Below, piece by piece: positions 1 through 64,000 of a stretch of DNA of 64,000 bases. The notes beneath the pieces are model-generated. The model made no database searches, was not told the origin of the DNA, and saw only the letters and a program-made list of their open reading frames with translations. Both the position numbers and the translations under genes were made by a program. The first letter of the stretch is position 1; each line of letters opens with the position of its first letter. This DNA comes from Prasinococcaceae sp. CCMP 1430 (lineage: Eukaryota; Plantae; Prasinodermophyta), in NCBI GenBank assembly GCA_013416795.1, contig RQSC01000011.1, forward strand, positions 302,320 through 366,319, in the 5' to 3' direction.

Positions 1-2
1 GA

Positions 3-110
3 GGCGGCGGCGGCGGCGGGAACAGGCGCGGGAGCGGGGAAGTCGAGGGCATCAGGCTTCAGGAGTTCTCCGACGTCGGGGCATCGTCGCTCGCCAACGT
101 CGACCTCTAG
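3..110 (+). CDS. Possible 3' end of an upstream gene (...EGIRLQEFSDVGASSLANVDL*)
   Basis: Open frame from the window edge to TAG at 108-110 with coding-like codon use; no recognisable domain. Confidence 0.3.
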   Translation, partial: GGGGGGNRRGSGEVEGIRLQEFSDVGASSLANVDL

Positions 111-380
111 ACCGTTAAACGTCCTGTAACGTGCATGCGCCTACTCACGGCGTGGCGTGGGGTGGGGTGGGGTGGGGGGCAAGTCCACAGCGAGTCGCGA
201 GCAGCGCCCGTGCTGGACGGGCGCGCGCGCTTTGGGCCCCGCGCCTTGCCATCGATTGCATGCCCAAATTACACGGCAGCGAGCGAACACATTTCTACGC
301 GCGCAGAACGCCGGCGACTGAGGTGCTATCCATCAGAAGGCAGCTGCGCGAGGAGTGGTGCACATGGCGCGGGCCGCGCG

Positions 381-1430
381 TTACCGGTTGTTGTTGTTCA
401 GAAGCACGCTGGTGTGGATGCTCCTCATGGCCTGCGGCTGCGTCGGAGCTACCCCAACGCCCCTGCTGATTGGCACCCTGCCGCCGTGCTGCTGCTGCGC
501 GTGGTGCTGGGCAATCAGCACCCTCTCCTCCTCGCGGTGGCGGTAGATCGCCGCCGTGCGGCGCAGCTCCTCGTTCTCGCGGCGCAACATCGCGTTCTCG
601 CTCTCCTTCAGCGCCAGCTGCGTCGCGAGCTTCTGCGCCTGGGAGACGGCGGCCGATTGCTTTTGGCGCGCGCGCCTGTTCTGAAACCAGGTAGACAGCT
701 TGCTCTCGCTGAGGCCGAGGGTCTCGGAGAGCAGAACCCTGTCGGCGGGAGAGGGCCGCGGGCTCACCTCGAAGGCGGCTTCGAGTCCCTTCACTTGCGC
801 GTATTCAAACTTGGTGCGGTGGTTCTTGCGCGCCTTGCCGCCCCTGCCCTTCTTAGCACCCTCGTGGTTCTCGGCCGTGCCTGCCGTGGCAGTGCCGCCG
901 TCGCTCGTCGCTGAGCCACCGTCCTTACTGTTGGTGTCCTGCTTGGTGCTGGCTGCGGCATTGCCCCCGCTGTTTTTGACGGCCTTGGCCTCCGAGTGCG
1001 CCAGCTCGTTGCCGCCGCCGGCCGCTGTCTGCCTGCCGGTGACGGGCTTGTCGCGCCTTGGATCGCGTCTGCTGGAGGCCCTCTTCGGGGTCGGCGGGGA
1101 ATTCTCGGCGTTGATGATCGCCTGTTGCGCGGCGCGCGCGGCGGCGTGCGCAAGCTCGCTCGGGACGCCAGCATCATGATGTACGGCGGCCGTAGTCTGG
1201 AACGCCCGCGGTAACGCAAAACCCCCGTTTCCCATGTTGGCCGGCGAGAATCGACCGGGTGGCACAGCAAAGTGGGGTGGGGGCGGGGGCGGCAGCACCG
1301 ACGCGCCTGCGGCGGGTGCCTCGCTGGCGTAGGGGACGTGGTCTGGCGCGGCACCCTCTCCCGCCGTCCCCGCGTCTGGGTCGGTCTCGCCCTTCCCTTG
1401 GTTGCGAGTGACGGGTGCGTTGGTGTCCAT
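381..1430 (-). CDS. Homeodomain-leucine zipper (HD-ZIP-like) transcription factor
   Basis: RKNHRTKF...LEAAFE...P...DRVLLSETLGLSESKLSTWFQNRRARQK homeodomain, directly followed by a heptad L..ENAMLRRENEELRR coiled coil; probable ATG at 1430 (MDTNAP). Confidence 0.85.
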   Translation of the reverse strand: MDTNAPVTRNQGKGETDPDAGTAGEGAAPDHVPYASEAPAAGASVLPPPPPPHFAVPPGRFSPANMGNGGFALPRAFQTTAAVHHDAGVPSELAHAAARAAQQAIINAENSPPTPKRASSRRDPRRDKPVTGRQTAAGGGNELAHSEAKAVKNSGGNAAASTKQDTNSKDGGSATSDGGTATAGTAENHEGAKKGRGGKARKNHRTKFEYAQVKGLEAAFEVSPRPSPADRVLLSETLGLSESKLSTWFQNRRARQKQSAAVSQAQKLATQLALKESENAMLRRENEELRRTAAIYRHREEERVLIAQHHAQQQHGGRVPISRGVGVAPTQPQAMRSIHTSVLLNNNNR

Positions 1431-2656
1431 CAGGCACATGCACCCGTACGCTGTGACCCAATAGTCACGCCCGTGCGTTCGCGCGCGCGTGTGAAGGGGG
1501 TGATGTGCACAGCAAGTTAGAGCGGGCCACCCCCGACACATTAGGGTGCCAAAAAACGCGGCGATTCTCGAGCCGCCCACGCGCGCTGCGATGCTCCCGT
1601 GCGGGATGGCACAGCCGAGCGGGCAAAGACGGGCGGAGCGCTCGCCAGATGACGCATGACGCTCTGGGCGCGCTCGCGGTGGCACTGCCGGAGCTCTGGC
1701 AGCACGCTCAAGGTGCTTTGCGCGCTCGCGCGCGCCCGCCGGCCCGCGCGCCAGTGCGGCCGCGCAAAAAATGGCAGCGCGCGCGCGTGGCCGAGCTCTT
1801 GCGGCTGCACAACGCAGATGGGTGCGGCGCGCCTGAAGGGCTGCGGCGCATGCAGGCGCTTTCCCCCCTTCCCCTCGTTTCTCCCCCCGCCCGCCCGCGC
1901 GCGTCCTCACCTCTGCGCCCGTCTTAGCGCGTCCTGCCGCGGCAGGGGTCACAGCGTCGGGGGATGTGCGGTGGGGGGAGGCCCGCGAGGCGCGCGGTGT
2001 GGCCCGCGCCGCCCAATCGGCGCGAAGTTGTAACATGCGCGCGCGCGCCCGCGCGCCGGCGGACCTTCTTGCCCGAAGGATTCGGCAACGAGGCACCCGC
2101 GCGCCGGCGCGAGCGCGCGCCCCCGGCGGCGCCGCGGATCGCGCTCACGGCCGCGTGATCTCTCCGATTTTTCTGGCGCCGAAAATGATTGAAAAGATCA
2201 TCATCGTGCGGCGCATGGCGGGCGTGTGCGAAATGCACGCCGGAATTCCGCGGATTTCACACGTGCGGACGAGGGTTCGTTCTGTGGGCGCATCGTCGAC
2301 TCTTTGACGACCGCGGGCAGCTGCGACGCGGTTTGCACGAGGCACGGTTGCGAAGCGCTCCGAAGTGCTCTGTGGGGGACCACTAAGGCGCACTCATTGC
2401 GTGCGCGCACTGAGTGGCGCGGCGCCCCGTTTTGCCGGCGCGTGGCCCCGGCCGGGGGGGCGCGTATGCGCGTCTGGGCGCGCGGCGCGCGCNCACTCCG
2501 TGTGCGTCGCGGCGCGCTCTCGGCAACCGCCTCGCCGTCCTTGCCGCCCACCCCCTACCTCCGGTCGGTGCAGCGACGCGCCGGGGCTCACCGCGGGCGG
2601 CCGCGTCTCTCGGCGCGCGCGCCCCTCGGCACGCGCGTGCGTACCGCCGCGTCGCC

Positions 2657-3527
2657 ATGTCCGACGATGGCGACAAGAAGATAGATATGGCCGACATCTT
2701 CGGCGACTCGGACTCGGACGACGACGGAGCCGCGGCGCCAGACCTGGGGGCGGATGGCGGGGAGGACGCCGAGCAAGTGTTGGCTGAGCTCGCGGACTCC
2801 GACGACGATGGTGCCGGCGCCGCTGGCGCCGGCGCGGGCGCTGCACCGCGCGCCGCGGCGCCGCCCATCGAGTTTGACGCGCCATACGAGCCCAACCCTA
2901 GCGCGGACGAACCCGGTGGCGGCGACCTCTCGCTCGCGCGCCTCACGAACGTGATCGCGTTCGAGGAGAACCCGTTCGATGCGGACACCTTCGAGAAGGA
3001 GGAGGAGGTCGTCATCGACCCCGAGACTGGCGCGCAGCGCATGCGCCTGCGCTCGACGAACGTGGTGCGGTGGAGGGTGAAGGTGCGTGCGCCGCGCCGC
3101 CCACGCTCCTGTGCCCAACCTCGTGAGAGGAGGATGCTTGGCCGCTGAAGCCACAGCGTGACTGCGCGTGCGTGTGTGTGCGTCACGAACCTGGATCGAT
3201 CGCGTACTTACGCTCTTGGCGCATGCGCCCTGCCGCCGTGCCTCGCAGCCGGGCGAGAAGCCGGGCGAGAAGCCGAGTATCGAAAGCAACGCGCGGATGG
3301 TGCGCTGGTCCGACGGGACCACACAGCTGCTGGTGGGCGATGAGGCGTTCAACGTGACCACCAATAGCATCGTTGGCGAGCACAACCACCTGTTCTTGCG
3401 CACGGCCACCGTGCTCACCGCGCGCCCGCCGCTCGCCGCCGCCCGCGCCTCGGTGGCACAGCGTGTCGATGCCGAGAGCGTGGCTGTGTCGATGAAGTAC
3501 AGTACAAAGTCTGATCGCACACAGTAG
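2657..3527 (+). CDS. LEO1: PAF1 complex subunit LEO1 (exons 2657-3082, 3249-3527; C-terminus looks short)
   Basis: DIFGDSDSD acidic N-terminus, PFDADTF, NVVRWR and ESNARMVRWSDGTTQLLVGDE Leo1 motifs; phase-0 GT-AG intron 3083-3248. Confidence 0.85.
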
Positions 3528-3816
3528 CTATATCCATAAGAAGGAAGCGCCGCCAGCCGGGCGGCACTGCGCGCCCGGCGCGCGCAAGGGCGGGGAAAGG
3601 GAGGGAAAGGGGGCCGTGACCGACCGGGACGAAAGAAAGCCGACCCGCGCGCGGCAAGGCCCTCCGTGGCCTCCAGCTCGCCCGCCTGGGCGGGCGCCCA
3701 GCCGGCCGGCCGGCCGCCAGCCAGTGCCTGCGCCTGGCCGCCTCAGCGCGCGCGGCGTTCACAGCTCCGCGGCGATTCTGCGCACGCCTCTTTTTCCCCC
3801 GGCATTGCGCAAAACG

Positions 3817-4513
3817 ATGAGCTGGCAGGCTTACATGTGCGTGGCCTAGAGGGTGGGGCGGGCGCCGCGCTCCCCCCCCGCTCTCTCGTTCTCTCTCTCT
3901 CTCGCTCGCTCGCAGAGAGCGCTCGCCTGCGCGGTGCTGACGCGCCGTCGTCGCCGTCGAATCGCAGCGACCAGCTCCTGGAGGGAGGGAACGTGAGGCG
4001 CGCGTGCATCTGCGGCCTCGGCGACGGGCAGCCATGGGCGACCAGCGCGGGGGTCGGCGTCACCCCGGATGAAGCGAAGGACCTCGTGAAGGGCCTGGGT
4101 GCGTAGCGGCGTGGCTCTGGCGGCAACACTGGGTGCCCTGCGGTCGCAGCGCTGCGTGTCACTCCGGTCATGCGTCTCTGCTGCGCGATGGCGCCGGCGC
4201 TGACGTCCTGCGACTCGCAATCAACGTCGCGCGCGCGGGCGCCCCACCGACGCCCGGGCGTGGACCACCTCCGCCTCGTGCAGACGACCACGCGCTGGTG
4301 TACGCGAACGGGGTGCACGTTGAGGGCAAGCGCTACACAGTCGTCAGCGCGGGCGACCACGAGCTCCACGCCAAGTCGGGCGCGGCGGGCGTGCTGGTGG
4401 CTCGCACGTGCCTGGCGCTCGTGATAGCGTTCTACGACGCCGAGCAGCGCGCCGAGAGCTGCAACGCCACCCTCTTGGCGCTCACCGACTACCTGCGGTC
4501 GTGCAGCTACTAG
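3817..4513 (+). CDS. Profilin (exons 3817-3836, 3968-4098, 4284-4513)
   Basis: Spliced product MSWQAYIDQLL...ACICGLGDGQPWATSAG...NGVHVEGKRY...LTDYLRSCSY; two GTGCG..CAG introns with CTGAC branch points. Confidence 0.92.
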
Positions 4514-5210
4514 AGGAGAGAGGACGGACGCACTGCGCGTACAACGAGGGGGGTGACTCTCGTCCCTCCTCGCCCCTCCGTGTCGACGTTGGTACCCTGG
4601 ATCTCGTGGATGTGTCGCACACCCCCGAGGCTGGAGAGCGAGCTGCTCCAGCGAGCGCCTTCTCTCTCGCGCGAGAGAGGGCAAGCGAGCGCGAGCGCGA
4701 GCGCCTCCGCCTGAGCCCGCGCCGTTCTCCCGAGCACACACCGTCATGATGGTTGTCTACTAGCTAGTACTACTGTATTTGTACTGCGGACAATCAAAAT
4801 GCGTGCGCGCGCGCCGCGCCCCCCCTCGAATCCCTCCTTCCTCAGCTTTGGCTCTGGGTCGCATCCGCATCCGCCGCATCCGCCGCCCTCCCCAACCGCT
4901 CGACCCACTCGTCTCGCAGACCCTCTCAAGCAATCAATACCATCCGCATGGTATCATCGATCGATGGTACCGTATCGCCCTCTTCTCGCGCTCGCTGCTG
5001 CGCTGCTGCGCGCTGCGCCCGCCCGCCCGCGCGGCGGCGGCCAAGCGGCTGTTGCTGTTGCGTTGGGGCAGGCGCGGCGCGGCNAAGGGCACGCGGAAGT
5101 GCGGCGGTGCCGTCGCCGCGGCGTCGCCTAAACCCTAACGCGCCGCGCCGCGCAGCCCCCCTCCCCCCCCCTTTCCTCTCCCCCGTCCACCCACCCTCCC
5201 TCCGCCGGCG

Positions 5211-6938
5211 ATGGGCGCGCTGCGCGACTTCGCCGTGTCGTGGGCGCGCGCGCGCCGCGACGACCTCGAGCGGCGCCTGCAGCAGCACGCCCACGACGCC
5301 GCACGCACGCGCGTGCCGTTCGGCGCGCCGAGGCTCGTCAAGGGATCACACAGGGTCGCGAAGATCATCTCCGCGCTCGCACCCGAGCACCACGCGCGCA
5401 AGACGACCGCCGCAGCGGCCGCGGTGACGGCGCGAGCGGTGGCGCAGAAGCGCCGCGCCGCCTCTGGGACCGCCTCGGGGGGCGCCGCGGCGGCTGCGAG
5501 CGGCGCTGGCCGCGGCGGCGCGGCGGACGCGGGGCCCGCGTTCGTAGCCTCGGGCGACGGGGAAAAAGGCGAGGACGAGCCGCTGTACGCGAGCCAGCTC
5601 GCGCGCTGGCTCCGCCCGCTGGTGATTGGCGCCGTGGGCTTCTCCGGCCGGGCGTGGCTCACCGTTTTCAACCGCTTCGAGGCACACGGCACCGAGCACC
5701 TCCTGAGGGCCCTGCACGAGCGACCCGCCGGGACTCCGCTCATGACGGTTAGCAATCACGTGGCTGCCCTGGACGACCCCTTCATCCCGTCGACGCTGGT
5801 GCCCGCAGAGCGGCTGCTCACCGCCGACCGGATGCGCTGGACGCTGTGCGCCGCCGAGAACTGCTTCCGTACCGACTTCACGCGCTGCTTCTTTGCGGCG
5901 GGCAAGGCCGTGCCCGTCGAGCGCGGCGCGGGCGCCGACCAGGCCGGCATGCGCGAGATGCGCGACCGCCTCGCGGACGGGGAGTGGGTGCACATCTTCC
6001 CGGAGGGGACTCGATCGCGGGACGGCGGCGCCACTCTCACGCGCGCCAAGCGCGGCGTGGGCTGGCTCGCGGACGCCGCCGAGCGCAAGGGCGGCGTGGC
6101 GCCGCTGATCGTGCCGTACGTGCACGACGGCATGCAGCACGTGCAACCGCGGCGTACAAAGGTGCCGCGCGTGGGCAACACGGTGAGGGTGCTCATGGGG
6201 GAGCCGATCGACGTGTCCGACCTATTCGAGGAGAGGAGGGAGAGGGAGCGAGCGGCCGCCAGGGCGAGCGAGGCGGCACGCGCAGGAATGAGTCGCGCCG
6301 GCACACAAAGGAGCGGCCTCGGCGAGGGTGGCGACGACGGCGCGACGGCGGCGGCCGCCGCACTGAGCGCTGAGGCGATGCGCGCGGCCGACCTCGCGCT
6401 GCAAGATGCCATCGCCACGCGCTGCGACGCGGCGATGCGCGTGCTGCACGAGCGGCTGCACTGTGGACTCGAGGCTGAGGCAGGGGCGTCGGCCTGGCGC
6501 ACGGCCGTGCCCGAGGGGGTATGGGAGCGCACACTGCCTGATCAGGCGGGGGCGGCCGCATGGGCGGGGGCGGCAGCCGCCGCGCCCGCGCGCACGCAGT
6601 CGCACGCGCAGCAGCGACGCCGCCTGGTGCAATGGCAGTGGCAGCAGGACATCAAACACCTCGTGCAGCGCCAGAGCATGCACCTGGACAACTACGCGGA
6701 GTCACCATGGACACACGCCCGCTCGCTGCTCGCCTGGGGAGCACCCACGCCGTTCGCGGCGACGGCGCTCTCAATGGGCGGGGCGCACGCGCGGCCGCGG
6801 CTGTCGCTCTGGCGGGCGCTCCTCGAGGAAGGGGTGCTGCCTGAGGGCGGCAGGACACTCGCGTCCCTGCTCGACGCGCCTGGGGCGACCGACGCGGGAG
6901 CCACCATCGCACTCGCACCGCCAAGCGCCGCCATGTAA
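5211..6938 (+). CDS. TAZ: Tafazzin-family phospholipid acyltransferase (PlsC domain)
   Basis: TVSNHVAALDDP (NHx4D), RWTLCA, HIFPEG and KRGVG motifs. Confidence 0.85.
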   Translation: MGALRDFAVSWARARRDDLERRLQQHAHDAARTRVPFGAPRLVKGSHRVAKIISALAPEHHARKTTAAAAAVTARAVAQKRRAASGTASGGAAAAASGAGRGGAADAGPAFVASGDGEKGEDEPLYASQLARWLRPLVIGAVGFSGRAWLTVFNRFEAHGTEHLLRALHERPAGTPLMTVSNHVAALDDPFIPSTLVPAERLLTADRMRWTLCAAENCFRTDFTRCFFAAGKAVPVERGAGADQAGMREMRDRLADGEWVHIFPEGTRSRDGGATLTRAKRGVGWLADAAERKGGVAPLIVPYVHDGMQHVQPRRTKVPRVGNTVRVLMGEPIDVSDLFEERRERERAAARASEAARAGMSRAGTQRSGLGEGGDDGATAAAAALSAEAMRAADLALQDAIATRCDAAMRVLHERLHCGLEAEAGASAWRTAVPEGVWERTLPDQAGAAAWAGAAAAAPARTQSHAQQRRRLVQWQWQQDIKHLVQRQSMHLDNYAESPWTHARSLLAWGAPTPFAATALSMGGAHARPRLSLWRALLEEGVLPEGGRTLASLLDAPGATDAGATIALAPPSAAM

Positions 6939-7093
6939 AGTATCACTTTTGAACGCTCCATGCCGCTTTGAGAGCTCTGTCCTCGGGACACGCCGTCGGC
7001 CCACGCGAGCGCTCCGCCAGAGCGCGCGCTGCCGCGCGCCGCGCGCGCGACGCGCGCGAGCGCGCGCGCTGCGTGGCGCGTCACCGGCCAACG

Positions 7094-8376
7094 ATGCCGT
7101 CGTGCCCCACCCAGCCGCGGCCGCAGCCGCAATGCAAACGGCACCTGCTTGGTCGCGGTGGTGGCTCTTCGAGGGGCGCAAGCGCCGTTCTCGACGCAAG
7201 CGAGGCTTGCGTTGGCGGCGCCCTGCACGTGCTTGGCCCCGTGCTCGCGTTGGTCGTCGCGTGCATAGCAACGGGCGCCGCGCTCACCTGGGCGACGGAC
7301 GTGCTACCGTGGTATGCGTCCAACCGTGGCACCCTTGCGGCGAGCGTGCAAGCCGTGGTGGCGCTCATGATGCTCGCTGGCACGCTCACGAGCTACGCGA
7401 CGGTCTCGCGGACGCCCGCGGGTGTCGTGCCTGAAACGTACCGTCCTCCGCTGCGGGTGCGCCTCGCGGCGCAGAACGATGGGAGGGAGGCGTACGCGCC
7501 GTACTGGTGCCACGAATGCGAGCGGTTCCGTCCCAAGGCCGCTGCGCACTGCGGTGCGTGCGGCGTATGCGTCGCGCGCCACGACCACCACTGCCCGTGG
7601 ATCAACAACTGCGTGGGTGCGCGCAACCACGCGGCCTTTCTGCGCTTCCTGCTCTGGACTCAAGCGAGCGCTCTCTACGTCACCGCCGCCACGACGCCAA
7701 TAGTGGAGCACAGCGTTCGCGGTGGGGTGGCTGCAATCGCGCGCGCTGCGATCACCTTTGGCGGGCCCGGCGTCCACGTTCGACGCAGCGCAGCGACGGC
7801 GCCCCTCGGCGCGTTCGTGCTCGCGTGCGCGCTCGGCGCTGCGCTCGCGCTCTTCATTTCGGTGCACCTGTTCCTGGCGTGCACAAATCAGACGAGCGCG
7901 GAGTTCTCTGACAACAAGGAGGAACGGCGGAGAGCCAAGGTGAGACTGGGGACGGAGCGCCAGAGGCCGTGCGCTTCGATGCGTGCGCGTGCGCGCGGGT
8001 GAGCGCGCGCACCTTGCCACCCATCGCTCGTTTGCGAGGCCACGATCGTCGCCCCACAGCCGTCTGGCTGCGCTGACCCCCTGCGCGCCGTGCGGGGCGT
8101 GCGCCTGCCTGTGCGCGCTTGTCCCCATGGCCCTCACACCCACGCCCGCAGCTGAAGGGTGAGGACGCATGGGTGAATCCCCACGATCTCGGCAGCGTCT
8201 GGAAGAACCTGGCGTCGACGCTCGGCGTGGACCCGCGGGCTGCGACGGTGGCGGCGGTCGCATGGGCAGCGGTCTGGCCGCTAGCTGAGCCGGGCAGGCA
8301 CGGGGAGGCGGATCGCGCCGTGGCAGAGGACGCACGCACACACGACGGTGTGGCCGCCCTCGACGCGGTCGTTTAA
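7094..8376 (+). CDS. DHHC palmitoyl-S-acyltransferase (exons 7094-7939, 8152-8376)
   Basis: CHEC..RP..AHCGACGVCV.RHDHHCPWINNCVG.RNH..F, transmembrane helices, NQTS.E, and NPHDLG..KNL in exon 2. Confidence 0.92.
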
Positions 8377-8507
8377 TACATGCATCTAATGACCTCGCTG
8401 CGCGTCCGCCCCGCCATTGCAGTGGCCGGTGCAGGTGTGTCACTGTGTCATATCGTGCGATTACGTTGGCGAGTCGCAAGCACAGCGCAGCTGAGCCGCA
8501 TGGTCGT

Positions 8508-11500
8508 TCACTCCTCACAGGCGGCGTCTACGTTCGCATCGCCATCTGTGGCACCGCCAGCCGCCGCAGCTGCGGCTGCGGCGAGGGCATCAATGATGCC
8601 CGGCGGCACCGGCAGCGCGGGTGATGCGGCCGCGGCCGCAGCCGCTGCACCTTCACCGCTGCGCGCGCGCACGAGCGCGATGGCCTCCTCTCTCGCACGC
8701 GCCTCGAGCCGTGCCCTGCGCGCCTCACGCGACCGTGCCATCGCGGCGGCCTCTGCCTCGGCCTCCGCGCGCTCAGCGGCTGCGAGAGCGCTTTCGCAGC
8801 CGCTGAGCGCCGCGACAGCGGCTGCGATAGCGCGCGCATCCTCTGCCTCGGCCCCAGCAGCTGCGAAGGCGCGGTCCTGCGACTCTGACGCATGCTCAGC
8901 TTCCTCTGAGCAGGAGCGGCGCGCTTCTTCGCTGTCACCCGCAGCCACCTCGTCCAGAGGAATGCCATCGTCGACTTCCACATCGGAGTCAGCTGGCGGG
9001 GATTGTGCCGACTCCGCGGTGGACAGGTCCTCATTCGGCACGGCCGCCTCTACCCCAGCAACGTCAGTTGCGTCATCTACCTGCACATCTTGCGAGCACC
9101 GCTGGCCTGCAGACTCGTGCTCGTGCTGGCCCCTTGAGACCCTGCTAACGAGCAATTCGAGCTCGCCGAGCGTCTCGCGCAGCGTAGCGGTGGTGTCGAA
9201 GACGGACGCTTCTCCGTCCGAGACGTAGCTCGCCACCGGCTCCTCGGCGCGCGACGGCTCTTCGGGCACCGTACCAGACGCAGCCGGCGCCTCCTGGCCG
9301 ACACACATCTCGGCGTCCGGGGGAATGTCAATTGCGGGCGCCTCATCGTCCTCGCCGCCGTGAGCAGGATTGGCCACCTTGTCAACGAGTAGCTCGAGCT
9401 CGCCCAACGTGCTCTTGAGACGATCGAGATCGAAAGAGTCATCGACGTCGGCGGACGTGACCGCCAAGACGTGCTGGCCCTCGCCCCCACGTTCTTCCCG
9501 CTCCTGTTGTTGCCTGTACGCCGCCAGGCGCTCCACTCGCTCCTCCGCCTCAGACAGCACACGCGGGGCTGGCAGCGCATCGCATGGGACCTCAGCCGGC
9601 CCGTGCGCCTCCCCGTGCGCCTCCGCGGGCTGGCTGGCGCTCCTTGCCGCATCGTCCTGCCGCTCTTCCAAGTCCCCACGCGCAGCGCCACCGTCCGGCA
9701 GTGGCTGCTGCGCGTGCTCCTGGCCGCCCTCAGCATGGCTTTCGTCCGCACGAACATCGAGCCCAGCGGCGCCTCCAGTTCTGTCGATGGCGCCGCCTTC
9801 CATCTGAGCGTTGTTACTCTCTTCCGCGCTGGGTCCATCCTTTGCTTCGAGTTGCAGCTCCACACGCGCCTGGCCGACGTTCACGCCCCTCCGTGAGACG
9901 ACGTCGTACCACGCAGCGTGCGCGCCGGGCGCAGCCACGGTACGTAGCGGCACCGCCGCCGTGCCGAGCCACATGTCTGTGGCGTCGTCTGACTCGCGGA
10001 TGCCCTCGGTTGCCCAAAGCTCGAGCAGCGCGCAGTGGCCCTCAATGGCCGTGCGCAGGCCAGCCTCCTCGGAAAGGCACAGAACCTCCTCGTGCGCTAC
10101 GTCCACATCACCCTCGCAAGCCTCGGCGGTGCGCGTGGTGAAGGGCGCAAAGCGGCCCTCGAGCGACGCGTCATGCGCGAAAGCACTTCCACGCACGCGC
10201 ACGCGCGAGCGCGGTCGTCCCGCAGCGGAGCGGCACAGCGACTCAGGCAGCCCGCGCAGCGAGAGCACACGCAATCGCAGCGTGGCGCCCTCGAGGCACG
10301 GCAGCGGGCCGCGGGCGCAGCGCGCCGCCTCGGCCTCGGCACGGAACCGGCGGTGAGCGAGCAGTTGCGCGGGCGTGGGCCGGTACGCCACGCGCACGTG
10401 CAGGCTCGCCACATCCCAGTCGATGCCCGACGCGCCCTCGTCGGTGCCCGCCGAAACGAGCGGCAGCGCGTACGACGCGGGGCCCAGCGCGGCTTCGGCC
10501 GGTGCGAGTTTGGTGACAGTGCTCTCACTCCCTTGCGCGTCACCCCCACCCTCGCCGTCCTCCGCGCACGGACCATCCAAAATGGAAGAGCGCGTTGAGC
10601 GCCTGCCCGCCACTCCCACCGTTTCGAGACGACCGAGCGTGAGGCGCTCGAGCTCGGCCGTGAGCAGTGCTGCGGTGGCGACGATGTAGTCGCCGAAAGG
10701 CGCCTTGCGCCACACCTCGAAACGCACGTGGCCGGCAACCGCAGCGCGAGCGGCGTGCACCGCCGCCTGCAGCTCGCCACCGTCGTCGAAGGGATCGCGA
10801 CCTTCATCGGCACGCGCCGTATGCCTGCCCGCCACCTCGGCCGCGCGCCTCTCGATCCTGGCCCCAAAGCCGTCAAGCACGTCCTCGCCGTGCGCCACCT
10901 CGAGCGCATGGGCTGCAAACGCATTGAAGCGAGCGGCTGCGCCGTGCCTAGCGATGACCGCCTGCGAGTACATCGGGACGTCTTCGCCGGGGAAGACGTA
11001 TGCGACGTAGTACTCCTCGCCGCCACGCCACGACGCTCCCTGAAGCGACCACACAGTGAGCTCGTACACGTGATCGTCGACGCGCGGTGGCTCCTGGTCT
11101 GGGCCGTCGGCGCTGGCACCTGCGTCTACGTCATTGCCTTCCTCGCCGCTCGTCGTGCACCCAGCCGCGAGGCCGAGCAGCGCAGCCACGTCGCCGCACG
11201 CAACCTCGACGTCCACTGTGCCGACCGCTGCGCCGGCATACACGTCATACACATCGCACGCCACCTCAGACAAAGGAGAGACGTCGTCCTCCGGCCACGC
11301 CGGTAGCGGCACGCGCACGATGCCCACGAGGCGTGGAGCGACGCTGCCGCCCTGCTGCTCCCACAGCTCAAGCACGAGAAGCTTCGGCGGTGTCACCAGC
11401 GACGCCCCTGGAGGGCGCACGAGAACAGCAAAGGGCACCGCGCTTTCAGGAGGCGCCGCTCCGGGGACGCAAAGCGCGATATCGAGGCCGCCGCCACGAG

Positions 11501-13759
11501 CCTTGCCGCTGCCGCCGCCGAGCGGCTTCGCGACGGCCCACACGCGCGGCTCTCCGCCGACGTCGGAGGTGTCCTCGTCGCCACGCGCACGCGCGGCGGT
11601 CGGCTCCCACTTGGCGATGCGCGCAAAAACGCCCGCAGTAGGCGACTTTGCTTCCGTACTCGCGGCGCCTCGCGCCGCGGCGTCCACGGCCTCGACCATT
11701 TCGTCCCTGCGGCGCATCGCTGCGAGCGTCGACACGTCTGCCGCGGAAACCACTGCATCCACAGTCGCCATGAGCGCGTCCCCGTCGGGGCGGGCGGCGT
11801 CGCCGCCGCCCATCGCGGCGTCTGCCCCAGTGCCACCACAGCAGAGCATCGCGCTCACCACCAACGCGCTGCCCGCACAGGGCACGTCCACGGTTCCCTC
11901 GAGCACCTCGCGCTGCCCTGCGACGCTCACGCGAGAGCCTGTGAGGCGGATGGTCGCGCGCTCGGGTAGCCGCGCGCAGCGCAACGCCACCTCCTGGTTG
12001 AACACCGCCTCCCTGCCTCCGACCAGCGATGGGCGCAGCGTCTTGACGGTCTCGGCATCGGCACCGCCCTCCGCCTCGCCGCAGTCACCGCGCGGTACCG
12101 CGATCTCCATGCGCACGTCCGCGAGAGCGCCGTTGGCGACCAACACTTTCCCGATGGACAGCTTGACCTCGCAGTGCAGCACGGCGTCGTATTCATCTCC
12201 CTCGTCGCCGACGTCATCGCCCCCGACGCCGCCGTTCGCCTCGCCATAGTCCCCGTGAATCACCTCATGATACTCGCGCAGAGAGAGCTCCGACGAACCA
12301 TCGGAGCGAGCGTCGCGCTCGTCGTCCATCTCGTCGTCGCTCTCGATGCCCACGCCGTTCAGTGCGAGCACCAGCGAGGCGTCGATCTCGGTGCCAGCGC
12401 TGTCGAGCATGCGCCAGGGGTGCCCGCCGGCCTCGGCGGCGGAGAGCGCTTCGCGCAGGCCGTCGTCGCCGGCGGCGGCGGCACCTTCGTCGTCCTGCGG
12501 CGGTGTGCGGCCCGCGTCTGCCTCGGGCGCGCCTCCCTCGGCGCGAGCGCTGCCTCCCAGGGTTTGCGCCGTTTCTCCGTCGCCGCCGGCGCCGGCGCCA
12601 ACGACATCGAATGAGAAGGCGAGATCGAGGGGGTCAGGCAGGTCGGACGCCGCGGCGGGGCCGTCGGGCGCAGCGCTGCTCGCGGGCGCGGCGCCACGCT
12701 CGCGCTCGACCGGTGGCGAGTCAGGCGCGTCCCGCATGGCCGCGGTCGCCCTCGCGACGATGCCCCCCGGACCTGCGTCGACGCCCGGGTCGTCGTCGCC
12801 GGCGGCCACCGCCGCCATTCGCGAGCGCAGCTGCCTGCCGCGGCCGATCAGCTGCGTGAGGACATCAGCCGGCGTGCGGACGTGCGCGGACGTCGGCGTG
12901 CGGGGCGGCGCGGCCCAAGTCGCGGGTGTGCCACCCTCGCCGTAGCGGCGCTGGGACCGCGCGCGCGGCGGCGTCAGCGCCGCGGCGCCGGCGGAGGTAC
13001 GGGACGGCTGCGCCGACCGACGCGGGCGTCGACTTGGCCGCGCTGCGCTGCCCCCCCGAGCGCTGGCTCTGCCGCCGCTTGAGTGCGGTGAGCGAGGCGC
13101 TCGGCGGCGCCGCCTTCCGCGTGCTCGGCCTGCTCGCGGCGGGCGTGCGCTCGCGGAGCTCCGCCGCCTCCTCGGTGCCGGCTTCCGAGGCGGCGCCGAA
13201 GGCGCGCATGGCCGCGTGCTTCGCCTCCTGTGTGCTCTCCGGCAGCAGCGGCAGGGTGATGTCGCTGGCGGCCATGTGCTCGTTGAGCTCGAAGCTCGAG
13301 ACAGACGCGAAGTCGAGCTCGAGGCTCAGCTCGACCTCGCCGAGATGCCGCTTGGCGCGCGTTGCGATGGCGTGCGCGCCTCGCAGCGGGCGGTGCGAGT
13401 CGAGGCCCGCGAGCGGCACGCGCACGGCGCCCACCACGCGCGGGCCGGAGGGGTCCAGCACGTGGAGCGTGAGCGCGTTCGCGTCGCGCAGGTAGCGCGA
13501 CATGCTGCGCGGGCCCGCCGTGACGGGGAAGTCGATGTGCAGCAGCGCGCCGCCGCGGGCCTCGGCCTCGGCCGCGCAGAGCGCCTCGGTGCCGCCGCCA
13601 CCGGCCTCCTCGCCCCACCACACGGCGCGCACCGCCATGGGCTCCGGAGCGCCGCGCAGCAGCCATTCCACGCGCCACAGGCTCAGCCGCAGGTGGCCGC
13701 GCGCCGCGCCGCCAACGCGCGGCGGCAGCGCCGCGCCCTCGATGGGCGGCGGGAAACAC
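8508..13759 (-). CDS. C2CD3: C2CD3-like centriolar multi-C2-domain protein (5' end in gap; one frame change near 12870-13100)
   Basis: N-terminus LPPRVGG..RGHLRLSLWRVEW...VRAVWWGE...GPRSMSRYLRD...LGEVELSLEL resembles the C2CD3 N-terminal C2 domain; VLTQLIGRGRQLRSRM resembles its coiled motif; several further C2-like beta segments lie in ORF 8508-12818. Confidence 0.72.
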
Positions 13760-14348
13760 NNNNNNNNNNNNNNNNNNNNNNNNNNNNNNNNNNNNNNNNN
13801 NNNNNNNNNNNNNNNNNNNNNNNNNNNNNNNNNNNNNNNNNNNNNNNNNNNNNNNNNNNNNNNNNNNNNNNNNNNNNNNNNNNNNNNNNNNNNNNNNNNN
13901 NNNNNNNNNNNNNNNNNNNNNNNNNNNNNNNNNNNNNNNNNNNNNNNNNNNNNNNNNNNNNNNNNNNNNNNNNNNNNNNNNNNNNNNNNNNNNNNNNNNN
14001 NNNNNNNNNNNNNNNNNNNNNNNNNNNNNNNNNNNNNNNNNNNNNNNNNNNNNNNNNNNNNNNNNNNNNNNNNNNNNNNNNNNNNNNNNNNNNNNNNNNN
14101 NNNNNNNNNNNNNNNNNNNNNNNNNNNNNNNNNNNNNNNNNNNNNNNNNNNNNNNNNNNNNNNNNNNNNNNNNNNNNNNNNNNNNNNNNNNNNNNNNNNN
14201 NNNNNNNNNNNNNNNNNNNNNNNNNNNNNNNNNNNNNNNNNNNNNNNNNNNNNNNNNNNNNNNNNNNNNNNNNNNNNNNNNNNNNNNNNNNNNNNNNNNN
14301 NNNNNNNNNNNNNNNNNNNNNNNNNNNNNNNNNNNNNNNNNNNNNNNN
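13760..14348. other. Assembly gap (others at 22027-22147, 24694-24871, 61850-61933; single-N joins at 2493, 5084, 59242)
   Basis: Runs of n. Confidence 0.99.
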
Positions 14349-15081
14349 CGGCGCGCGGGCGCGGCCGCGGCGGCGCGTCCGGCGGCTCGGCACTCCATCA
14401 ATTCTGGTGCGGCCTACCCCGCTCCTCCACGAAGGGGCACACCGCCGGCGGGGGACACCGCCGGCGGGGGATCTTTTTCTGGCACGAAGGAGCACCCATC
14501 CGACGCGGACATGCGAAACAGAGCGGGCCAGCCGGGGACTCTCGGCCGGTCCCTTTAGATCAAATCCCAGGGGTGCGATACACGCGTGTGTGGCGGCCGC
14601 CGCGCCACCATGGCGCCCCATGATTCGAGCGAGATCCGTACGGATCGAACGGGCGCGGGCGCACCGCGAGCGCATCGCTGGCGGGGCGGGGGACGAGAGA
14701 GGAGGGACAGGGGGGACGCGGGCGGGCGGGAAGGGGGGGGGGGAGGCTCGGCGCGGCGGCCGGGCGCAGGGCATCGCAAGACCATGTTGGCGGGATTGGC
14801 GATTGCCCGGCACCACAGCGCCGCGCGGCGCAGCGCCGGCGCACGGCGCGGCGGCCCAGCGGCGGCGGCCGCGCGTCCTCTCCCGCGCGCCAAACGCGCG
14901 CACCCGCCCGCACCACGCGCGCACCCGCCTGTGCTCCCCCTCCCCCCTCTATCCCCCCCAACCCGCTCTCTCTCGCGCCCGCACCTTGCGTTGCTCGAGA
15001 CGGGGGGAGCAAGCTAGCGCGCGGACGGCGTGCGTGTCAGCAGGCCGCGCGCGCTCGCACCCAGCTCCGACCGGGCTCGCC

Positions 15082-16505
15082 ATGTCCTTCGACGACGAGT
15101 ATGAGAACGCGTGCACCCACCGGTGCGTCCCGCAGCCGCTCGCCGCGCCGCCCACGCCTGCCAGACGCTCGCGCGCCGCACGCTCCTCGCAATCAGGACG
15201 ACCGCGCGCGTCGTGCGACCAACGGGAGGAGCGAATCGCTTACGCTCGGATGCCCCCGCCCCTCCCTTCCATCCCATCACACCCTCCCCCCCCTCGCCGC
15301 ACACACCCATCCGCCCGCCCCCCGCGCCCTCACGCCCGCGCGCGCCTGCGCGCGCCTGCGCGCACGCTCTCCTGCGCTCCTTCGCCCAATCCAGATCGTG
15401 CTCGTGCGCCATGCCGTGCCACACGAGCGTGTTCTTCTCGTGGTTGTGGGTCGGTTCGCTGGTGGTCTTTGGCGGGCTGGAGCTGTGGCAGGCGCTGTGG
15501 TGGGGACACACGTTCGGCGTGGTGGTGGGTGCAGCAACGCTCGCATGCGGCGCCGTGCAATTGCACGACCACGCCAAGAAGCCGCGGGCGGGCGCGGCGC
15601 GAGCACCCGGCGACGCAGGGGGCAACGGCGGCTTTTCGTCCACCGACGCACCCCACCAGCAGAGCGCGCCCTCCGTCGACATCGAGCGGGCGCAGTCCTC
15701 GCCGCCGGCCGCTGCCGACAACGCCGCGGCCGAGTCGTCGCGCGAGGCGAGCGTCTCTGCCAAGACCTGCGCGTTCGAGGCCATCCGCGCCGGCCAATGG
15801 TGCGAGAAGGTCTTTGTGCGCGTGGCCATGCTGCTGCTGCTCTTCATGAGCATTGCGCTGCTGATGGTGCGCGTGTCGAGCCTCGACCGCGCGGGGCACG
15901 ACACCTTCCCCGCGGCCTGCCCGCCGGAGCTTCTGCCAAATGCGTGCGTGCGCGTAGCGTACACATCGCCGAACTTAAGCGGCGGCGCGGCGCCTCCGAC
16001 GCTGCTGCACGCATCGCCACACATGGCGGCGCACTCGCTGCAGGCGTGGACGAAACGGAAACGCGGCGTGACTCTGCTCGACGTCCGGGAGGACCCGCTG
16101 GCGCCCGCGGCGGAGCACGGCTCCGTGAGTGGGAATACCAGCCTGCTCGTGCGCCTTCGCTTCATTGACCCCGTTCTCGCGACGGCCGATGACGGGTACG
16201 TGGCCTTGTGGCGCGTAGATGACCCGACGGGCGAGGTTGGCTGCACGCGCACGGCCGTCCAGGTGCAGCTCGAAGCGCGCATTGGCATCGAGCGCAGTGC
16301 CAACCTCAAGAGGTACGAGAAGCAGACCCGGAACATGCTCATCGACGAGTATGGCCAAGCCGCGGGCGGAAATACGTGCGAACGGCAGCAGGAGCTGAAG
16401 GAGGAGGAGGAGGAGGACTACGAGGATGGGGAGGACGAGCAGGAGAGGAGCGGAATGACACACAAGCGCCAAGCGGGCTGGAGGCGCAGTTGGGGGGTAG
16501 GGTGA
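15082..16505 (+). CDS. Membrane protein with a C-terminal DUF1499-like domain (exons 15082-15122, 15395-16505)
   Basis: Three hydrophobic helices; CP....PNACV, then RLRF..P....DD and EARIG....NLKR pattern; GT-AG intron keeps the frame. Confidence 0.55.
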
Positions 16506-16626
16506 AGTGCGCGCGAAAAGCGGCACAGCACCGCAGCGCGGGCGCACTGAGCCCTCGCGCGCCCCGCCCATTTCAGCCGCGAGGGCGTTCGACCGGAGTA
16601 ATATTGTTCAAATGCATTCGTGCGCG

Positions 16627-19600
16627 TCATATTCGCAGCAGCCTGCACGCAGGCCTCCTGGGCGCGTCTTCGAGCTTTCCTCTCCTGACGAGCGCGGGCC
16701 CCGCCGGCAAGGCGAGCGGGTGCTCGGCGCTCTGGTCCGGAGCTCGCGAGCGCCTGCGCGAAGCGGGCGTGCTCGGAGGACCGTCGGCACGCTCGCGGCG
16801 CATCAGGCGTGGGAGCGATGCGTCCTGGCGGCCCGGCGACGCCGCGGCACCAGCATGGAGCGACGCGGCCGAGGCCGCGTTGGTGTCGCCTATCGCGAGG
16901 GGCTCCCTCACGCGCGTGAGCAGCATGAGGCCGTGCTCCTCGTCGTGCCCAAAATCGTGCTGCGGGCGACCGCGCCAGCGCACGTGCCTGCCTGGCAGGA
17001 GAATGTCGCACTGCGCAGAGCCGTCGATCACTTGCGTTGGGGTGGTCGACGGCGGGTCCCGCTCGCTGTGCTCCGCGAGGTCCACCGGCGGCTGCCCCTT
17101 CACAAACGCGGAGGCGGGCGGTGCCCTGGGCTCATCCTGATGCATCTGCGGAGGTGCCTGCATCGCGGCTTCCTTGGCCGCCTCTGCAGCTGCAGCGGCA
17201 AACCCGCGGATGGCAGCGAGCTCCACGCCAACCTCTCTCGCTGCCGCGGCCATGGCCGCCGCGGACGCGCGGAGTGAGGAAATCTCGGCATCGAGCACAG
17301 ACGCGGCGCCCCCACCAGCGCCTGAGTCCGAGGTGACCCGACCGGCGGCAGGGAGGTCCAGCTCGGCGGTGCCGCCACTCTCGTCGCGAGCTTCGTTGCT
17401 GACCTCCTCGACGGAGCCCTGCACCGGCTCATCGCCCGACCCGGCGGTCTCCGCGCTGTCGCTCGGGGCCGCCGTGATGACGGGCGAGAACTGCGCGAGA
17501 GGCTGAGCTCCCAGCCCCGGGACGCCCCGCGCCGCCTCGGCCGCGGTCGCCGCGCCCGATGAGGCGACCCTCATCTGAACGTTGGGCGTCGACACGACGC
17601 CTGCGGTGCGAACAAAGGTGAGCTTCCTCACGGTCGCATCAGCCTGATCTGCGAGCGCCGGCGCCGACGCTGGTGCCACGCTCGCAGGCGTGTGGAGTGC
17701 GGCGTCGCTCGGCTCGTCGCGCGAATGGAGCCCCGGCAGCGGTGGCGGCATCTGCGACGCCTCCTCCACGATCGCGTCCGAGATCGCGTCCACGACTGCT
17801 CCTGTGTCGACCGAAGCCTCGGATGCGCCGGACGCCCCCGAGGCGCCCGACCTTGCCGATGCGCCTGAGTCAGCAGGGGAGTGCAGGGCGCTCTCAAAGC
17901 CGTCCGATACGCTCGCTGCGCCCGCGGCATCCGCGCGAGCTCCCGCGGCATCCGCGCGAACTGCCGCGAGCTCAGAGGGGGCGCTTGGACCAGCGTCGGG
18001 CGACGCCGTGTTTGCTGGCGAGTTCGAGGCACCGTCGGAGCCGTGTTCACCAGGCGATCCTCCCACACTGCCAGCCTCGCCATCGGGCGCGGCTGCAGTG
18101 CGCTCGCGCGCGTTTCTCTGTCGCTCGGCTCGACCGGATGTCGCCGACCTTGGGAGGCGCTTGATGCCCAGCATGCGGGCCCCTGCCACGGACATGCTTG
18201 GGGACATGTTGACGGCGCGCGCATCCGCGACCTGCAAGGCGGACGACGGCGAGGCGGCAACGGCGGGCGCAGGCGTGGCGGGCTCTGTGGACGCGCCAGC
18301 GAGCGTCGCGAGCGATGCGAGCGTGCTGGCGCGCAGGTCGACCGCCACAGCCACCGGGCTCGGGGCCTCTCGCTGCAGGCGCTGCAGGCGCTGCAGGCGC
18401 TCCTGCCGCGTCCGCGCGACGGGCGTGTGGTCCTCGTCGGGCGTCGCTGCGGCCGCTGCGGCTGTCGCTGCCGCGGCGTCGGCTTCGAGCTCCGACCTGT
18501 CTGCATCGACGACCATGTCACGCGCAACGGCGTCGGCCTCCGATGCGCCGCCGGGCGCGTCGTTGCGAACGCGGCGCAACGTGGGGACATCAAACAGGCC
18601 ACGACGAGCACCGCCCTTGCGCGCCTCGAGGCGCTCTACCTCGGCGCGCGCCGTCGCCGCCAAGTCGTCGAAGCCCAGCTCGACCGCCGCCACATACACC
18701 TCCGAGAGCGCCGCCACCGAGCAGTTCGAGGCAGCGAGCTCCAGCGCGGGTTGCAGCAGGGGCGGATCCAACGAGAGCAACGCATCGATCAGCTGTCGAA
18801 GCACGTGCGCGCCAAAGCTCAACGCGTCGCCACCCGCATCCTCCAGCGCGCCGGCGAGCGCATTGGCCACACGCACGAGATCGACGACCCCAACGAGCGC
18901 GTCTTCGTCGCCGTCCCCATCGGCAGTGCCGACGTCGCCTCCGACGGCGATGTGGTAGCCGGCTTCCTCAAGATCGCGCAAAAGCAAGCTCGAGAGAGAT
19001 GCCAGCGCAAAGGCGCGCCTGTTCGCGCTGGCAATGGCAACGCACACGTCAACTGCCTCGCTGATTGCGCCGGCACTCGCATAGTGCTCTGCGAGCGCCT
19101 CGGGCGTCGTCGGGCCCACGAAGTGGACCAGCGCAGGCGGACCAGCCGACGGCGACACCAGGGCGAGCTCGGCGGTGTCGGTGCCCTCCCAACACGCCAG
19201 GCCGCGCGCCGGGCGGTCGCCATCGCCATCGCCGCCACCGCCATCGCCTGCGTGAGGGCGTGCATCGCCTTCGAGCCCTCCGGCGTCGACCAGCACCGAC
19301 GCCGCCGGTACTCGGCTCTGGTTGAGAGCGAGCAGCGGGACGAGGCACGCGTCCAGCACGCACACCTCGCCAGTGGCCGCCAGGGCCAGAAGGACGCCCC
19401 CGTCCGGGTGCCAGCAGAGCGCTTCCACGCTGCCGCCTAGGGGCATTTGGCCGTGGGAGCGCGCGCGCCCGCGCTCCCTCTCTGGGTGCGCGCCCGAGTC
19501 CGCCGTCGCGCTACGCCCGTCGACGGTGGCGAGCCCGCCGCGGGCGCCGCCGAGCGCGAGGATGTGCAGCGAAGGGCTCCATGCAGCCGCGCCGGCGGGC

Positions 19601-20610
19601 CAGCCCAGGTGCACGCCCGACGCGCCCGTCTCCCACGCCGCAACCGAGCACTGCATCGACAGCGCGGGGCCGGCCGCGCCCTCGGCCTCGCCCGCGTCCG
19701 CGAGCGACGCGACGCCCGCGCGGACGCCGCCATCGGCGGAGGAGAGGACGTACCCGACCGCCGTCGTCGCTGCAGCGGGGGTGGAGGCGGAAGGGGTATT
19801 CGCGAGCGCCTCGCACGCCGCGATCGCGCAGACGCCTTCGAAGACCTTCCCCCCGCAAAGCTCTGTGCGCTCTGCTCCGACGCGCAGGGCGCTCAGCCGC
19901 CCCTCAGCGTCGCGGAGCACCGCCGCCGCGAGGAGGGCGTACGAGCCCGTCGCGGCGCCCGCGCCTTGGCGGACGAGCGCGAAGAGGCGTTCGCCGTCAG
20001 CGCTCACGCTCACGTCAAGCACCTCCTCACTCACACGCGCGGTCACCGCACTCGCGCCGTCGCGCTCGACGGCCTCGGATGCTCCGGAGGCCGCGCAGCG
20101 CGTCCGCGCCTCCGAGAGCGCTCGCATTGCGGCGTCCCAGCCCGCGCCTGCGGCCTGTCGCCGCGCGAGACCGACCACGCAGCTCCCGCGGGCCTCGGCG
20201 CCGTCGCCGCCAGCCCCCGCGCGCTCGGGCAGGAAGCCGATTGCGACCGCGTCGGCCGACGCGCAGAAGGCCGCCGCTCGCGCGCCGCCCGTTGGCTGCC
20301 GCGCGCGCTGCTCTTGCTGCGGCCGTCGCTCCTCTTGCGAAGCGAGGGCTGCGTGCGCGACGACCGCATCGGCGGCGCTGTCGAGGCGCGCCCCGCCGCT
20401 CCCCTTGGCGAAGAGCAGCGTGGCCACGCGCGCGTCGCCGAGCGCAACCTCGACGCCGCCGCGGAGGGACGCGTTGGTCGAGCGCACGGGCCACGTGGCG
20501 AGGGCCCCCGCGCCCCCGGCCGCGAGGGCCGAGCGCAGCGCGCAGCCGTTGCGGAGACCGTGACGGCCGCCCCTGCTCCACGCGCGCGCCGCGGCCGCCG
20601 CGCGTTCCCG
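16627..20610 (-). CDS. WDPCP: WDPCP/Fritz-like WD-repeat ciliogenesis (CPLANE) protein with long low-complexity tail; start codon not located
   Basis: WHPDGGVLLAL...GEVCVLDACLVPL and C-terminal LL....ALELAA....AL..VY..A..LG..DLA..AR helices resemble WDPCP. Confidence 0.65.
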   Translation of the reverse strand, partial: RERAAAAARAWSRGGRHGLRNGCALRSALAAGGAGALATWPVRSTNASLRGGVEVALGDARVATLLFAKGSGGARLDSAADAVVAHAALASQEERRPQQEQRARQPTGGARAAAFCASADAVAIGFLPERAGAGGDGAEARGSCVVGLARRQAAGAGWDAAMRALSEARTRCAASGASEAVERDGASAVTARVSEEVLDVSVSADGERLFALVRQGAGAATGSYALLAAAVLRDAEGRLSALRVGAERTELCGGKVFEGVCAIAACEALANTPSASTPAAATTAVGYVLSSADGGVRAGVASLADAGEAEGAAGPALSMQCSVAAWETGASGVHLGWPAGAAAWSPSLHILALGGARGGLATVDGRSATADSGAHPERERGRARSHGQMPLGGSVEALCWHPDGGVLLALAATGEVCVLDACLVPLLALNQSRVPAASVLVDAGGLEGDARPHAGDGGGGDGDGDRPARGLACWEGTDTAELALVSPSAGPPALVHFVGPTTPEALAEHYASAGAISEAVDVCVAIASANRRAFALASLSSLLLRDLEEAGYHIAVGGDVGTADGDGDEDALVGVVDLVRVANALAGALEDAGGDALSFGAHVLRQLIDALLSLDPPLLQPALELAASNCSVAALSEVYVAAVELGFDDLAATARAEVERLEARKGGARRGLFDVPTLRRVRNDAPGGASEADAVARDMVVDADRSELEADAAAATAAAAAATPDEDHTPVARTRQERLQRLQRLQREAPSPVAVAVDLRASTLASLATLAGASTEPATPAPAVAASPSSALQVADARAVNMSPSMSVAGARMLGIKRLPRSATSGRAERQRNARERTAAAPDGEAGSVGGSPGEHGSDGASNSPANTASPDAGPSAPSELAAVRADAAGARADAAGAASVSDGFESALHSPADSGASARSGASGASGASEASVDTGAVVDAISDAIVEEASQMPPPLPGLHSRDEPSDAALHTPASVAPASAPALADQADATVRKLTFVRTAGVVSTPNVQMRVASSGAATAAEAARGVPGLGAQPLAQFSPVITAAPSDSAETAGSGDEPVQGSVEEVSNEARDESGGTAELDLPAAGRVTSDSGAGGGAASVLDAEISSLRASAAAMAAAAREVGVELAAIRGFAAAAAEAAKEAAMQAPPQMHQDEPRAPPASAFVKGQPPVDLAEHSERDPPSTTPTQVIDGSAQCDILLPGRHVRWRGRPQHDFGHDEEHGLMLLTRVREPLAIGDTNAASAASLHAGAAASPGRQDASLPRLMRRERADGPPSTPASRRRSRAPDQSAEHPLALPAGPALVRRGKLEDAPRRPACRLLRI

Positions 20611-22147
20611 AAAGGGGAACGGCCCAAACGGAATCCCAATCTTACCCAAATCTGTATGCGAATCCCCACGTGGCTCACACAAACTAGCAGCAGTTGAATC
20701 TCGACGTTTGGATTCGCACTGTTTGCGGATGCAATCGAGGCGACCCGCAGGCAGCTCTGTCTCCGTCGTCGCGCCCCGTCGCCAGTCGCTGCTCGCAGCT
20801 GCTGCGATTGGATCGGTTCCGAACTTCGGATGCTCCCGTGTTTAGGTTACACAGGATCGGGGTTTTAGGTTTATGCACTCTTCGAAAAAGGGTTCGCTGG
20901 AGCTGCACGCGATGGCGAGCTGGTCGAGCTGGATCTGGCGGTGGTGGTCGAAGGGCACTCCGACCTCGTCATGCTCGGCACATTGGTTGGTTGGTTGGCG
21001 CCACGGAGTGCTCATCACGGCGTGGTGCGTGCGGGCGGCGACATCGACAAAACGTGCGCGCGTGCGCGCGCCACCTGCGTCGATGGATGGCGGGTCGGCG
21101 CGTCCGTCTGCAGCGCGCGCGGCTCTTCCGCGCCCCTCTTCTCTTCTCCCCTCTCCCCACCCCACCACCACCACCACCCGCTTGCCTGCCTCTCCCTGCC
21201 CCCCGCCTGCGCACGCGCGTCCCCGCCCCCCCCGTCAGCTCCGCGGTCCGTCCCTCGCCGCCCGGCGCGGGGGGGCGCGCACGCGCTTTTCAAACGCCGG
21301 GCCGGCGGCCGCGGGGGAACGGCTACGCGGAACGGCTACGCTGAATGGGCTGCATGGGGAACGGCGAGCCGCGGTGGGGCGGCGCGCCCAACACCGACCC
21401 AACAACAGCAGCGCGCGCGCGCTCGGCCGGCGCGCGCCAATCGAAACCCAATCCCTCCGCTCGCGCTTTCAGGTCGTCCAAGTATTAGGGTTCGTCCGTG
21501 CGCTCGATCGATCGCGATCGACCCCCTCTCGCTCCCCCCGACCGACTCCGCGCCCACCCTCCCTCCTCCCTCTTGCTCCATCCATGCATGCCCCCCCTCC
21601 CACCCCCGCACCCCCCCGCCTGCTCCTGCCTGCCTGCGCCCGCCACCTCGCAACCCCCTCCCGCCCTCTCCTGGCTGACCCCCTCGTCACGCTCACTCAT
21701 CGACCCATCCACCCAACGCCCGCGCCCAACAGCGCCAACGCCCGCGCCCGCGGCGCCAGGCGAATCGCCCACTCGCCCAATCGCCCAATCGCCCAATCGC
21801 CGCTTCGCCGCCGCCTCCTCCGCGCGTGTGTCGTTTTGCCCATCCAATTGTGTGGCGCAGATTTGCCGAGGCGGGCGCCACACAGCAGCGGCGCCGTCCA
21901 TCGGCGGCGGCGCGGCCCCGGCCCCGTCCCGGGAGGCGCTCGCGTTCAGATCACCAGGATTCGATCCAGAATTGGCCGCGGGCGAGCGAGCGCGGCGGCC
22001 GCGCGCGCGCGCGCGAGCCGAGAAAANNNNNNNNNNNNNNNNNNNNNNNNNNNNNNNNNNNNNNNNNNNNNNNNNNNNNNNNNNNNNNNNNNNNNNNNNN
22101 NNNNNNNNNNNNNNNNNNNNNNNNNNNNNNNNNNNNNNNNNNNNNNN

Positions 22148-23491
22148 CCGCTCGGCCGCCGCGCCCACGCGCCGCGTGGCCGCCAAGGCCGCCGAGGGCG
22201 CGGAGCTCCTCCAGCAGATGGGCCTCGGCCCCTGCCTCAAGGGGAAGCGCGCCTTCGTCGCTGGCGTCGCCGATGACCAGGGTTTCGGGTGGGCGGTGCG
22301 TCGCGCGCGCCCCCGCCGCGAGCGCCGCCGCCGCAGCACGGGAGGCTGGCGGGCGGGCCGATGGGCGATGCCCCCCTCTTTCCAACCCCTCACCCCACCC
22401 CCCACCGCGACCCCAGCCCCAGCCCCACGCCCACCCCTCCCCTGGCGTCACTGCCCTTGCTTTCAAGCGCCGCCGCAGCGCCTCGCGGCCGAGCCGATCG
22501 CCCCCCCCCCCTGCGCTTGCTCATGCTGACGCGCGGCGCCCGCTCCCTCTCCGGCGTTTCCCGCGCCTCGCGCCGCGGTCCGCTCCCCCAACCCACCCCT
22601 TCGTCTTTCCCGCGACAGATCTCCAAGGCGCTCGCCGACGCCGGCGCCGAGATCATCCTCGGCACGTGGGTGCCCGCGCTGAACATCTTCGAGACGTCGA
22701 TGCGCCGCGGCAAGTTCGATGAGAACCGCAAGCTGTCCGACGGCTCGATGCTCGAATTCGCCAAGGTGTACGGCCTCGACGCCGTGTACGACACCCCCGA
22801 GGACGTCCCCGAGGACGTCGCCACCAACAAGCGCTACGCCGCAGCCCCCAACTTCACCGTGAGCGAGGTCGCCGAGCAGGTCAAGGAGGACTTCGGCTCC
22901 ATCGACATCGTGGTGCACTCGCTCGCCAACGGCCCGGAGGTGGCCAAGCCGCTCCTCGAGACGTCGCGCGCGGGCTACCTGGCGGCCGTGTCGGCCTCGT
23001 CCTTCTCGATGGTGTCGCTCGTGCAGCGCTTCGGCCCCATCATGAACCCGGGCGGCGCGGTGATCTCGCTCACCTACCTCGCCTCGGAGGCCGTCATCCC
23101 GGGCTACGGCGGCGGCATGAGCAGCGCCAAGGCCGCCCTCGAGAGCGACACCAAGGTCCTCGCCTACGAGGCCGGCCGCAAGTTCGGCGTGCGCGTCAAC
23201 ACCATCTCGGCGGGGCCGCTGGGCAGCCGCGCGGCGAGGGCCATCGGCTTCATCGACTCGATGATCGCCTACAGCTACGAGAACGCGCCGCTCAACGAGA
23301 AGCCGCTCTACGCGCAGGAGGTCGGCAACGTGGCGGCCTTCCTGTGTTCGCCGATGGCCAGCGCCGTCACGGGCACGTGCGTCTACGTCGACAACGGGCT
23401 GCACGCCATGGGTCTCGCCGGCGACTCGCAGGCGCTCAACGAGGCCGTCGAGGCCGAGAAGGAGAAGAAGCTCGCCAAGGCGACCAAGTAA
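22148..23491 (+). CDS. fabI: Plastid enoyl-ACP reductase (exons <22148-22295, 22619-23491; 5' end in gap)
   Basis: [20 protein letters not shown]|[29 protein letters not shown] and [14 protein letters not shown] motifs. Confidence 0.95.
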
Positions 23492-23877
23492 TGTGACTGA
23501 AAGTACTGTACATGAGGGTGGGGGGCAGGGTGCCGGGTCGCAAATGGAGACGGATGTTCTGAAGAAGCTTCTCGCGGCGCGCAGGGGGGGGCAGACGCAG
23601 CAGCCGGGCAGCCGGCCGGCCAGAGCCGCACCACCGACGCCCAGCCACGGAAGTGATGCCCGTGCGCCCTGGGGCGCGCGCACACACACACGCAGCCCGT
23701 TTGGCGGGAGCGCGCCCGCGCCGCCTCAGCGCGGCGCTGTCGTGGCTGCGCTGGGCGAACACACGCACAATTAAGACCGGCGAAGCACGCGAGCAGCGCA
23801 GCCGCGCGACCGCAAGAGGGCAGGCCGGAGCGGCGCGCGCGCGCCCGTGCACGGGCGCGCTGGTGCCTCTGGCCGCC

Positions 23878-24252
23878 TCAGTCCTGCTTGGCCCGCTTGT
23901 TGTCCGAAGCATAGAGAGCGAGCACTGGCGCGCCGGCTGCTCGCCTCGCGGCCGCCCACGCCGCCAGCGGCACGAAGGGCGCGAATGCGATCCACAGACC
24001 CTCGCCCGTGCCCGCCGCGGGAAAAGCTCGCTCGACGGCGTAGCTGACGGCGCACAGGGCGGCGCCGGCCGCCCAGATCCACGACACCACACGCTCATCC
24101 AAGGGCTCGACTGGGATGGCGCCCTCCGGTCCGCCGGCGGCTCTGTCCGGCGGAGGGGCGGGGGTGGTTGCTGCCGCTGCGCTCGCGGCGGTTGCAGTGG
24201 TTACGACCGCACCGCGCTCGCGCCCGCGCTCGCGCGCCTCCTCGGTCGGCAT
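23878..24252 (-). CDS. Small hypothetical protein with two transmembrane segments
   Basis: ATG-initiated ORF with hydrophobic segments VVSWIWAAGAALCAVSY and GLWIAFAPFVPLAAW. Confidence 0.4.
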   Translation of the reverse strand: MPTEEARERGRERGAVVTTATAASAAAATTPAPPPDRAAGGPEGAIPVEPLDERVVSWIWAAGAALCAVSYAVERAFPAAGTGEGLWIAFAPFVPLAAWAAARRAAGAPVLALYASDNKRAKQD

Positions 24253-24323
24253 CCGCCCGTACCCGCGAACTGTGCCGCACCCCCGCGTCGCGCGGGGCGC
24301 GCGGCGCGCGACCTGCTGCCGCG

Positions 24324-24693
24324 TCAGAAGATGACGGGCTTGTCCTCGTTGCCCTTCTTCCAAAGCCAGGCGTTCTCGAGGCCCGCGCCCTTGCAGCGCG
24401 CGCAACGCAGCTTGCCTCTGCCGCCGCACGCCCCGCAGGTCTCGAGCGGCTTCGCACTGCCCACGACGCCCCCCCCGACCTTGCCCCTGCCCTTGCAGCG
24501 CTCGCACACGGTCGTGGTGGCGCCGTCGCACCGCTTGCACTTGGCGGGCGCGAACGCCTGCTGGAGCTCGGCGCGCGCGGAAGCGGCGGCGACTGCGGCG
24601 AGTGCCGCGGCGAGGGCGGCGTCGGCGATCACCGCCGCCGCGGAGGGCATCTGGGTTTGTGCGCGCGCTTTGGCGCGCGCCCGCATCGGGGGG
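24324..24693 (-). CDS. DnaJ-type cysteine-rich zinc-finger protein (5' end may lie in gap)
   Basis: Four CxxCxG(xG) repeats: CKRCDG, CERCKGRG, CGACGGRG, CARCKGAG. Confidence 0.8.
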
Positions 24694-24871
24694 NNNNNNN
24701 NNNNNNNNNNNNNNNNNNNNNNNNNNNNNNNNNNNNNNNNNNNNNNNNNNNNNNNNNNNNNNNNNNNNNNNNNNNNNNNNNNNNNNNNNNNNNNNNNNNN
24801 NNNNNNNNNNNNNNNNNNNNNNNNNNNNNNNNNNNNNNNNNNNNNNNNNNNNNNNNNNNNNNNNNNNNNNN

Positions 24872-25395
24872 CGGCGTACTTCGCCGGAGTGCGCGCCCGC
24901 GCCGCTGATGGCGGCGCCGCGGCGCGCGCGCTCGTCGACGTGCGCGAGGCCGCGGGCAAGGGCTACGGCGCGTTCGCGCGGCGCGCGATGGCCCGCCACA
25001 CGTACCTGGGCGACTACGCGGGCGAGCTTATTTCCAACGAGGAGCTGCGCGAGCGCACCGCCCGCGGCGCCGGCGACTACGTCGTATGCAGCGGGGACGG
25101 CGCCGCGCTCGACGGGTACGCCGACGCGCAGGACCGGAGCAGGTTCACGCTCGCGCACACCAACCACGCGCCGCGGGGCTCGCGCGAGGCGAACCTCTTC
25201 CGCGTCAAAATGTCCGGCGGGACGGGGGTGGGGATTGCGGAAGGGCGGGGCGATCGGGCCGACGGGGCCGACCGCGAGGACGCCGGCCGCCCGCGCTGGG
25301 CCTTCTTCACCAACAGGGACGTCGCCGCCGGCGAGGAGCTGCAGTGGACGTACTCGGACGGGTACTGGGAGGGGAGGGAGGGGGAGATCGTGTAG
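24872..25395 (+). CDS. SET-domain protein (5' end in gap)
   Basis: GKGYGAFA, LGDYAGELI, AHTNH and RDVAAGEELQWTY motifs. Confidence 0.85.
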
Positions 25396-25662
25396 TGGAG
25401 TGCTGTTGCGTTGTGTAGCGTTACTTTCTTTCTGGCCAGGTAGCTGGCGAAAGCCGTGCCACTGGCGTCGCTCACCAAGTCCTCGCGAGCGGAGCTGCAG
25501 CGCGGACGAGGGAGCGCGGGGCAGTCGCTTCGTCGTCCTCGTCGCCCCCGCGCCAAGAGCGGAGCGCGGTCGCGAGCGAAGCGCCGTCGCGAGCGAAGCG
25601 CGGTCGCGCCCCCGCTCCCCGGGCGTCGGGCGGCCCTCCGCGAATCGGCGCCAGCGCGCCCG

Positions 25663-26668
25663 TCAGTCCTCCTCATCGTCCTGCTCCCTCTCCCGCGCGA
25701 ATCGCGCGTTCTCCTCGCCGCGCGCGCGCTTGGCGTCCCCCCCCTCGTCGCTGGGGCGCGAGCGCTTCTGCGGTCGCACGGGCTGCTGCTGCTGCTGCGG
25801 CTGCCGCCGCGGGCCGGGTGGCGGCACTCCGCCTCCCCTGAAGCCCGGACTGCCGCCGAAGCCCGGGCTACCGAAGCCTGCCCCTCCCCCGCCCCGCAGC
25901 TCGGCCTCCATGACCTTGCCGTACCCGCCGCGCTCCTGGTCGTACTCCGTGCGGTACTCGTCGCGCATCTGTCCCCCCGACTTGCCGCGGCCGAACTGGC
26001 GGCCATCCTCGAAGCCCCAGTCGAAGTCGGCACGGATCTCGCGCTCGTCGAGCATCGTGCCGTTGAGGTACGCCACCGCGCGCTCCGCGCCCTGGCGCGT
26101 CTTGAAGATCACGAAGCAGAAGCCGCACGGCGTCTTGGTGTTGCGGTCGAGGCCCATCACCACGCGGTCGAGCTCACCCGCCTTGCCAAACACCTCGGCG
26201 ATCTGCTCCTCCTTGGTGAAGAAGGACAGGTTGCCGACGTACAGGCTTTCATCGGTTGGGGAGGGTTGTTGTCCGGCGGTCGGGGGCGGAGGGGGGGGAG
26301 GGGGCGCAGGCGCGTTGGGTGGGGCGCGTCAGCACATCGATGTCCCGGGAGGGGGGGGAGTCGCGCAGAGGGGAGAGAGGAGCGCGCGGAGGGAGGGACG
26401 GAGCGAATGCAGGAGGCGCGCGAGGGGACGGAGCGCGCGAAGGGAGGGAGCGCACGAAGGGAGCGCGCTGGGGATGGCCGCGGCGCGCAGGCGGCCGCGC
26501 GGCAGGCCCGCGCGCCCGCGCCCTGATTCCGAGAACAGCCCCGCGCAGCGCGCGCGCGCACCACGGGCTCTCGGCGATGGCCTTGTCGTACTCGGCCTTG
26601 GTGCCCTTGAACTTCCTGTCCATGTATTCGGACAGCGGCACGAGCGACTTGTAGATTTTGGACGCCAT
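25663..26668 (-). CDS. NCBP2: Nuclear cap-binding protein CBP20 (exons 26668-26562, 26245-25663)
   Basis: [27 protein letters not shown]...KTPCGFCFV and [24 protein letters not shown] motifs. Confidence 0.95.
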
Positions 26669-27013
26669 GGCTCGGCCTGGGGGGCGCTAGGGCGAGGACC
26701 TGGTCGCGCGCTGCCGGGGCGCGCGCTGTGTGGGCGCGGCCGGCCCTCTCGCGCGCCACCCAGCTCTGTGCCCCCCCCTCCCGCCGACTTTTTGTTTTGG
26801 GTAATTGTTTGGTATTTCCCTGATACATCACTTTTATTTCTAAATCAAAATCGGAACAGGCACTCTAAGAACTTCTTAGTTAGCAAGGAAAAGGTGTGCG
26901 CGGGAGCCGATGGCAGAGTGGCGGCGATTCGAGTGTGGTGAGCTGTCAGCGCCAGTGCACGCTCGAGCGAGGCGTGGGTTCCGGCCGCCTTTCGGCGGCA
27001 TCTCCCCCCACGT

Positions 27014-29365
27014 TCACTTGGGCGTGCACACGTTCTTCTTGAATGCGCAGAGCTTCTTGGCGTCGCCCTGCTTGCACTCCTTCTTGTTCTTGGCGGCCTT
27101 GCAGAGCTTCTTGATGGCCTTTTTGGAGAGCTCGGACTGGTCGGTCTTCTTCGACTCCTTCTTCTTGTTCTTGTTCTTCTTCTTCTTGCCGGTGGGCTCG
27201 TCGCCCTCCTCGGGAGGAGGCGACGGGGTGCCGGAGAGCTTGTCGGACTTGCCGGCCTTCTTCTTGTTCTTCTTCTTGTCCTTGCCGGTGGGCGACGACG
27301 CGCCTGGCAGAGTGATGTCGAGGGCTGGCGCTGTTGCGTCGTCGAACAGGCCCTCCGCATCTTCGGCGGACTGGGCGGACGTCGAGGACTCGCCGCCCTC
27401 GAACGCGCCCGGCACGTCCGTCTGGCCGTGGTCGTCACGACCCCAGCAGTAGATCGCGCCGTCGTCCCGGGCGACGCCGCACGTGTGAGCCGCTCCGGCG
27501 CTCACGGACGCCCACGCGCCCACGCCGCTCGGCACGTCCAGCTGGCCGTCGGCGTTGTGCCCCCAGCAGTGCATCGAGCCGTCGTCCTGGGCGACGCCGC
27601 ACGTGTGCCAGTCTCCTGCGCTCACTGAGGACCACGCGCCCGCGCCGCTCGGCGCGTCCGCCTCGCCGGCGGCGTTGCTTCCCCAGCAGTGAATCGCGCC
27701 GTCGGCCTGCGCGACGCCGCACGTGTGAAAGTATCCTGCGCTCACCGAGGACCACGCGCCCACCTCGCTCGGCACGTCCGCCTGGCCGTAGGAGCTCCGT
27801 CCCCAGCAGTGCAGCGCGCCGTCGGCCAGCGCGACGCCGCACGTGTGGAAGGTTCCGGCGCTCACGGAGGACCACGCGCTCACAGTGCTGGGCACGTCGC
27901 TCTGGCCGAAGAGGTTCCACCCCCAGCAGCGGAGCGCGCCGTCGGCCCGCGCGACGCCGCACGTGTGGGCCCCTCCGGCGCTCACGGAGGACCACGCGCG
28001 GACGGCGCTCGGCACGTCCGCCTGGCCCGCGTAGTTGGACCCCCAGCACTGGAGCGCGCCGTCGGCCCGCGCGACGCCGCACGTGTGGGAGAGTCCGGCG
28101 CTCACGGAGGACCACGCGTTGTCGCGCCCCGCATCGTGCGGCACGTGCACGTAGCCGTCGCCCGGGGTCGTCGCGTCGAGCGGCAGCCGCACGCGCTCCG
28201 GCGTGCACACGCTCGCGGGCCGCGAGTGCCTTCGCGACGAGTCGTCCACAGCGAGGGGCGGCGGAGATTGGGGGTTGTTGGGCGGCGGGCTCGATGGCGA
28301 GCTCGAAGGAAGGCTCGGCGGAGGCGGGCTCTCTGGCGGAGCATTAGCCGGGACGGGGCTGGGCGACGGGCTCGACGGCGGGCTGGCCGCCGGCGGAGGA
28401 CTCGTCGGGCTCGCCACGTCAGATGTGCTCGGCACGTCCGTCTGGCCATTTGTGTTTCTCCCCCAGCAGTAGATCGCGCCGTCGGCCACGCCGCACGTGT
28501 GGTGGATTCCGGCGCTCACGGTGGACCACGCGCCCACGCCGCTGGGCACGTCCGTCTGGCCATAGTCGTTGGTGCCCCAGCAGAGCAACGTGCCGTTGGC
28601 CTGCAAGATGCCGCATGTGTGCCACCCTCCGGCGCTCACGGTGGACCACGCGCCCGCGCCGCTCGGCACGTCGGTCTGGTTCCAGACGTCCTGTCCCCAG
28701 CAGCGCAGCGCGCCGTCCGCCAGCGCGATGCCGCACGTGTGGTAGTTTCCGGCGCTCACGGAGGACCAAGCGCTCACGTCGCTCGGCACGTCCGACTGGT
28801 TGTAGTAGCTGTTGGATCCCCAGCATTGCAGCGCGGAGTCCGCCTGCGCGATGCCGCACGTGTGGTCGTATCCGAGGCTCGCGGAGGACCACGCAGTCAC
28901 GTCGCTCGGCATGGCGGTCTGGCCCGCGTAGCTCAATCCCCAGCAGTGGAGCGCGCCGTCCGCCCGCGCGATGCCGCACGTGTGAGTCGCTCCGGCGCTC
29001 ACGGAGGACCACGCGCTCACGTTGCTGGGCACGTCCATCTGGCTGTCGACGTCGCGCCCCCAGCAGTGCATAGCGCCGTCGTCCCGCGCGACGCCGCACG
29101 TGTGCGCGTCTCCTGCGCTCACCGAGGACCACGCGCTCACGTTGCTCGGCACGTCCACTAGCGCGCCGAGGTAGTCTTCGTCGTACATCATGGCATTTTC
29201 GGACGGTGCTTCGCCTCCCCAACAGCGCAGCTCGCCGTCGGCGAGCGAGAGGGCGCACGTGGCCCTGTATCCGGCGCTCAGGGAGTACGATTCGCGGTGC
29301 GAGTCGGGAGCGGCGGCCGCACCGCGCGGTGCGAGCAGCGCCACCGCCGCCCATGCCGCGCTCTA
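27014..29365 (-). CDS. Secreted double RCC1/BLIP-II (CRINKLY4-like) beta-propeller protein, copy 1: 7 repeats, Ser/Pro linker, 7 repeats, Lys/Cys tail; ATG not located
   Basis: About 40-aa repeats WSSVSAGxxHTCG.A.ADGAL.CWG....GQ.DVP; signal-peptide-like AAWAAVALLAPRGAAAA; tail KLCKAAKNKKECKQGDAKKLCAFKKNVCTPK*. Confidence 0.85.
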
Positions 29366-29467
29366 TTTCACCGTCAGAGCAATCAGCCAGGTACGCGCGC
29401 GGGGGCGCGTGCAGGGGCGCGCGCGGAGGGCGGGGCCGCCCTTCGCCGCCCTTCTCCGACGGCCGCG

Positions 29468-31703
29468 ATGGGCGCCAAAGAGACCCGCGGCGTCCCGGTC
29501 GAGTACTGCGGCGTGCCCGTGACTTCCTTTCCCGCCCCGGCGCGTGAGTTCCTCGGCGCCTTCGACGCGAATGGCGACGGCGTCATCGACCTGAGCGAGC
29601 TCGAGTCGGCCGCGCGCATGCTCGAACACGCGCGCAAGGGCAGCCTCACGGTTGACATGTTCCCCGAGCGCCTGCAAGACACCGTGCGTGCTCTCGACGA
29701 TGAGGGCGACGGCGTGCTGGAGCTCGACGAGATCACCGAAATGGTCGAGACGTACGCCGCTCTGAAGGAGCAGAACAAGACGGGCGAGATCAACATATCC
29801 ACCCTGCCCAAGGAGATCCAGCCATCGCTGAAGGTGTTTGACGTCGACGGAGATGGAACCGTAGCGCCCATGGAGCTCGCACGCGGCGCCGAGCTGTACA
29901 TCGAGTCCAAGAAGACGGTCAAGAAGCTCACCAGGCTCTCGGTTGCGCTGCTCTTGTTGATGGGCGTCATGCTCGCCGCTATCACGGGCCTCGTCTTCGC
30001 CGTGGTCGAACTGTCCAAAGAGACCAGCACCGGCTCGGGCGGCGTGCAGACCGTGAAGGGCGGGGATGCGCCCGTGGCGACCGCCAAGGTGGAGGAGCGC
30101 GGAAAACTCTTTGATCTGGCAAAGGCCAAGGACAGCACGCTGCTCGCCGTTACCAAGCTCGGCCCCCTCTTTTCGGGGGAGGACAGCCACGCCTTCAGCG
30201 TCACCGGCTACTCGCGCATGGGCGGCGAGGTGCGTTTCTACACCTCGAGCGGCAGCATCGTGTACGTGCGCGAAAACGAGTACCATGTCGCCTCGGCCCA
30301 GGGCGAGACGATCATCCCCGTCACGACCAGGGCCGATGCGAACCAGCGGCGGCGGCTGATGTCGGACACGAGCGAGGAGAGCTTCACCCAGGACGTGGGC
30401 GCGAGCATCGTGGATAACAACAAGCCCACGCCCCCCAAGGAGTGGACCTGCGATCCCGGCTATTACGCCGTGGGCGACGGCTGCGACTGCAACTGCGGCG
30501 CGCCCGACCCGGACTGCCTGACCTGCGAGGACGACGGGACGTACCAGCAAGGTGTGTTTGGCTGCAACAACACTCTGGACCGGTGCGCCGCCGACGCGAC
30601 GTGCACATCGGGGCCGCACCACTGCGCGGATGGCAAGACGATGAGCGAGGAGGAGCACAGCGCGTGGCTGTTAACAGCCACCGACAGCTACAGCGACGAC
30701 TACGCAGACAACCACACCGACTACGACTACGACTACGACTACGACGACTACGGCTGCGGCTACGGCTACCACGAGGACTTTGGCTACGGCTACGGCTGCC
30801 ACAACTACGACTACGACGACCCGACGCGCCGCCACCCTACGACTCCTTCTACCCGCCGTCACCGGATGCGCCCCCACCGTTCTACTCGCCGCCGTCACCG
30901 GATGTGCCCTGGCCGAACGCGCCCCCACCGAACGCGCCGCCACCGGACGCGCCCCCACCGGACTACTCCTATGACTACTCCTACGCGCCCCCACCGGACG
31001 CGCCCCCACCGGACGCGCCCCCACCGGACGCGCCCCCACCGGACGCGCCGCCACCGGACGCGCCTCCACCGAACGCGCCACCACCGTACGCGCCGCCGCC
31101 GAACGGTGACGACTACGAGGACGATCCTCCCATCGAGATCCTCCGGACGTTGCCGGAAGAAGAGCTTGACTACGCGGAGACGGAATTCGCTGTTGACCTT
31201 TTCGACAGAAGTTATGGGTACGATGGGCAGACTGCTATGATGGATATTGGAGAAGTGTATCACCCCCTGTGGCTCGTGTGGCGCTATTTTGCCAAGGTGC
31301 GGCGCGCAGACGACCGCTTAGGCCGGCGCAAGGGGGGGCGACGCGCGCCGACTTCAAGTGGGCGGCCTTTTCGAGAGCCATCGCCAGAGACCGCTTTGAC
31401 ATCCGCAGGCACTCCGACATCGACTTCGCGGCGACGGATGACGACGGCCACCTCTATCGCGAGGAGGGATTCGATGAAATGTTCCCCAAGTCACGGGAAT
31501 GGAGGGAATTCGCGGACCTCTTCTATGGCGCGGATTACGATTACAGTGGTACTCTGCCGTCGCTCGAGTGCAAGCTGGACGACGTGGGCGTCGTGACAGG
31601 TGCTGTGTACGCCGATGCCGAGGTTTCCTTTGTCATGGATGGCGACGAGACGTCAGCATTGCGTTTCCGATCGTTTTCCACAACGATCGAAAGGAACAAC
31701 TGA
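29468..31703 (+). pseudogene. EF-hand / transmembrane / Cys-rich / (DY)n / (APPPD)n surface protein with two frameshifts (~30820, ~31335); pseudogene or indel errors
   Basis: EF loops DANGDGVIDLSEL, DDEGDGVLELDEI and DVDGDGTVAPMEL; one TM helix; RRRL site; GDGCDCNCGAPDPDC; Pro-rich repeats continue in the next frame. Confidence 0.65.
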
Positions 31704-32582
31704 AGCCAAGACTATCGAGCCGGCACCGCTGGCCGCGTTGCTGACCGTCGCTGAGCGCCTCGACAAAACGTAGGCACTCCCCAGTTGAACTTCGCCCACG
31801 AGGACGGCGAGTTGCAAGGTGCGGTCACGCATCTTTGAGGGCGACAAGCTCAACAACCTTCGAGCCACCTGGGGTTCGAGCACGCAAATGTCAGACGCTG
31901 CACGATTGCGACCACAGCAGATAGAGCTATCGACGTCGCATCGCCCACTCCTAGTTTCCTGCGCCCGCCATCCCAATGTGTATGAGACATGGCGTGTGTG
32001 GATCCAGTCGCTCGCCCCGCCTGCTCCGCCCCGCGCGCGCGGGGTGGCGGGCACGCCGCCGGCGCCGTTCCCCGGCAGCCGCGTACCAGGACTGTACTGT
32101 GGTCCAGCTAGACTCTCGAGGCAGCCGGCCGACAGCGCCGGGTCGCCAGGGTTCTCTAGCTAGCTAGAGACTACTCCTACAGTCGTCGTACTGTAGAACG
32201 CAGCGTGACGCCGTGTCTGGCCGCACCAACGGGCGGTGAGACCGGGGATGACATCCTCTGACCGAGGCAGGAAGGCGGGGTCACCCGGGTGAGCGCGAAG
32301 GACAGTACATGTACATACAGTAGTCACTAGTGCAGTACTAGTACTACTGTACTGTAACTGCCCTCGAGCTGTACGAGCGAGCGTGTGTGGGGTGAGGGGG
32401 GTGGGTGGGGGCGGTAGCAGGAGCCACTCGAGGGCGCCCCAGCAGGCGCCCACCGCCGCGCCGCCTTGACCCCTCCCTGTTTCCCACGCGCGTGCCCCCT
32501 GTGGTGGTGTGTGTTGGGGGGGGGGGGGAGTGCGGCGCGGCGTGGGCGCGCGCTTTGCCGCCGCGGCGTCCCGAAGGCGACG

Positions 32583-34719
32583 ATGTCCATCTGGGAGGGC
32601 GTGGCGCCGCGTGCCGGGCTGCGCGAGCCGCTGCTCGCGCCGTCCGACGCGCACCGCCGCGCTGCTGGCGCTCGGTGCGCGCGAGGCCGCCTGGGTGGGC
32701 GCCGGCGTCGCGGCCCTGCTTGTGAGGCTGCCCTTCTCGCTGTCGATGCCGCTGTGGACCGCGCGTGCCGTGGACGAGCTCTATGGCTCCGACGAAGCGC
32801 GTGACATGGCGGCGGTGCGGCGCACGCTGCTGTACATGGCCGCCGCGGGCACCATCGATGCCGCGCTCGACTTTTGGTGTGTGTTCCTCTTCGGCTATGC
32901 GCAGCAGCGCCTCGTGCGGCAGCTGCGGCTCGACACGATGGCGGCCATCCTGCGGCAGGAGGTGGCGTATTTCGACGCAACGACCAGCGGTGAGCTGCTG
33001 AGCCGGCTGACGGCGGACTGCGAGGCGATGGCGGGCGACCTCACCAACGTGCTGCGCTCGGTGGTGGAGGCCGTTGTGCGCATCGGCTGGATTGCCGCGT
33101 ACATGCTCTACTCGTCGCCGCGGTTGGGCGGGGTTGCGTGCTGCGTGGTGCCGCTCACCGCCGCAGTGACGCGCTGCTACGCGCGCTGGCTGCATGCCAA
33201 CGCCACGCGCGTGCAGGCGGCGCTCGCGCGCGCCAACGCCTCCGCTGCCGAGGCGCTCGCCGGCCTGCGGACGGTGCTCGCCTTCGCCGCGGAGCGCGCC
33301 GAGCTCGCGCGCTTCGGCGCGGCCGTCGAGGAGCACCACTGGCTCAACGTGCGTCAGCTGGTCATAACGGGCGCGTACTACGCCGTGGCCGCCACCCTGC
33401 TCTCTAACACCGCCGTGGCGGTGGCGCTGCTAGCATACGGCGCCGTGCTTGTCGCGGAAGGCTCCATCTCCCCCGCCACGCTGCTGGGATTCATGCTGTA
33501 CCAGGCGCAGCTGCAGGAGTATTGGAACAACCTTCTGAACGCGCTCACCGGCTTGGTGCGCTCGTCGGGCGCGGGCGCCAAGGTTTTCGAGCTGCTCGGT
33601 AGGCAGCCCAAGTGCGTGCGCCTCGACGGGGGCGGGCTCGGCGACGCGTGTGGTTGGCTCGGCGACGGACTACGCGACAACACGGCGCCGGGGCGGACTG
33701 GTGGAGGCGGACGCGTGGGTGCTGACGCCGATGCGAGCACGCGCGCCAAGGCACGGGCGCATTTGCTGGGCGTCGACGTGCGCGACGTGTCCTTCGCGTA
33801 CCCCACGCGGCCATCCGTGCGCGTGCTCGACGGCGTGGGCCTGCGCGCGGAGGCCGGCGAGACGGTGGCGCTGTGCGGGGCGAGCGGCAGCGGCAAGAGC
33901 ACGCTTTTTCACATGCTTCAGGGGTTCTACGAGCCCGACGCGGGAGGCGTGTTCCTCTTGGGCGATGTGGTTGGTGGCGAGGCCGCTGTGTGTGCCATCC
34001 CACACCGTGCTCTGCATCGGCTGGTGGCGCTGGTTGGCCAGGAGCCGGTGCTCTTTTCCGGGTCCGTGGAGTATAACATCCTGTACGGCGCGCTCGCCGA
34101 CCTGGTGGCGGAGCGTGAAGTAGCCGACGTCGCGCGCCCGCGCATGCGCGCTCGCGAGCGCACGCGAGCGGGGCTCGCGGGGGCGTTTGGGCTGCGCGGG
34201 CGCGTAGGCGCGGACTCGGATGTGAGGGCGAGCGGCTGGGAGGACCTCGTCGGCTCGCCCGCGGCCCTGGTAGACCTGCGCGCGCGCGCGCGCGCCGCTG
34301 CGGCCCTCGCGAACGCCGCGGGCTTCATCGATGCGCTGCCCGAGGGCTACGCTACGCAGGTGGGCGAGGGTGGCGCGGCGCTGAGCGGCGGGCAGAAGCA
34401 ACGTGTGGCCATCGCGCGGGCGCTGCTCCGCGACCCGGCGCTGCTGCTGCTCGACGAGGCCACCAGCGCACTCGACTCGGAGAGCGAGGCGGCCGTGCAG
34501 GAGGCGCTCGAGTCCGCTGCCGCCGGCCGCACCACTATGGTCATCGCGCACCGCCTGTCGACCATCCGCCGCGCGGACGCCATCCACGTGCTGCGCGCGG
34601 GCCGCGTCGTGCAGAGCGGCACGCACGCCGCGCTTCGCGCCGACGCGCGCGGCGCGTACGCGGCGCTCGCGCACGCGCAGGAGCTGCGCGACGACGCGGG
34701 GACAGATGAGGACTCGTGA
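32583..34719 (+). CDS. ABC transporter subfamily B half-transporter (TAP/MDL-like); ATG at 32583 is out of frame with the main ORF
   Basis: TMD with QEVAYFD..TSGELLSRLTAD, Walker A GASGSGKST, LSGGQKQRVAIARA, LLLDEATSALD and IAHRLST. Confidence 0.92.
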
Positions 34720-34894
34720 CGCGCGGCACGGACAGGGCGTCGCGCACCACCGCGAGGGACGCCACCCCAAGCCACCCTCCGCCACCCTCAGCCCCGTTGC
34801 GCGCGAGCCAGCTCCAGCCTGCTCCAGCCATGCCTTGCCGAGCTTCACATCCCGGTCGGGAAGCACCTTGTAATAATTTTTAATGTATACAAAA

Positions 34895-35022
34895 CCCACG
34901 GGAGATCATTCTGGGCCCTAGACTAGACTAGTACTAATATTTGTGCATTATATACCCACGGGAGACTCATTTCCGTGCGCGTGCCCTTAAAAGCCCGATA
35001 CGTTTCAAGACCCCACGGGAGA
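34895..35022. repeat. Three direct copies of CCCACGGGAGA in an AT-rich spacer
   Basis: Copies start at 34895, 34955 and 35012. Confidence 0.85.
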
Positions 35023-35215
35023 GTTACTGTACATTCACGCGAGCCTTTCGTTTTGACCTCGCGTCGCCGGCCGCGTTCCCCCGGGCGCGGCCGCGGCGAA
35101 AAGCGCGCCGGCGGCGCGCCACGCGTGCGCGCCCCGCCGCAGGCGCGTACCCGCGGACGCGCGCGCGCAAGGGAGCGAGAAAAGCGGCGTCGGGTACAGG
35201 CGGGAGGCTGTGCAC

Positions 35216-36241
35216 ATGGAGCTTCTGCAGCTGGACTTCGCGCGCGCCAAGGCTGCGCGCGGGCTCACAGCGAGCGAGGCGCGGTCGGTGCTGCGGCTGC
35301 TCGTGCGCACCGACGACGAGCAGGCTGCCGGGGAGCGCCTCCCCGCGGCCGACGCGTATGGCAGTGAGGCAGGCGCGGGCTACGAGCAGGAGGCGCCCTC
35401 TTCGGCGCTGCGCGCGCTGATGGCACTCGCCGCGGAGGCTGCACGCACACTGGCGGCGGAAGGCGAGCTCTGTTTCGACGACGAAGGCCCCGCACTTGCC
35501 GCCGAGCGTGCCCAGCGTGCCAGGAACGCGCTCGCGCTCGCGCTGCGCGCCAACGAGCAGATGGAACAGGCCGCCCGCGATGCTAAACGCCGCGCGGCGC
35601 GTGCGCGCGCCGAATCCCAGGCTCTGCGCACGGCGCTGGTGCGCGCCGAGCGCGCGTGCGCCTCAGCCGAATCGCTGCCGCTCGCGCGGCTGCCAGCCAT
35701 GGGTGCGGCGGCCACGCGCATACAGGCGGCCTACAGGGGAGTGAAGGGGAGGCGGAGCGCGCGCGCTTTGGCCATGGCCATCCTGCGCGGCGAGGACTTG
35801 GCGGACGGCCTCGAGCGCTCAGAGCAGCGCTCTCGCGAGGTGGCGACAGCTGCCTACTCGAAGGATTTGCAGGTCCCACAAACCGCGAGCTACCGCCAGC
35901 CCCCTCTGAGCGTCGTGTCGGCTGCGCGCAGGCGCGCCCGTGAGCTGGAGGCGGAATGCGAGCGTCAAGGTGCCAGGGCGCAGGCGCTCGAAGCGCAGCT
36001 CGAGAGCGCTCGCGCGATCGGAGGCGATGGCGCGTCGCAAACGCTGGCGCCGGGGGCGCTCGACGGCGAGGGGAACGTGGAAAAGGCGGACGCTGGCGAA
36101 AGTGCGGTACTGCTGCGCGCGCGCGTCACACAGCTTGAGCGTGCGTTGATAGCAACGGGGACGACACTGCCGCCGACGCCCGTCGAGGCCGACGGGCGCG
36201 TGCATGCGCGCGGCACGACCGTAGAGCTTATTGAAAGCTAA
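35216..36241 (+). CDS. IQ-motif coiled-coil protein
   Basis: AATRIQAAYRGVKGRR IQ motif flanked by predicted coiled coils. Confidence 0.7.
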   Translation: MELLQLDFARAKAARGLTASEARSVLRLLVRTDDEQAAGERLPAADAYGSEAGAGYEQEAPSSALRALMALAAEAARTLAAEGELCFDDEGPALAAERAQRARNALALALRANEQMEQAARDAKRRAARARAESQALRTALVRAERACASAESLPLARLPAMGAAATRIQAAYRGVKGRRSARALAMAILRGEDLADGLERSEQRSREVATAAYSKDLQVPQTASYRQPPLSVVSAARRRARELEAECERQGARAQALEAQLESARAIGGDGASQTLAPGALDGEGNVEKADAGESAVLLRARVTQLERALIATGTTLPPTPVEADGRVHARGTTVELIES

Positions 36242-36601
36242 TCGGGAGGTGCACGAGCGAAGAAGGATCGCACCTGTCGTGCCCCACGCACATCTGTTCA
36301 CTGTACCAGCGGCGAAAGGCGCAAGCACGCGGGCGACCCGGCGAGCGCCTTGTCGGGGGATGCGTAAGGATAAGTGCATGCCCTCGCAAAAGCTCCAGAC
36401 TGACTTGTACTCTCCTGGCGAGCTTGCTGGAGCTACATGGCAAGAAGTCGCGCACGAGCTACACGCCACGTCCATCTAGAGCATGTCTATACACCAAAAC
36501 GCCGGACGCGTGCGACACGTCTGAGTGGCGACGGGATACCGACAGCTAATTACGGCGAGAGCAGCAGCCGCCCAACGACAACGGCTTTCTCCGTGTGTCG
36601 A

Positions 36602-38081
36602 CTACGCATCGTCTGAGTCCGACTCGTCGTCGCTGCCGTCATCGCTGTCATCACTGTCGCTGTCGCTGTCCGCGAGGAGAGCCGCCTGCTGGCGGAGCAA
36701 TTCGGCCTCCTGGTCCAGCGCCGCTTCGTCCAGCGGCAGCGGCGCCAAAGGCATCGGCAGCGTGGTGCCTGTTGCAGCCGGAGTGTTGCCGACGGCCTTC
36801 GTGACATCGATCTTGGCCTTGGGCAGAAGTTTGGCGTAGCCCTGCGCAAAGGCACGAACGGACGCGCGCACGTTGACAAGCACGACAGCGAGCGTGCATG
36901 CGGTCGGGGAGGGCAGCCGTCAGCACACGCCCGCACGAGGGGACAACACTCCCCGCAAAGGCGGAGGCTGGCACATCAGTGGAGAATTAGGTTGTGTTTG
37001 TAAGGTTGTCGTCACGCTGCGCTCCGATCATTCGATGTCATCACCGTGCCAACTTGGCGACAGGCGCGCCCACTTGCCCTTGCGCTCGCGCAGAACGAAG
37101 CCGCAGGATCTCGTTCAAGTGCGCCTTCGCGCGCGCGCGCGCGCACCTTCTTGTGCAGGTTGTGTAGGTTGTCGTAGTTGAAGCTCTCGTCCTTGGTGTT
37201 GAAGTTGTACGTCACGCAATGCGTCTTCTCCAGGGCATTGTAGTCTGTGACGACGCCCTCAGCCCACCCCTCCTCGAGCCAGTACACCAGTAGCGACTTC
37301 CCCATGAGCTGGAGCGGGTCGCCACGCAGGGCCGCGCCGAGCTCCTCCTCGCTGCCCATCATGAGCCCGGCGCTGTCAATGCGCCCCCGCTTCGCGCCAG
37401 CGCCGGTCTTTTGCTTCTTCGCAGCACCCCCGAGCTTGGCGCTCGCCGCGCGCTTGGCACCCTTCCGCAGCGTCGCAATCTGGCGCGAGCGCGCGGCGTC
37501 AGCGCCCACCGTGCGCACACCAGGCGGCGCGCTTTGCGGGATGACGCTGCGCCGCGTCGCAGAACAGCGCGGAACAGCTCGGCGCAGGGCGGTCCCGGGC
37601 GGCACGCGAGCAATGACCCGCACCTTCTTATCATCCTTCACCCGCAGCTTCTCCGACTCGCACCAGCCCATCTCCAGGTGCTCGCACAGCCCACGCAGCA
37701 TGCCGAGCACCTCGCCACCCTTGACGCTGCCCTCATCCATTGCGTACATCGCCTTGCACACAGCCTTCACAAGACATGCGAGCACCGGCCGCGGTGGTGT
37801 GAGCGCACGCGCGCGCGCGGCCGCCGCGGCAGAAGCAGAGCGGTGATCGGCACGCGCACGCGCCGCGCAGTGGGCGGCAGCGCCGACGGCGCGGTCAGCA
37901 ACGATCGCGCTTGATCAGGCCCGTCCCTCCCTCCTCTCCGGTGCCATCCCACCCCACCCCTGGCGCTTATGAGCTGTGTGGGCGCCGCAGCTCGCGCTCG
38001 CTGCGCGCGCGCCTGCGGCCGCGTGCGCACCGTGTAGGCGTCCATCTGCAACTTGACGCGCATTTCGTCCTGGGTCGGCAT
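36602..38081 (-). CDS. EMSY-like protein (ENT plus Tudor/Agenet), multi-exon
   Basis: Spliced LQMDAYT|AVCKAM resembles the ENT start; LMGKSLLVYW..EGWAEGVVTDYN....H.VTY resembles the plant EML Tudor domain; acidic C-terminus. Confidence 0.7.
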
Positions 38082-39149
38082 GGCACCGACCGCCGTCGCC
38101 CACGCCCTTCCTCACAGCCCCCCTCCCTTTGCCTCCCTGCCCTTGTCCCCCACGCGGTGCGCTGGCGCCGCCGCCGCCGCTCGCCGCCGCCGCGGCGGCC
38201 GCCACACCAGGCCCGCCTCTCACCCCCCCACCCACTCTCCCACCGCCGCACGCAGCTGCTCGCGCGCAGCAACGCCCTTGGCCACTTCGCTCAGGGCTGG
38301 CAAGCGCCCCGGCGGCGGGCGCCCCGCGAAACGCGCGCGAATTCGGCCGAAAGCAAAAGAGCTGGAAAACCAAAACCAAAACCAAAACCACAACCACAGC
38401 CCCGGTTGGGACCTCCCGGATGTGTTGGGGCTGACTGCATTGTACCAGGTACACACTAATATTCTATTCCTAACCACAACCAAAAACCAACCAAAACCAA
38501 AACTGGGAGTCCCGACCGACCGTTGGTGGCGGTGCCACCCCGACCTCGACCTCGGCACGCGTGCGCATCGTTGGCGGAGGTGCGGAGCGGAGCCCGGACC
38601 GAATGGAGCGTCGACGCGCGCGCGTGCCCCGCCCCCAATCCGACTGAGGGGCCTCGATCGGATCAAACCTCCCATCAACACGGCGGCGCCCGTCCGCCTC
38701 CAGCCCGGGCCGAACCGCAACGGATCCAACGAAACTCGCGGAATGAAACTTCATAAGTGTGCGAATCCATGCGGAACCCACACGCGGGGACTCTACCGAC
38801 CGCGCGCCCGCCTTTTTTTTTTTTTTGAAATGGGGGAGGGGAGGAAAGAATGCAGGCGACGAGAGGCCATGATCTCAGCCCTTTGTAAAAGGATCTAAAT
38901 CAAAAATTTGAATTTTTCGCGCGCGTGGCTGAGAGCGGGGTGCATGGGCGGGCGAGGCGCGGCGGGAGGGGACGCCACACCTCGCGCTCGGGGCGGGCGG
39001 ACGGGAGGGGGGGGGGGACCAGGTGGGTTGAGGAGGGCGAGGAGGAGGGGAGGAGAGAGCTGGTCGGAGGGCTGCGCGCCGGTGCGCGCCGCTGCGCGCC
39101 GCTGCGCGCCGCTGCGCCGGGATGGCGCTACGGCGCGGGCGATGACGCC

Positions 39150-42100
39150 ATGGACGTGGACGCCGACGCCGGCGCCGAAAGCGACGCGGGCGCCAGCCTC
39201 GCCTCGCCCGAGTCCCTGGCGCGCGCGCTGCGCGCCATCACCACGCGCCACGGCAAGCTGCTCTCGACGCGCAGCGAGGCCGTGCGCGCGGCGGCCGCGC
39301 TTTGCGGCGACGTGCTCGCGTGCGAGCGGTCGCCGGCGCAGGCCGTGGAAGACGCATGCGAGGCGCTGCGTGCGCTCTGTGTTGGCGGTGGCTTCGTCAC
39401 CGTGGCGCTCGCCGCGTGCGTGCTCAAGGAGCTGCTGCCATGCCTGCTCTACGGCGCTCCGCCCGCGGCCGCGAGCGTCAACCGCTCGCAGCCCACCATG
39501 AGCCGCGCCCAGAAGGCGTGCCGCGCCGCGGCGCTCGAGGTGGCGTTGTGTGTTGCCGACTCGACCACCAGCGCGGCGGCGGCGGCGCTCTCTCGCCAGC
39601 TCTGCCTTCGCGCCCCCGAGCGCGCCGACCTGCACAACCTGGCCATCGAGGCCGCGCGCGACCTCGTGCACACGCTGCCGCTCGCGGAGCGCCATCGCAT
39701 GGGCCGCTTCCTCGCCAAGCTCAGCAAGAACGGCAAGCCCGTGCGCCGCCAAGTCGCGGTCGAGCTCGCTGGCGAGCTGCTCGCCACCATGCCTGGTGCG
39801 CAGGACGAGATCCCGGCGGGCATGGAAATGGAGATCGTAACCCCCGGCTCCGTCGCCGGCACGCCGGGCTCAGTGTACGGCGGCACCCCCTCGGGCACGC
39901 CCGGTGGCGGTGGCGCGCGCTCGCCCTTCCCGGTCACACCCGGCGCTGCTGTTGGCACGCCGTACGCTTCCACACCAGCCAGTGCGACCGCCGGCACGCC
40001 GCAGCCGACCCCAGGCGCGTTTGGCCAGAGCGCCCCCCTCTCGTGGGGTGCGTCCTGCGCTGGCGTGGTGGTGGCGCGCGCGAGCGACCGCATGCCCGCC
40101 GTGCGTGCCAAGGCTTTGGCAGCGCTGGCGGTCGCACTGCGCGCACTCACCGCCGAGGGCTTCCACGGCCTCGTGGCGCGCGCAGCGAGCGCGTCGCCCG
40201 GAAGCACGCTCCTTACCACCGGTGCGCACACCGATGCACTTCTGGGCTTTACGGCCCCCACAGATGCTGGCACGAAGGCCACCGCGTCGACGCCGGTTGG
40301 ACCGACGCCCATGGACGACACCGCGGGCAGGGAGGGCATCAACGCCGCTGCGCGTGCGTCCGCACGCGCAATGGCGCCCCTGCTCTACCGCCGCGTGACG
40401 GACGTCAAGCCTGCGGTGCGCAAGGCAGCGCTAGCCGCGCTCGAGTCCCTCTGCACGTCCGCTGGCCACGCCACCCGCGAGGATATTGCAGCACTGTCCG
40501 CGTGCTGCTCCGACAGCCTCGTGAGCGTGCGACGGCAGGCTGCGGCGTCTCTCGGTGCGATGTGCGCGTGCCTGCCGAATGACCCCGCGCTTGCCCGTGC
40601 GGTCGCAGAGACGGTGCTTCCCCTCGCCGCGGACCCGGAGGCGCAGGTCGCAGACAAGGCCGCGGACGTCTGCGAGCAGGTCTTCCTCGCGCCCCTCGTG
40701 ACCGGCGACGCATCAGCCGCCGAGGAGGTCGCGAGCACGCTGGGTGCGCTTGCAGATGCGCCGAGCGCGATGGCGGCCTTGCCCCGCGCTCTTGGCGCGC
40801 TGCACGCCCGCAAGGCGGTGAAACCCGCGCATGTACGCGCGCTGCAGGCCTGCTGCGCCAAGGGCACGCGCACGAGCGCGCGCGCGGGAGCGCTGGCACT
40901 CCTCGCGCAGCTCGCGGACTGCGCGCCGGGCGCAGTGTCGGCGGAATTCATCACCGCGCAGTGGAAGAGTCTGGACGCGTCCTCTTCCGTCGAGGAGGAC
41001 TCCTCCATGGCCGACGTGCTTCGCATCATTGCCAAATGTGGCGCCTCTGCGCTGAGTGCCGATGCGGGCGGACAGATGACTGCGACGCTGGCGGGTCGCC
41101 TGGCCGCGTGCGCCGCGTCGCCCGCGACCGTATCGGCGATGATGGGCGCTGCCATCGCCTTGGGCGGCACGCGCGTCCTGCCGCCACTCATGGAGTCTGC
41201 TGCCAAGCGCGTTGTGCGCGCGGTGACTGCCGGCGATCTCGGCACCGGCTTCGAGTCAGGCGTGCAGGACAGCGCGCAGAGCGCGACTCTCGTTGCTGCG
41301 CTGTTCATGCTCGGCGAGTCAGCGCTCATCTTGGAGCGCGAAGCGCCCGCCGAGGCCGTCACTATGACTCAGGCGCTGCTGGGCGCGTACCTTGAACGCT
41401 CCGGCGACGCCAGCAGCGTGCGCGTGCCCTCTGTTGTGCGCGCGCACGCGTGGTGTGCCCTGGGCAAGATGTGCGTCGCGTACGAGCCGCTCGCCAAGAA
41501 GTGTGCGGTGCTTTTCGTCGCCGAAGCCGAGTCCGGGGCCGAGGCCGCAAGCCGCAACAACGCGCTCGTGGCGCTGTCCGACCTCTGCGTGCGCTACACT
41601 GCGGTCGTCGACGGGCGCATGGAGAGGCTGGCGTCATGCCTGCGCGATCCCTGTGAGCTGGTGCGCCGCCAGGCGATGCTCCTGCTCGCGTCGCTGCTGC
41701 AGCGCGACTACCTGAAGTGGCGCGGCGCGGTCTTCCACCGCTTCTGCCTGGCTCTTGTGGACGAGAGCCCTGCCATCCGCGACCTCGCCACGCACCTACT
41801 GGGGAGCACACTTGCAGCTAAGGTGCCCATGCTCGCGCACAATCACTTCGTGGAGGCCTTCTTTGTGCTCAACGCGTGCACGATCGGTCCTGGCGCGGGC
41901 GCTGCCGTTCCTGAGGGCGCCAAGGCCCGCTCCCTGTTCTGCCTCGAGGGGACGCACATGCGCTCTCGCCGTCTGGCCGTCTACCGCCGCCTGCTTGCCA
42001 CCATGACGCCCGAGCAGCGCTTCGCCTCTACTGCCCGCCTCTGCAGCGAAGTGCTCGGCTGCGTCGCGGACGGCGGCCTGCCGGTGAACGAGTGCGAAGA

Positions 42101-43067
42101 AGTCATCGCAGACGTCCTCAGCGTGCTTGCCAGCAAAGAGGCGCAGACTGGCGGCGCGCTGTCGACGAGCGCCGGCGCATCGGAGCCTGAGAATGCCATG
42201 GAGGCCGTTGCGGCCGCCAAGGGCCGTGTGGTGTCGCAGCTCATGCGCAAGAATACGCTCGAGAATGTGGTGCCCGTGCTTGTCGAGCTGCGTGCGCTGC
42301 TGCAGCGGCTGCGCTCGCCGCTGCAGGGGCACATGCTGGGCTGCGCGTGCGACGTCCTGCGCCCGCACCGCAACGAGCTGCGCGACGCGCTGGCGGCGGA
42401 CCCGCTCTTTGCCGCGGAGGTGGCCGACGAGATGCGACGCAGAGATGCGACGCGCGCCGCTGGCATGCAGGCGCAGCAGCAGCAGCCGAGCGCGCAGAGC
42501 GCACAGCAGCCCGCGCCGCAGCAGCCTGCCGAGCAGGCTGCGGCCGCGCCTGCGAATCGGACTCCCGCGACGGCCAAGACCGTGCGCATCGCCACCGAGG
42601 CGACGCCGAACGCCGATGCAAATGCCTCGCCCATGTACGCTGCCACGGGGACCCCAGGCGCGGGCCTCTCGGGCGGCACCGCCACGCTGCGGGCGCTCGC
42701 ATCGGCCGGCACCCCGCGACACTCGGAGATGTCGGTGCCGCGGTTGCGCACAACGCGCGCGCGTACGCGCGCAGGCGCCGCTGCCGCGCTTGCGAGCGGC
42801 TCGCCGTCACCCGGTGGCGCGCGACGCGTGTCAGGCGTGGCCTTCGACGGTAGCGAGGGCGCGCAAGCGCGCGCAGCGGCGACCGTGTGCGCCATCCGCA
42901 CGCCGGGCTCGGCTGCCGCTGGTCAGGAGCCCCGCGAGCGTTGGAATGTCACACTGGCCGCGCCAACCACAGACGCGAACGCCGACGCCGAGGACCTCGC
43001 TGCAGATGCAGACGCTGCTGCTGCTGAGGAGCCCAAGGCTGGCATGAAGCGCGCGCGTGGCGAGTGA
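39150..43067 (+). CDS. NCAPD3: Condensin II HEAT subunit CAP-D3
   Basis: HEAT repeats; RAHAW.ALGKMC, RNNALVALSDLCVRYTAVVD and LRDPCELVRRQ..LLL..LLQRDYLKWRG (Cnd1 region). Confidence 0.88.
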   Translation: MDVDADAGAESDAGASLASPESLARALRAITTRHGKLLSTRSEAVRAAAALCGDVLACERSPAQAVEDACEALRALCVGGGFVTVALAACVLKELLPCLLYGAPPAAASVNRSQPTMSRAQKACRAAALEVALCVADSTTSAAAAALSRQLCLRAPERADLHNLAIEAARDLVHTLPLAERHRMGRFLAKLSKNGKPVRRQVAVELAGELLATMPGAQDEIPAGMEMEIVTPGSVAGTPGSVYGGTPSGTPGGGGARSPFPVTPGAAVGTPYASTPASATAGTPQPTPGAFGQSAPLSWGASCAGVVVARASDRMPAVRAKALAALAVALRALTAEGFHGLVARAASASPGSTLLTTGAHTDALLGFTAPTDAGTKATASTPVGPTPMDDTAGREGINAAARASARAMAPLLYRRVTDVKPAVRKAALAALESLCTSAGHATREDIAALSACCSDSLVSVRRQAAASLGAMCACLPNDPALARAVAETVLPLAADPEAQVADKAADVCEQVFLAPLVTGDASAAEEVASTLGALADAPSAMAALPRALGALHARKAVKPAHVRALQACCAKGTRTSARAGALALLAQLADCAPGAVSAEFITAQWKSLDASSSVEEDSSMADVLRIIAKCGASALSADAGGQMTATLAGRLAACAASPATVSAMMGAAIALGGTRVLPPLMESAAKRVVRAVTAGDLGTGFESGVQDSAQSATLVAALFMLGESALILEREAPAEAVTMTQALLGAYLERSGDASSVRVPSVVRAHAWCALGKMCVAYEPLAKKCAVLFVAEAESGAEAASRNNALVALSDLCVRYTAVVDGRMERLASCLRDPCELVRRQAMLLLASLLQRDYLKWRGAVFHRFCLALVDESPAIRDLATHLLGSTLAAKVPMLAHNHFVEAFFVLNACTIGPGAGAAVPEGAKARSLFCLEGTHMRSRRLAVYRRLLATMTPEQRFASTARLCSEVLGCVADGGLPVNECEEVIADVLSVLASKEAQTGGALSTSAGASEPENAMEAVAAAKGRVVSQLMRKNTLENVVPVLVELRALLQRLRSPLQGHMLGCACDVLRPHRNELRDALAADPLFAAEVADEMRRRDATRAAGMQAQQQQPSAQSAQQPAPQQPAEQAAAAPANRTPATAKTVRIATEATPNADANASPMYAATGTPGAGLSGGTATLRALASAGTPRHSEMSVPRLRTTRARTRAGAAAALASGSPSPGGARRVSGVAFDGSEGAQARAAATVCAIRTPGSAAAGQEPRERWNVTLAAPTTDANADAEDLAADADAAAAEEPKAGMKRARGE

Positions 43068-43287
43068 CGAGAGGAGACGGGCCATCGCTGCGCGTGGGCG
43101 TGCTGTTGCCGCGCGCAGTATTAGGGCGAGTATATACACATTTTGTGCTCCACGCGCGTCGGGGTGCACATCGGCGCAGGTGCGCGCGTGTGCCACGCGT
43201 GCGATGCGAGTTTACAAAATTCAGCCCTCGCGCCCGTTGAGTGTGTGTGTGTCTGTGTGTATTGGTTTGCTCCAGCGCACGCGACGC

Positions 43288-44523
43288 CTACGCCTGCGCG
43301 TCGATCTCCTTGAGCAGCGCCTCTCCCATGGCGTTGCAGCCGACCTGCGTCATGCCCTCCGACATCAGGTCCCCCGTGCGCAGGCCCTTGTCCAGCACGG
43401 CGTTCACGGCATCCTCTATCCTCTGCGCGGCCGCCGGCTCGTCGAGCGCGTAGCGGAGCATCATGGCAGCGCTAAGCACCATCGCCAGCGGGTTCGCCTT
43501 ATCCTCGCCCGCAATGTCCGGGGCCGAGCCATGCACGGGCTCGAAGACGCCGGGCCACTGCGATGGCGAGCGCCCGCGAGAACGGCGCCAGTGGATGCGT
43601 CAGTGGCCAAGTCGCTGACGTGTACATTCGCGCGCGCGTGCGCATGGAAGCACGCGCGCGAGCGCGCGCGCGAGCGTTCATGCGCCGCAGCTCACCTTGT
43701 CGCCAATGGAGGCGCTGGGAAGCATGCCGATGGAGCCGGTGAGCATGGAGGCACAGTCCGACAGAATGTCGCCGAAGATGTTGCCCGTGAGCATCGTGTC
43801 GAACTGCGTGGGAGCGCGCACCAGCTGCATGGCGGCATTGTCCACGTACATGTGCGAGAGCGACACGTCGGAGAACTCCTTGCCGACCTCGTCAACGCGC
43901 GCGCGCCACAGCTGCGAGACCTCCAGCACGTTGGACTTGTCCACCGAGACGAGCTCGCCGCCGCGCTTGCGCGCGAGATCGAAGGCCACGCGCGCGATGC
44001 GGTCCACCTCGGGCTCGGAGTAGATCATGGTGTTGAAGCCCGTGCGATCGCCGGCGTCGTTCTCCCCGAAGCCGCGCGGCTCACCGAAGTAGATGCCGCC
44101 CACGAGCTCGCGCACGACCATGATGTCGGTGCCGCGCACGATGTCCTCCTTGAGGCTCGACGACGACACCAGCTGCGGCAGCACCACCGCGGGACGCAGG
44201 TTGGCGAAGGCGTCAAGGCCCGCGCGCAGCTTGAGCAGCCCGCGCTCGGGGCGCATCTCGGGAGGGTTGCTGTCCCACTTGTACCCGCCGATGGCCGACA
44301 GCAGCACCGCGTCACCCGCGCGGCACTTCTCGAGCGTCTCGTCGGGGCACGGCGAGCCCGCGGCGTCGATAGCGGCGCCACCGAGGTGCGCCTCGTCGAA
44401 GCTGAAGGAGATGTCCTCCTCCTTGCGCTCCACCGCCTTGAGCACGTCGAGCGCCACGCGCGTGATCTCCGGCCCGATGCCGTCGCCCGGCAGCACGGTG
44501 ATCTTGTGCGTGCGCGCGGCCAT
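43288..44523 (-). CDS. leuB: 3-isopropylmalate dehydrogenase (exons 44523-43696, 43557-43288; transit peptide may extend upstream)
   Basis: [36 protein letters not shown] and [13 protein letters not shown] motifs. Confidence 0.96.
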
Positions 44524-45948
44524 CGCCGCCGCCGCGCGGCGCGGCGCCAGGGGGGCGGGGAGCGGGGGAAGGGAGAAGGTGGGTGCGCTCGCGCGAGTGC
44601 GGCGTGTGCCGCCACCGCGCCGCCACCCGCGCCCACGAGCCGGCGGCTGGGAGGGTTTGATCTCGGATAAGGCTCCAATTTCATCGATGCGAACACAACA
44701 AGAGGAGGTCAAATCACACATGGAAAAACGCTTCGAGACACATTTCAATATCGTCTTTGAAACCTCGAGGTTCACCGCCTGCACGGCGGTACGCTATTGA
44801 GTACACAGACCCTCTTCCCAAACGTGTACATATATGTATACCCTAAAACCAAACCTTAACTACCGGCGGGCGGCGGCCCGCTTTTGATCCGGCGCGTCGC
44901 GCGCGAGGGCGGCCGGAGATCTGCCCGAGGGAGATGCGGGCGGGATCTCGAACGGGGGCCGCCGCCAACCCAATACAACAACAACGGACGGACGCAGCCA
45001 ACGCCTCATCAACAACACGTGCACCCGCGCTCATCATCATCACAAGCCACACCTACTACTTCTGTGTGTACCTGCACGCGGTAACGGACGGCGGACGGCC
45101 GCGTGGTGGGAGTGTGCTGGCCCTCCCGCCCGCCGAGCGACCCGCCAGGCGGACCCACACCTGGATACGATCGACGAGTTCGTCGTCGCACGCGCGAAGC
45201 CAGCGAGCGAAGCTCGCGAGAGCCCGGCGCCCACGCTGCTGGGCGCAGGCACAGGCAGGGCCTGCTCCTCCGCTGCTGCTGCGACGCGCCCAGGCAGCCA
45301 GCAGGTCAAACCACACGCGTCGATCGATCGGGCGGCGGGGCGGAGAGACAGACAGACAGGCGCATCAGACGCGCGACGCCAGCCGGGTGAGCGTGTGCCA
45401 TGCAAGTGCTGTCTGTACGTCGCTGTCAGGGAGAACCGTGGACGGCGAGTGCGGAGCTTCCCCAGCGGACCGACCGAGCCTTCGATCCGATCCGTCCGTC
45501 GACGCCGCACCGCATCGACGGCGCGCGTTTCATCGAAAGCCTGGAGGAGATGCGGAGACGTTGACTTCCGGTCACCGAACCCTAACCTGAGCGGACTGCT
45601 GGAGTCGATTTGAATATGTATAAATGCACTCATCAACAAACCCTTGAACCCTAAACAGGGCCGCGATCTGGGATCTCCCTGCGTTTTTTTTTTTTGCGCG
45701 TTTTTTTTTTTTGCGCGGGCGAAGGCAGAATCTCCGCCCGGCCGCGCGGCGGGCGCGTCCGACTTTTCGGAGATGGTCGTGCGCGAAGAATTTGTTCATA
45801 AGGTGTGCATAATTCGCGGAATGGCGCATGGAATTGGGGGCAATTATGCGAAACTCACGCAGGCGCGCGTGCGCGCAGCGGGCGCCACAGCGCGCGCGCG
45901 GGGCGCGGCTGGGGGGGGGCGTGTGTGTGGCTGCGCCCGCCGCCATGA

Positions 45949-46551
45949 CGCGCCACGCGCGGCTCGAACGCGAGCGGCAAAGCGGCGCGCAGTGGCGGTG
46001 ATCCGCGGCGCGGCGCTGCGCCGCCGCCAGCCGCGGCCGCCGTTGCACCCCTCGCACAGCAGTCCGGCGCCAATGCAAAGGTTGAGGCGCCGGCGCCGGC
46101 GGAGGCGCAGAAGCGGGAGGAGGAGATGTGCGCGTGCCAGTTCTGCGGCCTGGTCGATCCCGCGTTCGGCGAAGACGAGGAAGGGTTAGCGCTCGACGAG
46201 CACTACCTCTCCGCGTGCCCGATGCTCGTTGAGTGCCCCGGCTGCGCGCAGGTCATCGAAGTGATGACGCTCAACGAGCACCTCCTCGAGGAGTGCGAGG
46301 CGTGCGCCGCGTACGCGAGCTGCCTTGTGTGCGGGGAGGCGTTCCACGTCGACGAGCTCGACGGCGCGCAGACGTGCGGCGCAAACTGCGTTACGATGAA
46401 GTCGGCCGACTTCGCCGGGCGATGCCCGCTGTGTCACTGCGACATCGGCCCGGGCGAGGAGGGCTTCAGGGAGCACCTGCTCACCGATCTCGGCTGCCCG
46501 CAGAATCCGCGCGCGCTGCCGCGCGCGCCGCCGCGGGCGCGCCGGCGGTGA
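45949..46551 (+). CDS. CEP104: CEP104-type C-terminal zinc-finger array, without the N-terminal domains
   Basis: CQFCG...LDEHY...[25 protein letters not shown]...RCPLCH.DI.PGEE.F..HL....CP.NPR. Confidence 0.75.
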
Positions 46552-46816
46552 GTGGGGGAGGGATGGCCCTGGGGGATGGGATGTCGGGTGGGTGCGCGAG
46601 TTGGGAGCGGCGTCTCGCACTCGCGTGCATGCACCACAAACACGCACGCGCGACTCAGTATAATACACAAACACACATGCACACACGCACAACCACGCGC
46701 AGCACACGTTCGCGGCGCGCCACATCGCCATCGAAGTGCGTTCGGAGTGCGCGCTGCCACGGCCGATTGCATTACCCGGCGGGGCGCGCGCGCCGCCCCC
46801 AGCCCGCGTCGAAACG

Positions 46817-48532
46817 CTACATCCCCGCGTCCCCGTCCTCGCCCGCGCCTCCCCCTGGCGCCCCCGCGCCCGACCTCTCCTGCATCGCCGCCACCCTCTC
46901 GAGGAATTCCTGAACCTCGTCCGGGTCGCGCAAGCGAAAGTCGGCCGCGGTGCGCTTGGTGATCGACGCGACAATGACGCCCGCACCGCCGGCCTGCGTC
47001 GACGCGCGCGCCGAGGGAAGCGGGGCGGCAGACCGTGTCAGCGCGGCGCGCGCGGACGCGCGCGCGCATTGCGTGGGAGGGAGGTGGCGCTCCGCATGAC
47101 AGATAGAGTGGGAAGTGGCGCGGCGCCAACGATCCGCGGCAGCTCGGCTGGCGTACCTCGCGTTCGCGTAAGCAGCGGAAGGCATCCTCGTCGGTGGTGT
47201 CGTCCCCGAGGTAGATAGGCAGACACCCGGGGTCCGACGCGAGCCCCAGCGCCTCCAGCAGGTACGCCACCGCGCGCCCCTTATCCCAATCAATGCGAGG
47301 CTTGATCTCCATCACCTTGCGCCCCGAGCTTAGACGGAGGCGCTCCGAGTTCGCGGCGGCGACCTGTGTGGGCAAGCACGTGCGCGCGTGCGCGCGTGCC
47401 AAAGCACGCATTGGAACAGGCGTACGCGCGTCAGCGAGTGTCGGCTCGCGCGTGCGGACGCGCATCCGCGCATCCGCGCGCGCGCGCGCGCGCGCGCACC
47501 TCCTCGACCGTCTTCCACACCCTGGGCCAGTCCGACTCCTCGACGCGGCGGTAGTGCACGCTGAGACAGTATTTGTTGTGCTCCACCTCCGCACCGCCGA
47601 TGCCCGACAGCCGCCGCTTCAGCTCTGCGCATACCGCGTCGAGGAGCTCCACGTAGCCCTCCGCCGGCTGCAGATCGATGCAGCCATTAGCTGCGACGCT
47701 GTTGGCGCCGTTCGGGCGGCTGTCAGGAGCGTCCTGCCGGCTCTGACCGCCGGCGCCCGAGCCGCCCGCAGAGGACGCCTGCGCAGCACAGCGGCCGCCG
47801 TTGGCGCCCACGCCCGCGGGGCCGGCGCCGGCGCCCGCGCCCGTAGTGCTGATGCGCGGTCCGCAGATGTCGAGGCCGTGGCTTCCAGCGTAGTAGAGCT
47901 CGTCAATACGCACGAAGTCGAAGACCTTGTCGCGGCCACGGCCGCTGATGATGGCGCACGGGCACGTCGCGGCAACGCGGCGCACGGCCGACCGCATTGC
48001 GTCCGTCATGAACGCCTGCGCGAGCGAGGAGAACGACGCACATCAGCGCGGGAGGGGCAGGGTGCGAAGAAAACGTCCCATCCAGCAGACGGGCGTGTGT
48101 CAGCGCGCGCGCGTGGCGTCAGCGGCGTCGTTGGTGTCTGCGTGAGCGCCCTCATGCTTGGCCATGGGGCATGCACATGCGCTAGCGAGCGCACGGGCGC
48201 GGATGCGCGTGCTCTCTCTCTCCCCCGCGCATCCTGCACACGCGCTTGCGCGCTCGCGCGCTTGTGCGCTTGCTCGAGCGCGCGCCGTCGCCTGCACGCT
48301 CGTGCTCGCGCGTGCGCCCGCGCGAGGGCCGGTGTCGGGCGCGCACCTTCTCAGGCTCGGCGACGATGTGCGAGAGCGTGCCGTCGTAGTCGAGGAAGAC
48401 GGCCAGCCGCTCGTAGCTGCGCGCGAGCGCCTCGAAGGCCGCCCAGTCGGCGAGCGCCGAGGGCAGCTCGGTTGACCGCCGGTCGCCCGTGCCCACATCC
48501 TCACCCGCTGCCGCCCGCGCCGCATCCGCCAT
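46817..48532 (-). CDS. Trehalose-6-phosphate phosphatase (4 exons)
   Basis: LPSAL..., [38 protein letters not shown] and [15 protein letters not shown] motifs. Confidence 0.93.
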
Positions 48533-48569
48533 CCGCGGCTTCACAGCACGCTCGGCAGACTTCTCCGAC

Positions 48570-49030
48570 CTGAAAAAAAAAAACAAAAATAAAACAGGAC
48601 GAAAAATAATGAAAATGAAAATGACACTCAACAGAAACGGCGACCGAGACAGGAACAGAAACAAAAAACTTTTAAAAGATACAGTTTTATTCTAAATTAT
48701 GAAAATTTTAGAACGAAGTTTCGCAGCAAAGAAAAAGTTTCGCAACTACGAACTGAAGTCAAAACGAACTGAAGAAAATAAAAGAGAGAAAAGAACAAAT
48801 AAAATAAAATAGAAACGAAATAATAAAATAAAATAATAAAATAAAACAGCTTCGCCTAAAAAAGAACCGAACCGACAGACAGAGCGGGAAGCCAAGCAAA
48901 AGCCACCCCAAACGACGGCGTTCGCGCGGCGCCTTTTCCCTTTTTTGTTTGTGTGTGTTTTTTTGTGGGGTCCGCAGCCCAATCAAAAACGGACGCCTGG
49001 TTGTTTGTTGAAGGTTTTTTTTTTTTTCGC
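48570..49030. other. AT-rich low-complexity island between divergent TPP and MO25 genes
   Basis: A-rich (AAAAT)-like runs, then T-rich runs, against a very GC-rich background. Confidence 0.7.
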
Positions 49031-49950
49031 GTCGCTGCGCTCAGTCGCGCGCGCGTGTGCGCGCGCGCGCGCGCGCGGCCTCTGGCCGGCGGCGGGGGCC
49101 TGGCTGGACCCAGAAAAGACTGGAGACTTTGGGTCCGGAGCTGCGCGGACCGAACGAAGGGCGTCGCGACGCGCCCCTGGGCCGAACCGGGGTGGGCGAG
49201 CGAGCTTCGTCGTCGGTCGGTCGGCGCCCCGTTTGCTTTCACTTCCGTTTTTATTTCATTTTCGTTTTTTTTGTTTTCCCACCTTTCCTCGTCCACTTCG
49301 CGTGTGCGCAAAGCAAAGAACACCCACCGACCGACCGAACGACGCGGCAAAAAAAAAAACGGACGCGACGTTCGGTCGGCAGTCGCAGCGCATGGAAAAA
49401 AAAAAAGCTCGAATTTGGGTTCGGCTGGCGCCGGAGCGGTTTCGCGGCAGAGCGATACGAAAAGCATAGAATTGCGCGCAATTCGATCGTGCGGGATCGA
49501 GCGACGTCGCGAAGCCGCGCTTTTTTTCGACGGTAGGTTTTTCGCACCCAAAAGGCTTTTTGCGTTTGCGCGCGCTCTGTGCGCGGGGCGCCACAGCGCG
49601 CGCGCGGAGCAGGCGGCAGCGGGCTCGACGCCGGCGGCGGCGGCCGGTCCCCTCCTCGCCCCTCGCGGCGGCACGGGGGGTGGGGAGGGGCCGATCCGAG
49701 GGACAGGGAAACGAGGGGTGGGAGGTTGGGGGTCGGATCGGGAAGGGGCGGCGCACAGTGCGCGAGACCAGACGCAAAGCGGCGCCGCGCCGCCGCTGGG
49801 CTGGGCGCTCCCGTCTTTTTTGTGCGCCGGCGGCGGCGGGGCCGTCGCCGGCACGCCGGGCTGCGTTGCCGGCGCGGCGGAAGGTGTCGCCAGCGCGGCA
49901 GCGGGCGTGACGGAGGCTGCGACGCGGCAGCCACTGCCGGCACGATCGAG

Positions 49951-51134
49951 ATGTTCAACTTCGGGAAGGACAAGAAGCGCACCCCGGCTGAGCAGTGCGC
50001 CAAGCTCGCGGCGGACTTCCGTAAGCGCGAGGCGCTTGCACCGGGTGCGGCCGCGCCGGCATCGCTCGTCGAGGACACGTCGCGCCACCTGCGGCAGCTC
50101 GGCGAGATCGTCGGTCGCGATGCGGCAGCCGCGGCGCCGGCGATCCTCTCGGCGGGCCTGCCTGCTGCGCTCGTCGCCCACGTGGGCGATCTCGGCGCCG
50201 CCGAGCGCCGTGATGCCGACGATGTCTTCATCGCGGCCATGAAGAGCGAGGGCGCCGACGCCTACCTCGAGGCCAACAAGGTGCGCGGCCGTCGCCACGC
50301 GCGCGCACGTGGCCGGGCAGCGCGCGCGAGCCGGCAGCCTCGCTTGAAGCATGCGTCCGCTTGCTTCGCGCACGCAACTCACACGCGCGCGCGCCCACGT
50401 GCGTGCCCTCGTGTACTTTCGCGCTGTCGCGGCAGGCGATGGTTGCGGCACTGTGCGCCGACTACGCGTCGCAGGCAGGCGCAGCTGCGGGCACCAACGC
50501 CGAGCTGCACCGAGGCATCATGCTGCGCGAATGCATCCGCCACGAGTCGGGCGCGCGCGCGGCGCTGTTCGCCGCAAACGGCGACGCGCAGGCCGCGCCG
50601 CCGCTGCTCGCCCTCTTCGAGGTGGCGGCCGCAGACAGCTTCGACCTGGCGAGCGACGCCCTCGAGACGCTGCGCGAGGCGCTCACGACGCACCGCTCCG
50701 CGGCCTCCACCGCGGTGCTGGAGTCGTACACCCTATTCTTCGGCGACTTTCACAAGCTACTGGAGCGCGGCTCGTACGTCGCCACGCGCCAGGGCCTCAA
50801 GTTGCTCGCCGACATGCTGCTCGACGAGGAGTACATCCGTGTGATGATGCGCTACATCGCCGAGCCGGCCAACCTCATGCGCACCATGACACTCCTCCGC
50901 AACGACTCGGACTCAATCGCCTACGAGGCCTTCCACATCTTCAAGATCTTCGTGGCCAACCCCTCCAAGCCCGCGGCCATCGCCGCGATCCTCGCGCAGA
51001 ACAGGGACAAGCTGCTGGCCTTCCTGGGGCGCTTTCAGGCCAAGCGCGAAGAGGAGGACGAGGACTTCGCGGCGGAGAAGGCGCTCATGCTCGAGACCAT
51101 CGGGGCGCTCGTAGTGCCTGGAGCTGCGCAGTAG
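49951..51134 (+). CDS. CAB39: MO25/CAB39 family protein (exons 49951-50280, 50436-51134)
   Basis: GIMLRECIRHE, FDLASDA..T, YVATRQGLKLL..MLL and EAFHIFKIFVANP.KP motifs. Confidence 0.93.
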
Positions 51135-51367
51135 TGCGCGCGCGCGCGCGCGCGCGCGCCAATAATATGCTATCGCGCCCTGGGAAGTGTGGGCGCGCGT
51201 TCGCGCTTGCGCTTGCGCTTGCGCGCACGCTGGTGGCCATGCGCACACACGTGCGCAGAGGGGCGTGCTCGCGAGCTCGCGCGCGGAGCGCACGGGGCGA
51301 GCGCGCCTCGCACGAGCGCGCACAGCAGTGTAAACGTGCCTCGAAGCTGCGCTCTTACGCGCGGCGC

Positions 51368-51806
51368 CTACAGGCTGCTTGAGGAGAGCACGGCGCACGA
51401 CCTGCGGGCGGGCGGCCAGGGCGCACGGGAGGGCGCAGGCGAGCGCGTCAGCGTCCTCGCGAATCGCTCGGTGTGCGTGCGTGTCTATGCGCGTGCGCGC
51501 GCGCGCGCGGGCTCGCACGTACACGATGTACACCGCGATGAGGCCAGCGGTGAGGTACGTCAGGAAGTCCGCGCCCTTGGCGCTCGAGCGAAAGAGGCCA
51601 CTCTTGGAGAGCGCGCCGCTCGCGCTCGTGTCGTTGGGGTTCTGCAGAAGTACGAGGCCGATGATGCCCGCGCTCGTGGCGGCGACGACCGCGCCGCCCG
51701 CGCCGCCGGCCTCGCGCGGCTCATCCTTGGCATCCGCAACGCCCATCGCGCCCCCCATTCCGCGCGCCCCCGTCACCTCGTTGGGTCTCGCGACCACCGC
51801 CGCCAT
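51368..51806 (-). CDS. secG: SecG/Ycf47-like translocase subunit (exons 51806-51523, 51401-51368)
   Basis: TM1 ending GLVLLQNP, G/S-rich loop LFRSSAKGA..FL, TM2 LT..LIAVYIVSCAVL; GT-AG intron. Confidence 0.6.
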
Positions 51807-52312
51807 GCCTCACACGCCCCCGCAGGTGACTGCGCGCCGTCTGGCACACCCCGCCGCACCCAGCCCCCGCACCCGCGCACGCGCCCGGAAGCCCGCGGCG
51901 GCAGGCGGCGGCGGCGCCGCAAATCCGCACCAAATCCGAACGATTGCATCCCGCACACACACGCACGAGCAATCAACATACTTCGACCTCGCGACGAATG
52001 TTTCTGAGCGTCTCCCCAACAGATCTTTCCTCTGCCTCGCTCTCTCTTGCGGAGATCGGTGCCTCCAGGGTGCTGACCCTTCCCGCAAGTATCTTCTTTC
52101 GACGGGTGCCGTTTCGGGCAAGAGTTGAAGCAGTCGTCTCCATTCACTTTGACGTGACATTGAGTGTTTCTGAGCGTACCACGTGTCGCTTGTGTTATTG
52201 ATCGTGTGCGTGTGTGGTGTCGGTGCGGCGAAAACCCCGATCCGATCTGACGGTGCGCCACAGCGCGCGCGAGCGCGTGCTGTGTTCCGCCCGTCGCAGC
52301 CGGGGGGGCGCG

Positions 52313-53888
<1,576 letters not shown>

Positions 53889-54150
53889 TGATGCGACGCG
53901 ACGCGGCGCCGCGATGGATGCGGCACGATGCGGCGCGACGTGACGTGCCACGCCGTGGCGCGGCGACGCGACAGGATGTGACGCTTCATGCTCGCGCCCC
54001 TCGCTCGACCGACCTGTAATTGTAATCGATATCGTACATGGAACAGCCGCCGGGCGTCGCGTGCGCGCGCGAGAGCACATCGAGTGCCCCTCGGAGCGAG
54101 TGCCCTCGGAGCGAGGCGCCCTCACGCCCTCGGAGCGGCAGCTCGATGCC

Positions 54151-54921
54151 TCAGAGCTCGCCGCGGCGCGCCTCGCCCGCCGGCGCTCTCGCGGCGGAGG
54201 TGCGCCTCCACTCGACGAACGCTTCCCAGCCCTCCGCGTGCTCCTCCCTCTCCCAGTCGGCGGCTTGCGCACCCGCCTCGACGAGCAGGCGCAGCGCCTC
54301 CCAGTTGCGCGTGCGCAGGGCGAGGTGCACCGGGGTCCAGCCCTTGCTGGAGTCCCTGTCCGCCAGGTTTACGTCCACGCCCGCCTCGATCATAATCGCG
54401 AGCGTCTCGACGTGTCCCCTCGTGCCCTTCCACAGCGCGCGGTGGAGCGGCGCGTACCCGTCCGGGTGGAACGACTGCCAGTCGAGCCCCCCCTCGATGG
54501 CAGCCCTCATGGCGGCAGGCCTGCCCTGGAAGGCCGCGCCGTGCGCGCACGTATACCCGTCCCGCTCGCCGGCCAGCGGGTCCGCGCCCGCGTCGAGGAG
54601 CGCCCCGAGCATGTCTGCGTGGCCGTACAGGCAGCTCGCCATCAGCGCGGTCTGGCCATCGCTCGGATCCCGGTAGTCAAGGTCGTCCTCGGGGCGGCGC
54701 TCATCGAGCAGCGCGAGGAGCTCCTCCGTCGCGCCCGCCCTGACGGCTCGGAGGATCCTCGGGCCCAGGGGGGGTGGTTTGCGCCTTGTGGTGCCCGAGG
54801 CCGCAAGACTGCCAGCGGGCAGGTCGGTGGCGAGGACGAGCAGCGCTCCCAGGAGCGCCGCTCGGGTGAGCGGGGCTGCCGCGCGGCCGCTGGGGAGCCG
54901 GGCCGGCGGCGCGCGCGTCAT
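54151..54921 (-). CDS. Ankyrin-repeat protein with signal peptide and C-terminal RGEL
   Basis: GQTALM..C..GH, GYTCAHGAA, GYAPLHRA and GWTPVHLA repeats; hydrophobic N-terminus. Confidence 0.8.
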   Translation of the reverse strand: MTRAPPARLPSGRAAAPLTRAALLGALLVLATDLPAGSLAASGTTRRKPPPLGPRILRAVRAGATEELLALLDERRPEDDLDYRDPSDGQTALMASCLYGHADMLGALLDAGADPLAGERDGYTCAHGAAFQGRPAAMRAAIEGGLDWQSFHPDGYAPLHRALWKGTRGHVETLAIMIEAGVDVNLADRDSSKGWTPVHLALRTRNWEALRLLVEAGAQAADWEREEHAEGWEAFVEWRRTSAARAPAGEARRGEL

Positions 54922-55184
54922 CCCCGGGCGGCCCTGCAATGCAGATGGGCGCGGTCCGGGGTTGGACAGGCACCGGAGGCGCCGGCGGAAGCTGCCTAGC
55001 GTCGCTGAAGTCGGCTGGTGCGCGCGCTGTGGGGGGCGGCAGGTGCTGCCCGGACTGGTGGCACCTGGGAGGCGCGGCGCGTGGCTGCGGGCGGCAGTTG
55101 GATGTCGTGTCGCGTCGAGTTGTGATGACTGGGAAGAGAAGAAGATTGACTGAATTCGTGTCAAAATGCGTGAGGGCAGCACAT

Positions 55185-55370
55185 GAGGCGCGTGCGTCGA
55201 TCGCCTCTCGGCGTCTTCCCTCGCTTTCACTTGGGCGCGCACGCGTTCTTCTTGAACGTGCAGAGCGTCTTGGCGTCGCCCTGCTTGCACTCCTTCTTGT
55301 TCTTGGCGGCCTTGCACAGCTTCCTGACGGCCTTTTTGGAGAGCTCGGACTCGTCGGTCTTCTTCGACTT
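55185..55370 (-). repeat. Orphan copy of the Lys/Cys tail module (KSKKTDESELSKKAVRKLC...CAPK*) with diverged 3' flank
   Basis: Near-identical to 27014-27155, 56001-56145 and 63524-63666. Confidence 0.85.
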
Positions 55371-56000
55371 AGGCCGAGCGTTGCGTTCGCGGCACGAGGG
55401 CGCGCTCCGGCCGCGCGCGCGCGAGCGAGGATCTCGGAACGTTCCCTTCCTTCCTTCTTTCCTTCCCTGGCTCGTCGCACCTCGCGCGATCCGCTCCGCC
55501 CGGACCGCGCGCGGGGAGGGGCCGGACCGCGCGCGCGGAGAGTGAACTGGTTGCGAACCACCGACCGAAGGGGGGAATCGCAGAAACGGGCGAGCGCGTC
55601 CAGGCCACCGCGCGGAAACCGCGGACCCTGGAAACGACCCACCGACGGGGGACTCGGCGCAGACGTATGGCCCCCGTCTGGCTGGCTGGACCGCGAAGCC
55701 CGGTCACAGTGGCGTCGTCAAGTTAAGGTCTGGACGATGAGAGGGTTTACGTACTGTATGCGACGGCGCGACGGCGACGGCCAATGCACAGCCTGCGCTT
55801 CGGCAGCGCGGAGCGGCGACTCGCTCTGCGCCCTTGGGCGCCTCTCCTCGCGCGCATCCTCGCGGTTTTACGAGGCAGGCGCGGGAGACTATGACTATAG
55901 CAGAGTGGAGGCGATTCGAGTGTGATGAGTTGTCAGCGCCAGTGCGCGCTCGAGCGAGGCGTGGGTGTCGACCGCCTTTCGGCGGCGTCTCCCCCCACGT

Positions 56001-58562
56001 TCACCTGGGCCTGCACGCGTTGTTCTTGAATGTGCAGAGCTTCTTGGCGTCGCCCTGCTTGCACTCCTTCTTGTTCCTGGCGGCCTTGCACAGCTTCTTG
56101 ATGGCCTTTGTGGAGAGCTCGGACTCGTCGGTCTTCTTCGACTTCTCCTTCTTCTTGTTCTTCTTCTTCTTGCCGGTGGGCTCCTCGTCCTCTTCGGGAG
56201 GAGGCGACGGCGAGCCGGAGGGCTTGGACTTGCCGGCCAAGAAGAACAAGAAGAAGAACGAGAAAAAGAACAGGAACGGCCCGGGCGACGACGCGCCTGG
56301 CAGAGTGATGTCGAGGGCCGGCGCTGTTGCGTCGTCGAACAGGCCATCCGCATCTTCGGCGGACTGGGCGGACGTCGAGGACTCGCTGCCCTCGAACCGC
56401 GGGCCGTGCAGGCAGACCGGCACCAGCAGTGCTGGGGTCGTCTAGATCGCGCCGTCCTCCCGGGCGACGCCGCACGTGTGAGCCGCTCCGGCGCTCACGG
56501 AGGACCACGCACCCGCGCCGCTCGGCACGTCCGTCTGGCCGTCGGCGTCGCGCCCCCAACAGCGCATCGCGCCGTCGTCCCGGCTGACGCCGCACGTGTG
56601 CCAGTCCCCTGCGCTCACCGAGGACCACGCGCCCGCGCCGCTCGGCGCGTCCGCCTGGCCGTCGTCGTTGGACCCCCAGCAGTGAATCGCGCCGTCGGCC
56701 TGCGCGACGCCGCACGTGTGAAAGTATCCTGCGCTCACCGAGGACCACGCGCCCACGCCGCTCGGCACCTCCGTCTTGCCAAAGCCGCTGCGTCCCCAGC
56801 AGTGCAGCGCGCCGTCGGCCAGCGCGACGCCGCAGGTGTGGAAGGTTCCGGCGCTCACGGAGGACCAAGAGGACCACGCGCTCACAGTGCTGGGCACGTC
56901 GCTCTGGCCGAAGAGATTCCACCCCCAGCAGCGGAGCGCGCCGTCGGCCCGCGCGACGCCGCACGTGTGGGCCCCTCCGGCGCTCACGGAGGACCACGCG
57001 CGGACGGCGCTCGGCACGTCCGCCTGGCCCGCGTAGTTGGACCCCCAGCACTGGAGCGCGCCGTCGGCCCGCGCGACGCCGCACGTGTGGGAGAGTCCGG
57101 CGCTCACGGAGGACCAGGTGTTGTCGCGCCCCGCATCGTGCGGCACGTGAACGTAGCCGTCGTGGCCCCAGCAGAGGCCCCAGCAGCGCAGCTCGCCGTC
57201 GGCGTGCGCGAGGCCGCACGTGTGCGAGCGCCCGGCGCTCACGGAGTGCGGTGTGGCATCCACAACGAGGGGCGGCGGAGAGTTCGGGTTGTTGGGCGGC
57301 GGGTTTTGAAGAGGCGGGCTCGACGGAGGCGGGCTCGACGGAGGCGGGCTCGACGGCGGCGGGCTCGACGGAGGCGGGCTCGACGGCGGCGGGCTCGACG
57401 GCGGGCTGGCCGCCGGCGGAGGACTCGTCGGCGGGCTCGGCGGCAGCCAGCTCGGCACGTCCGTCTGGCCGTATTCGCCGTCGCCCCAGCAGTAAATCGC
57501 GCCGTCGTCCCGGGAGACGCCGCACGTGAAGTACGACCCGACGCTCACGGAGGACCACGCGCTCACGTTGCTCGGCACGTCCGTCTGGCCGTTGCCATTG
57601 AGTCCCCAGCAGAGCAGCGCGCCGTCGGCCTGCGCGATGCCGCACGTGTGCCATTCCCTGGTGCTTACCGAGGACCACGCACTCACAACGACCGGCACGT
57701 CCGTCTGGCCCTCGCCGTTAGATCCCCAGCAGTGCAGCGCGCCGTCGTCCAGCGCGATGCCGCACGTGTGGTACATTCCGGCGCTCACGGACGACCACGC
57801 GCTCACGTCACTCGGCACGTCCGCCTGGCCGTAGTCGTCGTAGTCAGAGGGGGATCCCCAGCAGCGCATCGCGCCGTCAGCCTGCGCGATGCCGCAGGTG
57901 TGGTACATTCCGGTGCTCACGGACGACCACGCGCCCACGCCGCTCGGCACGTCCGTCTGCCCGTCGGTGTTCGATCCCAAGCAGTGCAGCGCGCCGTCGG
58001 CCTGCGCGATGCCGCACGAGTGGAACAGAGATGGGCTCACGGAGGACCACGCGCCCACGCCGCTCGGCACGACCCCTTCGCCGTACATGTTATACCTCCA
58101 GCAGTACAGCGCAGAGTCCGCCCGCGCGATGCCGCACGTGGCGTAGGCGCCGGCGCTGACGGAGGACCACGCGCTCACATTGCTCGGCATCGGAATGTGC
58201 TCGTACTCGGAGACGTAGTAGTAGGTGGAGTCGGACGGTTCAATTTCTGGCCAGCAGCGCAACTCCCCGTCGGCGTGCGCGAGGCCACACGCGTGGAACG
58301 ATCCGACGCTCACGGAGTACGGCGGCTCTGAGTCCGAGTCCGAGGCGGCGGTTAGCTCTGAGTCCGAGTCCGAGGCGGCGGTTAGCTCTGAGCCCGAGTC
58401 CGAGGCGGCGGTTAGCTCTGAGTCCGAGTCCGAGGCGGCGGTTAGCTCTGAGTCCGAGTCCGAGGCGGCGGCGGCGCCGTTGAGGCCCGGTGCGAGCGCC
58501 GCCGCGCATGTCGCGAGGAGCAGCAGCTTGTTGGTTGTTGCGAGGGGGGGTGGAGGGGGCAT
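56001..58562 (-). CDS. Secreted double RCC1-like propeller protein, copy 2; continuous ORF once the complemented segments are corrected
   Basis: Signal peptide MPPPPPLATTNKLLLLATCAAALAPG, (ASDSDSELTA)n, 7+7 repeats, (SSPPP)n linker and Lys/Cys tail. The TAG at 56442 is created by a complemented segment. Confidence 0.85.
58327..58470. repeat. 30-nt coding minisatellite, about 5 copies (ASDSDSELTA)
   Basis: GTTAGCTCTGAGTCCGAGTCCGAGGCGGCG in tandem. Confidence 0.95.
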
Positions 58563-58965
58563 GTTTTTGTTTCGCAGGACGCGACGAGGCCCTGGTCGGT
58601 TGGGCGGAGGATGAGGCGTGAGAGGGGGGGGAGGGCGGAGTGGGAAGGCGGTCAGGGGCAGCTCGACCGTGCAAGCTCTACGAGCGGCAGCGCTGCCTGA
58701 AACCGAGCAGGCCGTAGGCGGCCTTGTACGATATGAATGCGGACACACACTAGCAAAAGCCAGCAAAAACATGTACACGAAAACTGATGTCACACTTGCC
58801 TCGAGCACATAGCCAGACCATGCGCGGCCGGCGCACCGCCCGCGACCCGCCTGCTGTAGGCGGCGAGGCGGGGGGAGGGACTCGCTGGCTCATCGCGAGC
58901 GCCACACGCGCTCTCGGTCGCGCCCTCGCGGCCGGGACGCGCGCGCGCACAGGGGCGGGGGGGCG

Positions 58966-59241
58966 ATGGCGCCAGCGGGGGGCGCTGCAACCCCCGCCGC
59001 GACCCCGAAAGCGATCGCGATCGCGACCACGCCAGCGCCCGCGACGACGCCCGCCCCCGGCCTGGTGGACGCTCGTGCGGCGCAGCCGGGGGCTCCTCGG
59101 CTCGCGATTGGGGCCGCCGTCGTGGAGCTCAAGCTGTGGCTACACCGCTTCGTCAACGTGGACCTCTTCGAGCAAGGATGGTACGCCTTCCGCATCTCGG
59201 CGAGCGCGGATGCAGCGAATCACGCCACCGGTGGCAGCGGC
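58966..59241 (+). CDS. 5' fragment of a FAM135-like protein, cut at the single-N join
   Basis: VVELKLWLHRFVNVDLFEQGWYAFRIS resembles the FAM135 N-terminal motif. Confidence 0.7.
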
Positions 59242-59242
59242 N

Positions 59243-61768
59243 GGCGGGCTCGGAGGCGGGCTCGAGGGGGTCAGATCAAAGACGTACGCGCTGCCGCTAT
59301 CGTCGCCGCCGTCGTTGTCCTCCCTATCAGCGCCCACCAGCGCGTAGTAGCCCGAGAGCGCCACGCTGACGCCGAAGTAGTCATCCGCCGCGGCGTCGCT
59401 TGCCACCAGCTTGGCGTGCTGCGACCACGACGTCCCCGACCGCAGGAAGACGTACGCGCTGCCGCTGTCGTCGCCGCCGACGGCGTCGTAAGGAACGCCC
59501 ACCAGCGCGTAGTCGCCCGAGAGTGCCACGCTTGTGCCGAAGTTGTCATACTCCGCGCCGTCGCTGGCCAACAGCTTGGCCTGCTGCGACCACGAGGTCC
59601 CCGACCGCACGAAGACGTACGCGCTGCCGCTGGCGGAGCCGTCAAAAGGGGCGCCAACCAGCGCGTAGTCGCTAGAGAGCGCCACGCTGGTGCCGAACTC
59701 GTCATTCGCCGCGCCATCGCTGGCCACCAGCTTGGCCTGCTGCAACCACGACGTCCCATTGCGAACGAACACGTACGCGCTGCCGCTGTTGGAGCCACTG
59801 TCGTCGTCGTGGGGAGCGCCCACCAGCGCGTAGTCGCCCGAGAGCGCCACGCTGACGCCAAAGCGGTCGTCGTACGTGCCGTCGTCGGCCATAAGCTTGG
59901 CCTGCTGCGACCACGACGTCCCCGAACGCACGAACACGTACGCGCTGACAGGGTTGCCGTCGTTCCACCAAGCGCCAACCAGCGCGTAGTCGCCCGAGAG
60001 CGCCACGCTGGCGCCGAAGTTGTCAGATCGGCGCCGCAGCGACCGTTGGTCGAACCGGACGACGCTGGTGCTGCAGGGGCTGGGCACGAACACGTACGCG
60101 CTGCCGCTCTCGTCGCCGCCGTCGTCGTCATATAGAGCGCCCACCAGCGCGTGGTCGCCCGAGAGCGCCACGCTCCAGCCGAAGGCGTCACCCGCCGCGG
60201 CGTCGCTGGCCACCAGCTTGGCCTGCTGGGACCACGACGTCCCATTGCGCACGAACACGTACGCGCTGCCGCTGTAGGGGCCGCCGTCCTCGTCTGAATA
60301 AGCGCCCACCAGCGCGTAGTCGCCCGAGAGCGCCACGCTGGTGCCAAAGTAGTCAGCGTCCGTGGCGTCGTTGGCCACCAGCTTGAACTGGTTCGGCGGT
60401 CCTGAGCTTCCTCCTGAGCCTCCTCCTTCCCAACCTCCGCCCGAGCCTCCGCCCCTCGGAGGCGGGGTCGGCGGAGGCGGGCTCAGCGGCGGGCTCGGAG
60501 GCGGGCTCGGCGGCGGGCTCGGCGGCGGGCTCGGAGGAGGGCTCGAGGGATTAAGATCAAAGACGTACGCGCTGCCGCTGAAGGAGCCGCCGTCGTCGTC
60601 CCATTCAGCGCCCACCAGCGCGTAGTCGCCCGAGAGCGCCACGCTGACGCCGAAGCGGTCATATTCTGCGCCGTCGCTGGCCACCAGCTTGGCCTGCTGC
60701 GACCACGACGTCCCCGACCGCACGAACACGTACGCGCTGCCAGTCCTTGCGACGCTGACGTTGTTCTCAAGAGCGCCCACCAGCGCATAGTCGCCCGAGA
60801 GCGCCACGCTGTGGCCGAAGAAGTCAGCCTCCGCGGCGTCGCCGGCCACCAGCTTGGCCTGCTGCGACCACGACGTCCCCGACCGCACGAACACGTACGC
60901 GCTGCCGCTGTTCACGCCGCCGTCGTCATCGTACACAGCACCCACCAGCGCGTAGTCGCCCGAGAGCGCCACGCTTTCGCCGAACAAGTCACCCGCCGCG
61001 CCGTCGCTGGCCACCAGCTTGGCCTGCTGCGACTACGACGTCCCCGAACGCACGAACACGTACGCGCTGCCGCTGTCAGGGCCGTCCCCGCGAGCGCCGA
61101 TCAGCGCGTAGTCGCCCGAGAGCGCCATGCTGATGCCGAACAAGTCACCCTCCGCGCCGTCGCTTGCCACAAGCTTGGCCTGCTGCGACCACGACGTTCC
61201 GGTGCGCACGAAAACGTAGGCGCTGCCGCTGTTCTCGCCGCCGTCATCGTCCCCAAGAGCGCCCACCAGCGCGTAGTCGCCCGAGAGCACCACGCTGTCG
61301 CCAAAGTAGTCATCCTCCGCGCCGTCGCTGGCCACCAGCTTGGCCTGCTGCGACCACGTCGTCCCCGAGCGCACGAAGACGTACGCGCTGCCGCTCTGGA
61401 AGCCGCCGTCGGCGTCTCCAAAAGCGCCCACCAGCGCGTAGTCGCCCGAGAGCGCCACGCTGGCGCCGAACTGGTCCAACGCCGTGCCGTCGCTGGGCAT
61501 CAGCTTGGCCTGCTGCGACCACGACGTCCCCGACCGCACGAACACGTACGCGCTGCCGCTCATGTCGCCGTTGTCGTCATCAAATAACGCGCCCACCAGC
61601 GCGTAGTCGCCCGAGAGCGCCACGCTGCTGCCGAACTCGTCATCCCCCGCGCCGTCGCTGGCCAGCAGCTTGAACTCCTCCTCCAAGTCCGCATGCGTCA
61701 TACGCACCGCCATGGTCTGGCGCCAGCAGCGCAACCCATGCGCTAAGCAAGCGACGAGGGGTCGGCAT
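59243..61768 (-). pseudogene. Secreted double FG-GAP seven-bladed propeller protein with SPPP linker; frameshift after the signal peptide, in-frame TAG at 61033-61035, 3' end lost at the N join
   Basis: 14 repeats of KL.ASD....D.FG.SVALSGDYALVGA......GSAYVF.RSGTSWSQQA, each block ending VFDL; signal MPTPRRLLSAWVALLAP. Confidence 0.8.
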
Positions 61769-61784
61769 TTTGTTGTTGTTGTTG

Positions 61785-61786
<2 letters not shown>

Positions 61787-61849
<63 letters not shown>
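61787..61849. repeat. (GT)n microsatellite running into a gap
   Basis: Read directly from the sequence. Confidence 0.97.
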
Positions 61850-62380
61850 NNNNNNNNNNNNNNNNNNNNNNNNNNNNNNNNNNNNNNNNNNNNNNNNNNN
61901 NNNNNNNNNNNNNNNNNNNNNNNNNNNNNNNNNGCCGCGCGAGGGCGGTGTCGCGGCAGGCGGACGGCTGCGACCGTCGCGGCTGCGGCACGCGCGTGCG
62001 CGCTGTGGCCGCGCGCCCGAATTCGAACTGCGTGTGCCCGCCGATGTGAAGGGCCTCCCCCTTCCTTCCGCTCGGCGGTTGGTTGGTACTGTCCAGAAGG
62101 GTGGTTGGGCGTTTTGAGTGCTTGTGTTGGTGTGCTGTTTCAAATTGTTTGTTTGTGTTTCTGTCCGTTTGTTTGGCGCGAGCGACGTTCTTCGTTGGCG
62201 CTTGTTGTTGTTGGAACTGAGGGGGCTCGAGCGCTTTGGCAGAATGCATTCGTTTTGACCTGGGCTGGAGGGCGAGGGGCCGACTGCAATTCGCACGCAA
62301 AAATGCATGAGGACAGCGGACGGCGTCGAGCGCCGTTCGTGCCGCATCCACGAGGGCCGTGGTGCCGATGCTGGGGGCCG

Positions 62381-62725
62381 TCATACGCGCTGGGCAGGAG
62401 TAGAGGGAGTCGTATCGACGGTGTGCTCGCTCTCCCTCGGCCTCCTGCTGCGCAGCCCCAGGAAGAGGAGGGCGGCAACCATGGCAGCGGCGGCGACGCT
62501 GGCGGCGGCGATGCTGCCAGCGCTGTGAGGCGCGGAAGTCCTCGGAAGCGGGCTCTCGGGAGGAGGAGGCGGTGGGCTCGGAGGAGGATGAGGAGGATGA
62601 GGCGGGCTCGGAGGAGGCGGGCTCGGAGAAGGCGGGCTCGGGGGAGACGGTGGAGGCGGTACAGGGGGCGGGCTCGGAGGAGACAGGCTCCAAGGAGGTG
62701 ACGGAGGTGGAGGGCTAGGAGGTCG
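62381..62725 (-). pseudogene. C-terminal fragment of a type-I membrane protein: extensin-like SPn stalk, TM helix, short tail
   Basis: PPSPPPPSPP...AGSIAAASVAAAAMVAALLFLGLRSRR; no convincing upstream coding part. Confidence 0.55.
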
Positions 62726-63106
62726 ACGGGCGCAAAAGAGGTGCGTAAAAACGCAGCCCGTGGACGTACACCCGCCGGGGTCGCGTCCGCGCGCCACTGC
62801 GCGCGCCGCTCGTGCAGAACACCGCTGACAAAAACGCAGCACGTGCCCTGCAGGCACCGCGTGCCGACACGCCACTCAATGTCAGTGCAAACATATGTCA
62901 AAATCTATCAAATGGGACAAAAACGTCACACAGTCATAACTCCGCGCTCAGGCGTGCATTTCAACATCTGAACAGTGCTACGGACTCGTAAAGATCAGCC
63001 GCAGCCGCTGCGCACTCAACCAAGCCGCACAAACGCCTCCAAGGCGCTCGTAATGGAACCGCCGAGACGGCACGAAAAGCCTGAAAAACCCTACCCTGAA
63101 TTCAGG

Positions 63107-63261
63107 TAGGGTTTAGTGTTTAGGGTTTAGGGTCTAGGGTTTAGGGTTTAGCCAAATCCCAAATCCCAAATCCCAAATCCCAAATCCCAAATCCCAAATC
63201 CCAATAAGGGTTTAGGGTTTAGGGTTTAGGGTTTAGGGTTTAGGGTTTAGGGTTTAGGGTT
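63107..63261 (+). repeat. Internal plant-type telomeric (TTTAGGG)n array, with 63152-63204 reading (AAATCCC)n
   Basis: Read directly from the sequence. Confidence 0.95.
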
Positions 63262-63523
63262 ATCAAGGTACTCCGCACGTGTGTCCACCCCATCAGCGAC
63301 TACCTCCTGCGCGGCCTTCGGCGCGCGCGCGGATCGGGAAAGTTATAGGTGGGAGTTTTAGACTATGTGGCTCTCTAACAGCTACTAGTCCAGTAGGAAG
63401 AGGCGCGCGCGGGAGCCGATGGCATTGATGAGGCGATTCGAGTGTGGTGAGCTGTCAGCGCCAGTGCGCGCTCGATTGAGGCGTGGGTGTCGACCGCCTT
63501 TCGGCAGCGTCCTCCCCCCACGT

Positions 63524-64000
63524 TCACTTGGGCGTACACGCGTTCTTCTTGAATGTGCAGAGCTTCTTGGCGTCGCCCTGCTTGCACTCCTTCTTGTTCT
63601 TGGCGGCCTTGCACAGCTTCCTGACGGCCTTTTTGGAGAGCTCGGACTCGTCGGTCTTCTTCGACTTGTCCTTCTTGTTCTTCTTGTTCTTCTTCTTGCT
63701 CTTTTTCTTGTCCTTGCCGGCGGGCGACGACGCGTCTGGCAGAGTGATGTCGAGGGCTGGCGCTTTTGCGTCGTCGAACAGGCCATCCGCATCTTCGGCG
63801 GACTGGGCGGACGTCGAGGACTCGCTGCCCTCGAACGCGCCCGGCACGTCCGTCTGGCCGTGGTCGTCACGACCCCAGCAGTAGATCGCGCCGTCCTCCC
63901 GGGCGACGCCGCACGTGTGAGCCGCTCCGGCGCTCACGGACGCCCACGCGCCCGCGCCGCTCGGCACGTCCGCCTGGCCGTCGGCGTCGCGCCCCCAGCA
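63524..64000 (-). CDS. 3' end of RCC1-like propeller / Lys-Cys tail protein, copy 3 (extends beyond the window)
   Basis: Last repeat plus tail; shared 3' flank 63407-63523 matches 26898-27013 and 55878-56000. Confidence 0.88.
   Translation of the reverse strand, partial: CWGRDADGQADVPSGAGAWASVSAGAAHTCGVAREDGAIYCWGRDDHGQTDVPGAFEGSESSTSAQSAEDADGLFDDAKAPALDITLPDASSPAGKDKKKSKKKNKKNKKDKSKKTDESELSKKAVRKLCKAAKNKKECKQGDAKKLCTFKKNACTPK

Follow-up and report, generated by a model that had tools for sequence, protein, structure and literature searches.

Six short unreversed complements in a draft green-alga genome point to a strand-handling error in software

Six short segments in the stretch of DNA analysed here (64,000 nt, hereafter the window) are the exact in-place complement, unreversed, of the sequence expected at those positions from paralogs, from repeat units or from the phase of the telomere array (Table 1). 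We are highly confident that they arose from a strand-handling bug in software, in which a piece was reversed without being complemented, or the converse, and that they are not the organism's own sequence. As such, they are almost certainly not a biological feature, and their value is that of a data-quality warning: a public green-alga draft seems to carry a systematic error, with false stops, truncated gene models, false peptides in repeat proteins and corrupted telomere arrays as its consequences. Ordinary checks miss this error because both length and reading frame are preserved. The draft belongs to Prasinoderma coloniale or a very closely related alga; Prasinoderma, a green alga of evolutionary importance, is sister to the remaining green plants. 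Users of the draft, including those who train language models or search for 'swinger' sequences, should prefer a long-read assembly or mask the affected blocks.

Table 1. Positions of the six complemented segments, their host genes and the gaps of the draft in the window
Feature	Position	Length	Strand	Context	Evidence
Segment 1	28162-28231	70 nt		within RCC1-repeat gene copy A	complement 100% identical to 57176-57245, E 2e-29
Segment 2	56239-56281	43 nt		Lys-rich C-terminal tail of RCC1-repeat gene copy B	complement 100% identical to 63678-63720
Segment 3	56398-56442	45 nt		last RCC1 repeat of copy B	complement 100% identical to 27405-27449 and 63837-63881
Segment 4	60029-60083	55 nt		one unit of the FG-GAP repeat gene	complement 90-96% identical to ten sister units
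Segment 5	60400-60454	55 nt		proline-rich (SPPP)n linker of the FG-GAP gene	complement 78% identical to neighbouring linker repeat
Segment 6	63152-63204	53 nt		(AAATCCC)n within (TTTAGGG)n array 63112-63266	
RCC1-repeat gene copy A	27014-29344		minus	contains segment 1	
RCC1-repeat gene copy B	56001-58808		minus		Pfam RCC1_2, E 2e-70, and frame analysis
FG-GAP repeat gene	59243-61713		minus	contains segments 4 and 5	Pfam FG-GAP_2, E 7e-183, and frame analysis
Single-N join	59242				long contigs of all four runs diverge there
84-N gap	61850-61933			intergenic, behind (GTT)n(TG)n microsatellite; touches none of the six segments	

The window was complemented in place and compared with itself by BLASTN, and two other letter swaps served as controls; the scan covered this window only. 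The in-place complement returned 100 matches in the same direction, against four for the A<->C/G<->T swap and two for the A<->G/C<->T swap, all of the latter six in microsatellite or low-complexity sequence. The six in-place complements described in the first-pass annotation were thereby confirmed, while their boundaries moved by 1-4 nt (segment 1 starts at 28162 and not at 28161, segment 4 at 60029 and not at about 60025). For segments 1-4 the complement matches had E-values of 1e-15 to 1e-29. As given, the segments matched no other part of the window in the ordinary way, whether directly or as a reverse complement, with the sole exception of 15-23-nt reverse-complement matches of the low-complexity AAG type for segment 2. 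The flanks of all six align directly and collinearly, and each segment takes up the length of the corrected sequence and lies in register with it. In the corrected window, exact matches to paralogs continue through the junctions; one of 175 nt, for instance, spans both ends of segment 3, and one of 62 nt crosses the right end of segment 4. All of the segments are located in GC-rich repeats.

With the five coding segments complemented, RCC1 motifs reappear, as do a Lys-rich tail, an FG-GAP unit and the (SPPP)n linker. In segment 1 a nonsense peptide becomes an RCC1 repeat (HTCG...CWGRDGY), and the corrected segment has exactly the extent of a 70-nt exact repeat present at two loci. Segment 2, whose left edge lies at 56238 or 56239 by the complement match (partner 63677 or 63678, to 63720), encodes an F/L-rich false peptide as given and a K-rich tail when corrected. 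The right junction of segment 3 creates a false TAG at 56442-56444 on the minus strand, which cuts copy B as given into two ORFs (56442-58808 and 56001-56441); with complementation the stop is gone and AIYCWGRDDHGQTDVP is regained. The affected unit of the FG-GAP gene regains its RSGTSWSQQAKLVASD motif at segment 4, and at segment 5 a G-rich false peptide gives way to a continuous SPPP-type linker leading into PPNQFKL. The false stop and false peptides that had been noted from the letters are thus borne out, as the TAG vanishes and motifs and open frames return on complementing. Since neither length nor register changes, the frame on either side stays intact and the damage is confined to a local false peptide or a junction stop. 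The FG-GAP gene, with its ATG at 61713-61711 on the minus strand, retains one in-frame TAG (61033-61035) after correction.

For independent assemblies we used Logan contigs of four public runs, one from each of four studies, and compared them with the as-given sequence over 56150-60550; these are contigs, not raw reads, and the best-supported matches were considered. The contigs depart from the as-given letters at precisely 56282, 56397, 56443 and 60399. At segment 2 the loose contig ends lie behind 56226 and before 56282, and at segment 3 before 56443 (X1, X4 and X6) and behind 56397 (X18), with the complementary letters in every case; the four runs taken together therefore give the corrected letters at the exact boundaries of both segments. 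Contigs from three runs quit the as-given sequence at the left boundary of segment 5 (60399), where they form joints. At segment 4 the summed contig depth was 3- to 10-fold lower in the bin 59972-60118 in all four runs, and the loose ends among the matches listed were derived from a paralog and were not the exact corrected letters. More generally, contigs with corrected letters could derive from paralogs with near-identical flanks.

A further source was the ENA metagenome contig L002, which was 96.5% identical, without gaps, to the corrected sequence at 56238-56576; against the sequence as given, identity fell to 86.5% and the alignment broke at 56282. Its protein, P0114, has the corrected reading of segment 3, and L002 also agrees with the correction at segment 2. 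The as-given letters were seen neither in the best-supported contigs of the four runs nor in L002. No protein with the false peptides was found among 5.8 billion, a result whose meaning is limited by the length filter of 80-255 aa; under the same filter the as-given C-terminal piece, used as a protein query, returned P0114 alone, with the corrected reading. In JGI metagenome contigs, a search for segment 3 in W/S code (which either version could match) with exact flanks gave no matches, and a scan for loci related to P0114 gave only distant RCC1 relatives (35-42%); the species is apparently absent there, so that neither scan bears on the question. A homologue search around segment 1 found no close relative (identity at most 58%), and a representative search with the FG-GAP ORF met a huge family in which no representative of the same species was recognisable.

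Strand-handling errors, i.e., complementing without reversing or the converse, turn a sequence into its parallel complement or its mirror image, with the length unchanged. The known errors of this type usually hit whole records; here, however, k-mer-sized pieces are affected in otherwise correct scaffolds, and the error would therefore lie inside an assembler, scaffolder or gap closer. In the mechanism that we propose, pieces of about k-mer size would have needed a strand flip when a path or a gap fill was being entered into the scaffold, and this flip would have been half done, so that the piece was reversed but not complemented or complemented but not reversed. Either slip, seen on the final strand, would give the A<->T and C<->G swap in register with no change in length. 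Repeats would be favoured, as graph assemblers keep short shared nodes there and gaps are filled there. If the software codes bases in two bits, as we assume, a bitwise NOT produces the A<->T/C<->G swap but neither of the other two. The exact coincidence of segment 1 with a 70-nt two-locus repeat fits a collapsed graph node, and two of the six segments measure exactly 55 nt, while a single fixed parameter of 55 would not account for the lengths of 43, 45, 53 and 70 nt. We infer both the faulty step and program and the role of 55 as a program parameter. The suggestion of a strand or orientation bug in a short-read assembler or gap filler, made from the letters alone, is supported by the restored motifs and frames, by the complementary letters in independent contigs, by the corrected reading in L002, by the restriction to the complement swap and by other faults of the draft, such as the join at 59242. 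The assembly here is a gapped, scaffold-level draft, and we found nothing in the literature on its assembly pipeline. The published P. coloniale assembly was made with PacBio, NextDenovo and NextPolish, and scaffolds are not mentioned (PMC7455551); for these reasons it does not seem to be the draft at hand.

The fault may also have arisen in an alignment-based step, such as a short-read polisher or gap closer, and not in the writing of graph or scaffold, which would still make the segments an artefact; we regard this as possible, though rather unlikely. Reverse-strand reads already in reference orientation would have been complemented once more, and where these alone were used the consensus would become an in-place complement. 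The perfect register at both junctions would be expected if alignment fixes positions, the segments differ in length (43-70 nt), and every one of them falls in GC-rich repeats, where reads lend little support. However, the size of exactly 55 nt found twice resembles a k-mer or node size, and segment 1 equals an exact repeat node, both of which speak against such a step.

A decoding error in colour space (the SOLiD two-base code), in which two colour errors bracket a wrongly decoded stretch, appears very improbable. Complementation is one of three possible wrong decodings in a two-base code and leaves colour strings unchanged, so that an in-register complement with intact flanks could arise. 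However, the A<->C/G<->T and A<->G/C<->T exchanges should then be about equally frequent, and these were seen only in a (TG)n run and in low-complexity tracts.

It is more improbable still that the segments are real DNA, written by copying from a parallel template or by consistently exchanging A<->T and C<->G (the 'swinger' replication claimed by Seligmann). The pattern does conform exactly to the A<->T and C<->G exchange and switches abruptly, as claimed for GenBank records, and according to the paper concerned (PMC4942731) no other exchange has so far yielded swinger DNA. The likeness extends to a template match that appears only after the exchange and to contiguity with regular sequence. 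Swinger DNA has, however, been read as polymerase behaviour, whereas here the letters in the independent contigs and L002 are the ordinary ones and the context suggests a software origin. Moreover, three of the segments show zero divergence from the complement of their paralogs, which would need many very recent events, conserved motifs are wrecked in five of five coding cases, and the repeated size of 55 nt (two of six) points to software. The first-pass annotation had raised a new mutational process as an option; this finds no support, since the contigs of four runs and L002 carry the unexchanged letters. That the alga's DNA undergoes parallel copying, or A<->T/C<->G exchange, of a 40-70 nt template with a preference for GC-rich repeats is a proposal to which we attach next to no probability. 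To our knowledge, no enzyme performs parallel or swapped copying, and no polymerase or repair pathway writes a parallel complement. If anything, this case suggests that swinger-type database records may have a mundane source.

Parallel-stranded DNA duplexes formed in vitro are similar in that their strands are related by an unreversed complement. They are a physical-chemistry curiosity of designed oligonucleotides, we know of no replication of such a duplex, and nothing at the six segments suggests them.

Chance resemblance in low-complexity DNA could concern segments 5 and 6 at most, given the E-values of segments 1-4, and is hardly credible for these. Segment 5 is the weakest DNA match of the six (78%, low complexity) and falls within a simple GGN/CCN repeat; segment 6, for its part, repeats a 7-nt unit. 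On the other hand, the 55-nt boundaries of segment 5 give an unbroken proline-rich linker and contigs depart at 60399, while in segment 6 six overlapping AAATCCC dimers were observed where none were expected and the phase at the left junction is exact. AAATCCC is not any rotation of the reverse complement CCCTAAA; when segment 6 is complemented, the array is back in telomere phase on the left, with one extra A, or one TTTAAGGG unit, left over on the right. Inversions and template-switch mutations also make short in-place replacements in repeats with intact flanks, but they leave a reverse complement, and they were rejected here as the relation is unreversed and the window holds no reverse complement beyond the AAG-type matches of segment 2.

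Complementing in place, self-BLAST and two control swaps make a simple detector of such errors.

The draft has other faults. The single N at 59242 is a false or incomplete join and not a true adjacency: in all four runs, contigs of 4.8-14 kb match the sequence up to 59241 and then continue for at least 4-8 kb that is unlike anything in 56150-60550. The first-pass annotation had taken the single-N joins to fit its assembler bug. A plus-strand ORF starting from an ATG at 58966 is cut by this N; a Pfam scan of the ORF found no family, and a resemblance to a DUF3657-type N-terminus is unsupported. The first 324 nt (5') of the Tara contig L001, which are missing from the window, showed no complement, reversal or reverse-complement relation to it. 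The stretch 38807-39130 conflicts with two independent sources. The 84-N gap lies 137 nt upstream of the ATG of the FG-GAP gene and is crossed by no required reading frame.

Six short segments of Prasinococcaceae sp. CCMP 1430 contig RQSC01000011.1 read as the complement of the expected sequence without being reversed; the observation is real and the sequence is artefactual, almost certainly the product of a strand-handling error in software. The biological significance is low, but the segments are a useful warning about this assembly. The whole window was complemented in place, i.e., A and T, and C and G, were exchanged letter by letter without reversal, and searched against the window itself by BLASTN. 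This gave 100 same-direction matches within the window, falling on six places, while the remaining two symmetric swaps of letters served as controls in the same self-comparison and gave 4 and 2 matches, all in a (TG)n run or low-complexity tracts. In ungapped three-part alignments the flanks were collinear and direct and every letter of the block between them was the complement, and no other part of the window matched the blocks as given in the ordinary way, either directly or as reverse complement. Once the blocks were corrected, i.e., complemented back, exact paralog matches crossed the junctions uninterrupted, e.g., 175 nt spanning both ends of segment 3, 62 nt spanning the right end of segment 4, and 34 and 57 nt spanning the two ends of segment 2. 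These results confirm the six segments of the first-pass annotation, with boundaries moved by 1-4 nt.

In-place complemented segments and their relation to the rest of the window
Segment	Position	Length (nt)	Relation
1	28162-28231	70	100% complement of 57176-57245
2	56239-56281	43	100% complement of 63678-63720
3	56398-56442	45	100% complement of two paralogs
4	60029-60083	55	90-96% complement of ten sister repeat units
5	60400-60454	55	weakest of the six on DNA alone
6	63152-63204	53	AAATCCC repeats within TTTAGGG array

Five segments sit in minus-strand genes, namely two copies of an RCC1-repeat protein (Pfam RCC1_2, E 1e-70 to 1e-78; copy A at 27014-29344, copy B at 56001-58808) and one FG-GAP repeat protein (Pfam match, E 7e-183). 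As given, each of the five encodes a peptide unlike its surroundings, and copy B is split by a TAG (56442-56444) that arises at the right junction of segment 3. Correction restores a full RCC1 repeat in segment 1, a Lys-rich tail in segment 2, the RCC1 family's AIYCWGRDDHGQTDVP in segment 3, the FG-GAP unit's RSGTSWSQQAKLVASD in segment 4 and, with the 55-nt boundaries, an unbroken SPPP-type linker in segment 5, so the false stop and false peptides that had been proposed are borne out. Since the segments have not changed in length, the frame to either side of them is unaffected, and errors that preserve both length and frame escape ordinary checks.

Sampled words of 52000-61800 were present at 71-76% in twenty public runs. 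We compared 56150-60550 with Logan contigs, which are rebuilt from raw reads by another program, from four runs of four studies, considering the best-supported rows only. The contigs depart from the sequence as given exactly at segment boundaries: loose ends before 56282, behind 56397 and before 56443 carry the complement of the given letters, a contig behind 56226 retains the native C of 56238 and is complementary from there on, and contigs from three of the four runs also depart at 60399. In the bin of segment 4 the summed contig depth was 3- to 10-fold below that of neighbouring bins in all four runs, and the loose ends among the best-supported rows there come from a paralog. No support for the letters as given was seen among the best-supported contigs over 56150-60550. 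Some of the contigs may derive from paralogs, since the family has several near-identical copies. A search of 5.8 billion proteins with the C-terminal piece of copy B as given, under a length filter of 80-255 aa, returned a sole match, P0114, encoded on ENA metagenome contig L002, which has the corrected reading of segments 2 and 3. L002 aligns ungapped to corrected 56238-56576 at 96.5%, vs 86.5% as given, with a break at 56282. Corrected motifs, contig departures at the boundaries and the letters of L002 and P0114 together support the software fault in strand or orientation suspected at first reading.

That the segments are real DNA of the organism is, by comparison, very improbable. The pattern is formally the same as the 'swinger DNA' described in GenBank by H. 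Seligmann, so far under the A<->T plus C<->G exchange only and with abrupt switches (PMC4942731). Unlike the polymerase exchange claimed there, the weight of evidence here is that the exchanged letters are absent from the organism, and so it is preferable to see in the segments a documented, mundane origin of swinger-type records rather than support for such exchange. A colour-space decoding error would predict all three letter swaps, and the complement swap is the only one seen in the window, which argues against this source. Inversions and template switches yield reverse complements and are ruled out, as the segments have no reverse-complement match in the window apart from low-complexity, AAG-type matches of 15-23 nt in segment 2.

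A software strand error could arise if a piece stored on the opposite strand were reversed but left uncomplemented, in which case the output would exactly equal an in-place complement. With bases coded in two bits, the swap amounts to a bitwise NOT. The piece might be a graph node or known-length fill written into a path, or a replacement anchored by alignment; given a software error, these two routes appear about equally likely. The register is perfect at both junctions, which means that the exact length of the piece was available to the process; blind extension by read overhangs does not fit this. Two further features point to software: segment 1 matches, to the base, a 70-nt exact repeat common to two loci, as expected of a collapsed repeat node, and two of the six segments are exactly 55 nt long. 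Together they suggest a k-mer-sized unit, which is not the whole story as the other lengths are 43, 45, 53 and 70 nt.

The condensin-2 D3 ORF at 38925-43067 is, beyond its first ~105 residues, nearly identical over ~1,300 residues to EukProt PRCOL_00006258 of Prasinoderma coloniale, with 99.4% DNA identity to a Tara Oceans contig (L001), and the G+C content of the window (69.8%) equals that published for P. coloniale (69.8%; PMC7455551). The published assembly is PacBio-based and its paper makes no mention of scaffolds (PMC7455551), while seven runs of N, of which three are single Ns, occur in the window. This suggests that the draft is another assembly, at scaffold level, whose pipeline was not found in the literature. 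The sequences on either side of the single N at 59242 are not truly adjacent: in each of the four runs, contigs of 4.8-14 kb agree with the window as far as 59241 and then extend at least 4-8 kb further in sequence that differs from the comparison stretch 56150-60550. The N interrupts a plus-strand ORF from ATG 58966, for which Pfam has no family. At 38807-39131 the window is wholly unlike both L001 and the PRCOL_00006258 N-terminus, two sources in mutual agreement, and the 324 nt common to them occur nowhere in the window, whatever the orientation; upstream of 39131 there is probably a misjoin or deletion without an N. The 84-N gap at 61850-61933 adjoins a (GTT)n(TG)n microsatellite, where 31-mer contigs are unable to span a 70-nt dinucleotide run. 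It lies 137 nt upstream of the minus-strand FG-GAP start codon and >1.2 kb from the nearest segment; no reading frame needs to cross it, and the six segments are independent of it.

Within 63086-63270 the scaffold has an internal telomere-type (TTTAGGG)n array of ~155 nt whose G-strand points right. A small inverted repeat (AAACCCTACC / GGTAGGGTTT) comes before the array and a further RCC1 gene copy after it. The array is an interstitial telomeric tract or else the end of a chromosome that was joined without Ns to another contig. With segments 4 and 5 corrected, the FG-GAP gene retains one in-frame TAG at 61033-61035 (SGTS*SQQ), a single-base difference from the Trp of every sister unit, which may reflect either a sequencing error or a genuine nonsense allele. 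A C-terminal tail rich in Lys and Cys, KKLCKAARNKKECKQGDAKKLCTFKNNAC, is conserved in the RCC1-repeat family. The tail has no family in Pfam and lies at 26991-27290, 55209-55370, 55978-56300 and 63500-63720, i.e., in three gene copies and one isolated fragment (55.2-55.4 kb); the metagenome relative P0114 has it too. Compared with copy A, copy B carries the in-frame tandem duplication CWGLCWG (57165-57190), directly adjoining the position of copy A's complemented block.
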